A stretch of 59,881 nucleotides of DNA from an uncultured Acidobacteriota bacterium (GCA_964613495.1 CAZTHE010000007.1:1-59881), one strand, 5' to 3'; positions 1 through 59,881 are shown, counted from the first letter of the stretch. Numbers and translations: made by a program. Notes: generated by a model not told the origin, from the letters alone.

Positions 1-1
1 G

Positions 2-1162
2 CCGTTCGCCGGCATCAACGGTTCGGGCAAGCACCTGAACTGGTCCCTGGGCACGCGGTCGGAGAACCTGCTGGAGCCGGGCACGACGCCGCACAGCAAC
101 ATGCAGTTTCTGGTCTTCTGCGCCGCGGCGATCCGCGCCGTGCATCTGCACGGCGACCTGCTGCGGGCCACCGTGGCGCACTCGGGCAACGACCACCGCC
201 TCGGCGCCAACGAAGCGCCGCCGGCCATCATCTCGGTCTACCTGGGCGAACAGCTGACCGACATTTTCGAGCAGATCGGCAACGGCGGCGCGTGCCGGTC
301 CAAGCAGCCCGGGTACCTGCATGTCGGGGTGGACACGCTTCCGGACTTCCCGAAGGACGCGGGCGACCGCAACCGGACCAGCCCGTTCGCCTTCACGGGG
401 AACAAGTTCGAATTCCGGGCCGTCGGCTCGAGCCAGTCCGTTTCGGGGCCGCTGACCGCGCTGAACACGATCATGGCGGATTCCCTCGACTCCATCGCCA
501 CGGAGCTGGAGGCGCGGACCGGGGGGGACGCCGGGAAACTGAACAAGGCGGTCCAGGACGTGCTGCAGCAGATCGTGCGGAGTCACGGCGCGATCATCTA
601 CAACGGCGACAACTACGTCGAGGCCTGGCAGGTCGAGGCGGAGAAGCGCGGGCTGCCCAACCTTCGCAATACGGTGGACGCGCTGCCGGCGCTGGTCAGC
701 GAAAAGAACATCTCCCTCATGGGGAAGTACAACGTGCTGTCGCGGCGCGAGATGGAGAGCCGCTGCGAGATCTACCTGGAGCGGTACGTCAAGGACGTGG
801 CGGTGGAGAGCCGGCTGACGCTCGAGATCGCCAGGACGATCATCTTCCCGATGTCCATCCAATACCAGTGCCAGCTGGCAACCACGGCGGTGGCGCTCAA
901 GCAGCTGGGCAAGACGTACTGCACGACCGTGCTCGACGAATTGAACGAACTGGTGCGCGACCTGCAGGACGCGATGCAGGCCCTGGCGAAGGCGACCGGG
1001 AGCCACGCGAGCGGCTCGACGCTCGACCACGCCAGGCACGCGCGCGACAAGATCGTCCCGGCCATGGCGGCCGTGCGCGACGTGGCGGACAAACTGGAAG
1101 GCATCGTTTCCGACGAGGCGTGGACGCTGCCCACCTACCAGGAGATGCTCTTCATCAAATAG
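2..1162 (+). CDS. glnN: glutamine synthetase, type III, C-terminal ~386 aa (5' end outside window)
   Basis: The frame is open from nt 2. It reads [17 protein letters not shown] (GS catalytic NGSGxHxNxS motif) and later [24 protein letters not shown]. The long C-terminal extension is typical of type III GS. The Met at 101 in the ORF track is internal. Confidence 0.8.
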
Positions 1163-1194
1163 CCCCCCTCGTTCGATATACGGGCAGGCCGGCC

Positions 1195-1221
1195 AGGGGG
1201 GACGGGATCACCCCGTCCCCC
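1195..1221. terminator. GC-rich hairpin between convergent genes (possible bidirectional terminator)
   Basis: GGGGGACGGG-atca-CCCCGTCCCCC, a 9-10 bp stem, followed by gtttctcc on the + strand. It overlaps the stop codon of the minus-strand gene. Confidence 0.3.
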
Positions 1222-2014
1222 GTTTCTCCCACTCCCGGACGGCCACGACGACGCCCGCGGCGATGCGTCCCGGGCGCTCGGCGATCCCCACGATGTTCGA
1301 TTCCGATCCGCGAGGATCCACTTCGATGACCTTGGTTTTCCGGGCTACGCTCACACCGTCGTGTGTCAGGCCGCGGAGGATGCCGGCGATGGGAGCGCGC
1401 AGGGAAACGCCGTCGATGAAGGCGATCTCCTGCCCTTCCGACACCATGTCCCCGATGCGCAGGGCCGTGCGGAAGACGCCGGCGGCCGGTGCGTAGACGT
1501 ACCGGTCTCGCGCGTGGCCCGCGATCGTCTGCGGCTCGCCCTCCAGCGGGCGCGTGGCTCCCCGCCACAGGACCTTCCCGAGATCCTCGTTCCATCCCGT
1601 CTCGACCGCCGCGTGCACGGTTGCGCCCGCCGTGAAGTTGGGTCCCAGCCCGACGGTCAACGGGGCCAGAGTAATCTGGGCCTCGGGCCGTTCGTGCTTG
1701 CGCATCCGCGCATCCACGAGCACCTCGGGCCTCAGGGCGAAAAGCACGGCCGGCAGGTCCAGCGTGGTGACCGCGACCGCGTCCCGGACCGTCAGGATCG
1801 CGGCCAGATCGCCGGCGTCTCTCGCCAGCCGGGCGGAGATGCCCGCAAGGGACGCGGACCCGTCGAAGATCGCGTCGCAGAAAGCCATCCTGCGCCGCGT
1901 GGCGGCGGGCGCCGGGGAGTCGTGGATCGCGACGGCGTAGCCGGCCTTATATAACGCATGTGCGGCCGCAGAGCCCACGTCGCCGCTGCCGCGCACCAGA
2001 ATCCGAATCTTCAT
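1208..2014 (-). CDS. YqeB-family (selenium-dependent molybdenum hydroxylase system) accessory-like protein
   Basis: 268 aa with an N-terminal Rossmann-like MKIRILVRGSGDVGSAAAHALYKAGYAV. Size and overall pattern resemble the short YqeB family. The assignment is from memory of the family and was not searched. Confidence 0.5.
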   Translation of the reverse strand: MKIRILVRGSGDVGSAAAHALYKAGYAVAIHDSPAPAATRRRMAFCDAIFDGSASLAGISARLARDAGDLAAILTVRDAVAVTTLDLPAVLFALRPEVLVDARMRKHERPEAQITLAPLTVGLGPNFTAGATVHAAVETGWNEDLGKVLWRGATRPLEGEPQTIAGHARDRYVYAPAAGVFRTALRIGDMVSEGQEIAFIDGVSLRAPIAGILRGLTHDGVSVARKTKVIEVDPRGSESNIVGIAERPGRIAAGVVVAVREWEKRGTG

Positions 2015-2095
2015 GGGAGGATGGTACCAGCGTCCGGCCCCGATGAAAAGACGCCGTGCGGTCGGGAGCGATTCCGGGTTTCCAAAGCCGGGGGA

Positions 2096-2992
2096 TTATT
2101 CCAGCGAGCCGTCGAGACGCAGCAGCATGTCGAGCACGAGCCGGTATTCCAGTTCGATCGCGGCCGGCTCGATCCGGCCGAGGTTGTCCTCGGGCGTGTG
2201 TATGATCTTGAATACGGGGGGGACGAATCCCTCCCGCAGGCCCGACTGGGCCCCTCCGTTCAGCAACAGCCACGTTTGGATGGTCGTCAGGCGTGGGAAA
2301 AATCCGAGGGAAACGACCGGGATGCCGGCATTCTGGAAGCTGCGGTCGTCGCTGGACGGGTAGTTGGGCGAATCGAGGCAGGTCAGGAGTTGCTCGGCGC
2401 AGGACGCCAGCAGCGCCTTGCGGATCGCGGCGGAATTCCCGGACTTGCCCGTTCCGTATCCCAGCGAGTCTCCGAAACCGGCGATATCCAGGATGACGGC
2501 GGCCGCAATATCGGATTTGCCGGCTGCGACATAAGCCTGCGAGCCGGCGAAACCCGTTTCCTCCATGTCGAAGAAAACGATGCGCACCCGGTGGCGCAGG
2601 TCCGTCCCCCGGAGCGCCTCGGCGATCCTCACGAGAATGATCGTGGAGGCTCCGTTGTCGATCATGCCGTCCACGAGGCCGCCCTCCGGCAATTCCAGGG
2701 CATCGTAGTGAGCCCCGAGCGTGATTTCGCGGCCTCCGGTTCCGAACGTTACGATCAGATTGGTGCCTCGTGTGCGGCCGTGCGGGGTCGCGGCGGAGGA
2801 GAACGTCTGGCGCTCGTAGGGGATGCCCCTGGCCTCGAGCATCTTTTCCAGGGCCCGGAGGCGCGCAGGGTTGGTGGCCTGTTTCAGGGACGCCAGGTCC
2901 CGCAGCGGTTCCGCCACGGCGTTCTCTGCGCCCCGCGCCGGTGGCGCGCAAAACAGGAGAATGAAAAACGGGAACGCAAGGGAACGCATCAT
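2096..2992 (-). CDS. M28 family metallopeptidase (secreted aminopeptidase-like)
   Basis: Motifs GAHYDALE, DNGASTIILVRIAEAL and FFDMEETGFAGSQAYV. The start is moved to MMRSLAFPFFILLFCAPPARG, which gives a signal peptide. The ORF-track start at 3085 is probably too long. Confidence 0.75.
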   Translation of the reverse strand: MMRSLAFPFFILLFCAPPARGAENAVAEPLRDLASLKQATNPARLRALEKMLEARGIPYERQTFSSAATPHGRTRGTNLIVTFGTGGREITLGAHYDALELPEGGLVDGMIDNGASTIILVRIAEALRGTDLRHRVRIVFFDMEETGFAGSQAYVAAGKSDIAAAVILDIAGFGDSLGYGTGKSGNSAAIRKALLASCAEQLLTCLDSPNYPSSDDRSFQNAGIPVVSLGFFPRLTTIQTWLLLNGGAQSGLREGFVPPVFKIIHTPEDNLGRIEPAAIELEYRLVLDMLLRLDGSLE

Positions 2993-3342
2993 AGGCTTTA
3001 TTCCATCCCTCAAGGGATTTACAGGCTTCAAATTCCGCAATTGTTCCATCCATGCCCGTCCGGGCCGTCCTGCGGGAACCTTCATGAATCAGGCGGATCA
3101 ACCGATTTCAGGGGGTGCGGCACCCGACCCGCCTTTCCCGCCGTCCCTGCAGCGACGGACCGCCCAGGAGGCAACGCTTGTATTGCCCCTGCGGCGTCGC
3201 GCACTATCGAGTGCGCATGCGGGGCTTTCGGTTGCGCGCCTTGCATCCATGCCCCATCCAAAGCCGCTTTGCCGCAAGATCCGGCGGGAAATGCGGGTCA
3301 ACGTGTTCGCGTAATATTGGATGCGTCGGATGCCCGAAGGGT

Positions 3343-4035
3343 TCACGGTTTTTTCGCGGGAACCGTCCACCCGGATTCGGCTGCGCCGCATTCGGCCCGG
3401 AGCAGCCCCGCGAAACGGGCGGCCGCCGCCTCGAGATCATCGGCGGGATCCGATGCGGGGGCATAGACGACGGCCGCCACACTGCGCGTGGACTCCCGGA
3501 TCTTGGTGGCCAGAGCGTCTTTGACGGGATTGCCGCAGGGAGCCCACGCGCCTTCCCACATGCAGCAGACGCAGAGCAGGTCCGCGATGTCAATGCCCTG
3601 TCCCGACGGGTTGAAGATGTACGATTCGCCGGCCTCGCCCCTGCGCAGGAGCAGCCGCGGGCCGCAAAGGTCCAGGTCGAAGATGCTGGCGGGATACCCC
3701 CACTCCAGGCTGACGGCGTTGTTGGCGTCGACCGGGGGATTGACCAGCGGGAACGCTCCCTCCAAAGCAGCCGCGAGCAGGTATTCGCTGGAAGGCTTGC
3801 CGCGTCCCGACGGTTTGTAGGAGCCGAACCGGAGCATATCCCGCACGGCAGCAGTGCGTTCCGGCGATAAAAACCCCTTGCCGGCGGCGCGCACCCGCGC
3901 CAGCAGCCCGGCCAGGTAAGCCGGGGCCGCGCCGGTCTTCGGGCAGCCGGGGAGGTCCACGGCCCAAACCAGGGCCGCGCGCACGGGCCGGGGCTGCAAC
4001 GCCGGGTCAAAGTCAAGGGAAGGAACGGTGTTCAT
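3343..4035 (-). CDS. B3/B4 domain-containing protein (PheRS beta-subunit B3/B4-like)
   Basis: 230 aa. The pattern YKPSGRGKPSSEYLL ... VNPPVDANNAVSL is typical of the B3_4 domain. GAGG lies 6 nt upstream of the ATG. Confidence 0.55.
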   Translation of the reverse strand: MNTVPSLDFDPALQPRPVRAALVWAVDLPGCPKTGAAPAYLAGLLARVRAAGKGFLSPERTAAVRDMLRFGSYKPSGRGKPSSEYLLAAALEGAFPLVNPPVDANNAVSLEWGYPASIFDLDLCGPRLLLRRGEAGESYIFNPSGQGIDIADLLCVCCMWEGAWAPCGNPVKDALATKIRESTRSVAAVVYAPASDPADDLEAAAARFAGLLRAECGAAESGWTVPAKKP

Positions 4036-4316
4036 GGGAACCTCGCAGAGCCGGATTATACCCTACGGATCTTTGCATGCCGCAGGCGAAAATCCAGCGG
4101 CCGAAACGGTTGGATTCCCGATTATTCATATATGTAATAATTTTATTTGAAAATTACAATTATGTAGAAAGGAGACGCTTTTCGACCCGCGCGACCCCCG
4201 GGACGGGACCGGACGGGCGCCGGCAAGGGACTGCGGATTATCCGTGCCAACGGGAACCGAATCGTAGGATAATGGTTCCACATAGATTCGGCAGTATTTT
4301 TCTCATGGGAGGAAGT

Positions 4317-5453
4317 GTGAAAAATCACGCATCACGCAGAGAGTTTCTGCAGGCGGGCCTCGCCCTGCCTGCCGCGGGACTGGTCTCCACCTTCAAGCCG
4401 GAAGCCGCCCCCCGGCTCAAGAGCGGGACCGGCGCCTATCGCGTCCTGGGCAACACCGGATTGAAGGTTTCGGCCGTCGGCTCCGGTGTGGGGATTACCC
4501 CGGATCCGGCCGTCATCGCGCGCGCCATCGAGCTGGGCGTCAATTATTTCGACACGGCCAGGGGCTACGGCGAGGGAAACAGCGAGAGGATCACGGGCGC
4601 GGCGCTGCGGGGAAAGAGGAGCGGCGTCGTCCTGGCGAGCAAGACCGACGCGCGGACGCGTGCGGACGTGATCCGGGACATCGACGCCAGCCTGAAGGCG
4701 CTCCAGACCGATTACCTGGATATCTGGCACCTGCACTCCCGCGACACGCCGGACACGATTACGGATGAGGCGGTCGAGGCATGCGAGCTGCTCAAAAAGC
4801 AGGGCAAGACGCGCTTTATCGGCGTAAGCGCGCACGACATCAACGCCGTCGCGGACACGATCCTGAAAATCGGCAAATTCGACGTCGTCCAGACGACCTA
4901 CAGCTATGCCGTCAACGCCCCTTTCCGGCAGGCCGCGGTTTCAAAGCTGCACGACGCCGGCATCGGGATCGTGGCGATGAAGGTGATCATCGCCGTGGCC
5001 GGCTTCGTCCCCAGGGAAATCAAGCTGCCGCCCGAGGGGCCGCTGGCGGCCGTCAAGTGGGTGCTGCTCAATCCGGCGATTTCCACCACGGTCCCGTACG
5101 CGAAGAGCGTGGCGGAACTCGAAATGAACGTCCGGGCGATGACGGAGGCCTATACGCCCCTGGACGAAAAGATGCTGTATACGAGAAGCCGCGACATCCG
5201 TCCCTATTACTGCCGCATGTGCTACGAGTGCCGCGGGAAGTGCCCGCAGGGCCTGCCCGTCGCGGATATGCTCCGGTACCTGGCCTACAACGACTTCGGC
5301 TGCAACCGGGCGCAGGCGCGAGACAATTTCGCGAGGCTGCCGGAAGAAATCCGCCGCGTGCGGTGCGGCGACTGCTCCTCCTGCGCGATCCGCTGCCCGA
5401 ACGGCGTCGACGTGCGGCAGCGCCTCATTCGAGCCCAGGAGCTGCTGGCCTGA
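4317..5453 (+). CDS. aldo/keto reductase with Tat signal and C-terminal 2x[4Fe-4S] ferredoxin-like domain
   Basis: A GTG at 4317 follows GGGAGGAAG and gives (M)KNHASRREFLQAGLALPAAG, a twin-arginine signal. The AKR core has GVNYFDTARGYGEGNSE. The C-terminus has CRMCYECRGKCP and CGDCSSCAIRCP. The ORF-track start at 4077 lies in an AT-rich non-coding stretch. Confidence 0.75.
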   Translation: MKNHASRREFLQAGLALPAAGLVSTFKPEAAPRLKSGTGAYRVLGNTGLKVSAVGSGVGITPDPAVIARAIELGVNYFDTARGYGEGNSERITGAALRGKRSGVVLASKTDARTRADVIRDIDASLKALQTDYLDIWHLHSRDTPDTITDEAVEACELLKKQGKTRFIGVSAHDINAVADTILKIGKFDVVQTTYSYAVNAPFRQAAVSKLHDAGIGIVAMKVIIAVAGFVPREIKLPPEGPLAAVKWVLLNPAISTTVPYAKSVAELEMNVRAMTEAYTPLDEKMLYTRSRDIRPYYCRMCYECRGKCPQGLPVADMLRYLAYNDFGCNRAQARDNFARLPEEIRRVRCGDCSSCAIRCPNGVDVRQRLIRAQELLA

Positions 5454-5565
5454 CGGGAATTTCGGGGTCGCGGCGCCGGTCACCCGATTTGCAGTCCGGG
5501 ATTGTAGAAGCTTCCGGCGAATTGTATGCTTCTTACAACAGCCTCCATCGAAAGGAGGTTCGGTC

Positions 5566-5991
5566 ATGACGCCTGGTGAAATTTCCGAGTTTTTCAGCCG
5601 GAGGGATGCCGTATGGAACCGGCACGATTTTGAGGCGCTCGCGGCGGACCACGCGGAGGACGGGGAGGTCGAAAGCCCTCTCGGGGGCACGGTAAAGGGA
5701 AGGCCCGCGATCCAGAACATCTATCGGGAATGGTTCGCCTCCTTTCCCGACGTGGAATGCCGCACCGAGTACCTTCTCGTCGACGGGGACCGGGCCGTAC
5801 AGATCGTAAAGATGCTCGGTACCCAGAAAGGGGATTTCTGCGGCCTGGCCCCTACCGGGAGGCGGTTCGAGGTCCGCTGCGTATTTTTCTTTTTTATCGC
5901 CGGAGACAAAATCGCCCGGGAGATACGGATCTATGATTTCACGGGCCTGCTCCTGCGGCTCGGCGTTTTGAAGGCGAAGCCGGCATTTTAG
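5566..5991 (+). CDS. SnoaL-like / NTF2-fold ester cyclase family protein
   Basis: 141 aa with an RBS AAGGAGG upstream. The pattern WNRHDFEALAADHAEDGEVESPLGGTVKGRPAIQNIYREWFASFPD is typical of SnoaL-like polyketide-cyclase-fold proteins. Confidence 0.6.
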   Translation: MTPGEISEFFSRRDAVWNRHDFEALAADHAEDGEVESPLGGTVKGRPAIQNIYREWFASFPDVECRTEYLLVDGDRAVQIVKMLGTQKGDFCGLAPTGRRFEVRCVFFFFIAGDKIAREIRIYDFTGLLLRLGVLKAKPAF

Positions 5992-6090
5992 GCGGCTGAG
6001 TGCGGTGGCCCCCGGAGTGCTCATCGGTGCATTTTTGCCGACGCCGGCGGCGGTTCTTGATGAACTCTTTTTATCCAAAGGAGATGGGCT

Positions 6091-6429
6091 ATGAAAGCGG
6101 AGATTCGCGTCATCAGAGACATTACGATCCTGGACTGCAGCGGGAAGATCACGCTGGGCGAGGAGACAATGATGCTCCGGAACACGGTGACCGACGTCCT
6201 GCAGAAGGGCGCCCGGAAAATCCTGTTCAATCTTTCCGGGGTCACCTACATCGACAGCGCCGGCGTCGGTGAACTGGTGCGCTCCTACGTCACCGGGCAG
6301 AACGCGGGGGCCCAGATCAAGCTTCTCGGCCTGACCGGGAAGCTCCGGGAAGTGCTCGTCATAACGAAAATCATCACCATTTTCGAAGTGTTCGACAACG
6401 AGACTGCCGCCGTGCTCAGCTTTGCGTAG
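6091..6429 (+). CDS. STAS domain anti-sigma-factor antagonist (SpoIIAA/RsbV-like)
   Basis: 112 aa with an RBS AAGGAG upstream. It has the typical LDCSGKITLGEE ... LSGVTYIDSAGVGELV motif, including the conserved Ser. Confidence 0.8.
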   Translation: MKAEIRVIRDITILDCSGKITLGEETMMLRNTVTDVLQKGARKILFNLSGVTYIDSAGVGELVRSYVTGQNAGAQIKLLGLTGKLREVLVITKIITIFEVFDNETAAVLSFA

Positions 6430-6544
6430 CCGGCCGCGGCGTCCCGGGTCCTCCGCCGGAACCGCCCGGGGCGGGAAGTGTGTTTTTCCGCGAAGTCTCC
6501 AGCGTCAAACGGTTGCCACAGGCCGCAGTACGGGGTGTCCGGGC

Positions 6545-8575
6545 ATGGACGGCACTTACTTCATAATGCTCGCAGGATTCGGGGCCGCCGAGGAGAAGCT
6601 CGCCTTGCGCCATTTTACGCAGGCGGGACACCGCGTATCGACGGCGAAAGGCGTTGCGGAGGCGGAGGAGACGCTTCGGAACCGGAGTATCGATCTGGTC
6701 TATCTGCACCCGTCGGCCGAAGATGCGGCCCTCCGCGAATTGGAGACGATCTCCCGGCGGTATCCGTCCCTGCCCGTCGTGCTGGCATGCCCGCAGAATG
6801 CCCGGGGCCTCGTCCTGGATGCGTGGCACGCGGGCGCGGCGGACATCCTTTTTCTTCCGCTGTCGCCGGAGTCGCTCGACGCCAGCCTGCGGCGCGGCGC
6901 CCGCCTGGTCCCCGGCCGGGGAGCCGAACAGGCGCCCGGCGTCCAGGCGCGTTTTTTCCACATCGACGAAGCCGGGAATGAATGCCATTCTGTCATTTTC
7001 CCCCCGAGGTTCACCATAGGCCGGCTCCACGACAACGACCTGATCCTGAGTCCCGTTCAAGTGTCGCGGCACCACGCGGAAGTGCTGGTCCAGGACGGGG
7101 AATACCTGCTGCGCGATATGAGCACTCAGGGGACATACGTCAACGGGACCCGGATCAAGCAAACCAGGCTTGCGAACGGCGACCGGGTGCAATTGGGAGG
7201 CCCGCACGGGCCCGTCCTGGTGTTCCATTCGGGAGATCTCCTCCAGTCGCTTCTGGGCATCTCGGATCCCAAATCGGAAATCAGCCTGAGCCTGCGCGGA
7301 TTCAAGGAAGTGGGGATGCTGTTTGCGACCCTCCGGGCGTTGAGCTCGACGCCGGTGTTGGACGACCTGCTCACGCTCGTGGTGGATACCGCCATCGAAA
7401 TGACGGGGGCCGAGCGCGGCTTCATCATGCTCAAGGAGAAGGGCGGGGAGCTCGAGTTCCGCTGCGCGCGGGACAACCGGAAATTCACGCTGGACGGATC
7501 GGTCTTTCAGACCAGCCGGCGTGTCCCCCACGAAGTCTTCAAAACCGGCCAGCCCGTGGTCATCAAGGACCTGGACCTGGGAGACGAGTTGGAGTCGCAC
7601 AGCGCCACGCGGAAACTCGGGTTGCGCAGCATCTCGTGCGTTCCCCTCCGGTATTTCACGATGCACGATTCGGACAACCTGTCCCGGTCCGAGCACGCCG
7701 AGACGATCGGCGTGCTCTACGTGGACAGTTCCTCCGTCGGCACCGGGTCGTCCGATATGCGCGTCGACGCGCTCCGCACGCTCGCCACCGAAGCGGCGAT
7801 GGCGGTCTACAACGCCCGGTTGTACAAGGACTCCCAGGACAAGCGGAGGATGCAGGAGCAGCTTGCCGTTTCGCACGAGATCCAGCAGGCGCTGCTCCCG
7901 GACCCGAACATCGAACTGCCTTACGCCCGCGCCTGCAGCCAGAGCATCCCGTGTTACGAAGTGGGAGGCGATTACTTCGACTACTTCAACCAGGAAGGCG
8001 GCCGCTTCGGGTTCGCCCTCGGGGACGTGGCGGGGAAAGGGATGCCTGCGGCGCTGCTGGCGTCGCTCATACAGGGTCTCCTTTCCGCACAGCGGCTTTT
8101 CGAGATTCCCCTGCCGGTCTCGATTTCCAACGTCAACCGGATTCTGGCCAAGCGGGGGACCGGCAACCGCTTCATGACCTTCTTTTTCGGCATCCTGGAT
8201 CCCGAGGGGAACTGCACGTACGTAAACGCCGGGCACAATCCCCCCGTCCTGCTCGGCCGGGACGGGTCCATGAAGGAGCTGACGGCCGGCGGCATGGTCA
8301 TGGGCCTTTTTGCGGAAGCGCAGTACGAAGCCGGAAGCGTCAGGCTGGAGCCGGGCGACCACCTGGTGCTGTTCACCGACGGGATCCTGGAGGCCCGCAA
8401 CGTTGCCGACGAGGAATTCGGCGCCGGGCGCCTTTCGGCGCTGCTCCTGGAACGCTGCCGGGCGTCGACCGGTGAAATCCTGGAAAGCCTGCGAGATGCA
8501 GTCCTGACCTTTGCCGCCGACGCGCCGCAGCACGACGACATCACCCTGATGGTCGTGGGATATAGGGAAATCTGA
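6545..8575 (+). CDS. multidomain PP2C (SpoIIE/RsbU-type) serine phosphatase: degenerate receiver-like N-terminus, FHA, GAF, PP2C
   Basis: FHA: RFTIGRLHDNDLILSPVQVSRHHAEV...GTYVNG. GAF: LVVDTAIEMTGAERGFIML. PP2C: GGDYFDYF, GDVAGKGMPAALLAS, FTDGILEA, DDITLMVV. The start is set at MDGTYFIML (6545). Confidence 0.8.
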   Translation: MDGTYFIMLAGFGAAEEKLALRHFTQAGHRVSTAKGVAEAEETLRNRSIDLVYLHPSAEDAALRELETISRRYPSLPVVLACPQNARGLVLDAWHAGAADILFLPLSPESLDASLRRGARLVPGRGAEQAPGVQARFFHIDEAGNECHSVIFPPRFTIGRLHDNDLILSPVQVSRHHAEVLVQDGEYLLRDMSTQGTYVNGTRIKQTRLANGDRVQLGGPHGPVLVFHSGDLLQSLLGISDPKSEISLSLRGFKEVGMLFATLRALSSTPVLDDLLTLVVDTAIEMTGAERGFIMLKEKGGELEFRCARDNRKFTLDGSVFQTSRRVPHEVFKTGQPVVIKDLDLGDELESHSATRKLGLRSISCVPLRYFTMHDSDNLSRSEHAETIGVLYVDSSSVGTGSSDMRVDALRTLATEAAMAVYNARLYKDSQDKRRMQEQLAVSHEIQQALLPDPNIELPYARACSQSIPCYEVGGDYFDYFNQEGGRFGFALGDVAGKGMPAALLASLIQGLLSAQRLFEIPLPVSISNVNRILAKRGTGNRFMTFFFGILDPEGNCTYVNAGHNPPVLLGRDGSMKELTAGGMVMGLFAEAQYEAGSVRLEPGDHLVLFTDGILEARNVADEEFGAGRLSALLLERCRASTGEILESLRDAVLTFAADAPQHDDITLMVVGYREI

Positions 8576-8590
8576 TTCCAGATTCCAGAC
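8566..8590. repeat. heptamer-repeat locus 1 (GGAAATCT then 2x GATTCCA, inverted)
   Basis: GGGAAATCTGATTCCAGATTCCAGAC spans the stop codon of the phosphatase gene. Confidence 0.7.
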
Positions 8591-8606
8591 AAAACCGCAA
8601 CCGCAC

Positions 8607-10031
8607 TCAGAAGCGTTCCGGCAGCCGCGCGCCTCTGATCTTTGCCGGCAGGCTTACGCCCTGGTGCAGCAGCTGCTTCTGCAGCACGACGGTGTCGACG
8701 TCCCTGGGCCTGATTCGCGCCTGCACGGCCAGGGCCGCGGCGGTCCCCGCCGCCTGCCCCATCGCGATGCAGTGCGGGATCAGGTTGAAATATTCGTTGA
8801 ACCGGTAATCGGAAGAGAACGCCCGGCAGGCGACCAGCAGGCCGTCGACGCCCCTGGGCACCAGGGCACGGTACGGGATGCAGACGTTCGGGTGCCTGGC
8901 CGAGATTTCGCCGTTGTCGTTGTCGGGAAACACGGCGATGGTATCTTCGAACACTTCGTCCGACGTCATGTCCTTTTCCGTGCAGACGTACTCGCCGATC
9001 ACCCGCTGGCCGCCCTGGATGCCGAGCTGCGGGGCGCTGAGCGCGATGTAGCTGTTTTCGAAGCCGGGCACGTGCTTCCGGTAGAACTCGTAGGACAGCA
9101 GCATCTTCTTTCTGCCCTCGAGTTCGACCCGGTTGATCTCGCGGATGTCCGCCTGGTTCAGCGAAGGGAAGAAAGGGTGGAACCAGACGACGCCGTCGTG
9201 GCGGCGCACCAGGTCCTTGAGATAAAAGGCGGCGCCTCCCTGCCCGGCCAGGTCCTGCATCAACGCGGCATACCGTTCCGGTTCCGCAGCCCGGAATCCC
9301 TCGAGCCGCTTCATGGCCACATTGCCGATCCAGAACGGGAAGGCGAATGCGGCGATCCGGAGGCCCGGCACCATCTGCGTGTCGCACGCGGCGCCGGCGG
9401 GTTGCAGGAGGTCGCCGTCGCCGGTGCAATCGATGACCACCCTGGCCAGGATGGCCTGCCTGCCCGACTTGCTTTCGATGAAAACGCCCCGGACGGTGTT
9501 CCCGTCCAGGATGGGGCGGGTTCCCCAGCAGTGGAGGCACAGGTGAACCCCGGCTTCTTCCATCATGGTGTTCAGCTCGCACTTCAGGATTTCCGGATCG
9601 GTCAGGACGCTGTACAGCACGCGCTTCCTGCCGATGTTCAGGTCTTCGCGGATATAAAACCACGCCAGGTTCGAATCGATGTAGTGACGGACCAGTTTTT
9701 CGTCCGTGGAACCCCAGCCCTCTTTCCTGGGATAGTCGGCGGCTCCCCGGGCGTCCAGCCGGTCGACCAGTTCCTGGCAGATGCCGGCGATCTGCTGTTC
9801 CCCGTTGATGTTGCCCAGGTTCGGGATGATCGTGACCAGCCCGCCGGTCGCCATGCCTCCCAGATGGCCGTACCGTTCCACGAGCACCGTGTCCGCGCCG
9901 CTGCGCGCGGCGGCCAGGGCCGACCCGATGCCTCCGGGGCCTCCCCCCACGACCAGGACATCGGTTTCCCTGCAGACAGGGATGTCCCGGGCCGATTCCG
10001 TTATCGTCTTCATGCCGTCATGGGTGCTCAT
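8607..10031 (-). CDS. FAD-dependent oxidoreductase
   Basis: 474 aa with the dinucleotide-binding motif DVLVVGGGPGGIGSALAAARSGADTVLVERYGHLGGMATGG. GGGAGG lies 8 nt upstream of the ATG. Confidence 0.75.
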   Translation of the reverse strand: MSTHDGMKTITESARDIPVCRETDVLVVGGGPGGIGSALAAARSGADTVLVERYGHLGGMATGGLVTIIPNLGNINGEQQIAGICQELVDRLDARGAADYPRKEGWGSTDEKLVRHYIDSNLAWFYIREDLNIGRKRVLYSVLTDPEILKCELNTMMEEAGVHLCLHCWGTRPILDGNTVRGVFIESKSGRQAILARVVIDCTGDGDLLQPAGAACDTQMVPGLRIAAFAFPFWIGNVAMKRLEGFRAAEPERYAALMQDLAGQGGAAFYLKDLVRRHDGVVWFHPFFPSLNQADIREINRVELEGRKKMLLSYEFYRKHVPGFENSYIALSAPQLGIQGGQRVIGEYVCTEKDMTSDEVFEDTIAVFPDNDNGEISARHPNVCIPYRALVPRGVDGLLVACRAFSSDYRFNEYFNLIPHCIAMGQAAGTAAALAVQARIRPRDVDTVVLQKQLLHQGVSLPAKIRGARLPERF

Positions 10032-10110
10032 CGTCAGACCTCCCGGGGCTGGACTGGCTTCGCTTTGCCCGCCGCCATAGGCCGCATTTTAAGACAGCGG
10101 CCCCCGCTAT

Positions 10111-10126
10111 GGGAATCAGATTCCGG
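10111..10126. repeat. heptamer-repeat locus 2a (palindromic GGAATC-A-GATTCC)
   Basis: GGGAATCAGATTCCGG lies in the divergent intergenic region. Confidence 0.5.
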
Positions 10127-10226
10127 AGCGGTGTTCCCGAAAAGCACGCCCACGATTTTGCAGGGGAACATTGCGGGCGGCCGGAGGGAGTTCAATTCCG
10201 GATGCCCCACCCCAGGATCCCGACCA

Positions 10227-10250
10227 TTTGGAATCTGGAATCCGATTCCC
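10227..10250. repeat. heptamer-repeat locus 2b
   Basis: TTTGGAATCTGGAATCCGATTCCC. Its last part is the palindrome GGAATC-C-GATTCC. Confidence 0.7.
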
Positions 10251-10332
10251 CTGCCGCAACAGAAGCTTCATCATTTAGGGGATTGGCTCGTGTCTTTTTC
10301 TGATACTATCCTCAGTCTGCGTGTGAAAAATT

Positions 10333-11124
10333 ATGGCCATTCCTGTCGCATTGACCATCGCGGGGTCCGATCCTTCCGGCGGCGCCGGAATCCAGGCGGA
10401 CCTGAAGACGTTCCACCAGCGCGGCGTCTATGGCGAGAGCGTCGTCACGCTCGTGACGGTGCAGAACACCGTGAGGGTCGGCGCCGTTGAGGTGCTCCCG
10501 GCAGGCCTCGTCGCCGCCCAGCTGGAGGCGGTCCTGGAGGACATCCCCCCGGCCGCGGCCAAGACCGGAGCCCTCGGCAACGGCGATATCGTGCGCCTGG
10601 TCGCGGAGCGGGCGCGGCATTTCGGGTTTCCGCTCGTGGTGGACCCCGTGATGGTCAGCAAGCACGGGCACCCGCTGATGACGGCGGAGGCCCGGGCCGC
10701 CGTCGCGGAACTCCTCCTGCCCCGGGCTTTTCTCGTCACGCCGAATCTCCACGAGGCGGGGGAGTTGGCCGGGATATCCGTGACCGGTATCGGTTCGATG
10801 AAAGAAGCGGCGGCCCGCATCGCCGCGCTCGGGGCGCACGCCGTCCTGGTCAAAGGGGGGCACCTCGAAGGCGACGCGGTCGATATCCTGTACAGGGACG
10901 GACGCGTGCGCGAATACCGCTCGCCGCGCATACAGACCGTGCACACGCACGGGACGGGGTGCACCTATTCCGCCTGCATCGCGGCCGAGCTGGCCAAAGG
11001 GCAAAGCCTGGAAGGCGCCGTGGATGTCGCCAAGAAGTTTATTTCGCTGGCCATCGCCACGAACCCCGGGCTCGGCAGGGGAGCCGGGCCGGTCAACCAC
11101 CACGCGCGAATACCCGAATCCTGA
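10333..11124 (+). CDS. thiD: hydroxymethylpyrimidine/phosphomethylpyrimidine kinase
   Basis: 263 aa with [22 protein letters not shown] ... [19 protein letters not shown], the characteristic ThiD motifs. Confidence 0.9.
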
Positions 11125-11306
11125 GTCCGGACGCGGCCTTCGCGTTGTCTTTTGCGGCCGGGGCTTTTATGCTTTAAAGAAATTTCCGGACCTGACGCCG
11201 TTCCGCGCCGCCAGCGACTCCCGGGAAGCCTTCGAGTGCCCGAAAGGGGACCCGACCGGAATTCACAAATTCCAGCCTGCATCCCCGGGTTGGAGACGGG
11301 ATTTTT

Positions 11307-12647
11307 ATGGACGACTATTTGCTCGAGCGCCGGTACGAAGAGCCCCCGGCCTCAAAAAAGGACCACCGCCACGCTACCGAGCGCGACCGGGACCGCGTCC
11401 TGCACAGTTCCGCGTTCCGGAGACTCCAGGGAAAAACCCAGGTCTTCGGCATCGGCCAGGCCGACTTCTACCGCACGCGCCTGACCCATAGCGTGGAAGT
11501 CGCGCAGATCGCGCGGGCGATCGCCACCAACCTGCTTTTCGAGCAGCCGCTCCTGGGGCGCTGCCTTTCGCCGGAACTCGCCGAGGCGACGGCCCTCGCG
11601 CACGACCTGGGGCACCCTCCGTTCGGCCACGCCGGGGAGCAGACGCTGGACGCTTGCATGCGGGAAGTCAGCCGTAAGGGGCGGCTCAGAGGGAAAAATC
11701 TGCTCCGGTTCGAAGGAAACGCCCAGACGTTCCACATCCTGGTCGCCGCCGAACCGAAATCGCCGTCCTATCCGGGGCTGAACCTGACGCGCGCGACCCT
11801 GGCCGGCGTGTTGAAATATCCTTACGCGCAGGAGACCGGGAACGACAAATTCGTCTTCGCATCCGACCTGCCGGCTGCGCGGTGGGCGCTGGAACACGGA
11901 GGCCCGGTTCTTGCGGAACAGAAAAGGCCCTCGCGCCGCCGGCACCGGACATCCATCGCCTGCCAGGTCCTGGATTGGGCGGATGACTGCGCCTACTCGA
12001 TCCATGACGTGGAGGACGCGCTGCAGGCGCAGTTCCTGCATCCCGGCGACCTGGAGGACGCACGCTTCGCCCGGCGCGTCCTCGCGCACTACGAAGAGAC
12101 GCGCGCGGAAGAGGCGGTGCCCGGGCTCTCGCTTGCGGAGGTCCGCGGCCGGCTCCTGGACCTGGAGCGGCGGATCAAGCCGTCCGAACAGGGCGATGAG
12201 CGGGCGCAGCGGAAAGCCGCCATGCGCAACATCCTGAACGACCTGATCACGTCCGTCTCGGTGGAGTCCTGCGGCGGGAGCCGGCGGTCGGATTTCTCCT
12301 GGCGGCTGATCGTGCCGGATGAGGCCCGCATCCTGTCCGTTTTATGCAAATCCGTGATCTGGGAGGCCGTGATCACGGATCCGCGGGTCGCCGCCATGAG
12401 CACCAAGGGCCGCGAAATCCTGCGCGACCTGTTTCATCTGCTGATGGACGAAGTCCTGGAGAAGAAGAGCGCCGTCCTGTTTCCCCGATACTACCGGCCG
12501 ATCATCGAGGAGTGCATGGGCGGGGACCCGGCGGAGGCGGCGCGCGCCGTCTGCAATTTCCTGGCGCTGCTGACCGACATGGATGCGCTACGGTTTCACG
12601 CTCTGCTGCGCGGCTCCAAGGCCTCTTCCGTCTTCGACTTCATCTAG
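11307..12647 (+). CDS. dGTP triphosphohydrolase-like HD-domain protein
   Basis: 446 aa with RDRDRVLHSSAFRRLQGKTQVF ... RTRLTHSVEVAQIAR ... HDLGHPPFGH. Confidence 0.85.
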   Translation: MDDYLLERRYEEPPASKKDHRHATERDRDRVLHSSAFRRLQGKTQVFGIGQADFYRTRLTHSVEVAQIARAIATNLLFEQPLLGRCLSPELAEATALAHDLGHPPFGHAGEQTLDACMREVSRKGRLRGKNLLRFEGNAQTFHILVAAEPKSPSYPGLNLTRATLAGVLKYPYAQETGNDKFVFASDLPAARWALEHGGPVLAEQKRPSRRRHRTSIACQVLDWADDCAYSIHDVEDALQAQFLHPGDLEDARFARRVLAHYEETRAEEAVPGLSLAEVRGRLLDLERRIKPSEQGDERAQRKAAMRNILNDLITSVSVESCGGSRRSDFSWRLIVPDEARILSVLCKSVIWEAVITDPRVAAMSTKGREILRDLFHLLMDEVLEKKSAVLFPRYYRPIIEECMGGDPAEAARAVCNFLALLTDMDALRFHALLRGSKASSVFDFI

Positions 12648-13388
12648 CCCCTTTCCCCGGACCGCCTTGCGCCAGACGGCCGTGGCCCACCATGCGGCCG
12701 CCTCGCGCCACGCCAGCGGGGAAGTCTCGAGCCGCACGCGCCCGCGCCGGATCGCATGCAGCACGGAGTGCACGGCCGGTTCGGAATACACCCATGCGAA
12801 CGTTCTCCCCAGTTGCCACAGGAAATGCACGTCGCCGCACCCCACGAGCGGCTTCAGCGTCTCTTCGGCGAGGCGGACGGCGCGGCGGTTGAAGTCCAGT
12901 CCCCGGACCCGGAACCCGGAGTACTCGACGGCATCGACTGCGTCCGGGTTTCTGCGCAGCATCCCGCGCAGGCAGCTGCGGTCGGGGAAATACGGGTGCG
13001 GCGCGATGACGAGCGTGTCCGGGCCGGAGCGCGCGCGTATCTTTTCCAGGGTGTTCAGGTTTTCGGCCGCCGTGCGGAAGTTGTAGACCAGCACGTGCCG
13101 GCCCCTTTCCACGGTCACCTCCATGCCGGGAATCAGCGTGATGCCCCGTTCCCGGGCGTAGTCCGCCAGGTCCGGCGTCCAGACGTCGAGGTCGTGGCAG
13201 GTGACGGAGAGTATCCTGTAGCCGATTGAGGCTGCCCTGTCGATGAGCTGCCCGGGAGTGTGCCGGCACATGCAGCGGTCTTCGGGATCGAGGCTGCAGT
13301 GCGCGTGCAGTTCCGCTTTCAGCCATTGCCTTCCGGTTCCCCAGTTTTCGCTCATGTCCGGCGTCCCCCCGCTGGCCTTTCTGCCCAC
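12588..13388 (-). CDS. PHP-domain metal-dependent phosphoesterase
   Basis: 266 aa with an N-terminal LKAELHAHCSLDPED (PHP His cluster) and later GCGDVHFLWQ. An alternative start is at 13355 (MSENW). The 3' end overlaps the convergent dGTPase-like gene by 60 nt. Confidence 0.65.
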   Translation of the reverse strand: MGRKASGGTPDMSENWGTGRQWLKAELHAHCSLDPEDRCMCRHTPGQLIDRAASIGYRILSVTCHDLDVWTPDLADYARERGITLIPGMEVTVERGRHVLVYNFRTAAENLNTLEKIRARSGPDTLVIAPHPYFPDRSCLRGMLRRNPDAVDAVEYSGFRVRGLDFNRRAVRLAEETLKPLVGCGDVHFLWQLGRTFAWVYSEPAVHSVLHAIRRGRVRLETSPLAWREAAAWWATAVWRKAVRGKGLDEVEDGRGLGAAQQSVKP

Positions 13389-13457
13389 GGCCTACTTATC
13401 GGCAGAGCGGGAGCCGCAATCGACGATAATCGCGGCCCGTGCCCGGCCGCAACGCAG

Positions 13458-13486
13458 TTGACAGGGGGGGGCGGGTTTTATACGCT
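13458..13486 (+). promoter_or_regulatory. candidate sigma70-type promoter for proS
   Basis: TTGACA, a 17-nt spacer, then TACGCT, ending 37 nt upstream of the proS ATG. Confidence 0.3.
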
Positions 13487-13498
13487 TTCAGCCTTTGA

Positions 13499-14962
<1,464 letters not shown>

Positions 14963-15043
14963 TAGATTCCAGATTCCAGATTCCAGAGGCAGCCCCAATC
15001 TGGAATCGGGAATCTGAAATCTGGAATCCGGAATCTGAAATCC
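14963..15043. repeat. heptamer-repeat locus 3: inverted arrays forming a ~24-bp-stem hairpin between convergent genes
   Basis: TAGATTCCAGATTCCAGATTCCAGA, a 9-nt spacer, then AATCTGGAATCGGGAATCTGAAATCTGGAATCCGGAATCTGAAATCC. It fills the whole proS/MBL intergenic gap. Confidence 0.85.
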
Positions 15044-15726
15044 TATCCCATATCGCGCACGAAGCGCTGGACGGAATCGTAATTCATGTAGGGATTCGAC
15101 TGTTTCTGCTCGCCGATGGTCGACTGCGGGCTGCCGCCGTAATCGTGCCCCGGGTAGACGATCGTGCCGTCGTCCAGGGACCGCAGCGTGTGGTTCAGGC
15201 TCCACCACATCTTCGCCGGGTCCCCCCCCGGCATATCGACGCGTCCGCAGGCGTCGACGAAAAGAGTGTCTCCCGAGAAGAGACAGCCCTCGACCAGGAA
15301 GCACTGGGATCCGGGGCTGTGGCCGGGCGTGTGCAGACACCGGATGGAGAGCCTGCCGACCCGGACGGTGTCCCCGTCGGCGACCGTCCGGATACTTGCG
15401 GCCCGCGTCTTTAGAAAAGCCGTCGACATGCCGAAACTGCGGGCAACCTCCTGCATGTACGGCACCTCGTCGGCGTGGATGACCATCGTCGCATCGGTGG
15501 CCTCCAGCAACGGCTCCAGGGCGTTGACGTGGTCCGGGTGTCCGTGGGTCAGCAGGACGTGGCGGATCTCGAGCCGCAGCTCCCGCGCCAGGTCCATGAT
15601 TTCCCCCGGTTCCCACGCGGGATCCACGACGGCGGCGTCTCTCGTTTCCGCGCACCCGATCAGGTACACGTAATTCATCATGGGGCCGATCGGCGTCTGT
15701 TTCACGATCAAGTTCGGTGATGGCAT
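15043..15726 (-). CDS. MBL-fold metallo-hydrolase (glyoxalase II-like)
   Basis: 227 aa with LLTHGHPDHV ... HTPGHSPGS ... GDTLF ... YPGHDY. The RBS is GGAGGGACAGG. Confidence 0.8.
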   Translation of the reverse strand: MPSPNLIVKQTPIGPMMNYVYLIGCAETRDAAVVDPAWEPGEIMDLARELRLEIRHVLLTHGHPDHVNALEPLLEATDATMVIHADEVPYMQEVARSFGMSTAFLKTRAASIRTVADGDTVRVGRLSIRCLHTPGHSPGSQCFLVEGCLFSGDTLFVDACGRVDMPGGDPAKMWWSLNHTLRSLDDGTIVYPGHDYGGSPQSTIGEQKQSNPYMNYDSVQRFVRDMG

Positions 15727-15813
15727 CCTGTCCCTCCGCGATTAAGAGTATACAAGAAAGCGCGCATCAGGCTACCATTTCCACGGGGGGACTGCCGTGT
15801 CGCAGGCGAGGCC

Positions 15814-16794
15814 ATGGAATGCCGGGCGGAGTTGAAAACTCGGTGCGGAAGCCGCCGGATTCTTGCCGGCCTGATCCTGTGCGCGGTCTGCGCCGCCGTT
15901 CTGGCTGCCGGGGCCGATGCCAGGGCGGACGCGTATGGGGACGTCCCCCAAAAGGAGACGCCGAAAAAATTGCGGGATTCCTGGCTGCGCTTCCACGAAA
16001 ACGGGATGTGCGGCGACATCGATGCGGAATTCGTATTCGAAGGCCCGGGAATGCGGATATGGAGCCGAATCGAGGGCGAGAAGGAATCTGCCCGGTTCCG
16101 GAAATTTTTCGAGCCGCTGATCAGGAACTACCGGGTCGAGATATACATCAACCGCCCGCGCGAATGGGACAGGGCCGAAATCGCAACGGACCCTCCCCCG
16201 GGCCTCTGGCAGAACCAGGAGTTGCGTTACAACCTGGGAGACCGGCTCGCGCGTTCCCTGAGGGACCTGGATTTCGACGAGGATTCTGCCGCGAACCCCT
16301 ATTGGGCGGATGCGCTGCTGAAACAGCGCCTGCTGGTGTACGCCGAGCAGACCCTGAAACGAAACCGGAAGATGGAGCACGGCGCCCTCCACCTGTTCGC
16401 CCTCGTACGCGCGGCTTTCGATCCGGCCGCCGCGCCCGACTTCAGGGCCCGGGCCATCGCCGCTGGCTCCGCGCACGCGAAAGAGCTCGAGAAGAACATC
16501 GAGAAGCTGGCCGGCGATCTCAGGCAGGCCACCCCGGGCTCCGGGAAGGGGAACCGCGCGTCCCGCCCGGACGCGGCACCCGATCCGGCGGCGCCGTCGC
16601 TTCCGGATGCGGCGGAACGGCTCTACGCGGACGCCCGGGGCGCGGCCGGCCGCGTCCACCGCTTCATCTATCCCGAGCAGTACACGGTCGAGTTGGGGGA
16701 ATTGCGAACCCCGGGCCTTCTCGAATCCCTGGCGCGGCTCCAGCGGAAGACGCGCGACCTGCGCAGGGCGCTGGAAGCCGCGGCCCGCAGATAG
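15814..16794 (+). CDS. hypothetical secreted protein
   Basis: 326 aa with a signal-like RRILAGLILCAVCAAVLAAGADARA. No family recognised. Confidence 0.55.
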   Translation: MECRAELKTRCGSRRILAGLILCAVCAAVLAAGADARADAYGDVPQKETPKKLRDSWLRFHENGMCGDIDAEFVFEGPGMRIWSRIEGEKESARFRKFFEPLIRNYRVEIYINRPREWDRAEIATDPPPGLWQNQELRYNLGDRLARSLRDLDFDEDSAANPYWADALLKQRLLVYAEQTLKRNRKMEHGALHLFALVRAAFDPAAAPDFRARAIAAGSAHAKELEKNIEKLAGDLRQATPGSGKGNRASRPDAAPDPAAPSLPDAAERLYADARGAAGRVHRFIYPEQYTVELGELRTPGLLESLARLQRKTRDLRRALEAAARR

Positions 16795-16924
16795 TCGGCC
16801 GGAACGGGCCGGGCCGCGACGCCTTGACCTTGCCGGTGATAGACGCGATAATCCGGATTCGGGCCGCAGGGACCGCACGGCGCAATCCGACGTCGGCGCC
16901 CCGACCGGACCGGGGACGGTATTC

Positions 16925-17956
16925 ATGAGTCGAAGCGACAGATTCCTAAAAGCCTGCCGGCTGGAAAAGCCGGACTGCACGCCCGTGTGGTTCATGCGTC
17001 AGGCGGGACGGTACATGAAGGCGTACCGCGGCATCCGCGAAAAGCACGGGTTGATGGAGATGTTCAAAAATCCCGGAATCGCGGCGGAGGTCACGCTGCA
17101 GCCGGTGCGGGCTTTCGCGGTGGACGCGGCCATCGTCTTCGCGGACATCCTCCTCCCTCTGGAGGGCATGGGCCTGCCGTTCGAATTCGCGCCGGGCCCC
17201 GTGATCCGCCGTCCGGTCCGTAACCGGGCCGATATCCGGGCGCTGCGCGTGGCGGATCCGGACGAGGACCTGGGGTACGTGCTGGAGGCGCTCCGCATGG
17301 TGCGGAGCGAGCTCGACGGCGACGTGCCGTTGATCGGGTTTGCCGGGGCCCCCTTTACGCTCGCCAGCTATGCGATCGAGGGCGGATCTTCGTCGAACTA
17401 TCTTCTGACGAAAGGCCTGATGTACGGCGACCGGGAAGCCTGGGACCTGCTCATGGACACATTCAGCCGGACGATCCTGGGGTTTTTGAAGGCCCAGGTG
17501 CGGGCCGGGGCGCAGGCCGTGCAGATTTTCGATTCGTGGGTCGGATGCCTGTCCCCGGCCGACTACGAGTCCTTCGTACTGCCGTACACCCGGCGCATTT
17601 TCGACTCGCTGCGGCAGGAGGGAGTCCCGTCGATTCATTTCGGCACCGGGACGGCGGGGTTGCTGCAACTTTTCGCTTCAGCAGGGGGAGACGTCGTCGG
17701 AGTGGACTGGCGCACCGCGCTGGACGCAGCCTGGCGCACGATCGGCCCGGGGGCAGGGATTCAGGGGAACCTGGACCCCGCGGCGCTGATGGCTCGGCCG
17801 CCGGTATGGAAACGCAAGGCCATGGAGGTGCTGCGGCAGGCCGGAGGGGCTCCGGGGCACATTTTCAATCTCGGACACGGAATCGGCCCCTCCACGCCGG
17901 AGGATTCCGTCAGGGCTCTCGCGGATTTCGTGCACGAATCCACGTCCGGGACTTAA
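16925..17956 (+). CDS. hemE: uroporphyrinogen decarboxylase
   Basis: MSRSDRFLKACRLEKPDCTPVWFMRQAGRYMKAYR ... FADILLPLEGMG. The ORF-track start at 16607 is an upstream in-frame extension. Confidence 0.9.
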   Translation: MSRSDRFLKACRLEKPDCTPVWFMRQAGRYMKAYRGIREKHGLMEMFKNPGIAAEVTLQPVRAFAVDAAIVFADILLPLEGMGLPFEFAPGPVIRRPVRNRADIRALRVADPDEDLGYVLEALRMVRSELDGDVPLIGFAGAPFTLASYAIEGGSSSNYLLTKGLMYGDREAWDLLMDTFSRTILGFLKAQVRAGAQAVQIFDSWVGCLSPADYESFVLPYTRRIFDSLRQEGVPSIHFGTGTAGLLQLFASAGGDVVGVDWRTALDAAWRTIGPGAGIQGNLDPAALMARPPVWKRKAMEVLRQAGGAPGHIFNLGHGIGPSTPEDSVRALADFVHESTSGT

Positions 17957-18225
17957 TCGAACACGACCGTCTGCAGCGTGGATATCTCGATCGTCTTGCC
18001 GCAGCGCGGATTCTTGCAGCGCAGCTTGTCATCGAGACGAATCCGGTAGTTGCGCGCCTTGGCGAACCGGGCGCGGTCCTGCTCGTTGGCTCCCGGCGGA
18101 AGAGACGCCTTCTTGGTCCGGCGGCGCCAGCGGATCGGGTATTCCATTGAAGTCCGGCATTTCGGGCAGTAGATCGTGGCAGGCACGATTTCGTCTTTCT
18201 CGGTGAAAAGGTCACGTTCTTCCAT
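17953..18225 (-). CDS. small zinc-ribbon hypothetical protein
   Basis: 90 aa with CPKC ... CKNPRC (four Cys). It overlaps the hemE stop by 4 nt (convergent). Confidence 0.5.
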   Translation of the reverse strand: MEERDLFTEKDEIVPATIYCPKCRTSMEYPIRWRRRTKKASLPPGANEQDRARFAKARNYRIRLDDKLRCKNPRCGKTIEISTLQTVVFD

Positions 18226-18339
18226 AGCGATGCATTATAGGACGCCAGGGCCCGCGGCGACAGCGGGAATTTGATGTATTATGGGTCTCTGCCGCCGTCC
18301 GGCCGGGAATTCGGGCGCGGCCGGAAATGACCCGGCAGA

Positions 18340-19107
18340 ATGACGGGACGGAGCCAGATCATGATGGAGTTATTGCGCAGAATTTTTTCGGCCGAGTCCG
18401 ATCCCTCCGATCGGCGGATCCGGCGGGCACTCAAGCAGGTCACGCAGATGCACGGCGAAGCGGCGACGCGGGTCGGGGCGATGGAGCGGCTCGCCTCCTG
18501 GAAGACGCCGGAAGCCGCCGCGGCCCTGTTGCGCAGGTTTACGGTCCAGACGCCGCAGGCCAGCATGGACCTGGAGGAAAAGCAGTACGCGGTCCGGCTT
18601 CTTGCCCGGATGGGGGATGTCGCCGTCAAACCGATCCTGGATTACCTGCACGTGGAACCCGACGTCACCTATCCCGTGCGCGCCCTGCGGGACATCCTGC
18701 CGCCGGGGGAATTTCACGAGGCGCTGACCGATATCCTGTCGCGCCTCTCCACGGGTTATACGCGCTGGCCGGAAGCCAAGGCGGTGCTCATCGCCCACCT
18801 TTCGGACGAGGCGTTCCCGCTCGTCGCCGGAACGGTGCTCCGCTCCCTCGAGGACGAGGACGACGATGTCTGCATCGCCGCGATCGATTACCTCGCGCGG
18901 AACGGGGACGAGACGGTGCGTGAAAAGCTGATCCAGGTCTTCCTGGAATCGGAATCGAGGCCGAGGGTCCGGGGAAGGATCCTCGATCATTTCTGCGAGA
19001 TGGAATGGCCCGTCAAAGGCTATAGGAAGAGGATGGAAGAAGCGATTTCGCTTCCCTTTTATCTGACCGCCAAAGGGACCGTCAAGCGCAGGTCCGCGCA
19101 GGAATGA
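18340..19107 (+). CDS. HEAT-repeat-like hypothetical protein
   Basis: 255 aa with helical-repeat character (AAAALLRRF..., AIDYLARNGDETVREKLIQVF). An alternative start is at 18361 (MMELL). Confidence 0.5.
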   Translation: MTGRSQIMMELLRRIFSAESDPSDRRIRRALKQVTQMHGEAATRVGAMERLASWKTPEAAAALLRRFTVQTPQASMDLEEKQYAVRLLARMGDVAVKPILDYLHVEPDVTYPVRALRDILPPGEFHEALTDILSRLSTGYTRWPEAKAVLIAHLSDEAFPLVAGTVLRSLEDEDDDVCIAAIDYLARNGDETVREKLIQVFLESESRPRVRGRILDHFCEMEWPVKGYRKRMEEAISLPFYLTAKGTVKRRSAQE

Positions 19108-19162
19108 CGCCTGGTCCTCCGCGCGTTTTTGCGCCGGGGGCCGCAAGCGGGCCGGACCGAGG

Positions 19163-20044
19163 TCAAATCTCTCCCAGGAATGATTCCAGCAGCTGATTGA
19201 AGGCCTGGGGCTTTTCGAGAAAAAGTGCGTTGCCGGCATCGTCGATCACTTCCAGGCTGGAACGCGGAATCCTGGACTGCATGTACTCGCCGTTCGCACG
19301 GTTTTCCGGTGAGGTCACGATGAGGCTGGGGACCGACACGTGCCTCAGGGCGGACCGCCTGTCCCCCGTGAACCAGTCGAAGTAGAGTGTGGCCGCCGTC
19401 CCGAGCGACGTCTTGCGGCCCCCGTCCAGCAGCTGCTTGATCAGGATTTCCGGCTGGCGCGCCTTGAAAAGCCCTCGAATATACTGATCCATCGCCTTGG
19501 CCCGGTCCTCCTGCAGCGACAGGAGCAGCCTGCGGGCCTGCTGCGCCGTCACCGAGCCGGGGTAATCGTCGGTCTTCGCGAGGGCCGGCCCGCCCTCCAC
19601 GAAAACGACTTTTTCGGGCTTCAACGCCTCCGGGCTGGAGAGGTACTCCAGGAGCGTCGTCACTCCCGAAGACCAGGCCACCAGGCAGGCTCGTTCGGCC
19701 TCGAGGGCCTGGAGAAATGAGTGCAGGTCGGCCGCATGCTGCGCATACGTGTTGCCGACCTCCGTTCGCGTCGTCTCTCCCTGGCTGCGCGGATCCATGG
19801 CAATGACCCGGAATCCCCTGGCCGAGAAATAGGGGATCTGTTCCTTCCAAATTTCGGCGGGCATCATCCATCCGGGTATGAATACGAGTGTCCGCTCCGA
19901 GGATCCCGCTTCCAGGTAGCGGATCTTGATATCTCCGACCTGGACGTATTTGTCTTTCCACGGGCCGCCGTCCCTGCCCGCGCAGGGCAGGCCGGCCGCG
20001 ATCAGGGCAAGGAGCACGATCGCCGGAATCGCCATATTTTTCAT
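19163..20044 (-). CDS. alpha/beta hydrolase (secreted)
   Basis: 293 aa with signal peptide MKNMAIPAIVLLALIAAGLPCAG. It has FIPGWMM and a nucleophile-elbow-like VAWSSGV. Confidence 0.7.
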   Translation of the reverse strand: MKNMAIPAIVLLALIAAGLPCAGRDGGPWKDKYVQVGDIKIRYLEAGSSERTLVFIPGWMMPAEIWKEQIPYFSARGFRVIAMDPRSQGETTRTEVGNTYAQHAADLHSFLQALEAERACLVAWSSGVTTLLEYLSSPEALKPEKVVFVEGGPALAKTDDYPGSVTAQQARRLLLSLQEDRAKAMDQYIRGLFKARQPEILIKQLLDGGRKTSLGTAATLYFDWFTGDRRSALRHVSVPSLIVTSPENRANGEYMQSRIPRSSLEVIDDAGNALFLEKPQAFNQLLESFLGEI

Positions 20045-20328
20045 AGAAGCCTCACGGGGTAACTATGCAGTATCCGCTTCCCGGTGGCAAGCATGGCCGA
20101 AAGCGGCGCCCGTAAAAAGCGGTCCTCACCGCAATCCGGGTACCGGCAGCCCGTCCGAGCCGTCGGATTCGGCGTTTATCGATGTAACAAGTCATGGCGG
20201 CGGAACGTAATTAAACTCCGGTAAGGGTTTTAAGGGAATCTGATAATTGGCTGCGCCGGGATCAACCCGGGAATCGACAACCGGATGGCCAATGCAGAAT
20301 TTATTGTTAGGAGATAGGGTAACCCGCC

Positions 20329-21501
20329 ATGATTCGACGACCTGTCCTCGCCGCTTTCGTTCTTGCCGCCGCCTGCAGTGTCCATCTGGCAGGCGCCCAG
20401 GAAACTGCTTCGTTTAAATACTTTACCGCATTCCGAAACGCGGTGCCGGGGATCGATTTTTTCGCTTCCAACCGGGCGGCTGTCGCTCCCTATGAAAAAT
20501 CCGCTGCCGAGGCGATCGGAAGGCTCCAGGGCCTGTTCGGGAAGGACCTGCCCCGCGGGGCGGTGTTCATCTGTTCGACGCTCGCGCAGAAGGACGCGGT
20601 CTATGAGCCCAAGGTTCTGCGGTCCGGCTATAAATGGACGCTGACGGCCGTGACGGCCGACGTGCAGGCCCAGGAGATGATGGCCCGCATGAAGTCGCAG
20701 ATGGGCGACGACATTCCGGCGGAGATCCGGGACCGCATGCAGCGGATGTCGAAAGATATGCCCAAGGACATGATGGCCAACGCGGAAAAGCAGATGGCCG
20801 CCACGATGGCGCAGCAGATCGCACACGCGGTCGTTCAGACTCTCACGAACAAAGAGCTGCAATTCCGGTCCTCGCGGGTGGAAGATATGGGCAAAAGCCC
20901 GCTGCCGGACTGGCTGGATATCGGGATCGCCTCCTACGCGAGCGGTCAGAACACGGCAATCCAGTACCTCAAGCAGAACATGGATCAGAGTTTTCCGATT
21001 GAAGACGTCCTGTCGATGGCGCGTCCCTTCGTCGCGTCGGCCGTCGGGGCGAACGGCATGGGCCGTTCGGGTGGCGGCAACGGTGGCTTTCCGGGAGGCT
21101 CCGGCGGATTTCCCCAGGGTGGCTTTCCGGGCGGCGGCGGCAGGGGTATGGGTGGTTTCCCGGGTGGCGCCAACGGATTTCCCCAGGGCGGAGGCATGGG
21201 CGGCCAGCGCGGCCAGCGAGGCGGATCCCAGAGAAACATGCCCAACACGTCCAACATGTCCAAAGACGAGCAGGACCGCATGCTCTTTGACGGCCAGTCC
21301 AGTTCTTTCTTCCTCTATCTCCTGGAGAAACTGGGCGTGGACCGGGTCAGAGCACTGTTAGCGGAAGCGCAGGAGGGCAAGGAGAGCAGGGAATACCTCG
21401 GAAAGCCCGACGTGCTTGGCACGGATTTCGCAAAGATAGAAGAGGATTGGGCGGCGTGGGTGAAAGCCCAGGATCAGGCGGCTGGTTACGGCCGGAATTG
21501 A
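20329..21501 (+). CDS. secreted protein with Met-rich and Gly-rich (GGFPGG) low-complexity regions
   Basis: 390 aa with signal peptide MIRRPVLAAFVLAAACSVHLAGAQ. There are 11 Met in about 48 aa (residues ~113-160), and GGFPGGSGGFPQGGFPGGGGRGMGGFPGGANGFPQGGGMGG at residues ~250-292. The gene lies 34 nt upstream of the first adaptor gene. Confidence 0.6.
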   Translation: MIRRPVLAAFVLAAACSVHLAGAQETASFKYFTAFRNAVPGIDFFASNRAAVAPYEKSAAEAIGRLQGLFGKDLPRGAVFICSTLAQKDAVYEPKVLRSGYKWTLTAVTADVQAQEMMARMKSQMGDDIPAEIRDRMQRMSKDMPKDMMANAEKQMAATMAQQIAHAVVQTLTNKELQFRSSRVEDMGKSPLPDWLDIGIASYASGQNTAIQYLKQNMDQSFPIEDVLSMARPFVASAVGANGMGRSGGGNGGFPGGSGGFPQGGFPGGGGRGMGGFPGGANGFPQGGGMGGQRGQRGGSQRNMPNTSNMSKDEQDRMLFDGQSSSFFLYLLEKLGVDRVRALLAEAQEGKESREYLGKPDVLGTDFAKIEEDWAAWVKAQDQAAGYGRN

Positions 21502-21535
21502 CCCGCAAACACACAAACAAATCGAGACCCGTAGG

Positions 21536-22864
21536 ATGAGCATGAAAAGGAAAAGGATATCCGGAATCAAACCCTCGGTCGCGGGCCTGACGCTCGCCGC
21601 GCTGCTGCTTGCGGCCGGGTGGCAGCTGCAGCCCGTGTCGGCGCAGAATCCCGGCCTGGGCGGCGCCAAGACTTCCTCGGCGATTCCCGCCTCGAAGGCC
21701 TCCCCGGAGGCTGCCGCCAGGCCTGCCGAATATAAAGTGGCGCGCGCGCAGGTCATCAAGGAGATCGTACTAACCGGCGAACTGAAAGCGGAGCGTTCGA
21801 CGATCATCAACGCGCCCGATATCCGCAGCAGTTTCCAGAACACCATCTCGATGATGGTGCCCGAGGGGTCTTACGTGACGAAGGGCCAGCGCATCATCGA
21901 GTTCGACGATTCCTCGCTGCTGAGCAACAAGTCCGAGGCGGAGAGGACGCTGGACGAGGCGAAGCTCAACATCCTGAAGAAGAAGGCGGACCTGGAAGCG
22001 GAGCGCAGCGACCTGCTGAACTCCGTGGCCCAGGCGGAAGCCACGCTGAAGCAGGATGAGCTGTACGGCAAGATCAGCAAGGACCTGCTCCCGGGCAACA
22101 CGTATCAGAAGTATCAGCTGAACGTGACCAAATCGAAACTGTCCCTGCAGAAGGCCAGGGAAAGCCTGGATAATTTCGAGAAGAGCTATGCGTCCCAGAT
22201 GTCGCTCGTCGAGATCCGCCGCTCCCAGGCCGAGATCGACCTGAAGAAGATCGAGAGCGACATGCGGTTCCTGAAGATCGACGCGCCGCAGGACGGGATC
22301 CTGATTTACGGCGACAACTGGACCAGCAACCGGAAGATCCAGCCGGGAGACAGTCTCTTCCAGGGCATGGAGGTCGCAAGCCTTCCCGACCTGGCGAGCA
22401 TGCAGGTGCTGGGATTTGTCTACGATACCGAATACAGCCTGCTGCAGGCGGGGATGCGCTGCACCGTGACGTTCGATGCTCTTCCCGGGTACAGCGTCGG
22501 CGGGCAGATCCGGTCGCTGACCAGCGTGGCCAGCCGGAAGAATTTCGCCACGACCAAAAAGCTCTTTCAGACGACGATCCAGATGGACAAGGTCGACCCG
22601 TCGGTCATGAAGCCCGGCATGACGGCGCACATAAAGGTACCGCTGGTCCTGGTCAAGGACGCGCCGGCGATTCCCCGCGAATATCTGGGGACCGATGACC
22701 ACGGGCGGTATTTCGTGCTGAAACAGGGAGCGGATGCCAAAAAGCCCGTGACTCAGGTCGTTTCGATCGGCGCGGTGGGGGACAGGCTGATCGAGGTCGT
22801 GTCCGGCGTTTCCGTCGGGGATCCGCTGCTGCCCATGCAACGTCTTGCGGAGGTGAAGAAATGA
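21536..22864 (+). CDS. HlyD/MacA-family periplasmic adaptor (membrane fusion protein) 1
   Basis: 442 aa with a signal peptide, a long coiled-coil segment (LDEAKLNILKKKADLEAERSDLLNSVAQAEATLKQDEL) and beta-barrel motifs (DGILIYGDNW). Confidence 0.8.
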   Translation: MSMKRKRISGIKPSVAGLTLAALLLAAGWQLQPVSAQNPGLGGAKTSSAIPASKASPEAAARPAEYKVARAQVIKEIVLTGELKAERSTIINAPDIRSSFQNTISMMVPEGSYVTKGQRIIEFDDSSLLSNKSEAERTLDEAKLNILKKKADLEAERSDLLNSVAQAEATLKQDELYGKISKDLLPGNTYQKYQLNVTKSKLSLQKARESLDNFEKSYASQMSLVEIRRSQAEIDLKKIESDMRFLKIDAPQDGILIYGDNWTSNRKIQPGDSLFQGMEVASLPDLASMQVLGFVYDTEYSLLQAGMRCTVTFDALPGYSVGGQIRSLTSVASRKNFATTKKLFQTTIQMDKVDPSVMKPGMTAHIKVPLVLVKDAPAIPREYLGTDDHGRYFVLKQGADAKKPVTQVVSIGAVGDRLIEVVSGVSVGDPLLPMQRLAEVKK

Positions 22865-24087
22865 CGCCCCGGAAATGGATTATTGCGATCGCCCTCTTCG
22901 TGCTTGTCGCGGCGGGCGGAACCTGGATCTACCACTCGCGGAATGTTTCGGCCAATGTCAGCGACAAGGACCTGATCACCGCCCAGCGGGTCGATTTCCC
23001 GCTGATCATCAGCGCGACGGGGACCCTGGAAGCCACGCGCAGCGTGAGCATCATGCCTCCCCAGATCCGCCGGGAAAGGCGCTTCAAGCTCATGCGCATG
23101 GTGGAAGAGGGGACGGAAGTGTCCGAAGGGGATTTCCTGATGGAGTTCGACACCTCGGACATCTCCTCGCGCCTCCGCGACGAGACCGCCAACTTCCAGA
23201 GCGTGCAGGAAGAGCGGCAGAAGAAGCGCTCCGATTCCGACATCCAGCTGAAAAACCTCAAGCTCTCGCTCGAACAGGCAAAATCGGACCTGGAAAAGCT
23301 GGAAGTCAAGCTGAGTTCCCAGGCCGATTTGATCAGCGGCATCGAAATCGAGCAGATCCGCATCCAGCGCGACGCCGCCAAGATCAAGGTCGATTTTCTC
23401 GAGCAGAAGGTCAAATACAAGACGGAGAGCGGGCAGCTGGACCTCCAGATCTCCCGAAGCAACGAGACCCACTACCGCAGCCGCATGGACGATCTCATGG
23501 ACGCGATGGAATCGTACACGGTACGGGCGCCCGTTTCCGGCATGGTGATCTACAAGCGCGACTGGAACAACGAGGCGAAGGAAATCGGCAGCAACGTCTT
23601 TGCCATGGACGCCGTCATGGAAATCCCCGACCTGTCCAGCATCCGCGCCAAGATCCAGATCGACGAGATCGATTCCGGGAAGATCCGCGAGGGCCAGGAG
23701 GCGAACATCACGGTGGACGCGGTCCAGGGCAGGTCTTTCAGCGGCAGGGTGGCCAGCATCGGCACCATCCTGAAGCAGGCCACCTTCGACCGCCCGCAGA
23801 AGGTGATCGACACGTACGTGGAGATCCAGGGCTCCGATAAGAAGATGCTGCGTCCCGGCATGAATCTCAAGGCGCAGATCCGGGTCGGCGAATACAACCA
23901 GGTCGTCGTCATCCCCCTGTCCAGCATCCAGGAGCGGGACGGCCGGTCCTTCGTGCAGGTATGGCAGCCGGAGAAGAAGCAGTTCGACTGGCGCGAGATC
24001 CGGCTGCGGACCAATGACGGCATGACGGCCGTCGTGGAGTCCGGGCTGAACGCCAACGAGAAGATCCGGGCGAAACCGAAAGTATAA
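22861..24087 (+). CDS. HlyD/MacA-family periplasmic adaptor 2
   Basis: 408 aa with an N-terminal TM helix, a coiled coil, and VRAPVSGMVIYKRDW. Its start overlaps the previous stop (ATGA). Confidence 0.8.
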   Translation: MTPRKWIIAIALFVLVAAGGTWIYHSRNVSANVSDKDLITAQRVDFPLIISATGTLEATRSVSIMPPQIRRERRFKLMRMVEEGTEVSEGDFLMEFDTSDISSRLRDETANFQSVQEERQKKRSDSDIQLKNLKLSLEQAKSDLEKLEVKLSSQADLISGIEIEQIRIQRDAAKIKVDFLEQKVKYKTESGQLDLQISRSNETHYRSRMDDLMDAMESYTVRAPVSGMVIYKRDWNNEAKEIGSNVFAMDAVMEIPDLSSIRAKIQIDEIDSGKIREGQEANITVDAVQGRSFSGRVASIGTILKQATFDRPQKVIDTYVEIQGSDKKMLRPGMNLKAQIRVGEYNQVVVIPLSSIQERDGRSFVQVWQPEKKQFDWREIRLRTNDGMTAVVESGLNANEKIRAKPKV

Positions 24088-24102
24088 AATTTGAGGTGAG
24101 TT

Positions 24103-25521
24103 ATGAAATATGCCGGCAATGAACCCGCTGCCCGGAAGGGCTGGTCGATGAACACGGTGGGGCGGATCGCGGCCTTGATCCTGCTGGTGGTGGCCGGGAT
24201 CCTGATTTTCCAGTACCGCAGCAGCCTGTCGTCGAGGCTAACCAAGGTCTTCGCATCTTCGGACGAGGATGCGATCCCGGTGACCAAGCTGACGAGGCAG
24301 CCGTTTTCCCTGACGGTCCCGTCGACCGGCGAGATCGTCGGGCTCGAAACGACGGCGGTGCCCACGCCGAGCACTTCGACCGGAACGCTGACGATCGCGT
24401 GGCTGATTCCCGAGGGGTCGTTCGTGCAGGCCGGGCAGCCGGTGATCCGCTTCGACAGCACCGATGCGAAACTGAACCTCGAAAAGCAGCAGAACACGCT
24501 GACGTCGAACGAGGAAAACACCAAGATCAAGACGCAGCAGCAAAAGACGGATGACAAGACGCTGACGCTGGACCGGACGGAGGCGGAGGAGGATTACAAC
24601 TACGCCATCACCGTGATGCCCCAGGACGAATCGATCTTCTCCAAGTGGGACATCATCACGGCGCAGGCCGACGCCCGCTACAGCAAGGAGCGGATTGAAT
24701 TCCTGAAGAACAAGGCCAAGACGCAGCAGCGCATCGCCCGGGCCGATCAGCAGATCCTCGCCATCGAGAGAAACAAAGCCCAGACACAGGTGTCGCTGCT
24801 CCGGGAGACGCTGAACTCCCTGGAACTGAACGCTCCCGTCGGGGGCCTGGTGCTGTACCGGAGAGACCGGCGCGAGGACCCGCAGGTCGGCGACCAGTCG
24901 TTTCCGGGGCAGGTGGTGATCGAGATCATCAACCTGGACGTGCTCCAGGCGCGCATCTACGTGCTGGAGCGGGACGGCGGGAACCTTTCCAAGGGCCAGC
25001 CCGTGATCATCAATCTGGATGCGATCCCGGAAAAGGAGTATCACGGGACGATCACGTCCGTTTCCTCGGTCGCCTCCGCCCTGGAACGGAATTCCGTCCT
25101 GCGCTATTTCACCTGCGACGTGGCCATTTCCGACGCGGGCCGCGATCTGAAGCGGATCCGTCCGGGCATGAACCTCGAGGGCGACGTCGTGCTCCAGGAG
25201 TACGCGTCCTGCTTCGTAGTCCCTTCCGGGGCCGTGACCCAGAGGGAAAAAGAGAAGGACAGCGTCGTTTATGTGAAGAAGGGCGACCGGTTCGACCCGA
25301 AGCCCGTGAAGACCGGGCTGAGTTCCCACGGAGAGGCGATCATCCTCGACGGCGTGGAGGAGGGCGAACTCATTGCACTGCAAAATCCCTACGAGACCCG
25401 GAAGCTCTACCTCCCCGATTTCAGCAAGGGCGCGGCGTCCCAGCAGGGTCCCGGGGGTATGCCTCCGCCGGATATGATGCGGATGATGCGTGGAGGAGGA
25501 GGCAGGGGGAGGCCATTTTAA
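24103..25521 (+). CDS. HlyD/MacA-family periplasmic adaptor 3 (Met/Gly-rich C-terminal tail)
   Basis: 472 aa with an RBS GAGGTGA, an N-terminal TM helix, a coiled coil, and LNAPVGGLVLYRRD. The tail is GPGGMPPPDMMRMMRGGGGRGRPF. Confidence 0.8.
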   Translation: MKYAGNEPAARKGWSMNTVGRIAALILLVVAGILIFQYRSSLSSRLTKVFASSDEDAIPVTKLTRQPFSLTVPSTGEIVGLETTAVPTPSTSTGTLTIAWLIPEGSFVQAGQPVIRFDSTDAKLNLEKQQNTLTSNEENTKIKTQQQKTDDKTLTLDRTEAEEDYNYAITVMPQDESIFSKWDIITAQADARYSKERIEFLKNKAKTQQRIARADQQILAIERNKAQTQVSLLRETLNSLELNAPVGGLVLYRRDRREDPQVGDQSFPGQVVIEIINLDVLQARIYVLERDGGNLSKGQPVIINLDAIPEKEYHGTITSVSSVASALERNSVLRYFTCDVAISDAGRDLKRIRPGMNLEGDVVLQEYASCFVVPSGAVTQREKEKDSVVYVKKGDRFDPKPVKTGLSSHGEAIILDGVEEGELIALQNPYETRKLYLPDFSKGAASQQGPGGMPPPDMMRMMRGGGGRGRPF

Positions 25522-25606
25522 ATCCCGGCAGGGAACCGCTGCCTGACGCGTGACGGGAAAGGTTGGAGCGCTGGAAGTGCAATAGAACTGCGAGGCCTGA
25601 TTTCTT

Positions 25607-26842
25607 ATGATATCGACTGAAACCATGTTGGGCGCCCTGGTAAACCTGGGGAGACACAAGCTGCGGTCTTTCCTGACCATGCTCGGGATGATCTTCGGCG
25701 TCGGCGCCGTCATCGCCATGCTTTCCATCGGCGCCGGCGCCGAGCACGAGAGCCTCAAGATCATCGAAAACTTCGGCATCCGGAACATCATCATTCAGGC
25801 CAAGGAATTCAAGGAAGAGGAGTTGAAGCAGATCCGGACCGAGTCGCTCGGGGTCAGCATGCGGGACGTGGAAGCGCTGGGGACCATCCTGAAACCGAAG
25901 CCCCTGATTTCGGCCTCGCGGCTCGTCAAGACCTACCAGGTCAACTCCGACAAGGCGCGCAGCGACAGCCGCGTTCTCGGGGTCAGCAGCACGTACCCGA
26001 GCATCCAGAACCTGAAACTGCTCCAGGGTTCCTTCTTCCTCGATGCCGACGAAAAGACCTACTCCCAGGTCTGCGTGCTGGGGATCGTGGCCAAACAGAA
26101 GCTGTTCGGCTTCGGCGACGTCCTGAACCAGCAGATCAAGATCAACGATATCTGGTTCACCGTCGTCGGCGTCCTGGCCGACTCGGCGGCCGAAAAGCAG
26201 GAATTCGAGGGGGTCAAGGTCCAGAACCCGAACAACGACATCTATATTCCCATCACCACGGCCATCCGGAAATTCGATACCGCTTCGGTCGAGAACGAAC
26301 TCAACGAAATCGTGGTCAAGATCGCCGACGGCGCCAACATCACGGAACAGGCCTCGACCATCGACAACCTGATGTCGGTGATGCACCGGTATGTCGACGA
26401 TTACTCGATCGTCGTCCCCGAGAAACTGCTCGAACAGAACCAGCGGACGCAGGGCATCTTCAATGTCGTGATGGGCGCCATCGCGAGCATCTCGCTGCTG
26501 GTCGGCGGGATCGGGATCATGAACATCATGCTGGCATCCGTCCTGGAACGGACCAACGAGATCGGGCTGCGCCGCGCCATCGGCGCCAAAAAACTCGACA
26601 TCCGGATGCAGTTCATGGCGGAGGCGATCGCGATCAGCCTTGCGGGAGGCATCATCGGCGTCGCGCTGGGCTACGGCATCTCCAGGGCCGTCGCGGCCTT
26701 CTCGGGCTGGAGCACCATCATCACCGCGAGTTCCATTGGACTTTCCTTCGGGGTTAGCTCTATCATCGGGTTGATCTTCGGGATTTATCCCGCGGTCCAG
26801 GCGTCGAACCTGGACCCGATCGAATGCCTCCGCTACGAGTAA
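25607..26842 (+). CDS. ABC-transporter permease, MacB/FtsX type (no fused ATPase)
   Basis: 411 aa with an N-terminal TM helix (LRSFLTMLGMIFGVGAVIAMLSIG), a large periplasmic domain, and a C-terminal FtsX domain (ERTNEIGLRRAIGAKKLDI ... YPAVQASNLDPIECLRYE). Confidence 0.85.
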   Translation: MISTETMLGALVNLGRHKLRSFLTMLGMIFGVGAVIAMLSIGAGAEHESLKIIENFGIRNIIIQAKEFKEEELKQIRTESLGVSMRDVEALGTILKPKPLISASRLVKTYQVNSDKARSDSRVLGVSSTYPSIQNLKLLQGSFFLDADEKTYSQVCVLGIVAKQKLFGFGDVLNQQIKINDIWFTVVGVLADSAAEKQEFEGVKVQNPNNDIYIPITTAIRKFDTASVENELNEIVVKIADGANITEQASTIDNLMSVMHRYVDDYSIVVPEKLLEQNQRTQGIFNVVMGAIASISLLVGGIGIMNIMLASVLERTNEIGLRRAIGAKKLDIRMQFMAEAIAISLAGGIIGVALGYGISRAVAAFSGWSTIITASSIGLSFGVSSIIGLIFGIYPAVQASNLDPIECLRYE

Positions 26843-26887
26843 CCTGGGTGCGGCGGCAGGCGCGGTAGGACACGAGCATTCACCCGA

Positions 26888-27331
26888 ATGGAGGAGGATT
26901 TGGCCAAGTCCCGGTCCGGAAAGAGTCTGAAGGGATACGAATTCACCAACCTGATCTTCTTCCTGGCTTTGATCCTCGCCCTCGGGGTTCTGGTTACGTT
27001 TGTCTTCCGCCATTACGGCAAGGGGGACCAGGCAGCCTCCGAGGAATCCGTCGTGGGAGTGGTGTCCGAGGCCGTGAGTTCCGGGTCCGACGTGGGCCTC
27101 TTCTACCTGGATACCAAACTGTCCGAAATAACCCTGCGATACCGGAGCCGCCTCGAGATACCGGCGACGGATGACGGCCTCGTGCGGGAGCTCTTCGCGC
27201 TGCCCGGGATCGAAGAGGTCACGATCGACCAGAAGATCATCATCCTGAAGAAGAACGGTTCCACCCAGTGGGAGCGCATTCAGCCCGGGATCCGTCGCAT
27301 CGTCAAAGAACACCTGCACCTCCACTATTAG
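26888..27331 (+). CDS. membrane-anchored protein with Nfu/NifU-N-terminal-like domain
   Basis: 147 aa with one TM helix (LIFFLALILALGVLVTFVF). The C-terminal LFALPGIEEVTIDQKIIILKKNGSTQWERIQPGI resembles the Nfu_N fold pattern. The family call is weak. Confidence 0.4.
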   Translation: MEEDLAKSRSGKSLKGYEFTNLIFFLALILALGVLVTFVFRHYGKGDQAASEESVVGVVSEAVSSGSDVGLFYLDTKLSEITLRYRSRLEIPATDDGLVRELFALPGIEEVTIDQKIIILKKNGSTQWERIQPGIRRIVKEHLHLHY

Positions 27332-27382
27332 TCCGCATTGTTGATGAAAGCCCGTCGCGCTGCGGCGCAGGCGGGCGCGGGT

Positions 27383-27425
27383 GAAATCGATCCCAGATCC
27401 CAGATTCCAAATTTCAGATTCCAGG
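27383..27425. repeat. heptamer-repeat locus 4 (about 5 units, AGATTCC orientation), abutting the RBS of the next gene
   Basis: GAAATCGATCCCAGATCCCAGATTCCAAATTTCAGATTCCAGG is followed directly by AGGCGGGGGAAAGACGGC-ATG. Confidence 0.8.
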
Positions 27426-27443
27426 AGGCGGGGGAAAGACGGC

Positions 27444-28178
27444 ATGATTCTGGCTCTTTTCGACATTGACGGCACTTTGATCTCGACCGGAGGCGCCGGG
27501 ATGCGGGCCTTTAACCGTTCGCTGACAGCGAAGTTCGGACTTCAGGCGGCCGACGGCGCCGTCCATCCCGACGGAAAGACCGACCCCCTGATCCTGAGGG
27601 AGATCCTGGCCCATTTCGGCCTGGACACCGGCGGTTGCGCGGAGATCCAGGCGGATGTGTTTGCGAGATACCTTCGCTTTCTGGATGAGGAGATGGGCCT
27701 GGCCCGGACGGGCGGCACGATCCGCGTGCTTGCCGGGGTGAAGGAGCTCCTGGACAGACTGGCCGTCGAGCCGGATTTCTGCACGGGACTCGTGACGGGA
27801 AACCTGGAAGAGGGGGCCCGGATCAAGCTCCGGCATGCCGGGCTGGACGGCTATTTCAAGTTCGGAGGCTACGGATCGGACTCGGAGAACAGGACCGAAC
27901 TGACGCGAACGGCCATTCTGCGCGGCGTCCGGTACATCGCGCCCTCCCCTATGGAGGCGGCGTTTGTCATCGGGGACACGCCGCTGGACATCGCCCACGG
28001 CCGCGCGGCCGGCGCCCGCACGATCGCCGTGGCAAGCGCCGGCTACGGGATGGAGGAACTCGCCCCGCATGAGCCCGACCTGCTCGTTGCGGATCTGACC
28101 GAGGTGCAGGCGATCATCCGCTTCATGCGGAACGGGAACGCGGACGGAGTGGCCGAAACCACCCTATCGGTTGATTAA
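27444..28178 (+). CDS. HAD-superfamily hydrolase (phosphoglycolate-phosphatase-like)
   Basis: MILALFDIDGTL (DxDGT motif) ... GDTPLDIAHGRAAGA. The start is trimmed from the ORF-track 27381, which reads through the repeat array. Confidence 0.8.
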   Translation: MILALFDIDGTLISTGGAGMRAFNRSLTAKFGLQAADGAVHPDGKTDPLILREILAHFGLDTGGCAEIQADVFARYLRFLDEEMGLARTGGTIRVLAGVKELLDRLAVEPDFCTGLVTGNLEEGARIKLRHAGLDGYFKFGGYGSDSENRTELTRTAILRGVRYIAPSPMEAAFVIGDTPLDIAHGRAAGARTIAVASAGYGMEELAPHEPDLLVADLTEVQAIIRFMRNGNADGVAETTLSVD

Positions 28179-28339
28179 TTATTGAGTTAAAATGGTTTCT
28201 GTTCTTCCGGGGCGCCACGGATTTTCCGGAAACAGGATTCCCGCGGCCGGCGACATCCCGGTGCGGCGCGCGAAGGATTCCTCGTCTCCCGGGTCTCTCA
28301 CTATTTTGTAACAATTAGTCTTTCGTCCGTAAATGGTAG

Positions 28340-28948
28340 ATGAGCATGATGCATTCGGCAGATGCCTCTCTGATAGAGAACACGCTCAAGGGCGATGAGA
28401 GGGCATTTGCCGAGCTCGTGCGCCGGTACCAGGCAGCGGTTTGGGGAACCGTCCACCGGATTCTCGGCAATTCCTACGAGAACGAGGATGCGGTTCAGGA
28501 GGTTTTTTTACGTGCCTATACGGCGCTGCACAAGTTCGACCTCAAGTACCCGTTCGGGCCCTGGATCCTCCGGATCGCAACAAACTACTGCATCGATCAG
28601 CTCCGCCGGAAAAAGGGCAGAAAGACGCAACTCTGGTCGGAACTCTCCGAGTTCGATCAGCGGCGCCTGTTAAACAATCTCTCCCGGGAGAATGATTTGG
28701 AACCGATCAGTATGGAAGGCGGCGAGGGATACACAAGGGTGGCACAAGCCCTGCTCGACGGCCTGAATCCCAAATACCGCGCCGCTTTTATCCTCCGGGA
28801 GGTGGAGGAGAAAAACTACCGGGAGGTGGCCCGGGTCCTGGGCACCACGGAGGTGGCCGCGCGCGTCCGGGTCTCCAGGGCCCGGGCCGAGCTGCAAAAG
28901 AAGTTTCGCGCCTATCTTTCAGGCTTGGAAAAAAAGGAGCGAACCTGA
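28340..28948 (+). CDS. ECF-type RNA polymerase sigma-70 family factor
   Basis: 202 aa. Region 2 is FAELVRRYQAAVWGTVHRILGNSYENEDAVQEVFLRAY. Region 4 is YREVARVLGTTEVAARVRVSRARAEL. Confidence 0.85.
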   Translation: MSMMHSADASLIENTLKGDERAFAELVRRYQAAVWGTVHRILGNSYENEDAVQEVFLRAYTALHKFDLKYPFGPWILRIATNYCIDQLRRKKGRKTQLWSELSEFDQRRLLNNLSRENDLEPISMEGGEGYTRVAQALLDGLNPKYRAAFILREVEEKNYREVARVLGTTEVAARVRVSRARAELQKKFRAYLSGLEKKERT

Positions 28949-28952
28949 AGCC

Positions 28953-29405
28953 ATGCGCACATGTGACCTGTTTGACAAATATCGGGACGGCGAACTGAGG
29001 GACGCCGGGCGGGACGAATTCGAGGCGCACCTGTCCTCCTGCGAAGACTGCCGGCTCAGGATGGCGCTGCTCAATAACCTGGTCCGGGTCCTCAGGCAGG
29101 AAGAGGTGCCGCCGGTGGATCTGGCGGATCGAATCGCCCGCCAGGCGTTTTCGAAGGGCCTGTCCTGGGATGAGCTGCTCGTCTCCTGGCTGCGCCCGGG
29201 ACCCGTTCTGGCCACGGCGTCCCTGATACTGGTTTTATTTTCTTTCTTGTGGCTGCTGCCGGGAAAGGGCCCGGTTTCCGCGTATTCGGAATACCAGAAG
29301 CTGATGGAGGAGGCCGATTCCATCCAGCTGAACTCAAGCCTGTCGCAGGCCGGGAACGGCAGCGCGCTGGGCATCTGGCTGCAGCAGGAAGGGAATTTGC
29401 AGTGA
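28953..29405 (+). CDS. anti-sigma factor (zf-HC2 type)
   Basis: 150 aa with HLSSCEDCRLRM (HxxxCxxC) plus one TM helix. It starts 4 nt after the sigma gene. Confidence 0.75.
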   Translation: MRTCDLFDKYRDGELRDAGRDEFEAHLSSCEDCRLRMALLNNLVRVLRQEEVPPVDLADRIARQAFSKGLSWDELLVSWLRPGPVLATASLILVLFSFLWLLPGKGPVSAYSEYQKLMEEADSIQLNSSLSQAGNGSALGIWLQQEGNLQ

Positions 29406-29860
29406 AAGAACGTCCGAGAGCAATCGCCGCGTTAATCGCGGTGTTCCTTTTTGGCTGTCTGGTGGGTGCGGGAGGCGCCGCGATCTGGCTCAAGAAGGCT
29501 TCCGTTCCCGAGCAGGGGAGGATGGACTTCCGCGAGGGCCCGATGAAGAACGGTCCCATGCCGCGTCCGGAGCCGATGAATTTCAGGGAGCTTCTCCAGC
29601 TGACTCCCGAGCAGGACGAGGCGTTCAAGCAGATCCTGGGAGAATCCCGCAGGAAGATGACCGAGTTCCGCAAGGAAACGGATGAGTTTCACCGCGGGCA
29701 GGATGCGAGGATCCAGGATATCATCACCGAGATGAACCGCAGGCTGAACGCGGTTTTGGACGAGGGCCAGAAGAAGAAATTCGCCTCCTGGCAGAAGGAA
29801 TTCGAAAACAGGAGACGGCACCCCCCGCGCCGGCGGGATTTTCCCCCTCCGCCGGAATGA
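29402..29860 (+). CDS. Spy/CpxP-family periplasmic protein (LTXXQ motif)
   Basis: The GTG start overlaps the anti-sigma stop (GTGA). It has a TM/signal helix and LQLTPEQDEAFKQIL. The ORF-track start at 29249 overlaps the anti-sigma gene. Confidence 0.65.
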   Translation: MKERPRAIAALIAVFLFGCLVGAGGAAIWLKKASVPEQGRMDFREGPMKNGPMPRPEPMNFRELLQLTPEQDEAFKQILGESRRKMTEFRKETDEFHRGQDARIQDIITEMNRRLNAVLDEGQKKKFASWQKEFENRRRHPPRRRDFPPPPE

Positions 29861-29981
29861 ATCTCCGCTACGCCGCCGCTGCCGGCTATCGCCACGGAAG
29901 CCGCGGCCGCGGCGGGCTTCAGAGGCGCTGAATCCCCGTTTCTGACATCCGCCCGCTGCGTGGCTCCTTTTTTTGTGCGGT

Positions 29982-31040
29982 TTACCGGCCGGCAGTCCCG
30001 GCCCGGCATCCGAGCAGGATCTTGCGGAACAGCGAAGACGTCAGCGCCCCGTTGCATTCGGAAAGCGACGCCCAGCGGCAGCGGTCCGGGTTTCGCAGCC
30101 GCGGGGTTGCGGGGTCCTCCCGGCCGGCAAATCCCCACGCGGTGATCCGGTAATGCATGATGTCGTGGCGGACCCGGATGCACTCTGCCAGGGGAACGGG
30201 GCGGCCCAAAACACTCCTGCACAGCCTGGACGCAGCCTCCCGGGCACTTTCCCCGGCCTCGACCTCCAGGCAGGGAAGGGCCCATTCCCCCGGTATCATC
30301 GCGGGTTTCCGGGATGACGTCAGCAGGAGGCGGGGACCCTTCCGCAGGACCAGGACAGCGATCCGCGTCCGGTGAGGCGGACGCGAGGCCCGCGCCGCCG
30401 GGATGCGGCCCTGGATGCCGCGTTCCCTGGCCGCGCACATCGCCTGCACCGGGCATTCGGGGCAACCCGGATGCGACGGCACGCACACCGTTGCCCCCAG
30501 TTCCATCATCCCCTGGTTGAAATCCGAGGGCTTTTTCCTGGAGATCCAGGCTTCCATACGGTCCCAGAAGAATTTTTCCGGCGCGTCCCTCAGCCTACCT
30601 TCCAGCCGCAGGATGACGCGCCGGACATTCCCGTCTACCACGGGCCGCGGCTGGTTGAACGCAAGGGAGCAGATGGCGCCGGCCGTATACCGGCCGATCC
30701 CGGGGAGGGCCAGGATGGCCGCAAAATCCTCCGGGAAACTGCCGTGCCGCTCGAGGATCAGCCGCGCGGCGCGGCGCAGATTCCGCGCCCTGCCGTAATA
30801 GCCCAGCCCGGCCCAGAGGGCCACCACATCGCTTTCCGGGGCCGCGGCAAGCGATTCTACGTCGGGAAATCGTTCGAGAAACCGGAGGTAGTAGGGCACG
30901 GCCGCCCGGACCCGGGTCTGCTGCAGCATGATTTCCGATATCCAGACGCGATAGGGCGTTGGATTTTCCCGCCAGGGCAGCGGCCGGCGGTTCCGTCGGT
31001 ACCAGCCGAGCAGGGCACGCCGGAATCTCGATATTTCCAT
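29982..31040 (-). CDS. mutY: A/G-specific adenine DNA glycosylase
   Basis: 352 aa with LLGWYRRNRRPLPWRENPTPYRVWISEIMLQQTRV, an Fe-S cluster loop CVPSHPGCPECPVQAMC, and a C-terminal NUDIX-like domain. Confidence 0.9.
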   Translation of the reverse strand: MEISRFRRALLGWYRRNRRPLPWRENPTPYRVWISEIMLQQTRVRAAVPYYLRFLERFPDVESLAAAPESDVVALWAGLGYYGRARNLRRAARLILERHGSFPEDFAAILALPGIGRYTAGAICSLAFNQPRPVVDGNVRRVILRLEGRLRDAPEKFFWDRMEAWISRKKPSDFNQGMMELGATVCVPSHPGCPECPVQAMCAARERGIQGRIPAARASRPPHRTRIAVLVLRKGPRLLLTSSRKPAMIPGEWALPCLEVEAGESAREAASRLCRSVLGRPVPLAECIRVRHDIMHYRITAWGFAGREDPATPRLRNPDRCRWASLSECNGALTSSLFRKILLGCRAGTAGR

Positions 31041-31250
31041 TCTCTTGAGACCCTCCGCGGCCCCATTATGTAGCAGGTTTTCCCCCCGGATTCACGCAAT
31101 TCCGGAGCCTCCGATACCGCCGCGGATGCCCCTATCCGATTTTTTAATCAATGATGTAAATTGCTATTGCAATATTCTTATGAAACGACTAGCCTAAGCA
31201 GGCCAGTTCCTACTAATAGATTAGACGATTTAAAGACAAGGAGTGGTTAC

Positions 31251-31544
31251 TTGCCCAGAGACAACAGGAAAATCAAATCGAAGAAATCCCAGGTGCGGCC
31301 GCGGTGGACGAAGGAAGAGGTCGCGCTCCTGAGAAGGCTCTACCGCACGCACAGCAACGCCGAGATCGCGGGAATCCTGGGCCGCAAGGTGTCCTCCGTG
31401 GTGTTCAAGGGGCATCGCCTGGGCCTGGCCAAGGGCGCCCGCAGGCTGCGGGATATGGGGCGCGAAAACATCCGCAAACGCTGGGATCCGGTCAAGCGCA
31501 GGGCTTCCAGGAAGGCGGGAGCGTCCAAGGGCCGGGCGAAATAG
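31251..31544 (+). CDS. small basic protein with GcrA-N-terminal-like (Myb/SANT-like) DNA-binding domain
   Basis: A TTG start lies 8 nt after AAGGAG. WTKEEVALLRRLYRTHSNAEIAGILGRKVSSVVFKGHRLGL parallels the GcrA N-domain pattern W-T-x-E...L...S...IA..LG...R.AV.GK.HRLGL. The tail is Lys/Arg-rich. Confidence 0.5.
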   Translation: MPRDNRKIKSKKSQVRPRWTKEEVALLRRLYRTHSNAEIAGILGRKVSSVVFKGHRLGLAKGARRLRDMGRENIRKRWDPVKRRASRKAGASKGRAK

Positions 31545-31586
31545 CCCGGCTGCCCGCCCGCACCCGGGGTCGCCGAAGCGGTTTCC

Positions 31587-31910
31587 ATGGCTGGAGGAGA
31601 ACAAACCGTGCAGGAAAAGACCGTTTGGGAAACGATCAAGGGTCAGGGGATCGAGCTGCTGGACAGTCTGAAGCAGATTGTCCACGAAGGGAATGCGCGG
31701 CGGATCGTCGTCAAACAGGAAAACAGGGTCGTTGCGGAATTTCCCCTGACGGCGGGGGTGGTAGGGACCCTTCTGGCCCCCGTGCTCGCGGCCATAGGCG
31801 CCCTCGTGGCGCTGTTGAAGGATTGTTCCATCGATGTGGAGCGCTCCGCCCCTGATTCCAGGGCGGAGCGTCCCGTCCCGGGCAATCCACCCGCAGACCC
31901 CCCGGCCTGA
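31587..31910 (+). CDS. DUF4342-like protein
   Basis: 107 aa with GNARRIVVKQENRVVAEFPLTAGVVGTLLAPVLAAIGALVALL, typical of DUF4342. Confidence 0.6.
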   Translation: MAGGEQTVQEKTVWETIKGQGIELLDSLKQIVHEGNARRIVVKQENRVVAEFPLTAGVVGTLLAPVLAAIGALVALLKDCSIDVERSAPDSRAERPVPGNPPADPPA

Positions 31911-31932
31911 GAGTCTCGGGCCGTTTCTTTTT
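31903..31932 (+). terminator. weak intrinsic terminator candidate
   Basis: CGGCC-11 nt-GGCCG followed by TTTCTTTTT, overlapping the stop of the DUF4342 gene. Confidence 0.3.
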
Positions 31933-32072
31933 CCGTATGCCTCCAGGCCATGATCCGGGGCGGGAGCGGACGGCAGGCTCCATCCGGCAATGATTGCAGT
32001 GTCAGGCGGGAGCGCGTCCGGGAGCGATTGCCGGACCCGTAAGACCGTGGCGCGGCCTGGCTCAAAAGCCCG

Positions 32073-32513
32073 TCACTCGGTTCCGGCGATTGAGCGGCGC
32101 CGCATCAGCCGGGACTCGAACACCAGGTAGAGGGCCGGAATCAGCAGCAGTGCGTCCCGCAGAATAGTCCACGCCGAGATAGGTTCGTCCAGCCCGAAAC
32201 ATCCGCAATTCGCCTCGATGCCGCGCAGGGCCGTGATCGAGAGGACCGCCGTGAAGAGGAGCAGGAGTGCGGCTGCCGCGGCCGCGGAGACGCGGATCTT
32301 CCATCCGGTGACGATGGCCGCGCCGAGCAGGATTTCCGCCCAGGGGAGATACTTCGCCAGCGGGAATACGAAGTTTTCCGGGATCAGTCGGTAGCCCGTG
32401 ATCGCCACCGCGAACTGGAGCGGTTCCTGGACTTTTATATAGCCGCTGTAGACAAAAACCCCGGCCAGTATCAAGCGGAACAGCCAGTGGAGCGTTCGTG
32501 CGGTCGGGGTCAT
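32073..32513 (-). CDS. MauE/DoxX-family membrane protein
   Basis: 146 aa with about 4 TM helices. It has ILAGVFVYSGYIKVQEP ... and a CGCFG motif. The start ATG overlaps the stop of the upstream DsbA-like gene (ATGA). The ORF-track start at 32762 is inside that gene. Confidence 0.7.
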   Translation of the reverse strand: MTPTARTLHWLFRLILAGVFVYSGYIKVQEPLQFAVAITGYRLIPENFVFPLAKYLPWAEILLGAAIVTGWKIRVSAAAAAALLLLFTAVLSITALRGIEANCGCFGLDEPISAWTILRDALLLIPALYLVFESRLMRRRSIAGTE

Positions 32514-33124
32514 TTTACGATGGCGTCGAGAAATTGTTTGAGGACCGGATAGGTGACGAGCCCCTCCGCCTTCTGCTGCTTGCCGGCATAGCGGAGGAAC
32601 ATGGTGGGTGTGGAACGGAGTCCCTTGATGGTGGAAAACTTGAGTTCCCTGTCGATGGCCAGGTCGACGGCCGGCTCCCGGAGGATCCTCTTCAACGTCT
32701 GAAAATCCTGCAGGGACAGCGCCTTGGCAACCCAGGTTTCCATCCTGCCGTTCTGGGCCCATTGCGACTGGTTCAGGAACAGCGCGTCCATGACGGCCAG
32801 CAGCTGCTTCGTCCCCATGCGGGCCGCGGCTCCGGCATACCGGGCGGCATCCCGCGAATATTTGTGGCCCTGCAGCGGGATCTCATGGTAGACGACGCGC
32901 ACCTTGTTCCCGGCCGCGTAGTCCCGCAGCACCAGCTTGATGGTGCCGAGGTAGAATTCCCGGCAGGCCGAGCACTGGAAATCGGAAAAGACATTTATCT
33001 GCACCGGGGCGTTTGCCGCCCCTCCCAGGACGTGACCGAACGAGCCGAAGTCCTGTTGCGCCGCCGCGGGCCAACTCAGGGCCATCAGGCTAATCCACAG
33101 CAATATCCTGGATGCGCGCACCAT
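32510..33124 (-). CDS. DsbA-family thiol:disulfide oxidoreductase (secreted)
   Basis: 204 aa with a signal peptide and FSDFQCSACREFY (CxxC). Confidence 0.8.
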   Translation of the reverse strand: MVRASRILLWISLMALSWPAAAQQDFGSFGHVLGGAANAPVQINVFSDFQCSACREFYLGTIKLVLRDYAAGNKVRVVYHEIPLQGHKYSRDAARYAGAAARMGTKQLLAVMDALFLNQSQWAQNGRMETWVAKALSLQDFQTLKRILREPAVDLAIDRELKFSTIKGLRSTPTMFLRYAGKQQKAEGLVTYPVLKQFLDAIVK

Positions 33125-33265
33125 AGTTTGACCTCAAGAGGGCGGCCGGTCCCCCGGCCTGCGTCCTATCGCCCCGCGTAGGATAGCAATTTCTCGCAGG
33201 CCGGACAAACCTTTCTTCGCCCATCCGCGAGGATGCCGGCGCCGCCCGGAAGTCGCATCTGATTT

Positions 33266-33321
33266 TCAATCCGGAATCTGGATTCTGAAATCCTGGATCT
33301 GGAATTTGGAATCTGGAATCG
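33266..33321. repeat. heptamer-repeat locus 5 (about 8 units, GGAATCT orientation)
   Basis: CAATCCGGAATCTGGATTCTGAAATCCTGGATCTGGAATTTGGAATCTGGAATCGA, ending 6 nt before the PilZ gene stop. Confidence 0.85.
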
Positions 33322-33326
33322 AAAGT

Positions 33327-33671
33327 TCACCGGCTCTGACGCACCTGGCGCAGGCGGAATTGAATCAGGTGTTCGGGTTTGAACCTGCGGCGCGACCAGC
33401 GATACCCCTGCTCGAATTCCACCCCGAGGAGGTAGCCGGTCTTATCCTGTTTGCAGTACTTGATGCGGGCCTCGCAGTGTTCGCTCTTGAAGTCCAGCGA
33501 TACGGCCGTGCCGGCCGCAATCGGTTCCTCGAACTCGAGGCAGGCCCCGGACGGCGAGATGTCCTCCAGGATGGCCCATTCGCTGCGGGCGGGCCCGAAA
33601 TCGGGTTTCCAGTACACGCGAACCAGGTCTGCGCAAAGCTCTCTGTCGTAGTCTCTTCTGTCGGCTCTCAC
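33327..33671 (-). CDS. PilZ domain protein
   Basis: 114 aa with a GTG start. It has RRDYDR (RxxxR) and LEDISPSGACL (DxSxxG). Confidence 0.6.
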   Translation of the reverse strand: MRADRRDYDRELCADLVRVYWKPDFGPARSEWAILEDISPSGACLEFEEPIAAGTAVSLDFKSEHCEARIKYCKQDKTGYLLGVEFEQGYRWSRRRFKPEHLIQFRLRQVRQSR

Positions 33672-33740
33672 GATCTAATTATCGGCAGAAAAGCTCAATA
33701 ATTTAGGGCTGAATTTCCCGGCCCGCCAGATTGCAGCAAA

Positions 33741-33777
33741 GGGATTTGATTCCAGATTCCAGAATCCGGATTCCCGA
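33741..33777. repeat. heptamer-repeat locus 6 (AGATTCC orientation, ends in the 12-bp palindrome GAATCCGGATTC)
   Basis: GGGATTTGATTCCAGATTCCAGAATCCGGATTCCCGA. Confidence 0.8.
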
Positions 33778-33857
33778 TGGCGAATGACCGGTCGGTCCCG
33801 AATAATCCTTCGTCCCGACCCGACTCACGGTTGCCCAAATCGGTGCCCCGCAGGCTT

Positions 33858-33890
33858 ATCTGGAATCTGAAATCTGGAATCTGAAATCCG
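33858..33890. repeat. heptamer-repeat locus 7 (GGAATCT orientation)
   Basis: ATCTGGAATCTGAAATCTGGAATCTGAAATCCG. It is inverted relative to locus 6, which lies 80 nt away. Confidence 0.8.
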
Positions 33891-33915
33891 TCTCCAACGG
33901 TCCGCGGCCGAAGCG

Positions 33916-34416
33916 CTACTTCAGCGCCGCGAGAGCCTTGGCGTAGTCGGGTTCCTGGGCTATTTCGGGCACCTGTTCCGTGTGCACGACAATCCCTTTT
34001 TCATTCACCACGACGATCGCCCTCGAGAGCAGGCCTTCCAGCGGTCCGTCCACGATGCGGACGCCGTAGGCGTCGCTGAAACTCGAATCGCGGTATTCCG
34101 AGACGGGGATGACATTTTCCAGCCCTTCCGCGGCGCAAAAACGCTTCTGGGCAAACGGCAGGTCCCGGGATATGCACAGGACGGCCACTCCGGGGAGGCC
34201 GGAAGCCTCGGCGTTGAAGCGCCGAACGGATGCGGCGCACACGGAGGTGTCGATGCTGGGGAAGATGTTCAGAACCACCCGCTTGCCCTTGAAGTCGCCC
34301 AGGGACACCGGGGTGAGATCCGTTTTGATGGCGCGGAAGTCCGGTGCGCCGGATCCGACTTCCGGGAGGCTGCCGGCGGTATGAATCGGGTTTCCTTTGA
34401 ACGCGATCTGTGCCAT
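33916..34416 (-). CDS. tpx: thiol peroxidase (atypical 2-Cys peroxiredoxin)
   Basis: 166 aa with GNPIHTAGSLPEVGSGAPDF ... VLNIFPSIDTSVCAASVRRFN. Confidence 0.9.
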   Translation of the reverse strand: MAQIAFKGNPIHTAGSLPEVGSGAPDFRAIKTDLTPVSLGDFKGKRVVLNIFPSIDTSVCAASVRRFNAEASGLPGVAVLCISRDLPFAQKRFCAAEGLENVIPVSEYRDSSFSDAYGVRIVDGPLEGLLSRAIVVVNEKGIVVHTEQVPEIAQEPDYAKALAALK

Positions 34417-34537
34417 GAAGTTCCTTTCTTGATTTTAGTGAATATCCGTCGCATGCCGGTTAGGATCGAGCAACCATGCACGGGCCGGGATGGGCGCTTC
34501 CGCGGCGGCAGCGCCATCCCGGCCGAGGTTTCGTCGA

Positions 34538-36379
34538 TCAGAAAGAATCGGTGATCCGGGACGGGCCTTCCTTGACGTTTTCCGCGGGATTGCGGCCCAC
34601 GATGTAGTCGCCCGTCACCATTTCGCGGTACCCCATGCCCGGTCCCACCATGGGGTAGACGCAGGCGTCCGGGTCGATCATGACTTCGAGAAACGCGGGT
34701 CCCTTGAAGGCCACGAATTCCCTCAGCATCTCCTTCAGCCTTGCCTTGTCGGTCACCCGGGCGGCGAATTCGAATCCATCGGCCTGGGCCGTCTTGACGA
34801 AATCCTTGACCCGCAGGGACTTGTCCGATCCCGAGAAACGCTTTCCGAAGTAGATTTTCTGCCACTGCCGCACCATGCCGTCCCCGAGGTTGTTGAGAAC
34901 CAGGATCTTGACCGGCAGGCCGTAGGTTGTCGCCGTCTCGAGTTCGCCCAGGTTCATGCGCATGCTGCCGTCGCCGTCGATATCGACGACCAGCCGGTCG
35001 GGATAGGCCATCTGGGCGCCGATGGCTGCGGGCAGCCCGAATCCCATGGTGCCCATGGAGCCGGAAGTCAGGAAAGACCGCGGGTGTTTCACCTGCAGGT
35101 ATTGGGCGGCCCACATCTGGTGCTGTCCCACGCCGGTACACATGATGGCGTCCCCGCACGTGATCTCGTTGAGGCACTCGATCACGTAAGGCGGCTGAAT
35201 GGCCTCGCTCTCGCGGTTGTAGTTGAGGACGTGGTTTTTCTTGAGTTCCGCCACATGGGCCAGCCACCCGGAAAAATCCTTGCGGAAACTCCCGCTGCCG
35301 CGCATCAGGTCGCCGAGCGCCTCGCGCGCGGATCCGACGTGAAACCAGTTGACCGACTTGACCTTGCCGATCTCGGCGTCGTCGATGTCGATATGCGCGA
35401 AGAAGCGCGCGTGCGGGGCGAATTCCTGAACCTTGCCGGCCACGCGGTCGTCGAAGCGCGCCCCGATCGTGATGAGGAAATCACAATCCACGACGGCGTA
35501 ATTGGCGTACGCCATGCCGTGCATGCCCAGCATGTGGAGCGAAAGCGGGTCCGTCGTGTCCACCGCGCCGATGCCCATCAGGGTCGTCACGACCGGTATC
35601 TGGAACCGCCTCGAGAATTCGCGCAACGGTTCCGCCGCGTCACCGCAAATGATCCCGCCGCCCGCGCAGATGAGCGGACGCTCGCTCCGCCCGAGCAGGT
35701 CGAAGAATTCCGCGCAATCTTCCTCCGTCAGCCGCGCCCGGGAGAGGGCTTGCATCCGGTTCTCATATCCCCGGAAGCGGTAGGTGCCTTCGCCCTTGAA
35801 TACCCCCTCCCAGTTCTGAACGTCTTTGGGGACATCGATGACGACCGGGCCGGGTCGTCCGCTCTGCGCGATTTCGAACGCGGTGCGCACGATGCTCTCC
35901 AACTGCTCCGGCTCCTCGACGAGGAACACGTGCTTGGCGCAGGAACTCATGACGTTGAAGACCGGCGCTTCCTGGAAGGCGTCGGTGCCGATGGCGTTCC
36001 GGGCAACCTGTCCGCAGATCAGCACGACCGGCACGGAGTCCGCCATGGAGTCGCGAATGGGAGTGACGCTGTTGGTGGCGGCGGGTCCGGACGTGACGAT
36101 GAAGACGCCGACCTTTCCGCTGGCCCGGGCATATCCGGCCGCCATGAAGCCCGCGCCCTGCTCGTTTGCGGGCACGATCAACTGGATCTGTTCGCTGCGG
36201 TTCGTCTCGTGTTCGACGTTGTAACGGAAAATGGCGTCGTAGGTGGGGAGGATGGCTCCCCCGGTATAGCCGAAGACGGTGTCGACTCCCTCCTGCGCGA
36301 GGACCTCTATGATCATTTCGGCGCCGGACATGCGCTTGCCGGCGAGCGGGTGGCATCCCTTTTTAATCTCTGCGTTCAT
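34538..36379 (-). CDS. ilvB: acetolactate synthase (AHAS) large catalytic subunit
   Basis: 613 aa. ThDP-enzyme motifs are GAEMIIEVLAQEGVDTVFGYTGGAILP, GPAATNSVTPIRDSMADSVPVVLICGQV and GSMGFGLPAAIGAQ...DGDGSMRMNLGEL. It starts 27 nt downstream of ilvN. Confidence 0.9.
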   Translation of the reverse strand: MNAEIKKGCHPLAGKRMSGAEMIIEVLAQEGVDTVFGYTGGAILPTYDAIFRYNVEHETNRSEQIQLIVPANEQGAGFMAAGYARASGKVGVFIVTSGPAATNSVTPIRDSMADSVPVVLICGQVARNAIGTDAFQEAPVFNVMSSCAKHVFLVEEPEQLESIVRTAFEIAQSGRPGPVVIDVPKDVQNWEGVFKGEGTYRFRGYENRMQALSRARLTEEDCAEFFDLLGRSERPLICAGGGIICGDAAEPLREFSRRFQIPVVTTLMGIGAVDTTDPLSLHMLGMHGMAYANYAVVDCDFLITIGARFDDRVAGKVQEFAPHARFFAHIDIDDAEIGKVKSVNWFHVGSAREALGDLMRGSGSFRKDFSGWLAHVAELKKNHVLNYNRESEAIQPPYVIECLNEITCGDAIMCTGVGQHQMWAAQYLQVKHPRSFLTSGSMGTMGFGLPAAIGAQMAYPDRLVVDIDGDGSMRMNLGELETATTYGLPVKILVLNNLGDGMVRQWQKIYFGKRFSGSDKSLRVKDFVKTAQADGFEFAARVTDKARLKEMLREFVAFKGPAFLEVMIDPDACVYPMVGPGMGYREMVTGDYIVGRNPAENVKEGPSRITDSF

Positions 36380-36406
36380 TTGTTTTATCCCTTTCCCAAA
36401 TCCAGT

Positions 36407-36976
36407 TTATCGCGTAGCCGGCGCGTCTGCAGCGCCGTTCCCGTTGATTTTGCCGGCCAGGTTGCGGTTCAGGGCGACTTTCCCGGTCCGCACCATCTCG
36501 TCGATGCCGTAAGGGCGCACGACGTCGAGAAACGCTTCCACCTTGCCGGAGTCGCCGGTGACTTCGAACACGTAGTTTTCGGGGGTCGCCGTGACGACAC
36601 GGGCCCGAAAAATCTCCGCCTCGGTCAGCAGCGTGGTCCTTTTCCCCTCAGGCGCCCGGACGCGAACGAGGATCAGTTCCCGTTCGACACAATTCATGTC
36701 GGTCAGGTCCGCTGCTTCCACCGTATTCGGAAGCTTGTTGACCTGTTTCAAGATCTGCTGGGCCAGGAGCGGCTCGCATCGTACGACCATGGTTATCCGG
36801 GAGAGGCCGGGATCGGAACTGCCGGCCACCGTAAGGCTTTCGATGTTGTAGCCGCGCGCGCTGAAGAGTCCCGCGATCCGGGAGAGTACTCCGAACCGGT
36901 TCTCGACGAGAATCGAAAGCGTGCGCGTGCCTCTCGGGCCATCGGTTTTCGAAGTCTGTGAACTGGCATCTGTCAT
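36407..36976 (-). CDS. ilvN: acetolactate synthase small regulatory subunit
   Basis: 189 aa with the ACT domain RTLSILVENRFGVLSRIAGLFSARGYNIESLTVAGSSDPGLSRITMVV. AGGAGA lies 10 nt upstream of the ATG at 36976. The ORF-track start at 37273 reads through the leader region. Confidence 0.88.
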   Translation of the reverse strand: MTDASSQTSKTDGPRGTRTLSILVENRFGVLSRIAGLFSARGYNIESLTVAGSSDPGLSRITMVVRCEPLLAQQILKQVNKLPNTVEAADLTDMNCVERELILVRVRAPEGKRTTLLTEAEIFRARVVTATPENYVFEVTGDSGKVEAFLDVVRPYGIDEMVRTGKVALNRNLAGKINGNGAADAPATR

Positions 36977-37008
36977 GGTGTGTGTCTCCTGTACAATTTT
37001 TCGTTTCA

Positions 37009-37050
37009 TAAAACAAAAAGGGCCGTCAGCCCGGTTCGGGTGACGGCCCC
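37009..37050 (-). terminator. intrinsic terminator of the ilv leader (attenuator terminator)
   Basis: On the minus strand: GGCCGTCACCCGAACCGGGCTGACGGCC (outer stem GGCCGTCA/TGACGGCC, inner CCCG/CGGG) followed by CTTTTTGTTTTAT. It lies 33 nt upstream of the ilvN ATG. Confidence 0.7.
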
Positions 37051-37083
37051 AAAAATCCCATTTTGCCGCCGTCACCCGAACCG
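37032..37083 (-). promoter_or_regulatory. antiterminator (15-bp perfect alternative pairing) of the ilv attenuator
   Basis: On the minus strand, CGGTTCGGGTGACGG (37083-37069) is perfectly complementary to CCGTCACCCGAACCG (37046-37032), which is the 5' half of the terminator hairpin. Confidence 0.65.
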
Positions 37084-37173
37084 TGCAATTCCGGTAAGGA
37101 TGCTTACATTTACTATGAGTACGATTCCTACGATGACGGGCAGTAGAATACCTCGAAGGATGCAATTCCTCAT
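37072..37173 (-). CDS. candidate ilv leader peptide, 33 aa (MRNCILRGILLPVIVGIVLIVNVSILTGIARFG)
   Basis: Found by hand translation; it is below the ORF-track length cut-off. It has 7 Ile, 5 Leu and 5 Val in 33 codons, many of them AT-rich codons (ATT, ATA, CTA, GTA) unusual for this GC-rich DNA. The TGA stop (37074-37072) lies inside the antiterminator 5' arm. No clear SD precedes the ATG. Confidence 0.55.
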   Translation of the reverse strand: MRNCILRGILLPVIVGIVLIVNVSILTGIARFG

Positions 37174-37248
37174 CTGGGAAAATGAAGAGACCATGCTCAA
37201 CCCGTCCGCTTGCCCTTCTCGTTGCGCCTCTGCTAAACAGTAGGAATA

Positions 37249-37278
37249 AGCCTAGCAGGCGGCGTTTGTGCATGTCAA
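37249..37278 (-). promoter_or_regulatory. candidate sigma70-type promoter of the ilv leader/ilvNB operon
   Basis: On the minus strand: TTGACA (37278-37273), an 18-nt spacer, then TAGGCT (37254-37249). It lies about 75 nt upstream of the leader ATG. Confidence 0.3.
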
Positions 37279-37393
37279 CGGAAAATAACGGCGGGCCAAA
37301 GGTCTCCCCGCACGAAGGAATTTCCCTGTATTATTCGCGTGACGCATCGCATGCCGGGCGGTTTTGCGCGAAGCGATGCCAGGGGGGTGAGAC

Positions 37394-38281
37394 ATGGGTC
37401 GTGGGCGGAACGAGGCCGGGGATTCGACCAGGGCCGCCTGGCGCCGGCACGAGCGCCGCTGGAAGGAAAACCGCTACGTGTATGCGGTGGTTTCGCGGAG
37501 AAGCCGCGGCGTATCCATCGGCCTGAATCTGAATCCGGACAGGCGGTGCAACTTCGATTGCGTCTATTGCCAGGTGGACCGCACCGAGCCGCCGCCGGTC
37601 CGAAGGGTGAGCCTCGAGGCGCTTTCCGAAGAGCTCGACCAAATCCTTCAGGCCGAGAGAGACGGGTCGTTGTACGAGGATCTCCCCTTCCGTGCGCTGG
37701 CCCGTGAGGAGCGCGGCATCCGGGATATCGCGTTTTCCGGCGACGGCGAACCCACTACCTTCCGGAGGCTGGAGGGCGCAGTCCGTGTGGCGGCCGCGGC
37801 GCGGCGGCGGTTCGGCTTGGATGCGGCGGCACTGGTGCTGATCACGAATGCCTCGTGTCTGGGCAGGCCTCCGGTGCGCGCCGCGCTCGCCGCGCTGCAC
37901 GACTGCGGCGGCCAGGTATGGGCGAAGCTGGACGCCGGGACCGAGGAGTACTTCCGCGCGATCAACCGGACGAGAATCCGGTTCGCACGGGTCCTGGACA
38001 ACATCCTGTCTGCGGCCCGGGCGCATCCGCTGGTGATTCAGTCGCTTTGGGCCGGGATCGGGGGGGGCGCGCCGGCCGATGCCGAGATCGAGGCGTACTG
38101 CGGCCGCCTGAGCGCGCTGATCGCCGGAGGCGCGCAAATCCGGGGAATCCAGATTTACACGGTCGCCCGCACCCCGGCGGAGGCTTGCGTCTCCCCGCTT
38201 CCCGACGCCGCGCTGGACCATATCCGGTCCCTGGTGGAATCGCGCGCCGGACCGCCCGTCTCCGTCTACTATTCCCCGTGA
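37394..38281 (+). CDS. radical SAM protein
   Basis: 295 aa with a canonical CNFDCVYC (CX3CX2C) and FSGDGEPT. GGGGGTGAG lies upstream of the ATG. Confidence 0.75.
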   Translation: MGRGRNEAGDSTRAAWRRHERRWKENRYVYAVVSRRSRGVSIGLNLNPDRRCNFDCVYCQVDRTEPPPVRRVSLEALSEELDQILQAERDGSLYEDLPFRALAREERGIRDIAFSGDGEPTTFRRLEGAVRVAAAARRRFGLDAAALVLITNASCLGRPPVRAALAALHDCGGQVWAKLDAGTEEYFRAINRTRIRFARVLDNILSAARAHPLVIQSLWAGIGGGAPADAEIEAYCGRLSALIAGGAQIRGIQIYTVARTPAEACVSPLPDAALDHIRSLVESRAGPPVSVYYSP

Positions 38282-38324
38282 TGCGCAGATCGATTCCGGT
38301 TTCCGGTTTGTTCCGCCCGAATCG

Positions 38325-39917
38325 CTACCACCAGTACTGCATCGGTTCGGTTTCCCAGTCGTGCAGCCGCCGGGCCGGCTTCGGGGCGTTCGCGGGCGCG
38401 GACTTGGTCGGGAAGCTCCGGCATGCCGCGTCATAGTCCTTCCACCAGCTGTCGAGAAGGCTGATGCTCGTCGCCCGGGGCTCGTCCCCTCCGCCCGCAA
38501 GCCTCAGGTAGTCGCGCAGCACCGGACGGAAGTGCGGGTGGGCGCAGTTGGAGATGATATCCTCGGCGCGGCGCCGCGCAGAACGGATTTCCGTATTCAG
38601 GGCGAACCCGTGTTCGGTGACCACGCAGTTGATGTCATGCTCCGTGTGGTCGATGTGGCGCACATATGGCATGACGCAGCTGACGATGCGGCCGTCCGAG
38701 AGGCGCCGGACCGACGGGGTGTGCACGATGCTCAGATAGGCATGCCGGAAGAAGTCTCCGCTGCCGCCCAGCCCGTTGACGACCCTCGACCCGTCCACGT
38801 GGGTCGAGTTGACGTGGCCGTAGATATCCACCTCGATCGGCGTATTCATGGCGATGACAAAAAGCCGCGTGATCATCTCGGCGTTGTTGGAAATCCACAT
38901 GGGCCGGAGCACCACCTTCTCCCGGCACCGCTTGAACAGCCGCATGAATTCGCTTCTGCCGGCCTCCGAGAACGACAGGGCCGTCGCCGATGCGCTCTCG
39001 AATTTGTCGTCGTTCTCCACGTAGCGCATCATGCCGTCCTGGAAGACTTCGGTCCAGAACCGGATTTTCTGAAAAGGCGACCGGTACAGCTCTCCGACGA
39101 TGGCATTGGCGACGTTGCCGACGCCCGATTGAATCGGCGGCAGGCGTTTTCCCCAGTTGAACGTCTTGTGGCAGTACATGAGGAAATCGATGACGTTTTC
39201 CGCGATCCTGCGGTCCGTTTCGGAGGTCGGTTTGAAGCTGACCGGGAAGTCGGGCTTGTTGGATTCGACGAGCGCCACGACCTTGCTCTTGTCGATTTCG
39301 ACGTACGGGCTGCCCACGCGGTCGGCCACGTTGACGATCGGAATCGGCCAGCCGACCTTCGGGTGCACGCTCGGGACCGCGATATCGTGGAACCCCGTGT
39401 AGTCGGGGATGGCCGTGTTGACCTCCAGGATGATCTTCTTGGCCTTGGTCAGCGCCTCCCCCGACGCCCCGACCGACGAAGAAAGAATGACGCTGCCGTC
39501 CGGCCGGATTCTCGACACCTCCACAACCGCCAGGTCGATGTCGCCGTAAAAGCCGTAAATGAGGTTGCGCGCGAACGCCGACAGGTGGATGTCGGCAAAA
39601 TCCATCTCCCCGGAGTTGATCAGTTTGCGGGAGGCGCTCGAGGACATGTAGGGTCCGCGCTTCCCCACGAACGAGGCGATGGGATTTTCCACGTCTTCCG
39701 ACAGCGAGGCCCCGCTGAACAGGGCAATCTTCGTCTCGGGGGCATACTGCGCCAGGTGGCGGGCCAGCGCCGGGATAAAAACCTTCGGTTCGCCCGACTT
39801 GGTGAATCCGCTGATGGCGATTTTGCATCTGTCCGAGACAAACTTGACGGCCTCTTCGACCGGCATCAGTTTATCCAGCAATTCCTTGCACTCCACACGT
39901 TCCGTTAACAATGACAT
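38325..39917 (-). CDS. acetyl-CoA hydrolase/transferase family protein (succinate/acetate CoA-transferase-like)
   Basis: 530 aa from MSLLTERV (GGGAGAG RBS). It has ISGFTKSGEPK ... and later GLGGSGDFFRHA, typical of the family. The ORF-track start at 40046 is too long. Confidence 0.75.
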   Translation of the reverse strand: MSLLTERVECKELLDKLMPVEEAVKFVSDRCKIAISGFTKSGEPKVFIPALARHLAQYAPETKIALFSGASLSEDVENPIASFVGKRGPYMSSSASRKLINSGEMDFADIHLSAFARNLIYGFYGDIDLAVVEVSRIRPDGSVILSSSVGASGEALTKAKKIILEVNTAIPDYTGFHDIAVPSVHPKVGWPIPIVNVADRVGSPYVEIDKSKVVALVESNKPDFPVSFKPTSETDRRIAENVIDFLMYCHKTFNWGKRLPPIQSGVGNVANAIVGELYRSPFQKIRFWTEVFQDGMMRYVENDDKFESASATALSFSEAGRSEFMRLFKRCREKVVLRPMWISNNAEMITRLFVIAMNTPIEVDIYGHVNSTHVDGSRVVNGLGGSGDFFRHAYLSIVHTPSVRRLSDGRIVSCVMPYVRHIDHTEHDINCVVTEHGFALNTEIRSARRRAEDIISNCAHPHFRPVLRDYLRLAGGGDEPRATSISLLDSWWKDYDAACRSFPTKSAPANAPKPARRLHDWETEPMQYWW

Positions 39918-40195
39918 TTGTTCTCTCCCACATGAATCTCGATGCAGCAAGGACCGCCGATTCGCGCGTAGAAATAGTTGAGGGCTCACAGGGCGGGCAG
40001 ACATCCTCTTTGCGGACGCTGCCGTCCTCTTCACGAATAACCACACATCTTACACTATTTTTATGCCGCTTCAAAAAGCAAGAATGGGGCGAAATGGGAT
40101 GGGATGAGAGGGCGGGAACCCGGAGGGCCGGCGCGGGCCGCAACTGCCGCCGCCCCTCCGCGATTCCCGAACCCACCCCTGGCCCTAACCCGCGT

Positions 40196-41167
40196 TCAGA
40201 TCAGGGCTTCGAGCGCCTCCGCGACGATCCCCCGGACCAGGGCCGGCTTGTAGGCGTTGCCCCGGAGCGCCGTGGCTCCTGCGACTGCAGCCTCCGCCGC
40301 GCTCGCGGCCGCCGCGCCGTCGAGCCTCCCGCCAAGCAGGAGTTTCTCGGCCGCCCCGGCCCGCCACGGATACGGCCCCACCCCGCCCAGAACCAGCCGG
40401 GCGGCGCGGATTCCCTCATCTCCGGCCTCGAGCGCCAGTGCGGCGCTGACCAATGCGAAATCCCAGGAACCGCGAGCCGCCGCTTTTTTGAACAGACTCC
40501 TGGTGGCTCCGCCGGACGCCGGCACGGTGACCTCCGTAACGATTTCGCCCCGGGTGAGCACGGTTTCCCTGGTGACGGCCTGCTTCGGGCCGACGAAGAA
40601 ATTATCGATCGGGACGATCCTTTTGCCGGCGGGACCCGCGATCGAAACCCGGGCCCGCAGGGCGGTCAGCGCCACGGCCAGGTCCGAAGGATGCACGAAA
40701 AAGCAGGGGCCGCCGCCGAAGATAGCGTGGTACTGGTTCTCTCCCGTCGCGGCGTAACAGCTGCCGCCTCCCTTCTTCAGACAGCGGAAATCCCCGCGGA
40801 AGTACCAGCATCGCGGCCGCTGACACAAATTCCCCCCGAGCGTCCCCTGCTCGCGGATCTGTGGGGTGCCGACGGCCGCCGCGGCCTGCGCCAGCGCCGC
40901 ATATTTCGCCGCAACTTCGGGATCCGCGGCGATGACCGCCAGGGGCGTGAGCGCGCCGATCCTCAGGCCGCCGTCGGGCTGCGCCGCGATGCCCTTCAGC
41001 TGGTTCAGGTTGCTGATGCTGACGACCTTCTCGACCGGGAGTATCTCGTTGCGCGCGCAGCCGAGCAGGTCGGTGCCGCCGGCGTGCAGCCAGGCGCCCG
41101 GAGTGCCCAGCGCCTGGATCGCCTCGGCGAGCGAGCCCGCTTTCACGTATGCGAAGTTCTTCATCAT
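40196..41167 (-). CDS. molybdenum hydroxylase (xanthine dehydrogenase family) FAD-binding medium subunit
   Basis: 323 aa with FAYVKAGSLAEAIQAL ... HAGGTDLL ... GTLGGNLCQRPRCWYFR (CoxM/PaoB-like). Confidence 0.85.
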   Translation of the reverse strand: MMKNFAYVKAGSLAEAIQALGTPGAWLHAGGTDLLGCARNEILPVEKVVSISNLNQLKGIAAQPDGGLRIGALTPLAVIAADPEVAAKYAALAQAAAAVGTPQIREQGTLGGNLCQRPRCWYFRGDFRCLKKGGGSCYAATGENQYHAIFGGGPCFFVHPSDLAVALTALRARVSIAGPAGKRIVPIDNFFVGPKQAVTRETVLTRGEIVTEVTVPASGGATRSLFKKAAARGSWDFALVSAALALEAGDEGIRAARLVLGGVGPYPWRAGAAEKLLLGGRLDGAAAASAAEAAVAGATALRGNAYKPALVRGIVAEALEALI

Positions 41168-41170
41168 GGC

Positions 41171-43489
41171 TCATCCCCTTTCCTTCTTGCCGAGCAGTTC
41201 GAGGATCGTCTTCCGGTCCACGGGGCCGTCGACGGGCCGTACGCCCACGGCATTGTAGATGGCGTTGGCGATCGCGGCGGCCGCGGGCACGTGGCACGGT
41301 TCGCCCAGCCCTTTGGAGCCGACGTTGTTGCACTCGTTGTCCCGGAGGTCTATGGGAACGACATCGAGAGACACCGGAACGTCGAGAGCTCCGGGAACCT
41401 TGTAGTCGTGCAGGTTCGGGTTGCACATCTTCCCGGTCCTGCGGTCCATCACGCGCTTTTCCGTCAGGCCGTATCCGAGTCCCTGAATCACGCCGCCGTA
41501 GACCTGGTTTTCGTAGGTCTTGAGGTTGACCGGGCGCCCGCTGTCGTCGGCGGCCACCAGCCGAACGACCCGGACCGACCCCGTCCTGGTGTTGACCTCG
41601 ACCTCCGCGAACTGGGCGCTGAACGGCATCACGACCTTGTTGGCGGGATTGGGTTCCCGGTTGCCGATGGCGATCACATCCATGACGCCCTTGGATCGGA
41701 ACAGCTGTTCGAGCGTCCGTTTTTTGTCCGGATTGAGTTTGCTCGCGACGGACTCCTTCCGGATCTCCACGTCATCCGCGGGGACTCCCAGGGCTTCGGC
41801 CGCCCAATCCAGGATCCGGCGTTTTACGAGCCACGCCCCCCGGCGCACCGCCGGGACCAGGCTTGCCAGCGTCATGCTGCCGCCGCTGCTGGATGCATAG
41901 GGCGTCGTCGCCGTGTCCGCGTTGATGATGCGGATGCTCTCCAGCGGAAGCCCGAGCTCCTCGGCTGCCGCCATGCAGGCCGCGGACTTGGTTCCCGTGC
42001 CGAGGTCCATGGCGCCCGTCTTCACCGTCACGCCGCCGTCCGCGAACATTCGCACTTCGGCGGTGTAGGGCGGCCCGCCGGATCCCATCATCCACAAGCC
42101 GGCGGCCATCCCGACGCCGCGCCGGACCGGACCGCCCGCGGTTTTGGCTTTCCGGGCCTCCTGCCAGCCGAACTTCCGGGCGCCTTCAACCAGGCAGTTT
42201 TTCAATCCCGCGCTCGAGTAGGGCATTTTTCGCGACTGGCTGACATCCGTGAAGTTCCTGACGCGGAATTCGACGGGATCCATGCCGATCTTCTCGGCAA
42301 GCATATCCATCATCTGTTCCAGCGCCCAGGCGCCGGTGGGAAATCCCGGCGCCCGGAAGGCGCGGGCGCGCCCGACGTTGGTGTACACGCCGCTTTCGGT
42401 GACCATCACGTTCGGGCATTTGTAGAGCTCCTGGAAGAGAAATCCGACGGAGGCTCCCGCCGAATAGGCTCCGGGCGAGTAGACGTTGCTCAGCTGCAGC
42501 GCGGTCAGCGTGCCGTCCTTTTTCGCGCCGGCCTTGACCGTCATGCGGGCATTGGGGCGGTTGCCTACGGCCAGCATGCTGTCTTCGCGCGACAGCATCA
42601 GCTTCACGCCGCGCCCGCACCGGCGGGCCAGCAGCGCCGCGATGACGGTGTATTTCCCGAGCTCCAGCTTGGCTCCGAAGGCGCCCCCCACATACCGGCA
42701 GATCGCGCGGACGTTGTTGTACGGCATCTTCATGGTTCGTGCGAACGGGAGCATGCAGGCGTCGTAGACTCCCTGGGTCGAATCCCAGATCGTGATCCTG
42801 TCGCCGTCCCACTTGACGACGGATCCGTGCGTTTCCAGCGCCGCGTGCATCTGAACGCTGGTCGTGAAGGTCTGCTCCAGCACGACGTCTGCTTCGGCAA
42901 ACCCCTTTTCCACGTCTCCGCGCTGGTTCGGCACCGGCTGGCCCGTGGAGTTGCCCGCCTCGAACAGCTTCGGGGCGTCCGGCCTGGCCGCATCGTCCTG
43001 GTCGATCACGAACGGGAGCGCCTCGTATTCGACCTTGATGGCCTTCAGGGCATCGTAGGCCTGGTACGGCGTCCGGGCGGCGACTGCGGCAACTTCCTCC
43101 CCCTCGTACCGGCAATGCGGGTCGAACAGCGTACTCTGCATCGGGCCGCCGCCATACCCTCCCCCATACCACGGGATATCCGCCCCTTCGGACTTTCCGG
43201 TAAGGACGGCCACCACGCCGGGCATCTTTTCCGCCGCGGCGGTGTCGACGTTCTTCACGATGGCGTGGGCGTGCGGGCAGCGGAGGATCGCTCCGTAGAC
43301 CATGTCCGGAAGCAGGACGTCCTGGGTGAATTCCGCCTTTCCCGAAACCCGTTCGTAGGCGTCCACGCGCGGGATGCGTTTCCCGACGATCCGGGTATCC
43401 GCCCATGGCGGCATCTTTTCATCGGCCTGCGCGGGTGGTTCGAAGCCGTGGCGGAACGCCTCTTCCATTTTGTCGTAGAATTCGGTCAC
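41171..43489 (-). CDS. molybdenum hydroxylase molybdopterin-binding large subunit
   Basis: About 772 aa. The GTG start overlaps the small-subunit stop (GTGA), with GGGAGG 8 nt upstream; an alternative ATG is at 43468. It has RVDAYERVSGKAEFTQDV, GGAFGAKLE and SKGLGEP. Confidence 0.85.
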   Translation of the reverse strand: MTEFYDKMEEAFRHGFEPPAQADEKMPPWADTRIVGKRIPRVDAYERVSGKAEFTQDVLLPDMVYGAILRCPHAHAIVKNVDTAAAEKMPGVVAVLTGKSEGADIPWYGGGYGGGPMQSTLFDPHCRYEGEEVAAVAARTPYQAYDALKAIKVEYEALPFVIDQDDAARPDAPKLFEAGNSTGQPVPNQRGDVEKGFAEADVVLEQTFTTSVQMHAALETHGSVVKWDGDRITIWDSTQGVYDACMLPFARTMKMPYNNVRAICRYVGGAFGAKLELGKYTVIAALLARRCGRGVKLMLSREDSMLAVGNRPNARMTVKAGAKKDGTLTALQLSNVYSPGAYSAGASVGFLFQELYKCPNVMVTESGVYTNVGRARAFRAPGFPTGAWALEQMMDMLAEKIGMDPVEFRVRNFTDVSQSRKMPYSSAGLKNCLVEGARKFGWQEARKAKTAGGPVRRGVGMAAGLWMMGSGGPPYTAEVRMFADGGVTVKTGAMDLGTGTKSAACMAAAEELGLPLESIRIINADTATTPYASSSGGSMTLASLVPAVRRGAWLVKRRILDWAAEALGVPADDVEIRKESVASKLNPDKKRTLEQLFRSKGVMDVIAIGNREPNPANKVVMPFSAQFAEVEVNTRTGSVRVVRLVAADDSGRPVNLKTYENQVYGGVIQGLGYGLTEKRVMDRRTGKMCNPNLHDYKVPGALDVPVSLDVVPIDLRDNECNNVGSKGLGEPCHVPAAAAIANAIYNAVGVRPVDGPVDRKTILELLGKKERG

Positions 43490-44121
43490 AGGGCGCCTCC
43501 CTTCTGCTTCCGAACTTCGGCCGCTCTGGCCGCGGCATTGAAGATGTTCTTGTAGGCCCCGCAACGGCAGAGGTTCCCGCTGACGCCGGTGCGTATCTGG
43601 CCGGGCGTAGGACTGGGATTGCCGCGCAGCAGCCCTTCGACCGCCATGATGTGGCCCGGGGTGCAGAAACCGCACTGGAACGCGTCCTCTTCGGCGAAGG
43701 CCTGCTGTACGGGCCCGAGCCTGTCGCCTTCCAGCAGTCCCTCGATCGTCGTGACGGCGTGTCCCTCGGCTTCGACCGCCAGAGTCATGCAGGAATATCT
43801 CGGCTTGGCGTCGATCAGGACCGTGCAGGCGCCGCATTCGCCGCGCTCGCACCCGGTTTTGGTTCCGGTGAGGTGGAGCACCTCACGCAGCACGTAGGCG
43901 AGTGTCCACCGGGGCTCGACCAGCACCTTCCTCGTCGAGCCGTTGACGGACAGGCTGATGGTGAGAGGCTTCCCCCCCGCCTCGATCTCCTGGGCCGGGG
44001 CATCCGGGGCGCCCTTTAGGGAAACGGCCACTACGGCTCCGGCGCTGACGGAGCTCAGAAAGCCCCTTCGGCTGAGGCCTTCCTTGGAATCTGCGGCATT
44101 CTTGTCGGGATGGTCTGGCAT
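43486..44121 (-). CDS. molybdenum hydroxylase (2Fe-2S)-binding small subunit with Tat signal
   Basis: The start at MPDHPDKN follows GGAGGA by 7 nt. The Tat motif is SRRGFLSSVSAGAVVAV. The cluster motifs are CERGECGACTV and QCGFCTPG ... CRCGAY. Confidence 0.85.
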   Translation of the reverse strand: MPDHPDKNAADSKEGLSRRGFLSSVSAGAVVAVSLKGAPDAPAQEIEAGGKPLTISLSVNGSTRKVLVEPRWTLAYVLREVLHLTGTKTGCERGECGACTVLIDAKPRYSCMTLAVEAEGHAVTTIEGLLEGDRLGPVQQAFAEEDAFQCGFCTPGHIMAVEGLLRGNPSPTPGQIRTGVSGNLCRCGAYKNIFNAAARAAEVRKQKGGAL

Positions 44122-44372
44122 ATGCAATCCTCCGTGAGGGTCCGGGACCCGCCGTTCTCCGTTCAAGCACTCCCCTTCAGGAACCGGGAAATACCCCGAG
44201 CGGCGGGCTCTTTTCTATGCCTACGTCGGAATCCGGCGCACGTTTCGCCCGCAAGTGCGGTCCGGGGAGCCGGGGGACGGGAGGCGGCGAGCCCTTGAAC
44301 AGCGAGCCTGTATGCAGATAAGATAGCAGCCTGTGTGCGGTAAATTCCATTGCTTGGAGCGGGAGTGATTCG

Positions 44373-45452
44373 ATGACGCGTGTCCATAACTTCAACGCAG
44401 GCCCTGCCGCGATGCCGCTGGCAGTTCTGGAAAAAGCCCAGTCGGAACTTCTCGACCTGGGCGGGTTCGGCATGTCCGTGATGGAGATGTCCCACAGATC
44501 GAAGGAGTTTCAGAACGTTATCGACGCGGCGGAGGCGGGACTCCGGCGCTTGATGGGAGTGGGCGACGATTTTACCGTCCTCTTTCTGCAGGGGGGGGCG
44601 AGCCTGCAGTTCGCCATGATACCGTTGAATCTGAGGCGGCCGGGGAAGAGCGCGGACTATGTCGATACCGGCAGCTGGGCGTCCAAGGCGATCAAGGAGG
44701 CGAAGATCACGGGCGCCACGAATACCGCCTGGAGCGGCAAGGCGGAAAACTATTCGCGCGTGCCCAAAAGGAGCGAACTGAAACTCCTGCCCGATGCCGA
44801 ATACCTGCATATCTGCACTAACGAAACCATCGGCGGGATCCGTTGGGAGGAGTTCCCGGAAGTGCCGGTGCCGCTCGTGGCGGACATGTCCAGCGAGATC
44901 CTGTCGCGGCCCGTGGATGTGAACAGGTTCGGGCTCATCTATGCGGGCGCGCAGAAAAACCTGGGTCCGTCGGGCCTCGCTATCGTGATTGTCCGCAAGG
45001 ACCTGGTCGAACGGGTGCCCGAAACGGTGCCGATCTTCCTGAGGTACGCGACCCACGTCGCCGACGGCAGCATGTACAACACGCCCAACACCTGGGGCAT
45101 CTACATGATCAAGCTGACATGCGAATGGGTGGCGTCTCAGGGCGGCGTGCCGGCCATCCAGAAGGCCAACGAGGCGAAGGCGGCCAGGCTCTACGACGTG
45201 ATCGATTCGAGCGGTTTCTGGATTTCGCCGGTGGAAAGGGAAAGCCGTTCCATCATGAATATCGTCTGGCGCCTGCAGGACGAATCTCTCGAGGAGCAGT
45301 TCCTCTCGCAGGCAAAGAACTCCGGCTTCGTCGGCTTGAAGGGACACCGTTCCGTGGGAGGCATCCGCGCCAGCGTTTACAATGCCGTCCCGATGGAGTC
45401 GGTCGAAGCGCTGGCTTCGTTCATGAAGGAATTCGAAAGGAAACAGGGCTAG
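44373..45452 (+). CDS. serC: 3-phosphoserine/phosphohydroxythreonine aminotransferase
   Basis: 359 aa with HNFNAGPAAMPLAVLEKAQSELLD ... SVMEMSHRSKEF ... YAGAQKNLGPSG. Confidence 0.9.
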   Translation: MTRVHNFNAGPAAMPLAVLEKAQSELLDLGGFGMSVMEMSHRSKEFQNVIDAAEAGLRRLMGVGDDFTVLFLQGGASLQFAMIPLNLRRPGKSADYVDTGSWASKAIKEAKITGATNTAWSGKAENYSRVPKRSELKLLPDAEYLHICTNETIGGIRWEEFPEVPVPLVADMSSEILSRPVDVNRFGLIYAGAQKNLGPSGLAIVIVRKDLVERVPETVPIFLRYATHVADGSMYNTPNTWGIYMIKLTCEWVASQGGVPAIQKANEAKAARLYDVIDSSGFWISPVERESRSIMNIVWRLQDESLEEQFLSQAKNSGFVGLKGHRSVGGIRASVYNAVPMESVEALASFMKEFERKQG

Positions 45453-45696
45453 CTTCGGGATGTTCGCGGTTCAGGGACGCCTCCGGGCCCGGAAGCCGGG
45501 GAAATCCTAAGCCTTTAATACGCATAATTCGTTTTTTATCAGTTACTTGCTTCAAAAAGGCAAATTTTACAATTTTTTTCTGGCGATAGACCTGCGGAAT
45601 GATAGACTTACGCAATTAAATTGCACATTCTGCCATAAGTCGGCGGCACGACGGTTACGCCTCCCTCGGGCGGGAGGGCAACAGTTGAGGGCTACG

Positions 45697-46545
45697 ATGA
45701 AGAAAATGCGGAATCTTCTCAGGAAGGCATTCACGTCTGTAACGATCCTGGTAGTCCCGCACGATGGGCTGAAGGCGCTGAACCTGAAGGTTCCCATGGC
45801 CGGGCTGGCCCTCATGATACTGCTTGCCATCATCGGGGGAGGGTACACTCTCGGCCTGGCCGTGAACGGGCTCGCACTTCGCGCGCAGCACAACGAAATG
45901 GCCGAAAAGGTTAAATTCTATTCCGGCCAGTTCAACCAGTGGAACTCAACCATGGCGGGCTTGAAGGTGGTCGAGACCCAGTTCCGGAGGCTCTTCTCGC
46001 TCGGCTCCAAGGAAGAGGTTCTGGAAAGCGTGGATACCACGTCCATCGGGTCCCTGGGCGTTCCGACCCGCATCCCGGAATTAAGGAAGGCGATCGAGAC
46101 GGTCGACGAGATCCGGGAGTATCTGCGGGAACAGAAAGACATCTATGTCGCCACCCCGAGAGGCTACCCTGTCGCGGGAGATATCTCCTCGCGTTACGGC
46201 AAACGCAGGGATCCCTTCACCGGAGAAACCGTGATGCATACGGGCGTGGATATCTCGTGCAACGCCAAGGCCCCCGTTATCGCCACCGCCGACGGAGTCG
46301 TGGGGCATGCGGGATGGACCGAAAACAGCGGGTACCTGGTGATTCTGGAGCACGGATGCGGTTATACGACCGTGTATGCCCATAATAACTCGAACTCGGT
46401 CAAAATAGGCCAGAAGGTGAAAAGGGGCGATCCGATCGGTTATGTCGGCTCGACAGGAAGAGCCACCGGACCTCATGTACACTACGAGGTCTGGAAAGAC
46501 GGGAAGACCGTCGACGCCGAGAGATTTCTCCATGGGAGATCCTGA
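45697..46545 (+). CDS. M23 family metallopeptidase (membrane-anchored)
   Basis: The start is at MKKMRNLL. It has a TM helix and HTGVDIS ... GSTGRATGPHVHYEV (HxxxD / HxH). The ORF-track start at 45547 lies in an AT-rich non-coding stretch. Confidence 0.85.
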   Translation: MKKMRNLLRKAFTSVTILVVPHDGLKALNLKVPMAGLALMILLAIIGGGYTLGLAVNGLALRAQHNEMAEKVKFYSGQFNQWNSTMAGLKVVETQFRRLFSLGSKEEVLESVDTTSIGSLGVPTRIPELRKAIETVDEIREYLREQKDIYVATPRGYPVAGDISSRYGKRRDPFTGETVMHTGVDISCNAKAPVIATADGVVGHAGWTENSGYLVILEHGCGYTTVYAHNNSNSVKIGQKVKRGDPIGYVGSTGRATGPHVHYEVWKDGKTVDAERFLHGRS

Positions 46546-46934
46546 TGTTCTCCAAGGACGGAGACAAGCTGAAGTCTTTCCTGGGTACGCAGGCGGATCT
46601 CCAGGGGACCCTGAAGATCCGTGGGGTCCTGCGGCTGGACGGCGCGGCCTCGGGCCGGATAGAGGCCGACCAGGTGATACTGAGCGAGACCGCCACGATG
46701 CGCGGCGAGATCCTCGCCAGAAGGATCATCGTGAGCGGCTACGTGGAAGGGATTTTAAGGGCCACCGAACTCCTGGAGATCACCAAAAAGGGCAGGGTGG
46801 AGGGCGACGTTTTCACGAACAGGCTGCTCATCATCGAGGGCGGGCAATTCAACGGCCGAATTCAGATGATGCCGGACAAGCAGAATGTCCTGGATTTTGA
46901 ATCCAGAAGCCAGGAACTGTCCCTGAAGCGCTGA
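46545..46934 (+). CDS. bactofilin family cytoskeletal protein
   Basis: 129 aa with repetitive beta-helix pattern (GTLKIRGVLRLDGAASGRIEADQVILSETATMRGEILARRIIVSGYVEGIL...). Its ATG overlaps the M23 stop by 1 nt. Confidence 0.8.
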   Translation: MFSKDGDKLKSFLGTQADLQGTLKIRGVLRLDGAASGRIEADQVILSETATMRGEILARRIIVSGYVEGILRATELLEITKKGRVEGDVFTNRLLIIEGGQFNGRIQMMPDKQNVLDFESRSQELSLKR

Positions 46935-47134
46935 AGGGTTTCTGCCCTTCGCGGCAAGCACGAAGCGCTGAACATCGGGCGCAAATCCGATCGGCTCCCG
47001 GTTCGGCCGCTGTCCCGCAAGGTCTCGCTCAAGCTATGAGGGATCGGTGCCCCGAACCCGAATTCTCTCCCGCAAACTGCCTGCATGTTTGTCCTCCACC
47101 CGTGTTTCACGGCGATGCGAAGTGAGGAATAGCC

Positions 47135-47260
47135 ATGACTGCCAGACCCTGTCTATGTCTGCTGGCGCTCTCGTTCACAACCGGAATTTATGCGGACAGG
47201 CCGGAATGGGATGACGTGCCGATATTCCGGGTGCACGTCGAGCGCCGCATGCTCCCATGA
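47135..47260 (+). pseudogene. 41-codon ORF resembling only the N-terminus of a secreted GH2 glycosidase (possible gene remnant)
   Basis: GAGGAA RBS, then MTARPCLCLLALSFTTGIYADRPEWDDVPIFRVHVERRMLP*. A signal peptide followed by RPEW(D/E)(D/N)..F.(V/I)..E is the usual start of GH2 beta-galactosidases. The ORF stops 12 nt before the 3' end of the convergent MFS gene. Confidence 0.35.
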
Positions 47261-47272
47261 TAGTCTATGAAC

Positions 47273-48859
47273 CTATTTTTCGGTATCGATGGGGACTTCT
47301 GGAATTGTCAGGATAAGGAGCCAGCTTGCGCAAGTGAAAATCGCCGCTATCAGGAAAATCACCTTCAGGCTGGATTCCAGCGAACGGCGAATCGCCTCTA
47401 CCGTTTCCCGAAACAGCAGGGATTTTCGCTCGCCGGCACGATCGAATGCCTTTTCCAGCGCTGTCATCGCTTCTGCGGAGAGCAGCACGCGAGGATCGGC
47501 GATGGAAGCCATCGTGCCCTCATCCGTCAATCCGTGCAGTTCCGCCGGCAGGGATTTCCGGAGCGTTCGTGTATAGGTCTGGTTCATGGCCGAGCCAAGG
47601 ATTGCAGGCGCGATGGCATTTCCCATGAACACGAAAGCGAAAATGGCGCCTACGGCGACGCCGAGAAGCCGTTTAGGAACCGCAAACTGCGAAACGAGAG
47701 TGTTTATGGTGGGGATGGCGCCCAATCCCAATCCCGTGACCGCCGTGACCAGTACGCCCACCCAGATGGGGGTCCCCGCATGAAAAGCCACCATGGCGAA
47801 GGTAGTGCAGGTGATGATCGTATACCCCGCGATGAGCATCCACTTGTAGCGTTTCGTTCTGGCGATCAGGAATCCGGTTGGAACGCCCATAAAGGCCATG
47901 ATGATGCCGAATGGCGTGATCACGAGTCCGCTCAGGCTTGCACTGGTCCCCTGAACCCCCTGCAGGAAGAGCGGGTAGTACATATTGACCGCCAGCAGGC
48001 CGAAGTAGGACAGCAGGCCGGCGAATGCGGCGGTTAGAAATGTCCGGTTGGTCATGACTTCCGGCGCCAGGATCGGTTCCTCCGCGCGTCGTTCGACGCG
48101 AATCAGCAGGATCCACAGCACGGCCGAAACCGCCAGCATCCCAAGAATTCGCGGCGAGAACCAGGGATATGCGCTCCCTGCCCAGGAAAACGCCACGATC
48201 ATGACAGCCAGGATCGCCGCGAGCAGGAAGGAGCCGAGGAAGTCGATCTTGTGCGCAACGCGCTTCGCGGACGAAGCGACGCCCCCGGCCACCAGGACAA
48301 AAGCGATCGCGGCCAGCAGCGCCGTCAATCCAAAAAAGTAGCGCCAGTTCAGTTCGTCCGTAATCATTCCGACCAGCGCCGGACCGATAATGGCCGCGAT
48401 TCCTGCCGGGATCTGGAGCAGGCCGCTCCAGCGGCTGCGCTGCACCGGTTCATAGAGATCCCCGAGCGCGGCAAAACAGAGCGAGGCGAGCGCCCCCTGT
48501 CCCAGGGAGAGAATCATGCGCGCCGCGATAAAGAAGGTGAACTGCCGGCTGACGGCCGACAGGATGGCCCCGGCTATGTAAAGGCCCAGCGACACCAGCA
48601 GTAGAATCCGGCGCCCGTACGCATCGGAGAGTTTTCCGAAAAGCAGTGTCGCGAACGAAGCGGCGAGGGCCGGCATCGAAATGGCCCAGGAAAACAGGGC
48701 CATGCCATTCAGGTCGGCCGCCACCTTGGGCTGCACGACACCGACGCCACGGAAAAAAAAGACGGTCGCAAAATACGTGATGAAAACCGCAGCCAGGCCC
48801 AGTGTCGCGCTTCTCTTCGAGGTCGGGAGATTGCCGTTTGCCGCGGGCCGGTCAGGCAT
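47273..48859 (-). CDS. MFS transporter, DHA2 (14-TMS, EmrB/QacA-like) family
   Basis: 528 aa, highly hydrophobic, with GKLSDAYGRRILLL (motif A-like). It lies 73 nt downstream of the decarboxylase gene on the same strand. Confidence 0.8.
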   Translation of the reverse strand: MPDRPAANGNLPTSKRSATLGLAAVFITYFATVFFFRGVGVVQPKVAADLNGMALFSWAISMPALAASFATLLFGKLSDAYGRRILLLVSLGLYIAGAILSAVSRQFTFFIAARMILSLGQGALASLCFAALGDLYEPVQRSRWSGLLQIPAGIAAIIGPALVGMITDELNWRYFFGLTALLAAIAFVLVAGGVASSAKRVAHKIDFLGSFLLAAILAVMIVAFSWAGSAYPWFSPRILGMLAVSAVLWILLIRVERRAEEPILAPEVMTNRTFLTAAFAGLLSYFGLLAVNMYYPLFLQGVQGTSASLSGLVITPFGIIMAFMGVPTGFLIARTKRYKWMLIAGYTIITCTTFAMVAFHAGTPIWVGVLVTAVTGLGLGAIPTINTLVSQFAVPKRLLGVAVGAIFAFVFMGNAIAPAILGSAMNQTYTRTLRKSLPAELHGLTDEGTMASIADPRVLLSAEAMTALEKAFDRAGERKSLLFRETVEAIRRSLESSLKVIFLIAAIFTCASWLLILTIPEVPIDTEK

Positions 48860-48931
48860 ACAAATCCATTGAATATGCCCGTGACGGGCCTTCGGCGTGC
48901 CATCGGGATGGTTTTACGTCCGCGTCCATTC

Positions 48932-50077
48932 TCAGCCGCGTCCCCGGTTGATATGAACGACCCGGGCCGGGGGAAACCCGTTGAACCAGGTCGAGGAGGC
49001 GTGCGTGTATGCGCCGATTTTTTCGCTGTAGACGAGGTCTCCGAGCTTTAGCTCCGGGAGTTCCTCGGCCTGTGAGATGGTATCCAGGGCGTCACAGGTG
49101 GGTCCGAATACGGCCGAAATGCGTTTGCGTCCCTTTTTGAACGCCTTCAGGTGGTACTGGCAATGGTCGAACAGGATGCCCGAGAAGGTGTGATAGATTC
49201 CGTCGTTGATGTAGTAGCACCGCTTGCCGTCGCGCTCGGACTTTCCGATGACCTCGGCCACCAGCGTCGCCGCGGTCCCGACCATGTATCTTCCGGGTTC
49301 CGCGAGGATTTCGAGGCTCCTGGGGAACAGGCGGTTCAGTTCCGTGCTCAGGATGCGTGCCAGCTCGCGGAACGGCCGGACGTGCCGGTCGTAGCGCGCC
49401 GGGAACCCGCCCCCGATGTCGAGCAGTTTCAGGGAAATCCCCCGCCCTTCGGCCTCTTCCATAATGGAGGCCGAGATCGACAGCGCCTGCACGTAATTTT
49501 CGAAGTTGGTGCACTGGCTCCCGACGTGGAATCCCATGCCTTCCAGCGTCAGTCCCGCGTCCGCGGCCGCCGCGAGCAGGTCGACCGCTTCGCCCGGGGC
49601 CGCGCCGAATTTGCTGGAGAGTTCGACCATCGATCCGGTATTGGGAACCCGGATGCGCAGGACCAGCCCGGCATTGGGCGCATGCTTCCGGATCTTCTGG
49701 ATCTCCTCGGCATTGTCGAATGCTACCAGCGGCCGGTACGTGTCCAGTTCCTCCAGCGTGCGCCGGTCCTTGATCGGGTTGGAGTAGACGATCTTGTCCC
49801 AGATAAACTCCTGGCGGACGTCCGCGGGCAGGTCCCGGATGTTTTCGTATACCAGGTTGAATTCGGCGATGGACGCGACGTCGAAGCTGGCGCCCGCGTC
49901 GTACAGAGTCCGGATGATCTCGGGATCGGGATTCGCCTTCACGGCGTAATACGCCTGGACCCGCGGCAGGTAGCGCCTGAACGCGGTGTAGTTGCTGCGC
50001 ACGGCATCGTGGTCCACGACAAACAGCGGTGTCCCGTGTTTCTGGGCAAGCTCCCTGAGTTGGCTCGTTTTGACCAT
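48932..50077 (-). CDS. type III PLP-dependent (ornithine/lysine/arginine) decarboxylase, ODC fold
   Basis: 381 aa with TPLFVVDHDAVRSNYTAF ... AYYAVKANPDPEIIRTL ... DIGGGFP ... GPTCDALD. Confidence 0.8.
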   Translation of the reverse strand: MVKTSQLRELAQKHGTPLFVVDHDAVRSNYTAFRRYLPRVQAYYAVKANPDPEIIRTLYDAGASFDVASIAEFNLVYENIRDLPADVRQEFIWDKIVYSNPIKDRRTLEELDTYRPLVAFDNAEEIQKIRKHAPNAGLVLRIRVPNTGSMVELSSKFGAAPGEAVDLLAAAADAGLTLEGMGFHVGSQCTNFENYVQALSISASIMEEAEGRGISLKLLDIGGGFPARYDRHVRPFRELARILSTELNRLFPRSLEILAEPGRYMVGTAATLVAEVIGKSERDGKRCYYINDGIYHTFSGILFDHCQYHLKAFKKGRKRISAVFGPTCDALDTISQAEELPELKLGDLVYSEKIGAYTHASSTWFNGFPPARVVHINRGRG

Positions 50078-50151
50078 GGTTCCGCGCGTCGCACGCCCGG
50101 GGAGGCTTCGGAGGCGCCATGCGGCGCCTCCCTCCCGGCATGCCGAATGGG

Positions 50152-51309
50152 TTACAGTTGTTTGTTGTGCTTCCAGTATTCGGTCGTGACCAGCTCCATG
50201 ATTTCCGGGAGCTTGTCATAGAGGCGTTTGAGTTTCCGCGGCCGGCACTTGGCCATGGCGTAGTGGACGAGCAGCGGAAACGCGACCGTCGAATCGACGT
50301 AGCAGACGACGGCGTCGGGCAGCTGCATCGGATCGACCTTGCCCCATGTGACGGCCTCGTGGGGCGTGGCGCCCGACAGCCCGCCGGTGTCGGGCCTGGC
50401 ATCGGTGAATTGGATGAAATAGTCGTGCCCTTCCTCCTTGACGCGCAGCACTTCCTGGATCTGCGGTTCCGTCTGGAGGGTGAAGTTCTTGGGAGACCCG
50501 CCGCCGATCAGGAGCGTTCCCGTCTTCAGGCCGGCGCGTTTGGCGGCCAGCACGATCCCGGTCGACTCGTTCACGTCGCGCGAGGGGTTGATGCGCAGGG
50601 CGTTGTCGCGCAGCTCCAGGCCGGCGATGTTCATGCCGATGGTGGAATCGCCGGGAGACGGGCAGAAACAGGGCACGCCGGCGCGGTAGGCCGCGGCCAG
50701 AACGGAGCTGTTTATGCGTCCGGTCTGCTCCTCGAACTCGGCGCAGTATTTCCCCAGCAGGTAATGCAGTTCCGTCGTGCCCATCTCATGCTGGAATTCG
50801 GGCTGCATGAGGATCTGCCGCAGCACATGATCCGTGGCCATGAGGACGTCGTTGTAATCGAGAAGGATGTCGTAGATCCGCACGACGCCCAGCCTCCGGA
50901 GTTCCGGGTCCGGGGAGAAGGGCGAGCCGCGGAAGAGCGGCATGTTCATCGCGTGGTGCATGTCGTGGTAGAGATTCGCGCCCGTAGACACGATCCAGTC
51001 CACGAATCCCGCATTGATCAGCGGAATGACGGCGGCGGACCCGATTCCGGCCGGCGTCATCGCTCCCGACAGGCTCATGCCGACGGTGACTTTCGGCTGC
51101 AGCATTTTTTCGGCGAACAGGCGGCACGCTTCCTGCAGGCGGCCGGCGTTGTAGGCCAGGAACGTGTCGTCGATGAGGTCTGCCGCCGATTCCTTGCCGG
51201 AAATCGGCTTGGGCAGAATGCGCTTGCCGCGCAGGAACTGCTGCTTGCCTTTCGAAAACTTGTGGGGATATTTGCTGACGAATCTCTTGGGCAATTTGAC
51301 GTTACCCAT
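50152..51309 (-). CDS. deoxyhypusine synthase-like protein
   Basis: 385 aa with [30 protein letters not shown] and [22 protein letters not shown], all DS-family motifs. Confidence 0.8.
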
Positions 51310-52249
51310 GGCTGCGTCTCCTTTGCGTTGTCCTGCCGCTTCCGATCAGGGTGTAGGAAAAGAGTTTATAGACGAGTTTGGCCGCCAGGAAGTCCGGCGC
51401 CCGGAATCCCGGGATCGGGGCCAGCTCGACCACGTCGAAGACGGGCACCCCGGCCGCGTTCGCGCAGACCGTCCGGGCGATATCGAGCATCCGGTCCCAC
51501 GAAATGCCGCCCGGTTCCGGCGTTCCCACCGCCGGCATGATCGACGGATCCAGGCCGTCCAGGTCGACGGTCAGGAAGACGAGCTTCTTTTTCACGAACC
51601 GGGCCAGGTCTTTGAGGAATCCGCCCCGCGGATCGTTCGCCTCTTCCGAAAACACCGTCCGGATATGCCGGGTGCGGCGCATGAAGGCCGCCTCCTCGCC
51701 CGAAAAGTTCCGGATGCCGATCTGGAATATCGGGCAGCATTCCTGGATGCGCTTCGCCGCGCAGGCATGGCTGTACGGCGAGCCCTCATACTCCTCGCGC
51801 AGGTCCGCGTGCGCGTCCACGTGCACGACAACCAGCGATTCCGGGTGCAGCGCGCGCACCAGGCCGCGCACGACGCCGCCGGAAATGGAATGCTCGCCGC
51901 CCAGCACCCCCAGGACCTTCGGGCGGCGCTTGCCGGACAGCAGCTGCGCCACGCCTTCCTCCACGGCCCCGATCATAGCCTCGGGGGAGCGGTGCACCAG
52001 GTTCAGCGCGGAGGTCGTGTGGATGCCGTATTCCATGGCGGGCTCGCAGCCGAATTCGCGGTCATACAGCTCCACCTGGCGCGATGCGGCCAGGATCGCC
52101 GCCGGCCCTTCCCGCGTCCCCGCCCCATAGGATGTCGTCGATTCGTAGGGGATGGGCAGGAGCCAGCCGCGCGCCTTTGCCGGATCCGACATTTCCTCCG
52201 GCAATCCCAGAAAATTCCATGGAGTCTGAAACAGATCGTGTCCGGACAT
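51302..52249 (-). CDS. speB: agmatinase (ureohydrolase family)
   Basis: 315 aa with [20 protein letters not shown] and [23 protein letters not shown]. It overlaps the DHS-like gene by 8 nt. Confidence 0.85.
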
Positions 52250-52330
52250 CAGGCAACCCCCGTGCTGGTAAGAGGAAATACACGAAGACTATCTTCGTGC
52301 GTTTCCTCGCCCGGTGTCAACCGTCAATCC

Positions 52331-53431
52331 TTAATTGGAGGCCCTGCCGAACGTCCCCTTCGCCGTCGCGATGTTTTTCTTTGCGGGCTCCTTCGGGCGC
52401 AGCATGCGGGTGGCCTTCCCCGCCAGCCACATTTCGGAATTCGCGATGACGTTCAGCTCCTTGGTGAGCTGCTGCTGGTAGTCCGGTTTTCCGCACGACT
52501 GCAGGACGCGCTTCGTTTCCGCGCCCGAGGCGACTCTTTTGTAGAGTTCGTCGAACAGCGGTTTGACCGCTTTGCGGAATTTCGGCTTCCAGTCGAGGGC
52601 GCCGCGCTGGGCGGTGGCGGAACAGTTGGCGTACATCCAGTCCATACCGTTTTCGCTCACGAGGCGGATGAGGCTTTCGGTGAATTCCTCGACCGTCTCG
52701 TTGAAGGCCTCGCTCGGGCTATGGCCGTGCTTGCGCAACACTTCGTACTGCGCCTCCATGACCCCCGCGATCGCGCCCATGAGCACGCCGCGTTCGCCGG
52801 TCAGGTCGCTGTAGACCTCATTTTTGAAGGTCGTGGGGAACAGATATCCGGAGCCGACGGCGATGCCCAAAGCCAGGCAGCGCTCGCGCGCGCGGCCGGT
52901 GGCATCCTGCTCCACCGCGAAGCTCGAGTTGATTCCGGCCCCCGAAAGGAAGTTCCTGCGCAGGGACGTGCCCGAGCCCTTGGGCGCGACCATGATCACG
53001 TCGACGTCTTTCGGGGGGATGACCTTGGTCTGATCTTTATAGACGACGGAGAAGCCGTGGGAGAAATACAGCGCCTTGCCCGCGGCCAACCGCTTCTTGA
53101 CGATCGGCCAGATGGCGCGCTGTGCCGCGTCGGACACCAGCATTTCGATGACCGTCCCGCGTTCGCAGGCTTCCCCGATTTCGAACAGGGTTTTGCCGGG
53201 AACCCAGCCGTCCTTTTTCGCGCGGTTCCAGTCCTTCATGTACTTCTTGGACTGCCCGACGATTACGTTGAAGCCATTGTCCTTCATGTTCAAGGCCTGC
53301 GCCGGTCCCTGGACGCCGTAGCCGATCACCGCGATCGTTTCGCCCTTGAGCACCTTGCGCGCCCTGGACATGGGAAATTCCTTCCGCGTGACAACCTGTT
53401 CCTTGACTCCTCCAAAATCGATCAGCGCCAT
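52331..53431 (-). CDS. ilvC: ketol-acid reductoisomerase
   Basis: 366 aa with IAVIGYGVQGPAQALNMKDNGFNVIVG ... YFSHGF ... and C-terminal knotted-domain motifs. The RBS is AAGGAAAGGAAAG. Confidence 0.9.
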   Translation of the reverse strand: MALIDFGGVKEQVVTRKEFPMSRARKVLKGETIAVIGYGVQGPAQALNMKDNGFNVIVGQSKKYMKDWNRAKKDGWVPGKTLFEIGEACERGTVIEMLVSDAAQRAIWPIVKKRLAAGKALYFSHGFSVVYKDQTKVIPPKDVDVIMVAPKGSGTSLRRNFLSGAGINSSFAVEQDATGRARERCLALGIAVGSGYLFPTTFKNEVYSDLTGERGVLMGAIAGVMEAQYEVLRKHGHSPSEAFNETVEEFTESLIRLVSENGMDWMYANCSATAQRGALDWKPKFRKAVKPLFDELYKRVASGAETKRVLQSCGKPDYQQQLTKELNVIANSEMWLAGKATRMLRPKEPAKKNIATAKGTFGRASN

Positions 53432-53596
53432 GATTGCTTTCCTTTCCTTGATAGTAAGCCGTCGACCAATGGCTTCAGATAAGATTCATGGGAATGTTTT
53501 TTATAAGTCATTCTCCCCGTTGGTTCAAGGTCATATTTCGGTCATAGTGCGGCCGGCCCTTCCCATCCATCCCCCGTTCCACCTGCCGGAATTACG

Positions 53597-53678
53597 GTGA
53601 CAGTCACCATAACCTCGAAATTATTTCAGGCCGGAAGCCGACACCGGAGGAATTTCGAGGTTATGGCGCCTGTCACCG
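53597..53678. repeat. 82-bp near-perfect palindrome in the divergent ilvC / dehydrogenase intergenic region
   Basis: GGTGACAG-tca-CCATAACCTCGAAATT, a 28-nt centre, then AATTTCGAGGTTATGG-cgc-CTGTCACC. The core is a 16-bp perfect inverted repeat with 8-bp outer arms. Confidence 0.85.
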
Positions 53679-53724
53679 AAATTATATGATAGCATCCGGC
53701 TGGAAATTGGTACGGGGGTGCACG

Positions 53725-54729
53725 ATGAAAGCATATGAGATTCAAAAATTTGGCCTGGACGGCCTGAAAATGGCGGAACGGGATCAACCGGAGCCCGGGC
53801 CGAACCAGGTATTGGTTCGGATGCATGCCTGGTCTCTGAATTACCGGGATTTATTGGCGCTCGCCGGACGATATAATCCGCGCATGAAGCTTCCGCAGAT
53901 ACCCCTGTCGGACGGAGCCGGGGAAGTCGTCGCAGTCGGTTCAGAAGTAAGGAGCGTCCGGTGCGGGGCCCGCGTCGCCAGCACCTTCTTCGAGCGATGG
54001 GTGTCCGGAATCGCGACCGATGATTCGGCACGAACGGCGCTGGGCGCCGGACGGGACGGTGTCCTGGCGGAATATGTCGTGCTTCATGAAGATGGCGTCA
54101 TTCCGGTCCCGGATCACCTTTCCTTCGAGGAGTCGGCCACGCTTCCGTGCGCTGCCGTAACCGCCTGGAATGCCCTCGTGACGGAAGGCGGCATCAAGGC
54201 CGGAGAAACCGTTCTTACGCTTGGGACGGGCGGCGTTTCCGTCTTTGCCCTCCAGTTCGCCCTGCTGCACGGGGCCGAGGTATTCATAACCTCGAGCAGC
54301 GACGAGAAGCTGGCCAGGGCGAGGGAGTTGGGCGCTTCGCATGCAATCAACTACAAACAGACTCCCGAGTGGGGAGACGCCGTCCGGCGGTTGACCGGCG
54401 GGCGCGGCGTGGATCATGTGGTGGAACTCGGCGGGGCCGGGACGTTCAACCGGTCGGTCGCCGCTTTGCGACGGGGAGGCAGGATGAGCCTGATCGGCGT
54501 CCTTGCGCAGGGAGGGGAAGCCAATATCCTCTCGGTCCTGATGAACAGCATCCGCGTACAGGGATTCTTTGTCGGCTCGAGGGAAGTGTTTGCCTCCATG
54601 AATGCCGCCATCGCCCTGCACCGCCTCAGGCCGGTCATCTACAGGACTTTCGGCTTCGGGGAGGTTTCGGACGCAGTTCGACTGATGGAAAGCGGGCAGC
54701 ATTTCGGCAAGATATGCATCCGCATGTAG
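53725..54729 (+). CDS. NAD(P)-dependent zinc-type alcohol dehydrogenase / quinone oxidoreductase (MDR superfamily)
   Basis: The start is at MKAYEIQKFG. It has HAWSLNYRDL ... PLSDGAGEVVAVG ... GTGGVSVFALQFA. Confidence 0.8.
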   Translation: MKAYEIQKFGLDGLKMAERDQPEPGPNQVLVRMHAWSLNYRDLLALAGRYNPRMKLPQIPLSDGAGEVVAVGSEVRSVRCGARVASTFFERWVSGIATDDSARTALGAGRDGVLAEYVVLHEDGVIPVPDHLSFEESATLPCAAVTAWNALVTEGGIKAGETVLTLGTGGVSVFALQFALLHGAEVFITSSSDEKLARARELGASHAINYKQTPEWGDAVRRLTGGRGVDHVVELGGAGTFNRSVAALRRGGRMSLIGVLAQGGEANILSVLMNSIRVQGFFVGSREVFASMNAAIALHRLRPVIYRTFGFGEVSDAVRLMESGQHFGKICIRM

Positions 54730-54834
54730 TCAGCCACTGTCGCAAAACTCATCTTTCGGCCCCGACAGGGGCGGCACAATCGACTCCACAGACCACAACG
54801 TGTGGTGTTTTCGAGATTGTTGGGGCGCAGGTAG

Positions 54835-54870
54835 TCTGGAATCGGGAATCTGGAATCGGGAATCATTCCC
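54835..54870. repeat. heptamer-repeat locus 8
   Basis: TCTGGAATCGGGAATCTGGAATCGGGAATCATTCCC. It ends in the palindrome GGGAAT-C-ATTCCC, 16 nt upstream of the next ATG. Confidence 0.8.
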
Positions 54871-54885
54871 ATGTAGACTCCTGCC

Positions 54886-56043
54886 ATGAAAACCATGGCT
54901 GTTATCGTCTTTTTCGGGATCTTCCTCCTCGTTACCGGACTCATCAGCTTTTATATTTTCATCCGCGGCTGGCAATCCATCCCTGCCGGATCCAGCCTCC
55001 GGCATCCCTATGCGATCCTTTTCTGGATCGTCGCTCTTTCCTTCATCGGCGGCCGGCTGATGGAGAACTATCTCCCTTCGGCCCTGTCCGATCTGCTGAT
55101 CTGGGTCGGGTCGTTCTGGATCGCGGCCATGATCTATTTCCTGATCGCCGTGGTTAGCCTGGACGTGCTGCGCCTGATCAACCATTTCCTGCCGTTTTTC
55201 CCCTCCGCGATCACCCGAAACTACGCCCAGGTCAAGTATATCCTCGCCGCCTGCGTGACGGGGATCGTCGGAATCGTCCTGCTGGCCGGCCACATCAATT
55301 CCCTGATGCCGCGCGTCCGGGAGCTCGAACTCACCGTCGCCAAACAGGCCGGTTCCATGAAAGCCCTGAACATCGTTGCGGTTTCGGATGTGCACCTGGG
55401 CACGATCGTCGGCAGGTCCCGCTTCGATTCGATCGCGGAGAAAATCAACAGCCTGCACCCGGACCTGGTCCTGTTCGCCGGAGATATCGTCGACGAAGAC
55501 CTGGCTCCCGTCATCAAACAGAACCTGGGGGAGTCGCTGCGCAGCATCCGGGCTCCGCTGGGTGTTTTTGCCATCACGGGCAACCACGAATATATCGGCG
55601 GGGTGGAACAGGCCTGCAAGTACCTCACCGACCACGATATCGTGATGCTCCGCGATCGGAGCGTCAGGATCAACGACGCATTCTATCTGGTCGGCCGCGA
55701 AGACCGCATGATCGGGCGCCGCAACGGGAAGCTCCGAAAAGCCCTGCATGAACTGATGGCGACGGTCGATGCCAGGTACCCCGTGATCCTGATGGACCAT
55801 CAGCCTTTCGGATTGGACGAAGCGGCGACGGCCGGCGTCGACCTGCAGATTTCGGGGCACACCCACTACGGCCAGCTCTGGCCGATGAACTACATCGTCG
55901 AGCGGATTTATGAACTGGCCTGGGGCTACAGGAAAATTGCGGGCACCCACTTTTACGTCTCCAACGGCGTCGGGACCTGGGGACCCCCGGTGCGGGTCGG
56001 GAACCGCCCGGAAATCGTGAACATCCGGCTGAATTTCAGGTAA
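54886..56043 (+). CDS. membrane-anchored metallophosphoesterase (calcineurin-like)
   Basis: 385 aa with about 4 N-terminal TM helices, then VSDVHLG, GDIVDE, GNHEY and SGHTHYGQ. Confidence 0.8.
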   Translation: MKTMAVIVFFGIFLLVTGLISFYIFIRGWQSIPAGSSLRHPYAILFWIVALSFIGGRLMENYLPSALSDLLIWVGSFWIAAMIYFLIAVVSLDVLRLINHFLPFFPSAITRNYAQVKYILAACVTGIVGIVLLAGHINSLMPRVRELELTVAKQAGSMKALNIVAVSDVHLGTIVGRSRFDSIAEKINSLHPDLVLFAGDIVDEDLAPVIKQNLGESLRSIRAPLGVFAITGNHEYIGGVEQACKYLTDHDIVMLRDRSVRINDAFYLVGREDRMIGRRNGKLRKALHELMATVDARYPVILMDHQPFGLDEAATAGVDLQISGHTHYGQLWPMNYIVERIYELAWGYRKIAGTHFYVSNGVGTWGPPVRVGNRPEIVNIRLNFR

Positions 56044-56065
56044 TGAAGCGACCGGGCGTGATGCG

Positions 56066-56842
56066 ATGAAGAAATACCTGGCGGAGGTGGAAGATCTCCT
56101 GGACCGTCTTTACATCGCGGCGGAAGGGGCCGGGTTGCGCCTGGAGGACCGGCGCAAGGCGCCTGAAGTGGCGGCGCTCCTGGAAGAGGTGGAGCGCGCC
56201 GCGTCTCGCATGTCGCGACGGTCCCCGCTGCTCCTCGTGGACGCCGCCGCGGGGAAATCCTATGTCGGCCTGTTGGCCGCCAGGCTGGTCTTCGAAGCCT
56301 CCGGCCGCGGCGCGTCCGTCATCACGATCGAGCGCGATCCGCTCCGCGTCGACGCGGCGCGCCGCGCCGCGGAACGGCTGGGCGCCAGGATCCCCGTGGA
56401 ATGCCGCACCGGGGCGGTGGAAGAGGCCGCGGCCTGGCCGCAGCGGCCGTCGATCGTCACGGCGCTGCACGCCTGCGGCGCCGCGGCGGACGCCGTCCTG
56501 GACGGCGCCGTCGCCTCTGGCGCGCGCACCCTGCTGCTCGTCCCCTGCTGCACCAGCGCGGCGGTAGCCGCCTCCAACCCGGCGAGCGCCCACGCGGAGG
56601 CGCTGGGCATTCCACCGGCGGCTCCCGTGCGCCGCCGCTTCATCCAGTCGGTGATAGACGCCGAGCGGACGCTGCGCCTCGAGGCCGCCGGCTACGAGAC
56701 CGAAGTCGTGGAATTCGTCGCGCCCACCGGCACCCCCCACAACCTCCTCTGGCGCGCGCGTCTCGTGAAAGAACCGCGGCGCATGGCCGCCGCCAAAACC
56801 GCGTGGGAAAACCTCACGTCCGTCCGCGCCGGTTTGGGTTGA
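56066..56842 (+). CDS. SAM-dependent methyltransferase-like protein
   Basis: 258 aa with LLLVDAAAGKSYVGLLAA (motif I-like) and ALHACG ... LVPCC, similar to the Methyltransf_32-type pattern. Confidence 0.55.
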   Translation: MKKYLAEVEDLLDRLYIAAEGAGLRLEDRRKAPEVAALLEEVERAASRMSRRSPLLLVDAAAGKSYVGLLAARLVFEASGRGASVITIERDPLRVDAARRAAERLGARIPVECRTGAVEEAAAWPQRPSIVTALHACGAAADAVLDGAVASGARTLLLVPCCTSAAVAASNPASAHAEALGIPPAAPVRRRFIQSVIDAERTLRLEAAGYETEVVEFVAPTGTPHNLLWRARLVKEPRRMAAAKTAWENLTSVRAGLG

Positions 56843-56874
56843 AGCCATTCCGGCCCGATCGTCCTCCGCCCCCC

Positions 56875-56928
56875 CATCTGCAATCCGGAATCTGCAATCT
56901 GGAATCTGGAATCTGGAATCTTGGATCC
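56875..56928. repeat. heptamer-repeat locus 9 (about 7 units)
   Basis: CATCTGCAATCCGGAATCTGCAATCTGGAATCTGGAATCTGGAATCTTGGATCC. Confidence 0.85.
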
Positions 56929-56998
56929 ATATATTCCTGCGCCACAGAAGAATTCGAGGGATATGCTACAATGCCCGACTTGGAATATGGAGTGAGCC

Positions 56999-58144
56999 AT
57001 GCCTGAGATCGAACAGGGCCCGATCCGTCCCCCGAGCGAAGCGCAGAGCCTGCTGCTTCGCGTCACCCGGAATTGCTCGTGGAACCGCTGCGAGTTCTGC
57101 CACATCTATAAAGGCAAGAGGTTCGGCCTGCGGACGGTGGCGGAAGTCAAAAAGGACATCGATGCCGTCAAAGCCATCGTCTCCGAAATCCGGGCTCTTT
57201 CGTGGAATATGGGATGCGGCGGGGACATCAACGCCTCCGTCGTGCGCGCCGTCCTGCACGGCCCCGATCCCTGTCCCGAAGGGTACCGCAGCGTCATGCT
57301 CTGGCTCTACCGGGGCGGCGAGAACGTCTTCCTGCAGGACGCAAACAATCTCGCCCACCGGACGAAGGACCTGGTGGAGATTCTTTCGTATCTCAAAGAG
57401 ACATTCCCCTCCGTCCGGCGCATCACGACGTACACCCGGGCGCGAACCATCGCCCGCAAATCGCTGCGGGAGCTTCGGGATCTCCACGACGCCGGGCTTT
57501 CCCGGATCCACGTCGGCCTGGAATCCGGCTATGACCCGTTGCTCAAGCTGGTGCAGAAGGGCGTGACGGCCCGGGAGCTCGTGGATGCCGGGCAGAAGGT
57601 CAAACAGTCGGGGATCTCGCTCTCGGAGTACATCATGCCCGGCCTGGGGGGAAGGAAGATGTGGCGCGAGCACGCGATCGAGACGGCGAAGGTGCTCAGC
57701 GGCATCGATCCCGATTTCATCCGCGTCCGCACGTTCAAGGCGCTGGAGATCATGCCGGTCTACAAGAGGATCGAATCGGGCGAACTGGAGCTGATGACCG
57801 ACGACGAAATCGCCGCGGAGCAGCGGCTGCTGATCGGGAACCTGAACGGGCTCACCGGCTATTTTGCCAGCGACCACGTGCTCAATCTCCTGGAAGAGCT
57901 GGAAGGGCAATTCCCGGACGCGAAGGAAAAGATGCTGGCCGTCATCGACCGGTACCTGGCCATGGATCCGGAGGAGAGGAAAAACTTCCGCCTCGGCCGG
58001 AGAGCGGGGTACTACCGCGCCCTGGACGATCTGCACAATCCCGAAATGCACTCCCGCGTCCGCTCCATCCTGCAGCGGATCGAGAAGGAGAATCCCGGCG
58101 GATTCGAGGCCGTGATTTCGGAGCTGATGGAGGGGTTTATTTAG
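56999..58144 (+). CDS. radical SAM protein (Cys triad spaced CX4CX2C)
   Basis: 381 aa with GPIRPPSEAQSLLLRVTRNCSWNRCEFCHIYKG, and later GLESGYDPLLKLVQKG. Confidence 0.7.
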   Translation: MPEIEQGPIRPPSEAQSLLLRVTRNCSWNRCEFCHIYKGKRFGLRTVAEVKKDIDAVKAIVSEIRALSWNMGCGGDINASVVRAVLHGPDPCPEGYRSVMLWLYRGGENVFLQDANNLAHRTKDLVEILSYLKETFPSVRRITTYTRARTIARKSLRELRDLHDAGLSRIHVGLESGYDPLLKLVQKGVTARELVDAGQKVKQSGISLSEYIMPGLGGRKMWREHAIETAKVLSGIDPDFIRVRTFKALEIMPVYKRIESGELELMTDDEIAAEQRLLIGNLNGLTGYFASDHVLNLLEELEGQFPDAKEKMLAVIDRYLAMDPEERKNFRLGRRAGYYRALDDLHNPEMHSRVRSILQRIEKENPGGFEAVISELMEGFI

Positions 58145-58244
58145 CCCCCCCCGATCCTCCCGAAGGAAAGTGGTGCATTCCCCACCCGACACCCGTTAGA
58201 ATGGCGTTTTCGCGAAACCGTCTGCCGTCATTTTCCGAAAGGTC

Positions 58245-59591
58245 GTGCCCGTGGAACCCAAAACCAGCACTCCCGTCGAGATCAGCGAGCTGATCGACCA
58301 AAGAAAACTCACTTCCGTGCAGTTCACGGTCATGGTGTTGAGCGCCCTGGTCGTCTGGCTGGACGGATACCATATCCAGACCATGGCCCTCGTCGTCCCG
58401 ACGCTCGCCTCGCAGTGGTCCGTCAAATCCGAGGACTTCAAGCTCGTGCTGGCCTCCGCCCTGCTGGGGATCGCGGTGGGAGGGGTATTCATCGCTCCCC
58501 TGGGGGACCGGTTCGGGCGCCGCATCCTGCTGGTTTTATCGATGGCCGTCATCGGCATCGCCTCCATCGGGACGGCGTACTCCTCCAACATGACGCAGCT
58601 TTTCGTCTGGAGGTTCCTGACGGGCCTGGGGCTCGGCGCCAGCCTGACCAACGCCACGGCGCTGACTTCGGATTATGTGCCGGCCCGGAGGCGTGCGGCC
58701 CTGGTGACGCTGATGTTTTCCGGCGTTCCCATCGGCGCGTTCACGGCAGGATTTGTCGCGCCGCTCATCATCCCGGCATTCGGCTGGGAAGGGATGTTCA
58801 CGATCGGCGGCGTGTTGCCCCTGTTCCTCTGCGCCGTCCTCGCCCTGCTGATTCCCGAATCCGTCAAACTGCTGCTCGCGAGCAGGCCGAAAGACCCCCG
58901 CATCCCGAAGATCCTCGGGAAGCTGGCCCCGGATGTCGACGCGCGGAGCGTCTATGCGAGAAAATCCGAGGTGCGCCGTCAATCCGTCGCCGAACTCCTG
59001 CGCGCGCCCTATAAAACGGGCACGCTGCTGCTCTGGTTCGTATTCATTTTCAACATGTTCATCCTCTACCTGCTGGTGAACTGGCTGCCGACGATACTGC
59101 GCACGCAGGGCTGGACCGCATCGAGCGCGTCGCAGGGGACCGGCATGATTCAGGCCGGCGGCGTATTCGGCGGCCTCCTGTTGTCCTTGTGCGTGGACCG
59201 GGGGAAAACGGTGAAGGGTATGATTTCGGCGTACCTGGTGACCGCGGTCGCGTTCGGGTTGTTCGCCGTCCTGTCGTCCGAGGGGCCGTCCTGGTGGGTG
59301 CTCCTGTTCGTCGTCGGCAGCGGCATCTCCGGCAACCAGTTTGCGCTCAACGCCCTGTCGGCGACCTTCTATCCGCCGCTGATCCGCGCGACCGGGATCG
59401 GCTGGGCGGCGAGCGTCGGCCGGATCGGGGCGGTCCTCAGCCCGATCATCGGCGGCTGGATCCTGCAGATGCACGTGGCGCCGTTTGCGCTGCTGGGAGG
59501 ACTGGTGATCCCGGTGCTGCTGTGCGCCGGCGGCGTGCTCATGTTCCGGAACATCTTCCAGCCGAAATCGGATTCCGGCGCGCCCGTGTAA
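58245..59591 (+). CDS. MFS transporter (aromatic-acid/H+ symporter-like, 12 TMS)
   Basis: 448 aa with a GTG start. It has LGDRFGRRILLVLS (motif A) and an AAHS-like N-terminal pattern (LDGYHIQTMALVVPTLASQW). Confidence 0.75.
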   Translation: MPVEPKTSTPVEISELIDQRKLTSVQFTVMVLSALVVWLDGYHIQTMALVVPTLASQWSVKSEDFKLVLASALLGIAVGGVFIAPLGDRFGRRILLVLSMAVIGIASIGTAYSSNMTQLFVWRFLTGLGLGASLTNATALTSDYVPARRRAALVTLMFSGVPIGAFTAGFVAPLIIPAFGWEGMFTIGGVLPLFLCAVLALLIPESVKLLLASRPKDPRIPKILGKLAPDVDARSVYARKSEVRRQSVAELLRAPYKTGTLLLWFVFIFNMFILYLLVNWLPTILRTQGWTASSASQGTGMIQAGGVFGGLLLSLCVDRGKTVKGMISAYLVTAVAFGLFAVLSSEGPSWWVLLFVVGSGISGNQFALNALSATFYPPLIRATGIGWAASVGRIGAVLSPIIGGWILQMHVAPFALLGGLVIPVLLCAGGVLMFRNIFQPKSDSGAPV

Positions 59592-59793
59592 CGGGGCCGC
59601 TTCCGGGGATCAGGGCCCGCGCCGGAATATCCATTTGCAAATGCGGAAGCCCTGTGGCACTGTAAGCTTGCCGGAGAGTTCGAGCCCATGGTTCAGAGCA
59701 CGATTGCCGCATTGTCAAGCATCCAGATCGCCATTATCGGCATTACCGGGATTTCGCCCGGCGGATAGCGGCTCGCACCGGTGCGCGCACCGA

Positions 59794-59829
59794 GCCCTCA
59801 TCTGCCAGGCGGATGAGGGCTTTTTTTTT
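59794..59829 (+). terminator. intrinsic terminator
   Basis: GCCCTCATC-tgccaggcg-GATGAGGGC followed by T9. Confidence 0.75.
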
Positions 59830-59881
59830 GGTGCGCCCGGCCAGGGCGCACACCTTGGAGGTGAAAGTCCTCTGCAGACCC
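59830..59881 (+). promoter_or_regulatory. probable 5' portion of a cobalamin (B12) riboswitch, truncated by the window end
   Basis: A GGTGCGCCC-ggcc-a-GGGCGCACC hairpin is followed by TTGGA-GG-TGAAAGT-CC-TCTGCAGACCC. This matches the conserved GGGAA-stem-UGAxAAU-stem-xCUGxxxxCCC core of the cobalamin element. The B12 box would lie beyond the window. Confidence 0.4.

What the first reader, a model, noticed from the sequence alone, without database searches (positions are those of the whole stretch)
8566..56928. Dispersed family of degenerate heptanucleotide tandem repeats (GGAATCT)n confined to intergenic DNA
At least 10 loci carry 2-8 tandem copies of a 7-bp unit:
- 8566-8590
- 10111-10126
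- 10227-10250
- 14963-15043
- 27383-27425
- 33266-33321
- 33741-33777
- 33858-33890
- 54835-54870
- 56875-56928

The consensus unit is GGAATCT (= CTGGAAT / GAATCTG), with variants GGAATCG, GAAATCT, GGATTCT, GCAATCT and GGAATCC. I saw no array of 3 or more units inside a confidently called gene. The arrays sit right at gene ends or just upstream of starts, and occupy roughly one in five intergenic gaps. They occur in both orientations and often end in a head-to-head palindrome (GGAATC-N-GATTCC, GAATCCGGATTC).

Most units contain GAATC/GATTC, which is a GANTC site. GANTC is the target of CcrM-type adenine methyltransferases and the preferred context of GcrA-type regulators. The window also encodes a GcrA-N-domain-like protein at 31251-31544.

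The closest known analogue I can name is the STRR heptamer-repeat family of heterocystous cyanobacteria, whose unit sequences are different. I know of no described element with this unit.

Possible roles:
- terminators or RNA-stability hairpins
- clustered methylation or regulator-docking sites
- GGA-rich protein-sponge RNA
- slippage-prone contingency tracts
Basis: partly seen in the sequence, partly recalled or inferred. Interest (0 to 1): 0.72.

Follow-up and report, generated by a model that had tools for sequence, protein, structure and literature searches.

The report
Hypervariable intergenic heptamer repeat family (GGAATCT)
A soil-type Acidobacteriota contig carries many short tandem arrays of the 7-base unit GGAATCT packed between genes; they gain and lose units between near-identical strains and often pair up into hairpins at gene ends, making them a new member of the little-understood 'heptamer repeat' families already seen in Xanthomonas and cyanobacteria.

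Summary
All eight arrays of 3 or more units lie in the 11% of the window that is non-coding. Two-unit matches number 29, against 0.5 in shuffles.

The contig is from Acidobacteriota. The family is lineage-specific: 0.9 Mb from relatives (ProRS 72-82% identical) and three syntenic loci hold essentially none. Exact (GGAATCT)3 nevertheless recurs in more than 114 GTDB loci, mostly Acidobacteriota and Planctomycetota.

Same-species contigs (97.4-100% identical) show 3, 4 or 5 units at one array and 6 versus 8-9 at another. One intergenic allele lacks the arrays altogether. Slippage-type hypervariability is therefore shown, and an assembly artefact is excluded.

Inverted array pairs fold strongly (z -4 to -7). 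Single arrays do not fold. Arrays hug stop codons, and their polarity is nearly fixed within a phylum.

The closest known relative is the Xanthomonas GGGAATC family (6 of 7 bases), not STRR. That family's pairs have the opposite polarity, and our unit lacks a G3 tract. The GANTC/CcrM/GcrA reading has no support.

Best reading: slippage-grown microsatellites whose paired form acts as a REP-like 3'-end hairpin. That function is inferred, not shown.

The parts
8566..8590 (-). Short array (GGAAATC T GATTCC AGATTCC) in the convergent gap between the FHA-GAF-SpoIIE gene (6422-8575, +) and the FAD oxidoreductase gene (8607-10031, -). The TGA stop at 8573-8575 is the first three bases of a TGATTCC unit.
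10111..10126 (.). Two-unit head-to-head palindrome GGGAATC-A-GATTCC in the divergent gap 10031-10333. A minimal member, not a tandem array.
   Evidence: fold -9.9 kcal/mol, z -2.1
10227..10250 (+). GGAATCT GGAATCC followed by an inverted GATTCCC, 83 nt upstream of the phosphomethylpyrimidine kinase gene (10333-11124, +).
14963..14987 (-). Left arm, (AGATTCC)3, starting 1 nt after the ProRS stop codon (ProRS 13523-14962, +).
14995..15043 (+). Right arm, 6-7 GGAATCT-type units with a 21-nt higher-order period, ending at the stop of the metallo-beta-lactamase-fold gene (15043-15726, -). With the left arm it fills the 80-nt convergent gap. It folds at -36 kcal/mol (+ strand RNA) and -49 kcal/mol (- strand RNA), z -4.1 and -7.3.
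27383..27425 (-). Single degenerate array of about 5 units between the Nfu_N gene (26888-27331, +) and the HAD hydrolase gene (most likely start ATG at 27443). As RNA it is unstructured (z +1.9 and +0.2).
33266..33321 (+). Single degenerate array of about 7 units, 5 nt downstream of the PilZ gene stop (33327-33671, -). The mRNA reads CGAUUCC AGAUUCC and so on.
33741..33777 (-). Array of 4 units, about 70 nt upstream of the PilZ start. It is the distal arm of a long-range inverted pair with 33858-33890. It has 4 units here and 5 in strains L201, L202 and L204.
33858..33890 (+). Array of 4 units, 25 nt downstream of the redoxin gene stop (33916-34416, -). Same-species contigs carry 3, 4 or 5 units. 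Paired with 33741-33777 across an 87-nt spacer, it folds at -68.7 kcal/mol (z -5.4).
54835..54870 (+). Array of 4 units with a 14-nt period (GGAATCG GGAATCT)2, capped by the palindrome GGGAATCATTCCC. It lies 15 nt upstream of the metallophosphoesterase gene start (54886). It does not fold better than shuffles.
56875..56928 (+). Array of 6-7 units between the methyltransferase gene (56066-56842, +) and the radical-SAM gene (56999-58144, +). It is unstructured (z +0.8 and +1.1).

Best explanation
These are lineage-specific heptanucleotide microsatellites with consensus GGAATCT (AGATTCC on the other strand).

**Origin and growth.** They arise and grow in place by replication slippage, often in blocks of 2-3 units. 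They are tolerated only in non-coding DNA and spread until they meet a coding sequence. The stop codon is frequently the first bases of a unit (TGA-TTCC, TAG-ATTCC, TAA-ATTCC).

**Likely function.** Where two oppositely oriented arrays share one gap, in the order 5'-(AGATTCC)n-spacer-(GGAATCT)m-3', either transcript folds into a long hairpin right after the gene. I think this most likely defines or protects transcript 3' ends, in the way REP/BIME hairpins or U-tract-less terminators do. Single arrays do not fold and are probably precursors or by-products.

**Shown:** the arrays exist, they are confined to intergenic DNA, their unit number differs between strains, arrays are present or absent between strains, they lie next to stop codons, their polarity is biased, and the pairs have hairpin potential.

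**Inferred:** slippage as the mechanism of growth, and the termination or stabilisation function.
For: **Growth in place**
- Higher-order periods of 14 and 21 nt match better than period 7: 100%, 100% and 96% against 87%, 90% and 82%.
- Contigs 97.4-100% identical to the window differ in unit number. The array after the redoxin gene has 3, 4 or 5 units and its partner arm 4 or 5. The arm next to the metallo-beta-lactamase-fold (MBL) gene has 6 versus 8-9 units, and the arm next to ProRS has 3 versus 2.

**Intergenic confinement**
- 8 of 8 arrays lie in the 11.3% of the window that is non-coding.
- In 114 other loci only 25% of array clusters overlap crude ORF calls, although those calls cover 82% of the DNA.

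**Association with gene 3' ends**
- 42 arrays lie within 15 nt of a stop codon and 14 within 15 nt of a start codon.
- The stop codon is often embedded in the first unit.
- Convergent gaps are enriched: 26% of intergenic clusters against 17% of gaps. Divergent gaps are depleted: 13% against 26% of intergenic length.

**Hairpins**
- Paired arrays fold at -36 to -69 kcal/mol with z -4.1 to -7.3. L212 behaves the same way.

**Functional replacement at the same gap**
- The orthologous ProRS-MBL gap in relative L196 holds an unrelated hairpin (z -5.9).
- The array-free allele of the same species (L208-L210, L213) holds another stem of 12 + 7 bp.
Against: - There are no transcript data.
- No U-tract follows the hairpins. 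The consensus terminator scan of 1-20000, which covers four of the array loci including the 14963-15043 pair, reports none of them.
- Variant units in one arm are not compensated in the other: mismatch fraction 0.1705 against 0.1732 with shuffled partners. So nothing points to selection on pairing beyond the shared unit.
- Arms are often very unequal, for example 3 versus 7 or 4 versus 21 units.
- About half of the arrays are single and fold no better than shuffles.
- Relative L198 has no hairpin in the orthologous gap (z -0.2).
- The near-fixed polarity does not follow from hairpin thermodynamics.
Confidence: 0.5

Rival explanations
1. A purely mutational by-product. The arrays are slippage-prone 'junk' microsatellites (heptamers have been reported as over-represented among long bacterial SSRs) that persist wherever selection does not remove them. 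Hairpins and stop-codon adjacency are side effects of arrays filling neutral space.
For: - Turnover within one species is extreme, including complete presence or absence at one gap.
- Syntenic relatives have no arrays.
- The two arms show no covariation.
- Arm lengths are unequal.
- Single arrays are unstructured.
- The function of the Xanthomonas family also remains unidentified.
Against: - Pair polarity is nearly fixed within a phylum: 29:1 in Acidobacteriota, 12:0 in Planctomycetota and 0:6 in Patescibacteria.
- Stop-proximal arrays read AGAUUCC in 33 cases and GGAAUCU in 9. Symmetric neutral slippage does not predict this.
- The same unit recurs in several phyla, while control DNA shows no excess of heptamer repeats.
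Confidence: 0.3
2. A periodic binding or processing platform for a lineage-specific trans-acting factor, such as an RNA-binding protein, a ribonuclease or a DNA-binding protein that reads one strand. The factor's horizontal spread would explain the patchy cross-phylum distribution and the fixed polarity.
For: - Polarity is fixed by phylum and fixed relative to genes.
- Single arrays are unusually unstructured, which suits single-strand recognition.
- The identical unit occurs in genomes of 37-70% GC.
- AGAUU matches the RN/WUU RNase E consensus. This rests on my own recall and was not tested.
- MacGregor 2015 proposed a post-transcriptional regulator for TAACTGA repeats.
Against: - No candidate protein was identified. 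The window encodes only housekeeping functions.
- Unit numbers are unconstrained (2 to more than 20).
- Arrays are dispensable within a species.
Confidence: 0.12
3. G-quadruplex or i-motif elements, as proposed for the Xanthomonas GGGAATC and Nostoc GGGGAYT repeats.
For: - Array length peaks at 4 units in the genome loci (72 of 220). Four G-tracts are the minimum for a G4, and Xanthomonas shows the same peak.
Against: - The unit has only GG, so at best a weak two-tetrad G4 with 5-nt loops could form.
- The 4-unit peak comes from loci selected for at least 3 perfect units. The unbiased window shows no such peak.
- The same genomic behaviour without a G3 tract argues, if anything, against G4 as the common cause.
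Confidence: 0.04
4. A mobile element (a MITE, or a REP/REPIN mobilised by a RAYT transposase) whose ends are heptamer arrays.
For: - The inverted-pair architecture sits in intergenic DNA near gene ends.
- One intergenic gap shows presence or absence within a species.
Against: - Spacers between arms are unrelated in sequence and range from 0 to 97 nt.
- There are no target-site duplications or conserved flanks.
- The window has no transposase or RAYT gene.
- Only one hit in 2.9 million viral contigs.
Confidence: 0.03
5. Clustered GANTC methylation or GcrA-docking sites.
For: - Most units contain GAATC or GATTC.
- A small ORF (31251-31544) gives a weak hit to the N-terminal part of the GcrA profile, E 1.2e-3.
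Against: - That hit is below Pfam's threshold (19.7 against 26.9 bits).
- GANTC positions 2 and 6 are among the more variable positions of the unit.
- GANTC is under-represented overall (256 against 328 +/- 17). Outside the arrays it is not enriched in intergenic DNA: about 45 of the 61 non-coding sites fall inside arrays, by my rough count.
- The organism is an Acidobacteriota.
- No DNA methyltransferase of that type is in the window.
Confidence: 0.02

Closest known systems
Xanthomonas GGGAATC heptamer repeats (Rehm et al. 2015, PLoS One, PMC4692102)
   Same: - The unit shares 6 of 7 bases (TGGAATC against GGGAATC), and GGGAATC occurs here as a minority variant.
- Arrays of 2-26 degenerate units are dispersed across the chromosome.
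- About 90% are intergenic, a few nt from ORF ends and often overlapping the stop codon.
- They are depleted between divergent genes.
- Inverted pairs are frequent.
- Array length differs between related strains.
- No link to mobile elements.

   Different: - There is no G3 tract, so the proposed G4 is not available.
- Pair polarity is opposite. Xanthomonas has plus then minus, (GGGAATC)n..(GATTCCC)m. Here it is (AGATTCC)n..(GGAATCT)m, 29:1 in Acidobacteriota.
- The stop-proximal strand is C-rich here and G-rich there.
- The host phyla differ.
Cyanobacterial STRR / Nostoc GGGGA(C/T)T heptamer repeats
   Same: Tandem heptamers dispersed in intergenic DNA, function unknown.
   Different: - The unit sequences differ.
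- Few inverted pairs occur in Nostoc.
- They are confined to cyanobacteria.
TAACTGA direct repeats of Beggiatoaceae, cyanobacteria and Bacteroidetes (MacGregor 2015, PMC4679880)
   Same: An identical heptamer recurs patchily in unrelated phyla with no evident transfer mechanism. The repeats are intergenic.
   Different: - Those repeats sit a few nt upstream of start codons. These sit mainly just after stop codons.
- Only one indirect repeat is reported there, whereas inverted pairs are common here.
REP/BIME (REPIN) extragenic palindromes
   Same: Intergenic hairpins that lie mostly at gene 3' ends and between convergent genes. They are thought to stabilise or terminate transcripts.
   Different: - REPs are single imperfect palindromes of 20-40 nt with a GTAG or CGTC tag, tied to RAYT transposases (PMC3733652, abstract).
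- Here the stems are built of tandem 7-mers of variable number, with no tag and no RAYT gene in view.

Membership tests
Dispersed intergenic heptamer SSR families (Xanthomonas GGGAATC type) | Tandem arrays of a 7-nt unit with degenerate copies, at many loci | tested here: met
   8 robust arrays plus 3 minimal ones in 60 kb
Dispersed intergenic heptamer SSR families (Xanthomonas GGGAATC type) | Strong bias to non-coding DNA, close to ORF ends and often overlapping the stop codon | tested here: met
Dispersed intergenic heptamer SSR families (Xanthomonas GGGAATC type) | Frequent inverted pairs of arrays | tested here: met
   The arm order is opposite to that in Xanthomonas.
Dispersed intergenic heptamer SSR families (Xanthomonas GGGAATC type) | Unit-number variation between related genomes | tested here: met
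Dispersed intergenic heptamer SSR families (Xanthomonas GGGAATC type) | G3-4 tract in every unit (G4-forming GGGNATC) | tested here: not met
   position 7 (the base before GG) is T in 0.67-0.81 of units and G in only 0.04-0.11
Cyanobacterial STRR | STRR unit sequences in a cyanobacterial host | tested here: not met
The unit is GGAATCT and the host is Acidobacteriota.
REP/REPIN | A conserved 20-40 nt imperfect palindrome with a GTAG/CGTC head, associated with a RAYT gene | tested here: not met
   no conserved head or flank. The window has no RAYT gene. The whole genome could not be tested.
MITE | Terminal inverted repeats around a conserved core, with target-site duplication | tested here: not met
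Phase-variation contingency locus | A hypermutable SSR inside an ORF or a promoter spacer that switches a surface or R-M gene | tested here: not met
   Hypermutability is met. The arrays, however, lie after stop codons of housekeeping genes.
Canonical intrinsic terminator | A GC-rich stem-loop followed directly by a U-tract | tested here: not met
   The stem is present for paired arrays. There is no T-run, and the scan of 1-20000, which covers four of the array loci including the 14963-15043 pair, does not call them.
CcrM/GcrA GANTC regulatory sites | A CcrM-type methyltransferase, a bona fide GcrA, and selectively conserved GANTC | tested here: not met
   The search for a methyltransferase covered this window only.

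The most novel reading that the evidence does not exclude
GGAATCT arrays mark an undiscovered, horizontally spreading system. A trans-acting factor, either an RNA-binding or RNA-processing protein or a repeat-propagating enzyme, would read one strand of the heptamer array. That would explain three things:
- why the identical unit appears in Acidobacteriota, Planctomycetota, Patescibacteria and others;
- why pair polarity is almost invariant within a phylum and reversed in another;
- why the G-strand 3' end always faces the neighbouring gene.
Probability: 0.12. Interest if true: 0.8.

Novelty: new member of a known kind. Interest (0 to 1): 0.45.

Why it matters
Dispersed heptamer repeats have been reported in cyanobacteria, Xanthomonas, Beggiatoaceae and Chloroflexus. 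None has an established function or origin.

**What this family adds**
- It extends the phenomenon to Acidobacteriota and Planctomycetota.
- The same genomic behaviour occurs without a G3 tract, which weakens the G-quadruplex explanation.
- It reveals a polarity rule that is fixed by lineage.

**A natural experiment**
Array-bearing, array-length-variant and array-free alleles of one convergent gap occur in one species. Array-free and array-bearing contigs of that gap both come from run SRR8925769, though the array-bearing contig there lies at another locus. Metatranscriptomes or 3'-end mapping of such samples could test directly whether the arrays end or stabilise transcripts.

**A practical consequence**
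These arrays break short-read assemblies and create spurious ORFs.

Tried and rejected
- **Rfam** (gathering thresholds) and a **tRNA scan** of the window found nothing.
- **Self-complementary unit.** My idea that GGAAUCU is quasi-self-complementary, so that single arrays would fold on themselves, was rejected. Single arrays fold no better than shuffles (z -1.6 to +1.9).
- **MITE or REP.** Rejected: spacers are not conserved, and there are no target-site duplications or conserved flanks.
- **Compensatory variation between arms.** None found.
- **Phage or mobile origin.** Only one hit in IMG/VR viral contigs.
- **Planctomycete origin.** First suspected from DNA hits to an Isosphaeraceae MAG. 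Rejected: amino-acid identity is only 50-60%, and ProRS homologues point to Acidobacteriota.
- **Exact-protein look-ups.** ProRS, the Nfu_N gene and the methyltransferase returned nothing. Two JGI contigs could not be read.
- **Mrazek 2007 PNAS paper.** Not held in the library.
- **Literature search.** Four of the six repeat strings found no paper. The other two hit only unrelated papers, none of them on bacterial repeats.
Full report

Yes. Tandem Repeats Finder reports period-7 arrays at nine of the listed places, with 2.3 to 7.6 copies. A two-unit pattern with up to 2 mismatches hits 29 times, against 0.49 (maximum 3) in dinucleotide-preserving shuffles. The window consensus is GGAATCT. Positions 1 and 3-6 are conserved at 93-100%, while position 2 (78% G) and position 7 (67% T) vary.

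Two listed loci are weak. 10111-10126 is only a head-to-head palindrome of two units, and 10227-10250 is two tandem units plus an inverted one.

I called genes from GC3 and Pfam content. On those calls the window is about 89% coding, and all eight arrays of at least 3 units lie in the 11.3% that is non-coding. They fall in 8 of about 50 intergenic gaps. Rfam and the tRNA scan find nothing.

**2. Whose DNA is this, and how widespread is the family?**

The window is ordinary chromosomal DNA with housekeeping genes and no transposase. These include ProRS, URO-D, acetolactate synthase, KARI and a polyamine gene cluster. The closest ProRS sequences that carry a source name are from Acidobacteriota, at up to 88% identity.

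The family is lineage-specific.
- Eighty metagenome loci were picked only by ProRS similarity (72-82% identical, 0.9 Mb). Together they contain a single two-unit match and show no excess of period-7 repeats.
- The window has 11 arrays in 60 kb.
- Three syntenic loci, L196, L197 and L198 (ProRS 87-88% identical), have no arrays.

About 0.3 would be expected by chance in 596 Gb. Of these, 51 are Acidobacteriota (many Pyrinomonadaceae and Blastocatellia) and 22 are Planctomycetota (mainly Isosphaeraceae). Smaller numbers come from Patescibacteria, Bacteroidota, Bacillota and others, across 37-70% GC. Only one hit turned up in IMG/VR viral contigs.

Three caveats apply. The scan was truncated, most hits are MAGs so some may be mis-binned, and I could not run control heptamers.

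**3. What do the arrays do over short evolutionary time?**

Exact-protein look-ups for the redoxin, PilZ and metallo-beta-lactamase-fold (MBL) genes returned contigs from other samples and assemblers that are 97.4-100% identical to the window. In these contigs:
- The array after the redoxin stop has 3, 4 or 5 units, and its partner arm has 4 or 5, within otherwise almost identical flanks.
- In the ProRS-MBL gap the arm next to the MBL gene has 6 versus 8-9 units, and the other arm 3 versus 2.
- Four contigs whose flanks are 97.8-99.4% identical to the window (L208-L210, L213) carry no arrays in that gap. They have an unrelated 245-nt sequence instead.
- One strain (L201) has a different paired array, CGATTCC...GGGAATC, after the PilZ gene.
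- Several short-read contigs end inside arrays.

Inside the window, variant units recur with 14- and 21-nt periods, which indicates duplication of blocks of 2-3 units.

The arrays are therefore real and hypervariable, and they turn over within a species. Slippage is the natural mechanism, but that is an inference.

**4. Anatomy and position**

Across the window and the 114 loci the arrays show the following.
- **Intergenic bias.** Only 25% of array clusters overlap crude ORF calls that cover 82% of the DNA. Many of those overlaps are spurious, because the arrays are free of stop codons in all six frames.
- **Gap type.** Convergent gaps are enriched and divergent gaps depleted.
- **Stop codons.** Forty-two arrays lie within 15 nt of a stop codon and 14 within 15 nt of a start codon. 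The stop codon is often the beginning of the first unit: TGA-TTCC, TAG-ATTCC or TAA-ATTCC.
- **Strand next to the gene.** Stop-proximal arrays read AGAUUCC in the mRNA in 33 of 42 cases (p = 3e-4). Start-proximal arrays lean the other way, 22 to 10 within 40 nt.
- **A single rule.** In this window and in Acidobacteriota and Planctomycetota generally, the 3' end of the GGAATCT strand faces the neighbouring gene.
- **Pair order.** Inverted pairs are almost always ordered 5'-(AGATTCC)n-spacer-(GGAATCT)m-3', 45 to 9 overall. By phylum the counts are 29:1 in Acidobacteriota, 12:0 in Planctomycetota and 0:6 in Patescibacteria.
- **Not a transposable element.** Spacers are unrelated in sequence and 0-97 nt long. 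There are no target-site duplications or conserved flanks.

**5. Structure**

Paired arrays fold into long hairpins on either strand. The 14960-15046 pair gives -36 and -49 kcal/mol (z -4.1 and -7.3). The 33742-33890 pair gives -69 kcal/mol (z -5.4).

Single arrays fold no better than shuffles, and sometimes worse (z up to +1.9). My idea of a self-pairing unit is therefore rejected. Variant units in one arm are not mirrored in the other (0.1705 against 0.1732 with shuffled partners). No U-tract follows the stems, and the consensus terminator scan of 1-20000, which covers four of the array loci, does not pick them up.

The same convergent ProRS-MBL gap holds a strong hairpin of unrelated sequence in relative L196 (z -5.9). 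It holds another stem in the array-free allele. L198, however, has none.

**6. Mechanism**

My best reading has two parts.
- The arrays are microsatellites that grow by slippage in non-coding DNA until they meet a gene.
- Their paired form supplies a REP/BIME-like hairpin at the transcript 3' end, acting in termination or as an exonuclease block.

I put about 0.9 on the growth part and about 0.4 on the function part, and 0.5 on the explanation as a whole.

The main rival is that they have no function at all (0.3). The polarity rules are the chief argument against pure neutrality and keep a trans-factor model alive (0.12). G4, MITE/REP and GANTC/GcrA readings are minor or rejected, for the reasons given under rival explanations.

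**7. Comparison with what is known**

A closer match is the Xanthomonas GGGAATC family (Rehm et al. 2015, PMC4692102).
- **Shared features.** Six of seven bases are shared. That family has about 185 arrays per genome, 89-93% of them intergenic, on average 28 nt from the upstream ORF and often overlapping the stop codon. It is depleted between divergent genes, has 70-75 inverted pairs, and varies in length between Xcc and Xac. Its function is unknown, and a G4 was proposed.
- **Differences.** Our unit has GG rather than GGG. Xanthomonas pairs run plus then minus, the reverse of ours.

Other heptamer families are Nostoc GGGGAYT/STRR, TAACTGA in Beggiatoaceae, cyanobacteria and Bacteroidetes, and GATAGRA in Chloroflexus. 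I found no paper that holds tandem GGAATCT as a bacterial repeat. This is therefore a new member of a known but unexplained kind.

**8. Verdict**

Hairpins and slippage tracts hold up. GANTC/GcrA and a GGA sponge do not.
- Interest is moderate (0.45). The phenomenon itself is not new. The cross-phylum recurrence, the lineage-fixed polarity and the co-existing alleles give a concrete handle on an old, niche question.

Noticed in passing
L208:3185-3429 (also L209, L210, L213), compared with window 14963-15043: Contigs whose flanks are 97.8-99.4% identical to the window, and whose MBL-fold protein is identical, carry a completely different 245-nt ProRS-MBL intergenic sequence. It has no heptamer arrays and has its own 12 + 7 bp stem. 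ProRS ends in TAG there rather than TGA. This is an intergenic allele swap within one species.
   Followed up: partly
L201:2203-2415: A strain 98.4-99.7% identical to the window has a different paired array downstream of the PilZ gene. It is built of CGATTCC and GGGAATC units (the Xanthomonas-type unit) around a spacer of about 70 nt. The window has a single degenerate array at that position.
   Followed up: partly
Loci L018, L030, L067, L071, L079 (Patescibacteria MAGs): All six inverted pairs in Patescibacteria have the reverse arm order, (GGAATCT)n..(AGATTCC)m. This is opposite to the 41:1 order in Acidobacteriota plus Planctomycetota and the same as the Xanthomonas GGGAATC pairs. The reason is unknown.
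   Followed up: partly
L012:6309-6412 (Isosphaeraceae MAG CAWHUG01): A second heptamer array, (GGATGCC)n, lies directly between two GGAATCT arrays. Other unrelated heptamer units (AAAAGTG, AATGTGG, ACACCTG and others) also appear in the array-bearing loci. Some genomes may therefore tolerate or generate heptamer arrays in general.
   Followed up: no
L036:302-449: One array pair is nested inside a perfect 15-nt inverted repeat (cgtctcggccgctcc ... ggagcggccgagacg). The arrays look as if they sit within the stem of an older hairpin.
   Followed up: no
L196:11457-11523: In a syntenic relative without arrays, the orthologous ProRS-MBL gap holds an unrelated perfect hairpin with a stem of about 19 bp (-29.7 kcal/mol, z -5.9).
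   Followed up: yes
It is conserved next to a DUF4342 gene in same-species contigs L206 and L207.
   Followed up: partly
window, whole: GANTC is under-represented (256 sites against 328 +/- 17 under a first-order Markov model), even though the arrays add about 45 sites. GACTC and GAGTC (27 and 31 sites) are much rarer than GAATC and GATTC (106 and 92 sites) in a 63% GC sequence.
   Followed up: no
L199, L200, L205, L206, L207 contig ends; L208:3219-3398: Short-read contigs end inside these arrays. Separately, public gene calls place a 59-aa ORF in the array-free 245-nt allele of the ProRS-MBL gap (L208:3219-3398). In my own crude ORF calls, the arrays, which are stop-free in all six frames, extend ORFs spuriously.
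   Followed up: partly
window 21536-26842: Three consecutive HlyD-type membrane-fusion genes are followed by a MacB/FtsX permease gene, an unusual triplication. The synteny is conserved in relatives L196 and L198.
   Followed up: no
window 48932-52249 (-): A polyamine gene cluster: an Orn/DAP/Arg decarboxylase, a deoxyhypusine-synthase-like gene (probably homospermidine synthase) and an arginase/agmatinase-family gene.
   Followed up: no
window 15814-16794 (+): A 326-aa ORF with no Pfam match, even at E of 1 or below. It is conserved at the same position in relatives and same-species contigs (306-326 aa in L196, L198 and L208-L213).
   Followed up: no

Follow-up and report, generated by a model that had tools for sequence, protein, structure and literature searches.

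A probable leader-peptide transcription attenuator upstream of ilvN-ilvB in a clade of uncultured Acidobacteriota

Introduction

In Escherichia coli, acetolactate synthase is controlled by the leaders of the ilvGMEDA operon (ilvL) and the ilvBN operon (ivbL), which sense several branched-chain amino acids at once. In both cases, a leader ORF with runs of Ile, Val, and Leu codons, mutually exclusive hairpins, and a U-tract precede the first gene. The trp attenuator of E. coli is built on alternative 1:2, 2:3, and 3:4 pairings; it has regulatory codons that overlap segment 1 and a stop codon near segment 2. Acidobacteriota are abundant in soils and wetlands, and to our knowledge almost nothing is known about gene regulation in this phylum.

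Outside the Proteobacteria, a leader-peptide attenuator of branched-chain biosynthesis genes has been described for the ilv-leu operon of Staphylococcus aureus (PMC5794164). The ilvB leaders of Actinobacteria carry a short ORF with runs of Ile, Val, and Leu codons that overlaps or precedes a poly-U terminator (PMC1262725, PMC11857589, PMC10272879). An earlier note on the DNA studied here had regarded such attenuators as undescribed in GC-rich lineages, which is not the case: ilvB leader peptides with terminators are known in Corynebacterium, Mycobacterium, and Streptomyces (PMC1262725, PMC11857589). For a similar ilvB leader of Streptomyces coelicolor, mutation of the candidate regulatory codons reportedly left regulation unchanged (cited in PMC1262725). 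According to a survey from 2010, hardly any of the attenuators predicted in Acidobacteriota had a function assigned to it (PMC2965389). No published description of a leader-peptide attenuator in Acidobacteriota was found in a literature search in which subscription journals were thinly covered. Here, we describe the region upstream of ilvN-ilvB in an uncultured Acidobacteriota bacterium and its relatives, which very probably acts as a ribosome-mediated transcription attenuator.

Results

Gene context and layout of the ilvN upstream region

The window, that is, the whole stretch of DNA analyzed, comprises 59,881 nt from an uncultured Acidobacteriota bacterium (GCA_964613495.1 CAZTHE010000007.1:1-59881) and has a G+C content of 63%. 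Both acetolactate synthase genes are located on the minus strand, the small-subunit gene first, which is the reverse of the usual order with the large subunit before the small one. The elements upstream of ilvN and the two genes are as follows, in the direction of transcription:

37273..37278, minus strand: −35 hexamer TTGACA, at least 90% conserved across related loci
37249..37257, minus strand: extended −10 element TGcTAGGCT (hexamer TAGGCT at 37254-37249, spacer of 18 nt from the −35 hexamer)
37201..37211, minus strand: degenerate Shine-Dalgarno region of the leader, AAGCGGACGGG (in relatives GGAGGACGGG)
37072..37194, minus strand: leader ORF of 40 codons plus TGA, MVSSFSQMRNCILRGILLPVIVGIVLIVNVSILTGIARFG, with an ATG at this place in most of the 64 relatives
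37092..37102, minus strand: segment 1, CAUCCUUACCG, codons S-I-L-T-G, predicted to pair with the 5′ part of segment 2
37068..37083, minus strand: segment 2 or arm A, CGGUUCGGGUGACGGC (= CGGTTCGGGTGACGGC), which holds the leader stop codon
37032..37047, minus strand: segment 3 or arm B, GCCGUCACCCGAACCG, partner of segment 2 (antiterminator) or segment 4 (terminator)
37020..37028, minus strand: segment 4 or arm C, UGACGGCCC, the 3′ arm of the terminator hairpin 37049-37020
37010..37019, minus strand: U-tract T5GT4, a T-run being present in 64/64 relatives
36985-36990, minus strand: AGGAGA, Shine-Dalgarno sequence of ilvN as read in the sequence
36407..36976, minus strand: ilvN/ilvH, acetolactate synthase small subunit, ATG at 36976
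34538..36379, minus strand: ilvB, biosynthetic acetolactate synthase large subunit

The gene 3′ of ilvB encodes a thiol peroxidase. The 5′ neighbor of the putative attenuator is a radical-SAM gene (37394-38281) in divergent orientation, so that there is no gene upstream whose terminator the element could be. Between the end of the U-tract and the ilvN start codon there are 33 nt, in which no promoter-like site was found on the minus strand, so that expression of ilvN depends on read-through. The order of radical-SAM gene, attenuator, ilvN, and ilvB, sometimes followed by tpx, is conserved among related loci, and ilvN is located upstream of ilvB wherever both genes are present in a related locus (68/68; L001 and the L081-L160 set). 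An ilvC-like gene is inserted between ilvN and ilvB in L140, L156, and L160.

Conservation in related loci

Relatives were collected by scanning a genome collection with the full ilvN and then metagenomes with its clade-specific C-terminal half, because the universally conserved peptide pattern of the full ilvN drew mostly sequences of other phyla. Among the matches listed, the closest genome was L001, the MAG of an uncultured Acidobacteriota bacterium from peat, with 84% identity in ilvN; the genome-collection matches listed after it were at most 56% identical and belonged to other phyla. The metagenome scan yielded 80 more loci, and about 72 of the 81 Acidobacteriota loci contained enough upstream sequence to be judged. 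Protein homologues were 78-91% identical and, where labelled, came from Acidobacteriota. The habitats of the clade are peat, wetlands, sediments, and termite guts.

A unit made up of promoter, leader, antiterminator, and terminator precedes ilvN in 64 distinct loci, all from uncultured Acidobacteriota (ilvN 74-90% identical). Shared by these 64 upstream regions are a variable N-terminal half of the leader, an Ile/Val/Leu core, a terminal RFG, the stop codon in arm A, arms B and C, and the T-run. Judged from sequence, this pattern, in which the N-terminal half varies while the Ile/Val/Leu core and the paired sequence are kept, is as expected of a leader. The earlier note had predicted that the short ORF and the alternative pairings would be conserved in relatives, with covariation in both stems; the conservation was borne out in the 64 loci, and the covariation is limited (see below).

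Six loci, mostly from termite-gut metagenomes (L143, L144, L146, L147, L158, L159), have neither leader nor terminator. This termite-gut subgroup has lost the two jointly and kept ilvN-ilvB. As to the sequence in front of ilvN in these loci, a TTGACA/−10 promoter directly precedes the gene in L143, and in L146, L147, and L158 ilvN follows a gene ending in GEQLPRIC at a distance of about 50 to 190 nt.

Putative promoter and leader peptide

The promoter-like pair pointed out in the earlier note, TTGACA and TAGGCT 18 nt apart, is present at 37278-37273 and 37254-37249 and conserved in relatives. A TG one base 5′ of the −10 hexamer makes it an extended −10 element, and the relatives keep a (C)TGnTAGGCT or TAnnnT motif at unchanged spacing.

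The same note had described a leader ORF of 33 codons (37173-37075, TGA at 37074-37072), in which Ile, Leu, and Val make up 17 of the 33 residues and 9 of the 11 core residues. Its composition and its stop codon stand; its start does not. The ATG at 37194 lies seven codons 5′ of the ATG at 37173 in the same frame and is most likely the leader start, giving 40 codons rather than 33, of which 18 are Ile, Val, or Leu codons. Most relatives likewise have exactly 40 codons. In most of them, GGAGGA or GAGGA is located 9-10 nt 5′ of the conserved leader ATG, whereas the window has AGCGGAC where relatives have GGAGGAC and keeps only GGAC. The Shine-Dalgarno sequence that had been reported as missing thus seemed absent because the downstream start had been chosen; the copy in the window is indeed degenerate. 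In L148, L149, and L156 the leader ATG follows the −10 box by only about 9-10 nt, and the leader peptide would therefore be made from a nearly leaderless mRNA.

A search of both strands of the 59.9 kb for stop-to-stop frames 12-90 codons long showed the leader to be the sole one with at least 8 of 10 residues being Ile, Leu, or Val. Its AT-rich codons are as conspicuous as had been claimed: GC3 is 0.50 compared with 0.72-0.94 in the genes of the window, and GTA accounts for 4/6 Val codons, while its share of the genomic Val codons is 4%. CTT, CTA, ATT, and ATA codons also occur. Among the relatives, GTA makes up 55% of the Val codons in leaders versus 14% in the adjacent ilvN genes.

Over the last 25 leader codons of the 64 loci, Ile, Val, and Leu together account for 51% of the residues (Val 19%, Ile 19%, Leu 12%), compared with 3% for Ala and 0.3% for Met. 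The leader peptides contain almost no Ala, Met, or Trp, and Phe is found almost solely in the final RFG, the residues of which are near-invariant (R 63/64, F 62/64, G 64/64). The N-terminal half is variable and unconserved; the core is always rich in Ile, Val, and Leu and close to LPVIVGIVLIVNISILTG in relatives. Even in the most divergent loci, where the leader is otherwise unrecognizable, the Ile/Val/Leu run is kept (e.g., MLIQRQNSWNTGRALFLSVVLVLIVGVIIPVRVKRFG and MIALDLRRFLSTISNAPRYLVVVIIVAISILSRVPRFG). A second Ile/Val/Leu leader was found neither in the window, including the region upstream of ilvC (52331-53431), nor in the related loci. As a positive control, the same scan detected Ile/Val/Leu-rich short frames upstream of the small-subunit gene in loci of other phyla, among them MKDFFKNLLPAVVLVVVVVIVVVVVVPSGGIFL in a Brevinematales MAG.

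Predicted alternative RNA structures

Arm A, CGGTTCGGGTGACGG(C) at 37083-37068, is the perfect complement of 37047-37032. The two arms form the second longest inverted repeat in the 59.9-kb window. What the earlier note had read from the sequence is found here in full: the stop codon (37074-37072) lies within the 15-mer that is complementary to the 5′ half of the downstream hairpin, and the hairpin (37049-37020) is followed by the T-run (37019-37010), AGGAGA (36990-36985), and the ilvN ATG (36976). The stop codon is located inside segment 2 in 64/64 loci. A comparison of the two alternative folds, which that note had proposed, gave −35.9 kcal/mol for the antiterminator (z = −6.1 vs. shuffled sequences) and −26.5 kcal/mol for the terminator (z = −4.8 vs. 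shuffled sequences).

In alignment A1, 93.9% of the cells are paired in the 2:3 antiterminator (18-53% with the partner columns slid) and 97.2% in the 3:4 terminator (16-57% with the partner columns slid). The consensus structure calculated with RNAalifold is the 2:3 antiterminator, which was thus found independently. Several changes are compensated: in the antiterminator, C-G is replaced by U-A in 5 sequences and column pair 19:59 is either A-U or G-C; in the terminator, A-U is replaced by G-C in 5 sequences and one more pair is changed on both sides. A synonymous TTC to TTT change in the leader is compensated in segment 3. Covariation is limited to 2-3 pairs per helix that change on both sides, as the arms hardly vary. 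Such near-invariance is expected, since segment 3 pairs with both segment 2 and segment 4 and segment 2 is also coding. As the sequences are related, the shuffle controls overstate the significance of the pairing.

Segment 1 can pair with the 5′ part of arm A, which would give the four-segment layout of a classical attenuator. The 1:2 hairpin is predicted in 64/64 loci and has 9 pairs with an internal loop (approximately −13 kcal/mol). In alignment A2, 88.8% of its cells are paired (18-50% with the partner columns slid), and its covariation does not exceed that of shuffled sequences. Since divergent relatives use a shifted 1:2 register, single sequences were instead folded against shuffles; z was −2.4 for the window hairpin and as low as −4.6 for those of relatives in the main class, and in several divergent loci the hairpin was not better than the shuffled sequences.

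A simple terminator scanner detects only the inner 5-bp hairpin, the terminator loop being above its limit. Its terminator-like matches across the window were not enriched over shuffled sequence, and it was therefore left out of the evidence. Elsewhere in the window, canonical intrinsic terminators occur, among them a strong one (59792-59822, a 14-bp stem followed by T8) behind a gene ending at 59591, from which it follows that the organism uses hairpin-plus-U terminators.

Folding with the ribosome at different positions

For all 64 loci, the transcript as far as the U-tract was folded, varying the part that was masked and considering equilibrium folding only. With the ribosome at the stop codon, the terminator was kept in 64/64 loci. 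It was kept in 8/64 when the ribosome covered segment 1, in 41/64 when the ribosome was stalled further upstream, and in 50/64 when there was no ribosome. The equilibrium picture is that of a classical four-segment attenuator with termination as the modeled default state. Most of the Val and Ile codons are located upstream of segment 1; if the four-segment equilibrium model is applied strictly, the 1:2 pairing survives a stall at these codons, so that termination would be favored in the 41/64 loci. The 1:2 pairing leaves 7 nt at the 3′ end of segment 2 (UGAYGGC) free, and these are the exact complement of the first-transcribed part of segment 3.

The copy in the window deviates in its balance. 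Its antiterminator is the most stable of the 64 (−39.3 kcal/mol vs. a median of −30.6 kcal/mol), its arms carrying GGG and GAC where most relatives have GGA and GAT, and the read-through fold is slightly favored without a ribosome. These properties and the degenerate Shine-Dalgarno sequence suggest that the window copy may be leaky, i.e., less tightly shut off than those of its relatives.

Database searches and other features of the window

All 4227 models of Rfam release 15 were scanned, including whatever amino acid leaders, ilv-associated motifs, T-boxes, and riboswitches the release contains. Between 36000 and 38500, at E-values up to 10, only a spurious microRNA match was obtained (16 bits compared with a gathering score of 245), and at gathering thresholds there was no match in the whole window. 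T-box, riboswitch, and known-leader families were rejected on the basis of this lack of Rfam matches at the locus and in the window.

The longest inverted repeat of the window (53590-53683) has 33-nt arms that are 91% complementary and a 28-nt loop, and is unique there. The genes on either side, ilvC (52331-53431, minus strand) and a zinc alcohol dehydrogenase gene (53686-54729), diverge from the spacer in which the repeat is located. Neither a T-run behind this repeat nor an Ile/Val/Leu leader upstream of ilvC was found; the repeat could be an operator or a 5′-UTR structure for ilvC. On the same strand, the region 48932-53431 contains, after ilvC, genes of the arginase, deoxyhypusine synthase, and ornithine/arginine decarboxylase families, by which a polyamine-type cluster adjoins a branched-chain amino acid gene. 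Between two convergent genes, runs of the heptamer GATTCCA with nested inverted repeats were observed (14964-15036).

Discussion

The element upstream of ilvN-ilvB is, with high probability, a ribosome-mediated (leader-peptide) transcription attenuator that controls these two genes, as the earlier note had proposed from one sequence. This reading draws on the sequence anatomy and folding energies, the unit kept in 64 loci, the leader-like way in which it is conserved, and the fact that leader and terminator were lost jointly; from these we infer promoter activity, translation of the leader, and a response to the amino acid supply. The following parts of a classical attenuator have their counterparts here: a promoter and a leader translation start, represented at the sequence level by the conserved TTGACA-N18-TGnTAGGCT, GGAGGA, and ATG; a short ORF rich in the amino acids that the pathway produces; a predicted intrinsic terminator between the leader ORF and the first gene; an antiterminator that shares a strand with the terminator, the two folds being mutually exclusive; and, in equilibrium folding, a ribosome position that selects the fold. 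Most likely, the attenuator lets the bacterium turn on its acetolactate synthase genes when Ile, Val, or Leu is short.

In the proposed mechanism, transcription would start a few bases past TTGACA-18-TGcTAGGCT, and the 40-codon leader would be translated while RNA polymerase advances. With an ample supply of charged Ile, Val, and Leu tRNAs, the ribosome would reach the TGA in segment 2 and mask this segment; the 3:4 hairpin with the U-tract could then form, and transcription would terminate 33 nt before ilvN. A ribosome delayed on the Ile, Val, and Leu codons, many of which are rare, would leave segment 2 free to capture segment 3 in an antiterminator of 15-16 bp, and the polymerase would read into ilvN-ilvB. 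Segment 1 (I-L-T-G) may serve as a classical protector or pause hairpin. Alternatively, it may form a weak helix that segment 3 displaces, starting at the unpaired UGAYGGC with which segment 2 ends. Such a strand invasion, by which any delay before the stop codon would give read-through, appears equally plausible as the four-segment model.

A switch between the two folds might also be real and be set by an RNA-binding protein, a small RNA, or Rho, with the Ile, Val, and Leu codons not acting as the sensor, a view that has been argued for the ilvB leader of S. coelicolor. We consider this unlikely, though it is the best-placed of the alternatives. The invariance of the arms makes recognition by a protein conceivable, most Ile and Val codons lie upstream of segment 1, and the codon mutations in the S. 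coelicolor ilvB leader had no effect in the work cited in PMC1262725. The invariance is, however, expected anyway from the two partners of segment 3 and the coding function of segment 2. A switch operating without the ribosome is also at odds with a stop codon placed inside segment 2 in every one of the 64 loci, with an Ile/Val/Leu run that persists where the leader has otherwise changed wholly, with the retention of rare Val codons, and with the conserved Shine-Dalgarno sequence and 40-codon length; T-box and riboswitch families gave no match.

Less probable still, to a degree that makes it a marginal option, is that the ORF stands alone as a gene with its own promoter and terminator, encoding a small hydrophobic membrane peptide, e.g., of the type I toxin kind, and that its position before ilvN is incidental. 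A peptide of 40 residues would be hydrophobic enough for one membrane helix, and a promoter, a small ORF, and a terminator are the layout of a small-protein gene, too. Yet such a gene would leave ilvN without a promoter of its own between terminator and start, and the antiterminator would be purposeless. The element was always upstream of ilvN in the 64 loci, with no other copy in the window or these loci, and it is leader and terminator that are lost together while ilvN-ilvB stays. For a functional membrane peptide, the unconserved N-terminal half and a composition specific for Ile, Val, and Leu, with almost no Ala, Met, or Trp, would be unexpected, and conservation follows the RNA pairing down to the compensated synonymous TTC to TTT change. 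A chance combination, in an AT-rich spacer, of an ordinary terminator-like hairpin and an ORF that arose fortuitously has a negligible probability and is already effectively refuted by conservation and pairing across the 64 loci. In its favor, it might be cited that the scanner's matches are no commoner across the window than in shuffled sequence; the folding z-scores (−4.8 to −6.1), an Ile/Val/Leu-rich frame unique in 59.9 kb, and the second-longest inverted repeat of the window speak against it as well.

With leader-peptide attenuation as the preferred reading, the mechanism is a textbook one and the understanding of attenuation is unchanged; what appears to be new, judging from a literature search with thin coverage of subscription journals, is its description in Acidobacteriota. 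The locus provides a concrete, testable cis-regulatory element for amino acid biosynthesis in this phylum, and its value lies in annotation and in access to acidobacterial regulation by experiment, not in mechanistic surprise. The alignment of 64 sequences could be the seed of an RNA family for the annotation of metagenomes, and gene callers should not report the 40-codon ORF as a hypothetical protein. A bolder proposal, which we put forward only tentatively and think rather doubtful, is that the element represents an undescribed, phylum-specific family of branched-chain amino acid attenuators that sets acetolactate synthase regulation in a widespread clade of uncultured Acidobacteriota, with a logic that may depart from the textbook. 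If so, the 1:2 pairing would be only a timing hairpin, and segment 3 would invade from UGAYGGC; read-through would follow from any delay on the rare Val and Ile codons that form the long run upstream, and the default of a leader that is not translated would be ON, not OFF. The near-invariant RFG-stop would then matter for the dwell of the ribosome on the free end of segment 2.

Among the described systems, the E. coli ilvL and ivbL leaders resemble the element in the Ile/Val/Leu run of the leader, the exclusive hairpins, the U-tract, and the acetolactate synthase genes downstream. There is no similarity to them in sequence or by covariance model, and the element differs in its host phylum, in the order of ilvN before ilvB, in the stop codon inside the 5′ arm of the antiterminator, and in the near-invariant RFG end of the peptide. 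With the E. coli trp attenuator it has in common the alternative 2:3 and 3:4 pairings and a stop codon close to or in segment 2, and a 1:2 pairing that overlaps regulatory codons is predicted; it differs in the amino acids concerned, the short 1:2 helix (approximately −13 kcal/mol), the 7-nt free end of segment 2, and the many codons upstream of segment 1. The leader of S. aureus ilv-leu is Leu-rich and acts together with CodY, whereas in the one described here Ile and Val prevail, and nothing in it implies a protein regulator.

The ilvB leaders of Actinobacteria, i.e., the three-hairpin attenuator of ilvBNC in Corynebacterium glutamicum and the leaders in Mycobacterium and Streptomyces, are similar in that an Ile/Val/Leu ORF and a terminator occur in GC-rich genomes. 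They are not homologous in sequence, and they precede an ilvB-N-C operon, in contrast to ilvN-ilvB in the Acidobacteriota. Some of the actinobacterial leaders lack a clear antiterminator or a response to codon mutation, whereas four segments are recognizable here, segment 1 as a candidate.
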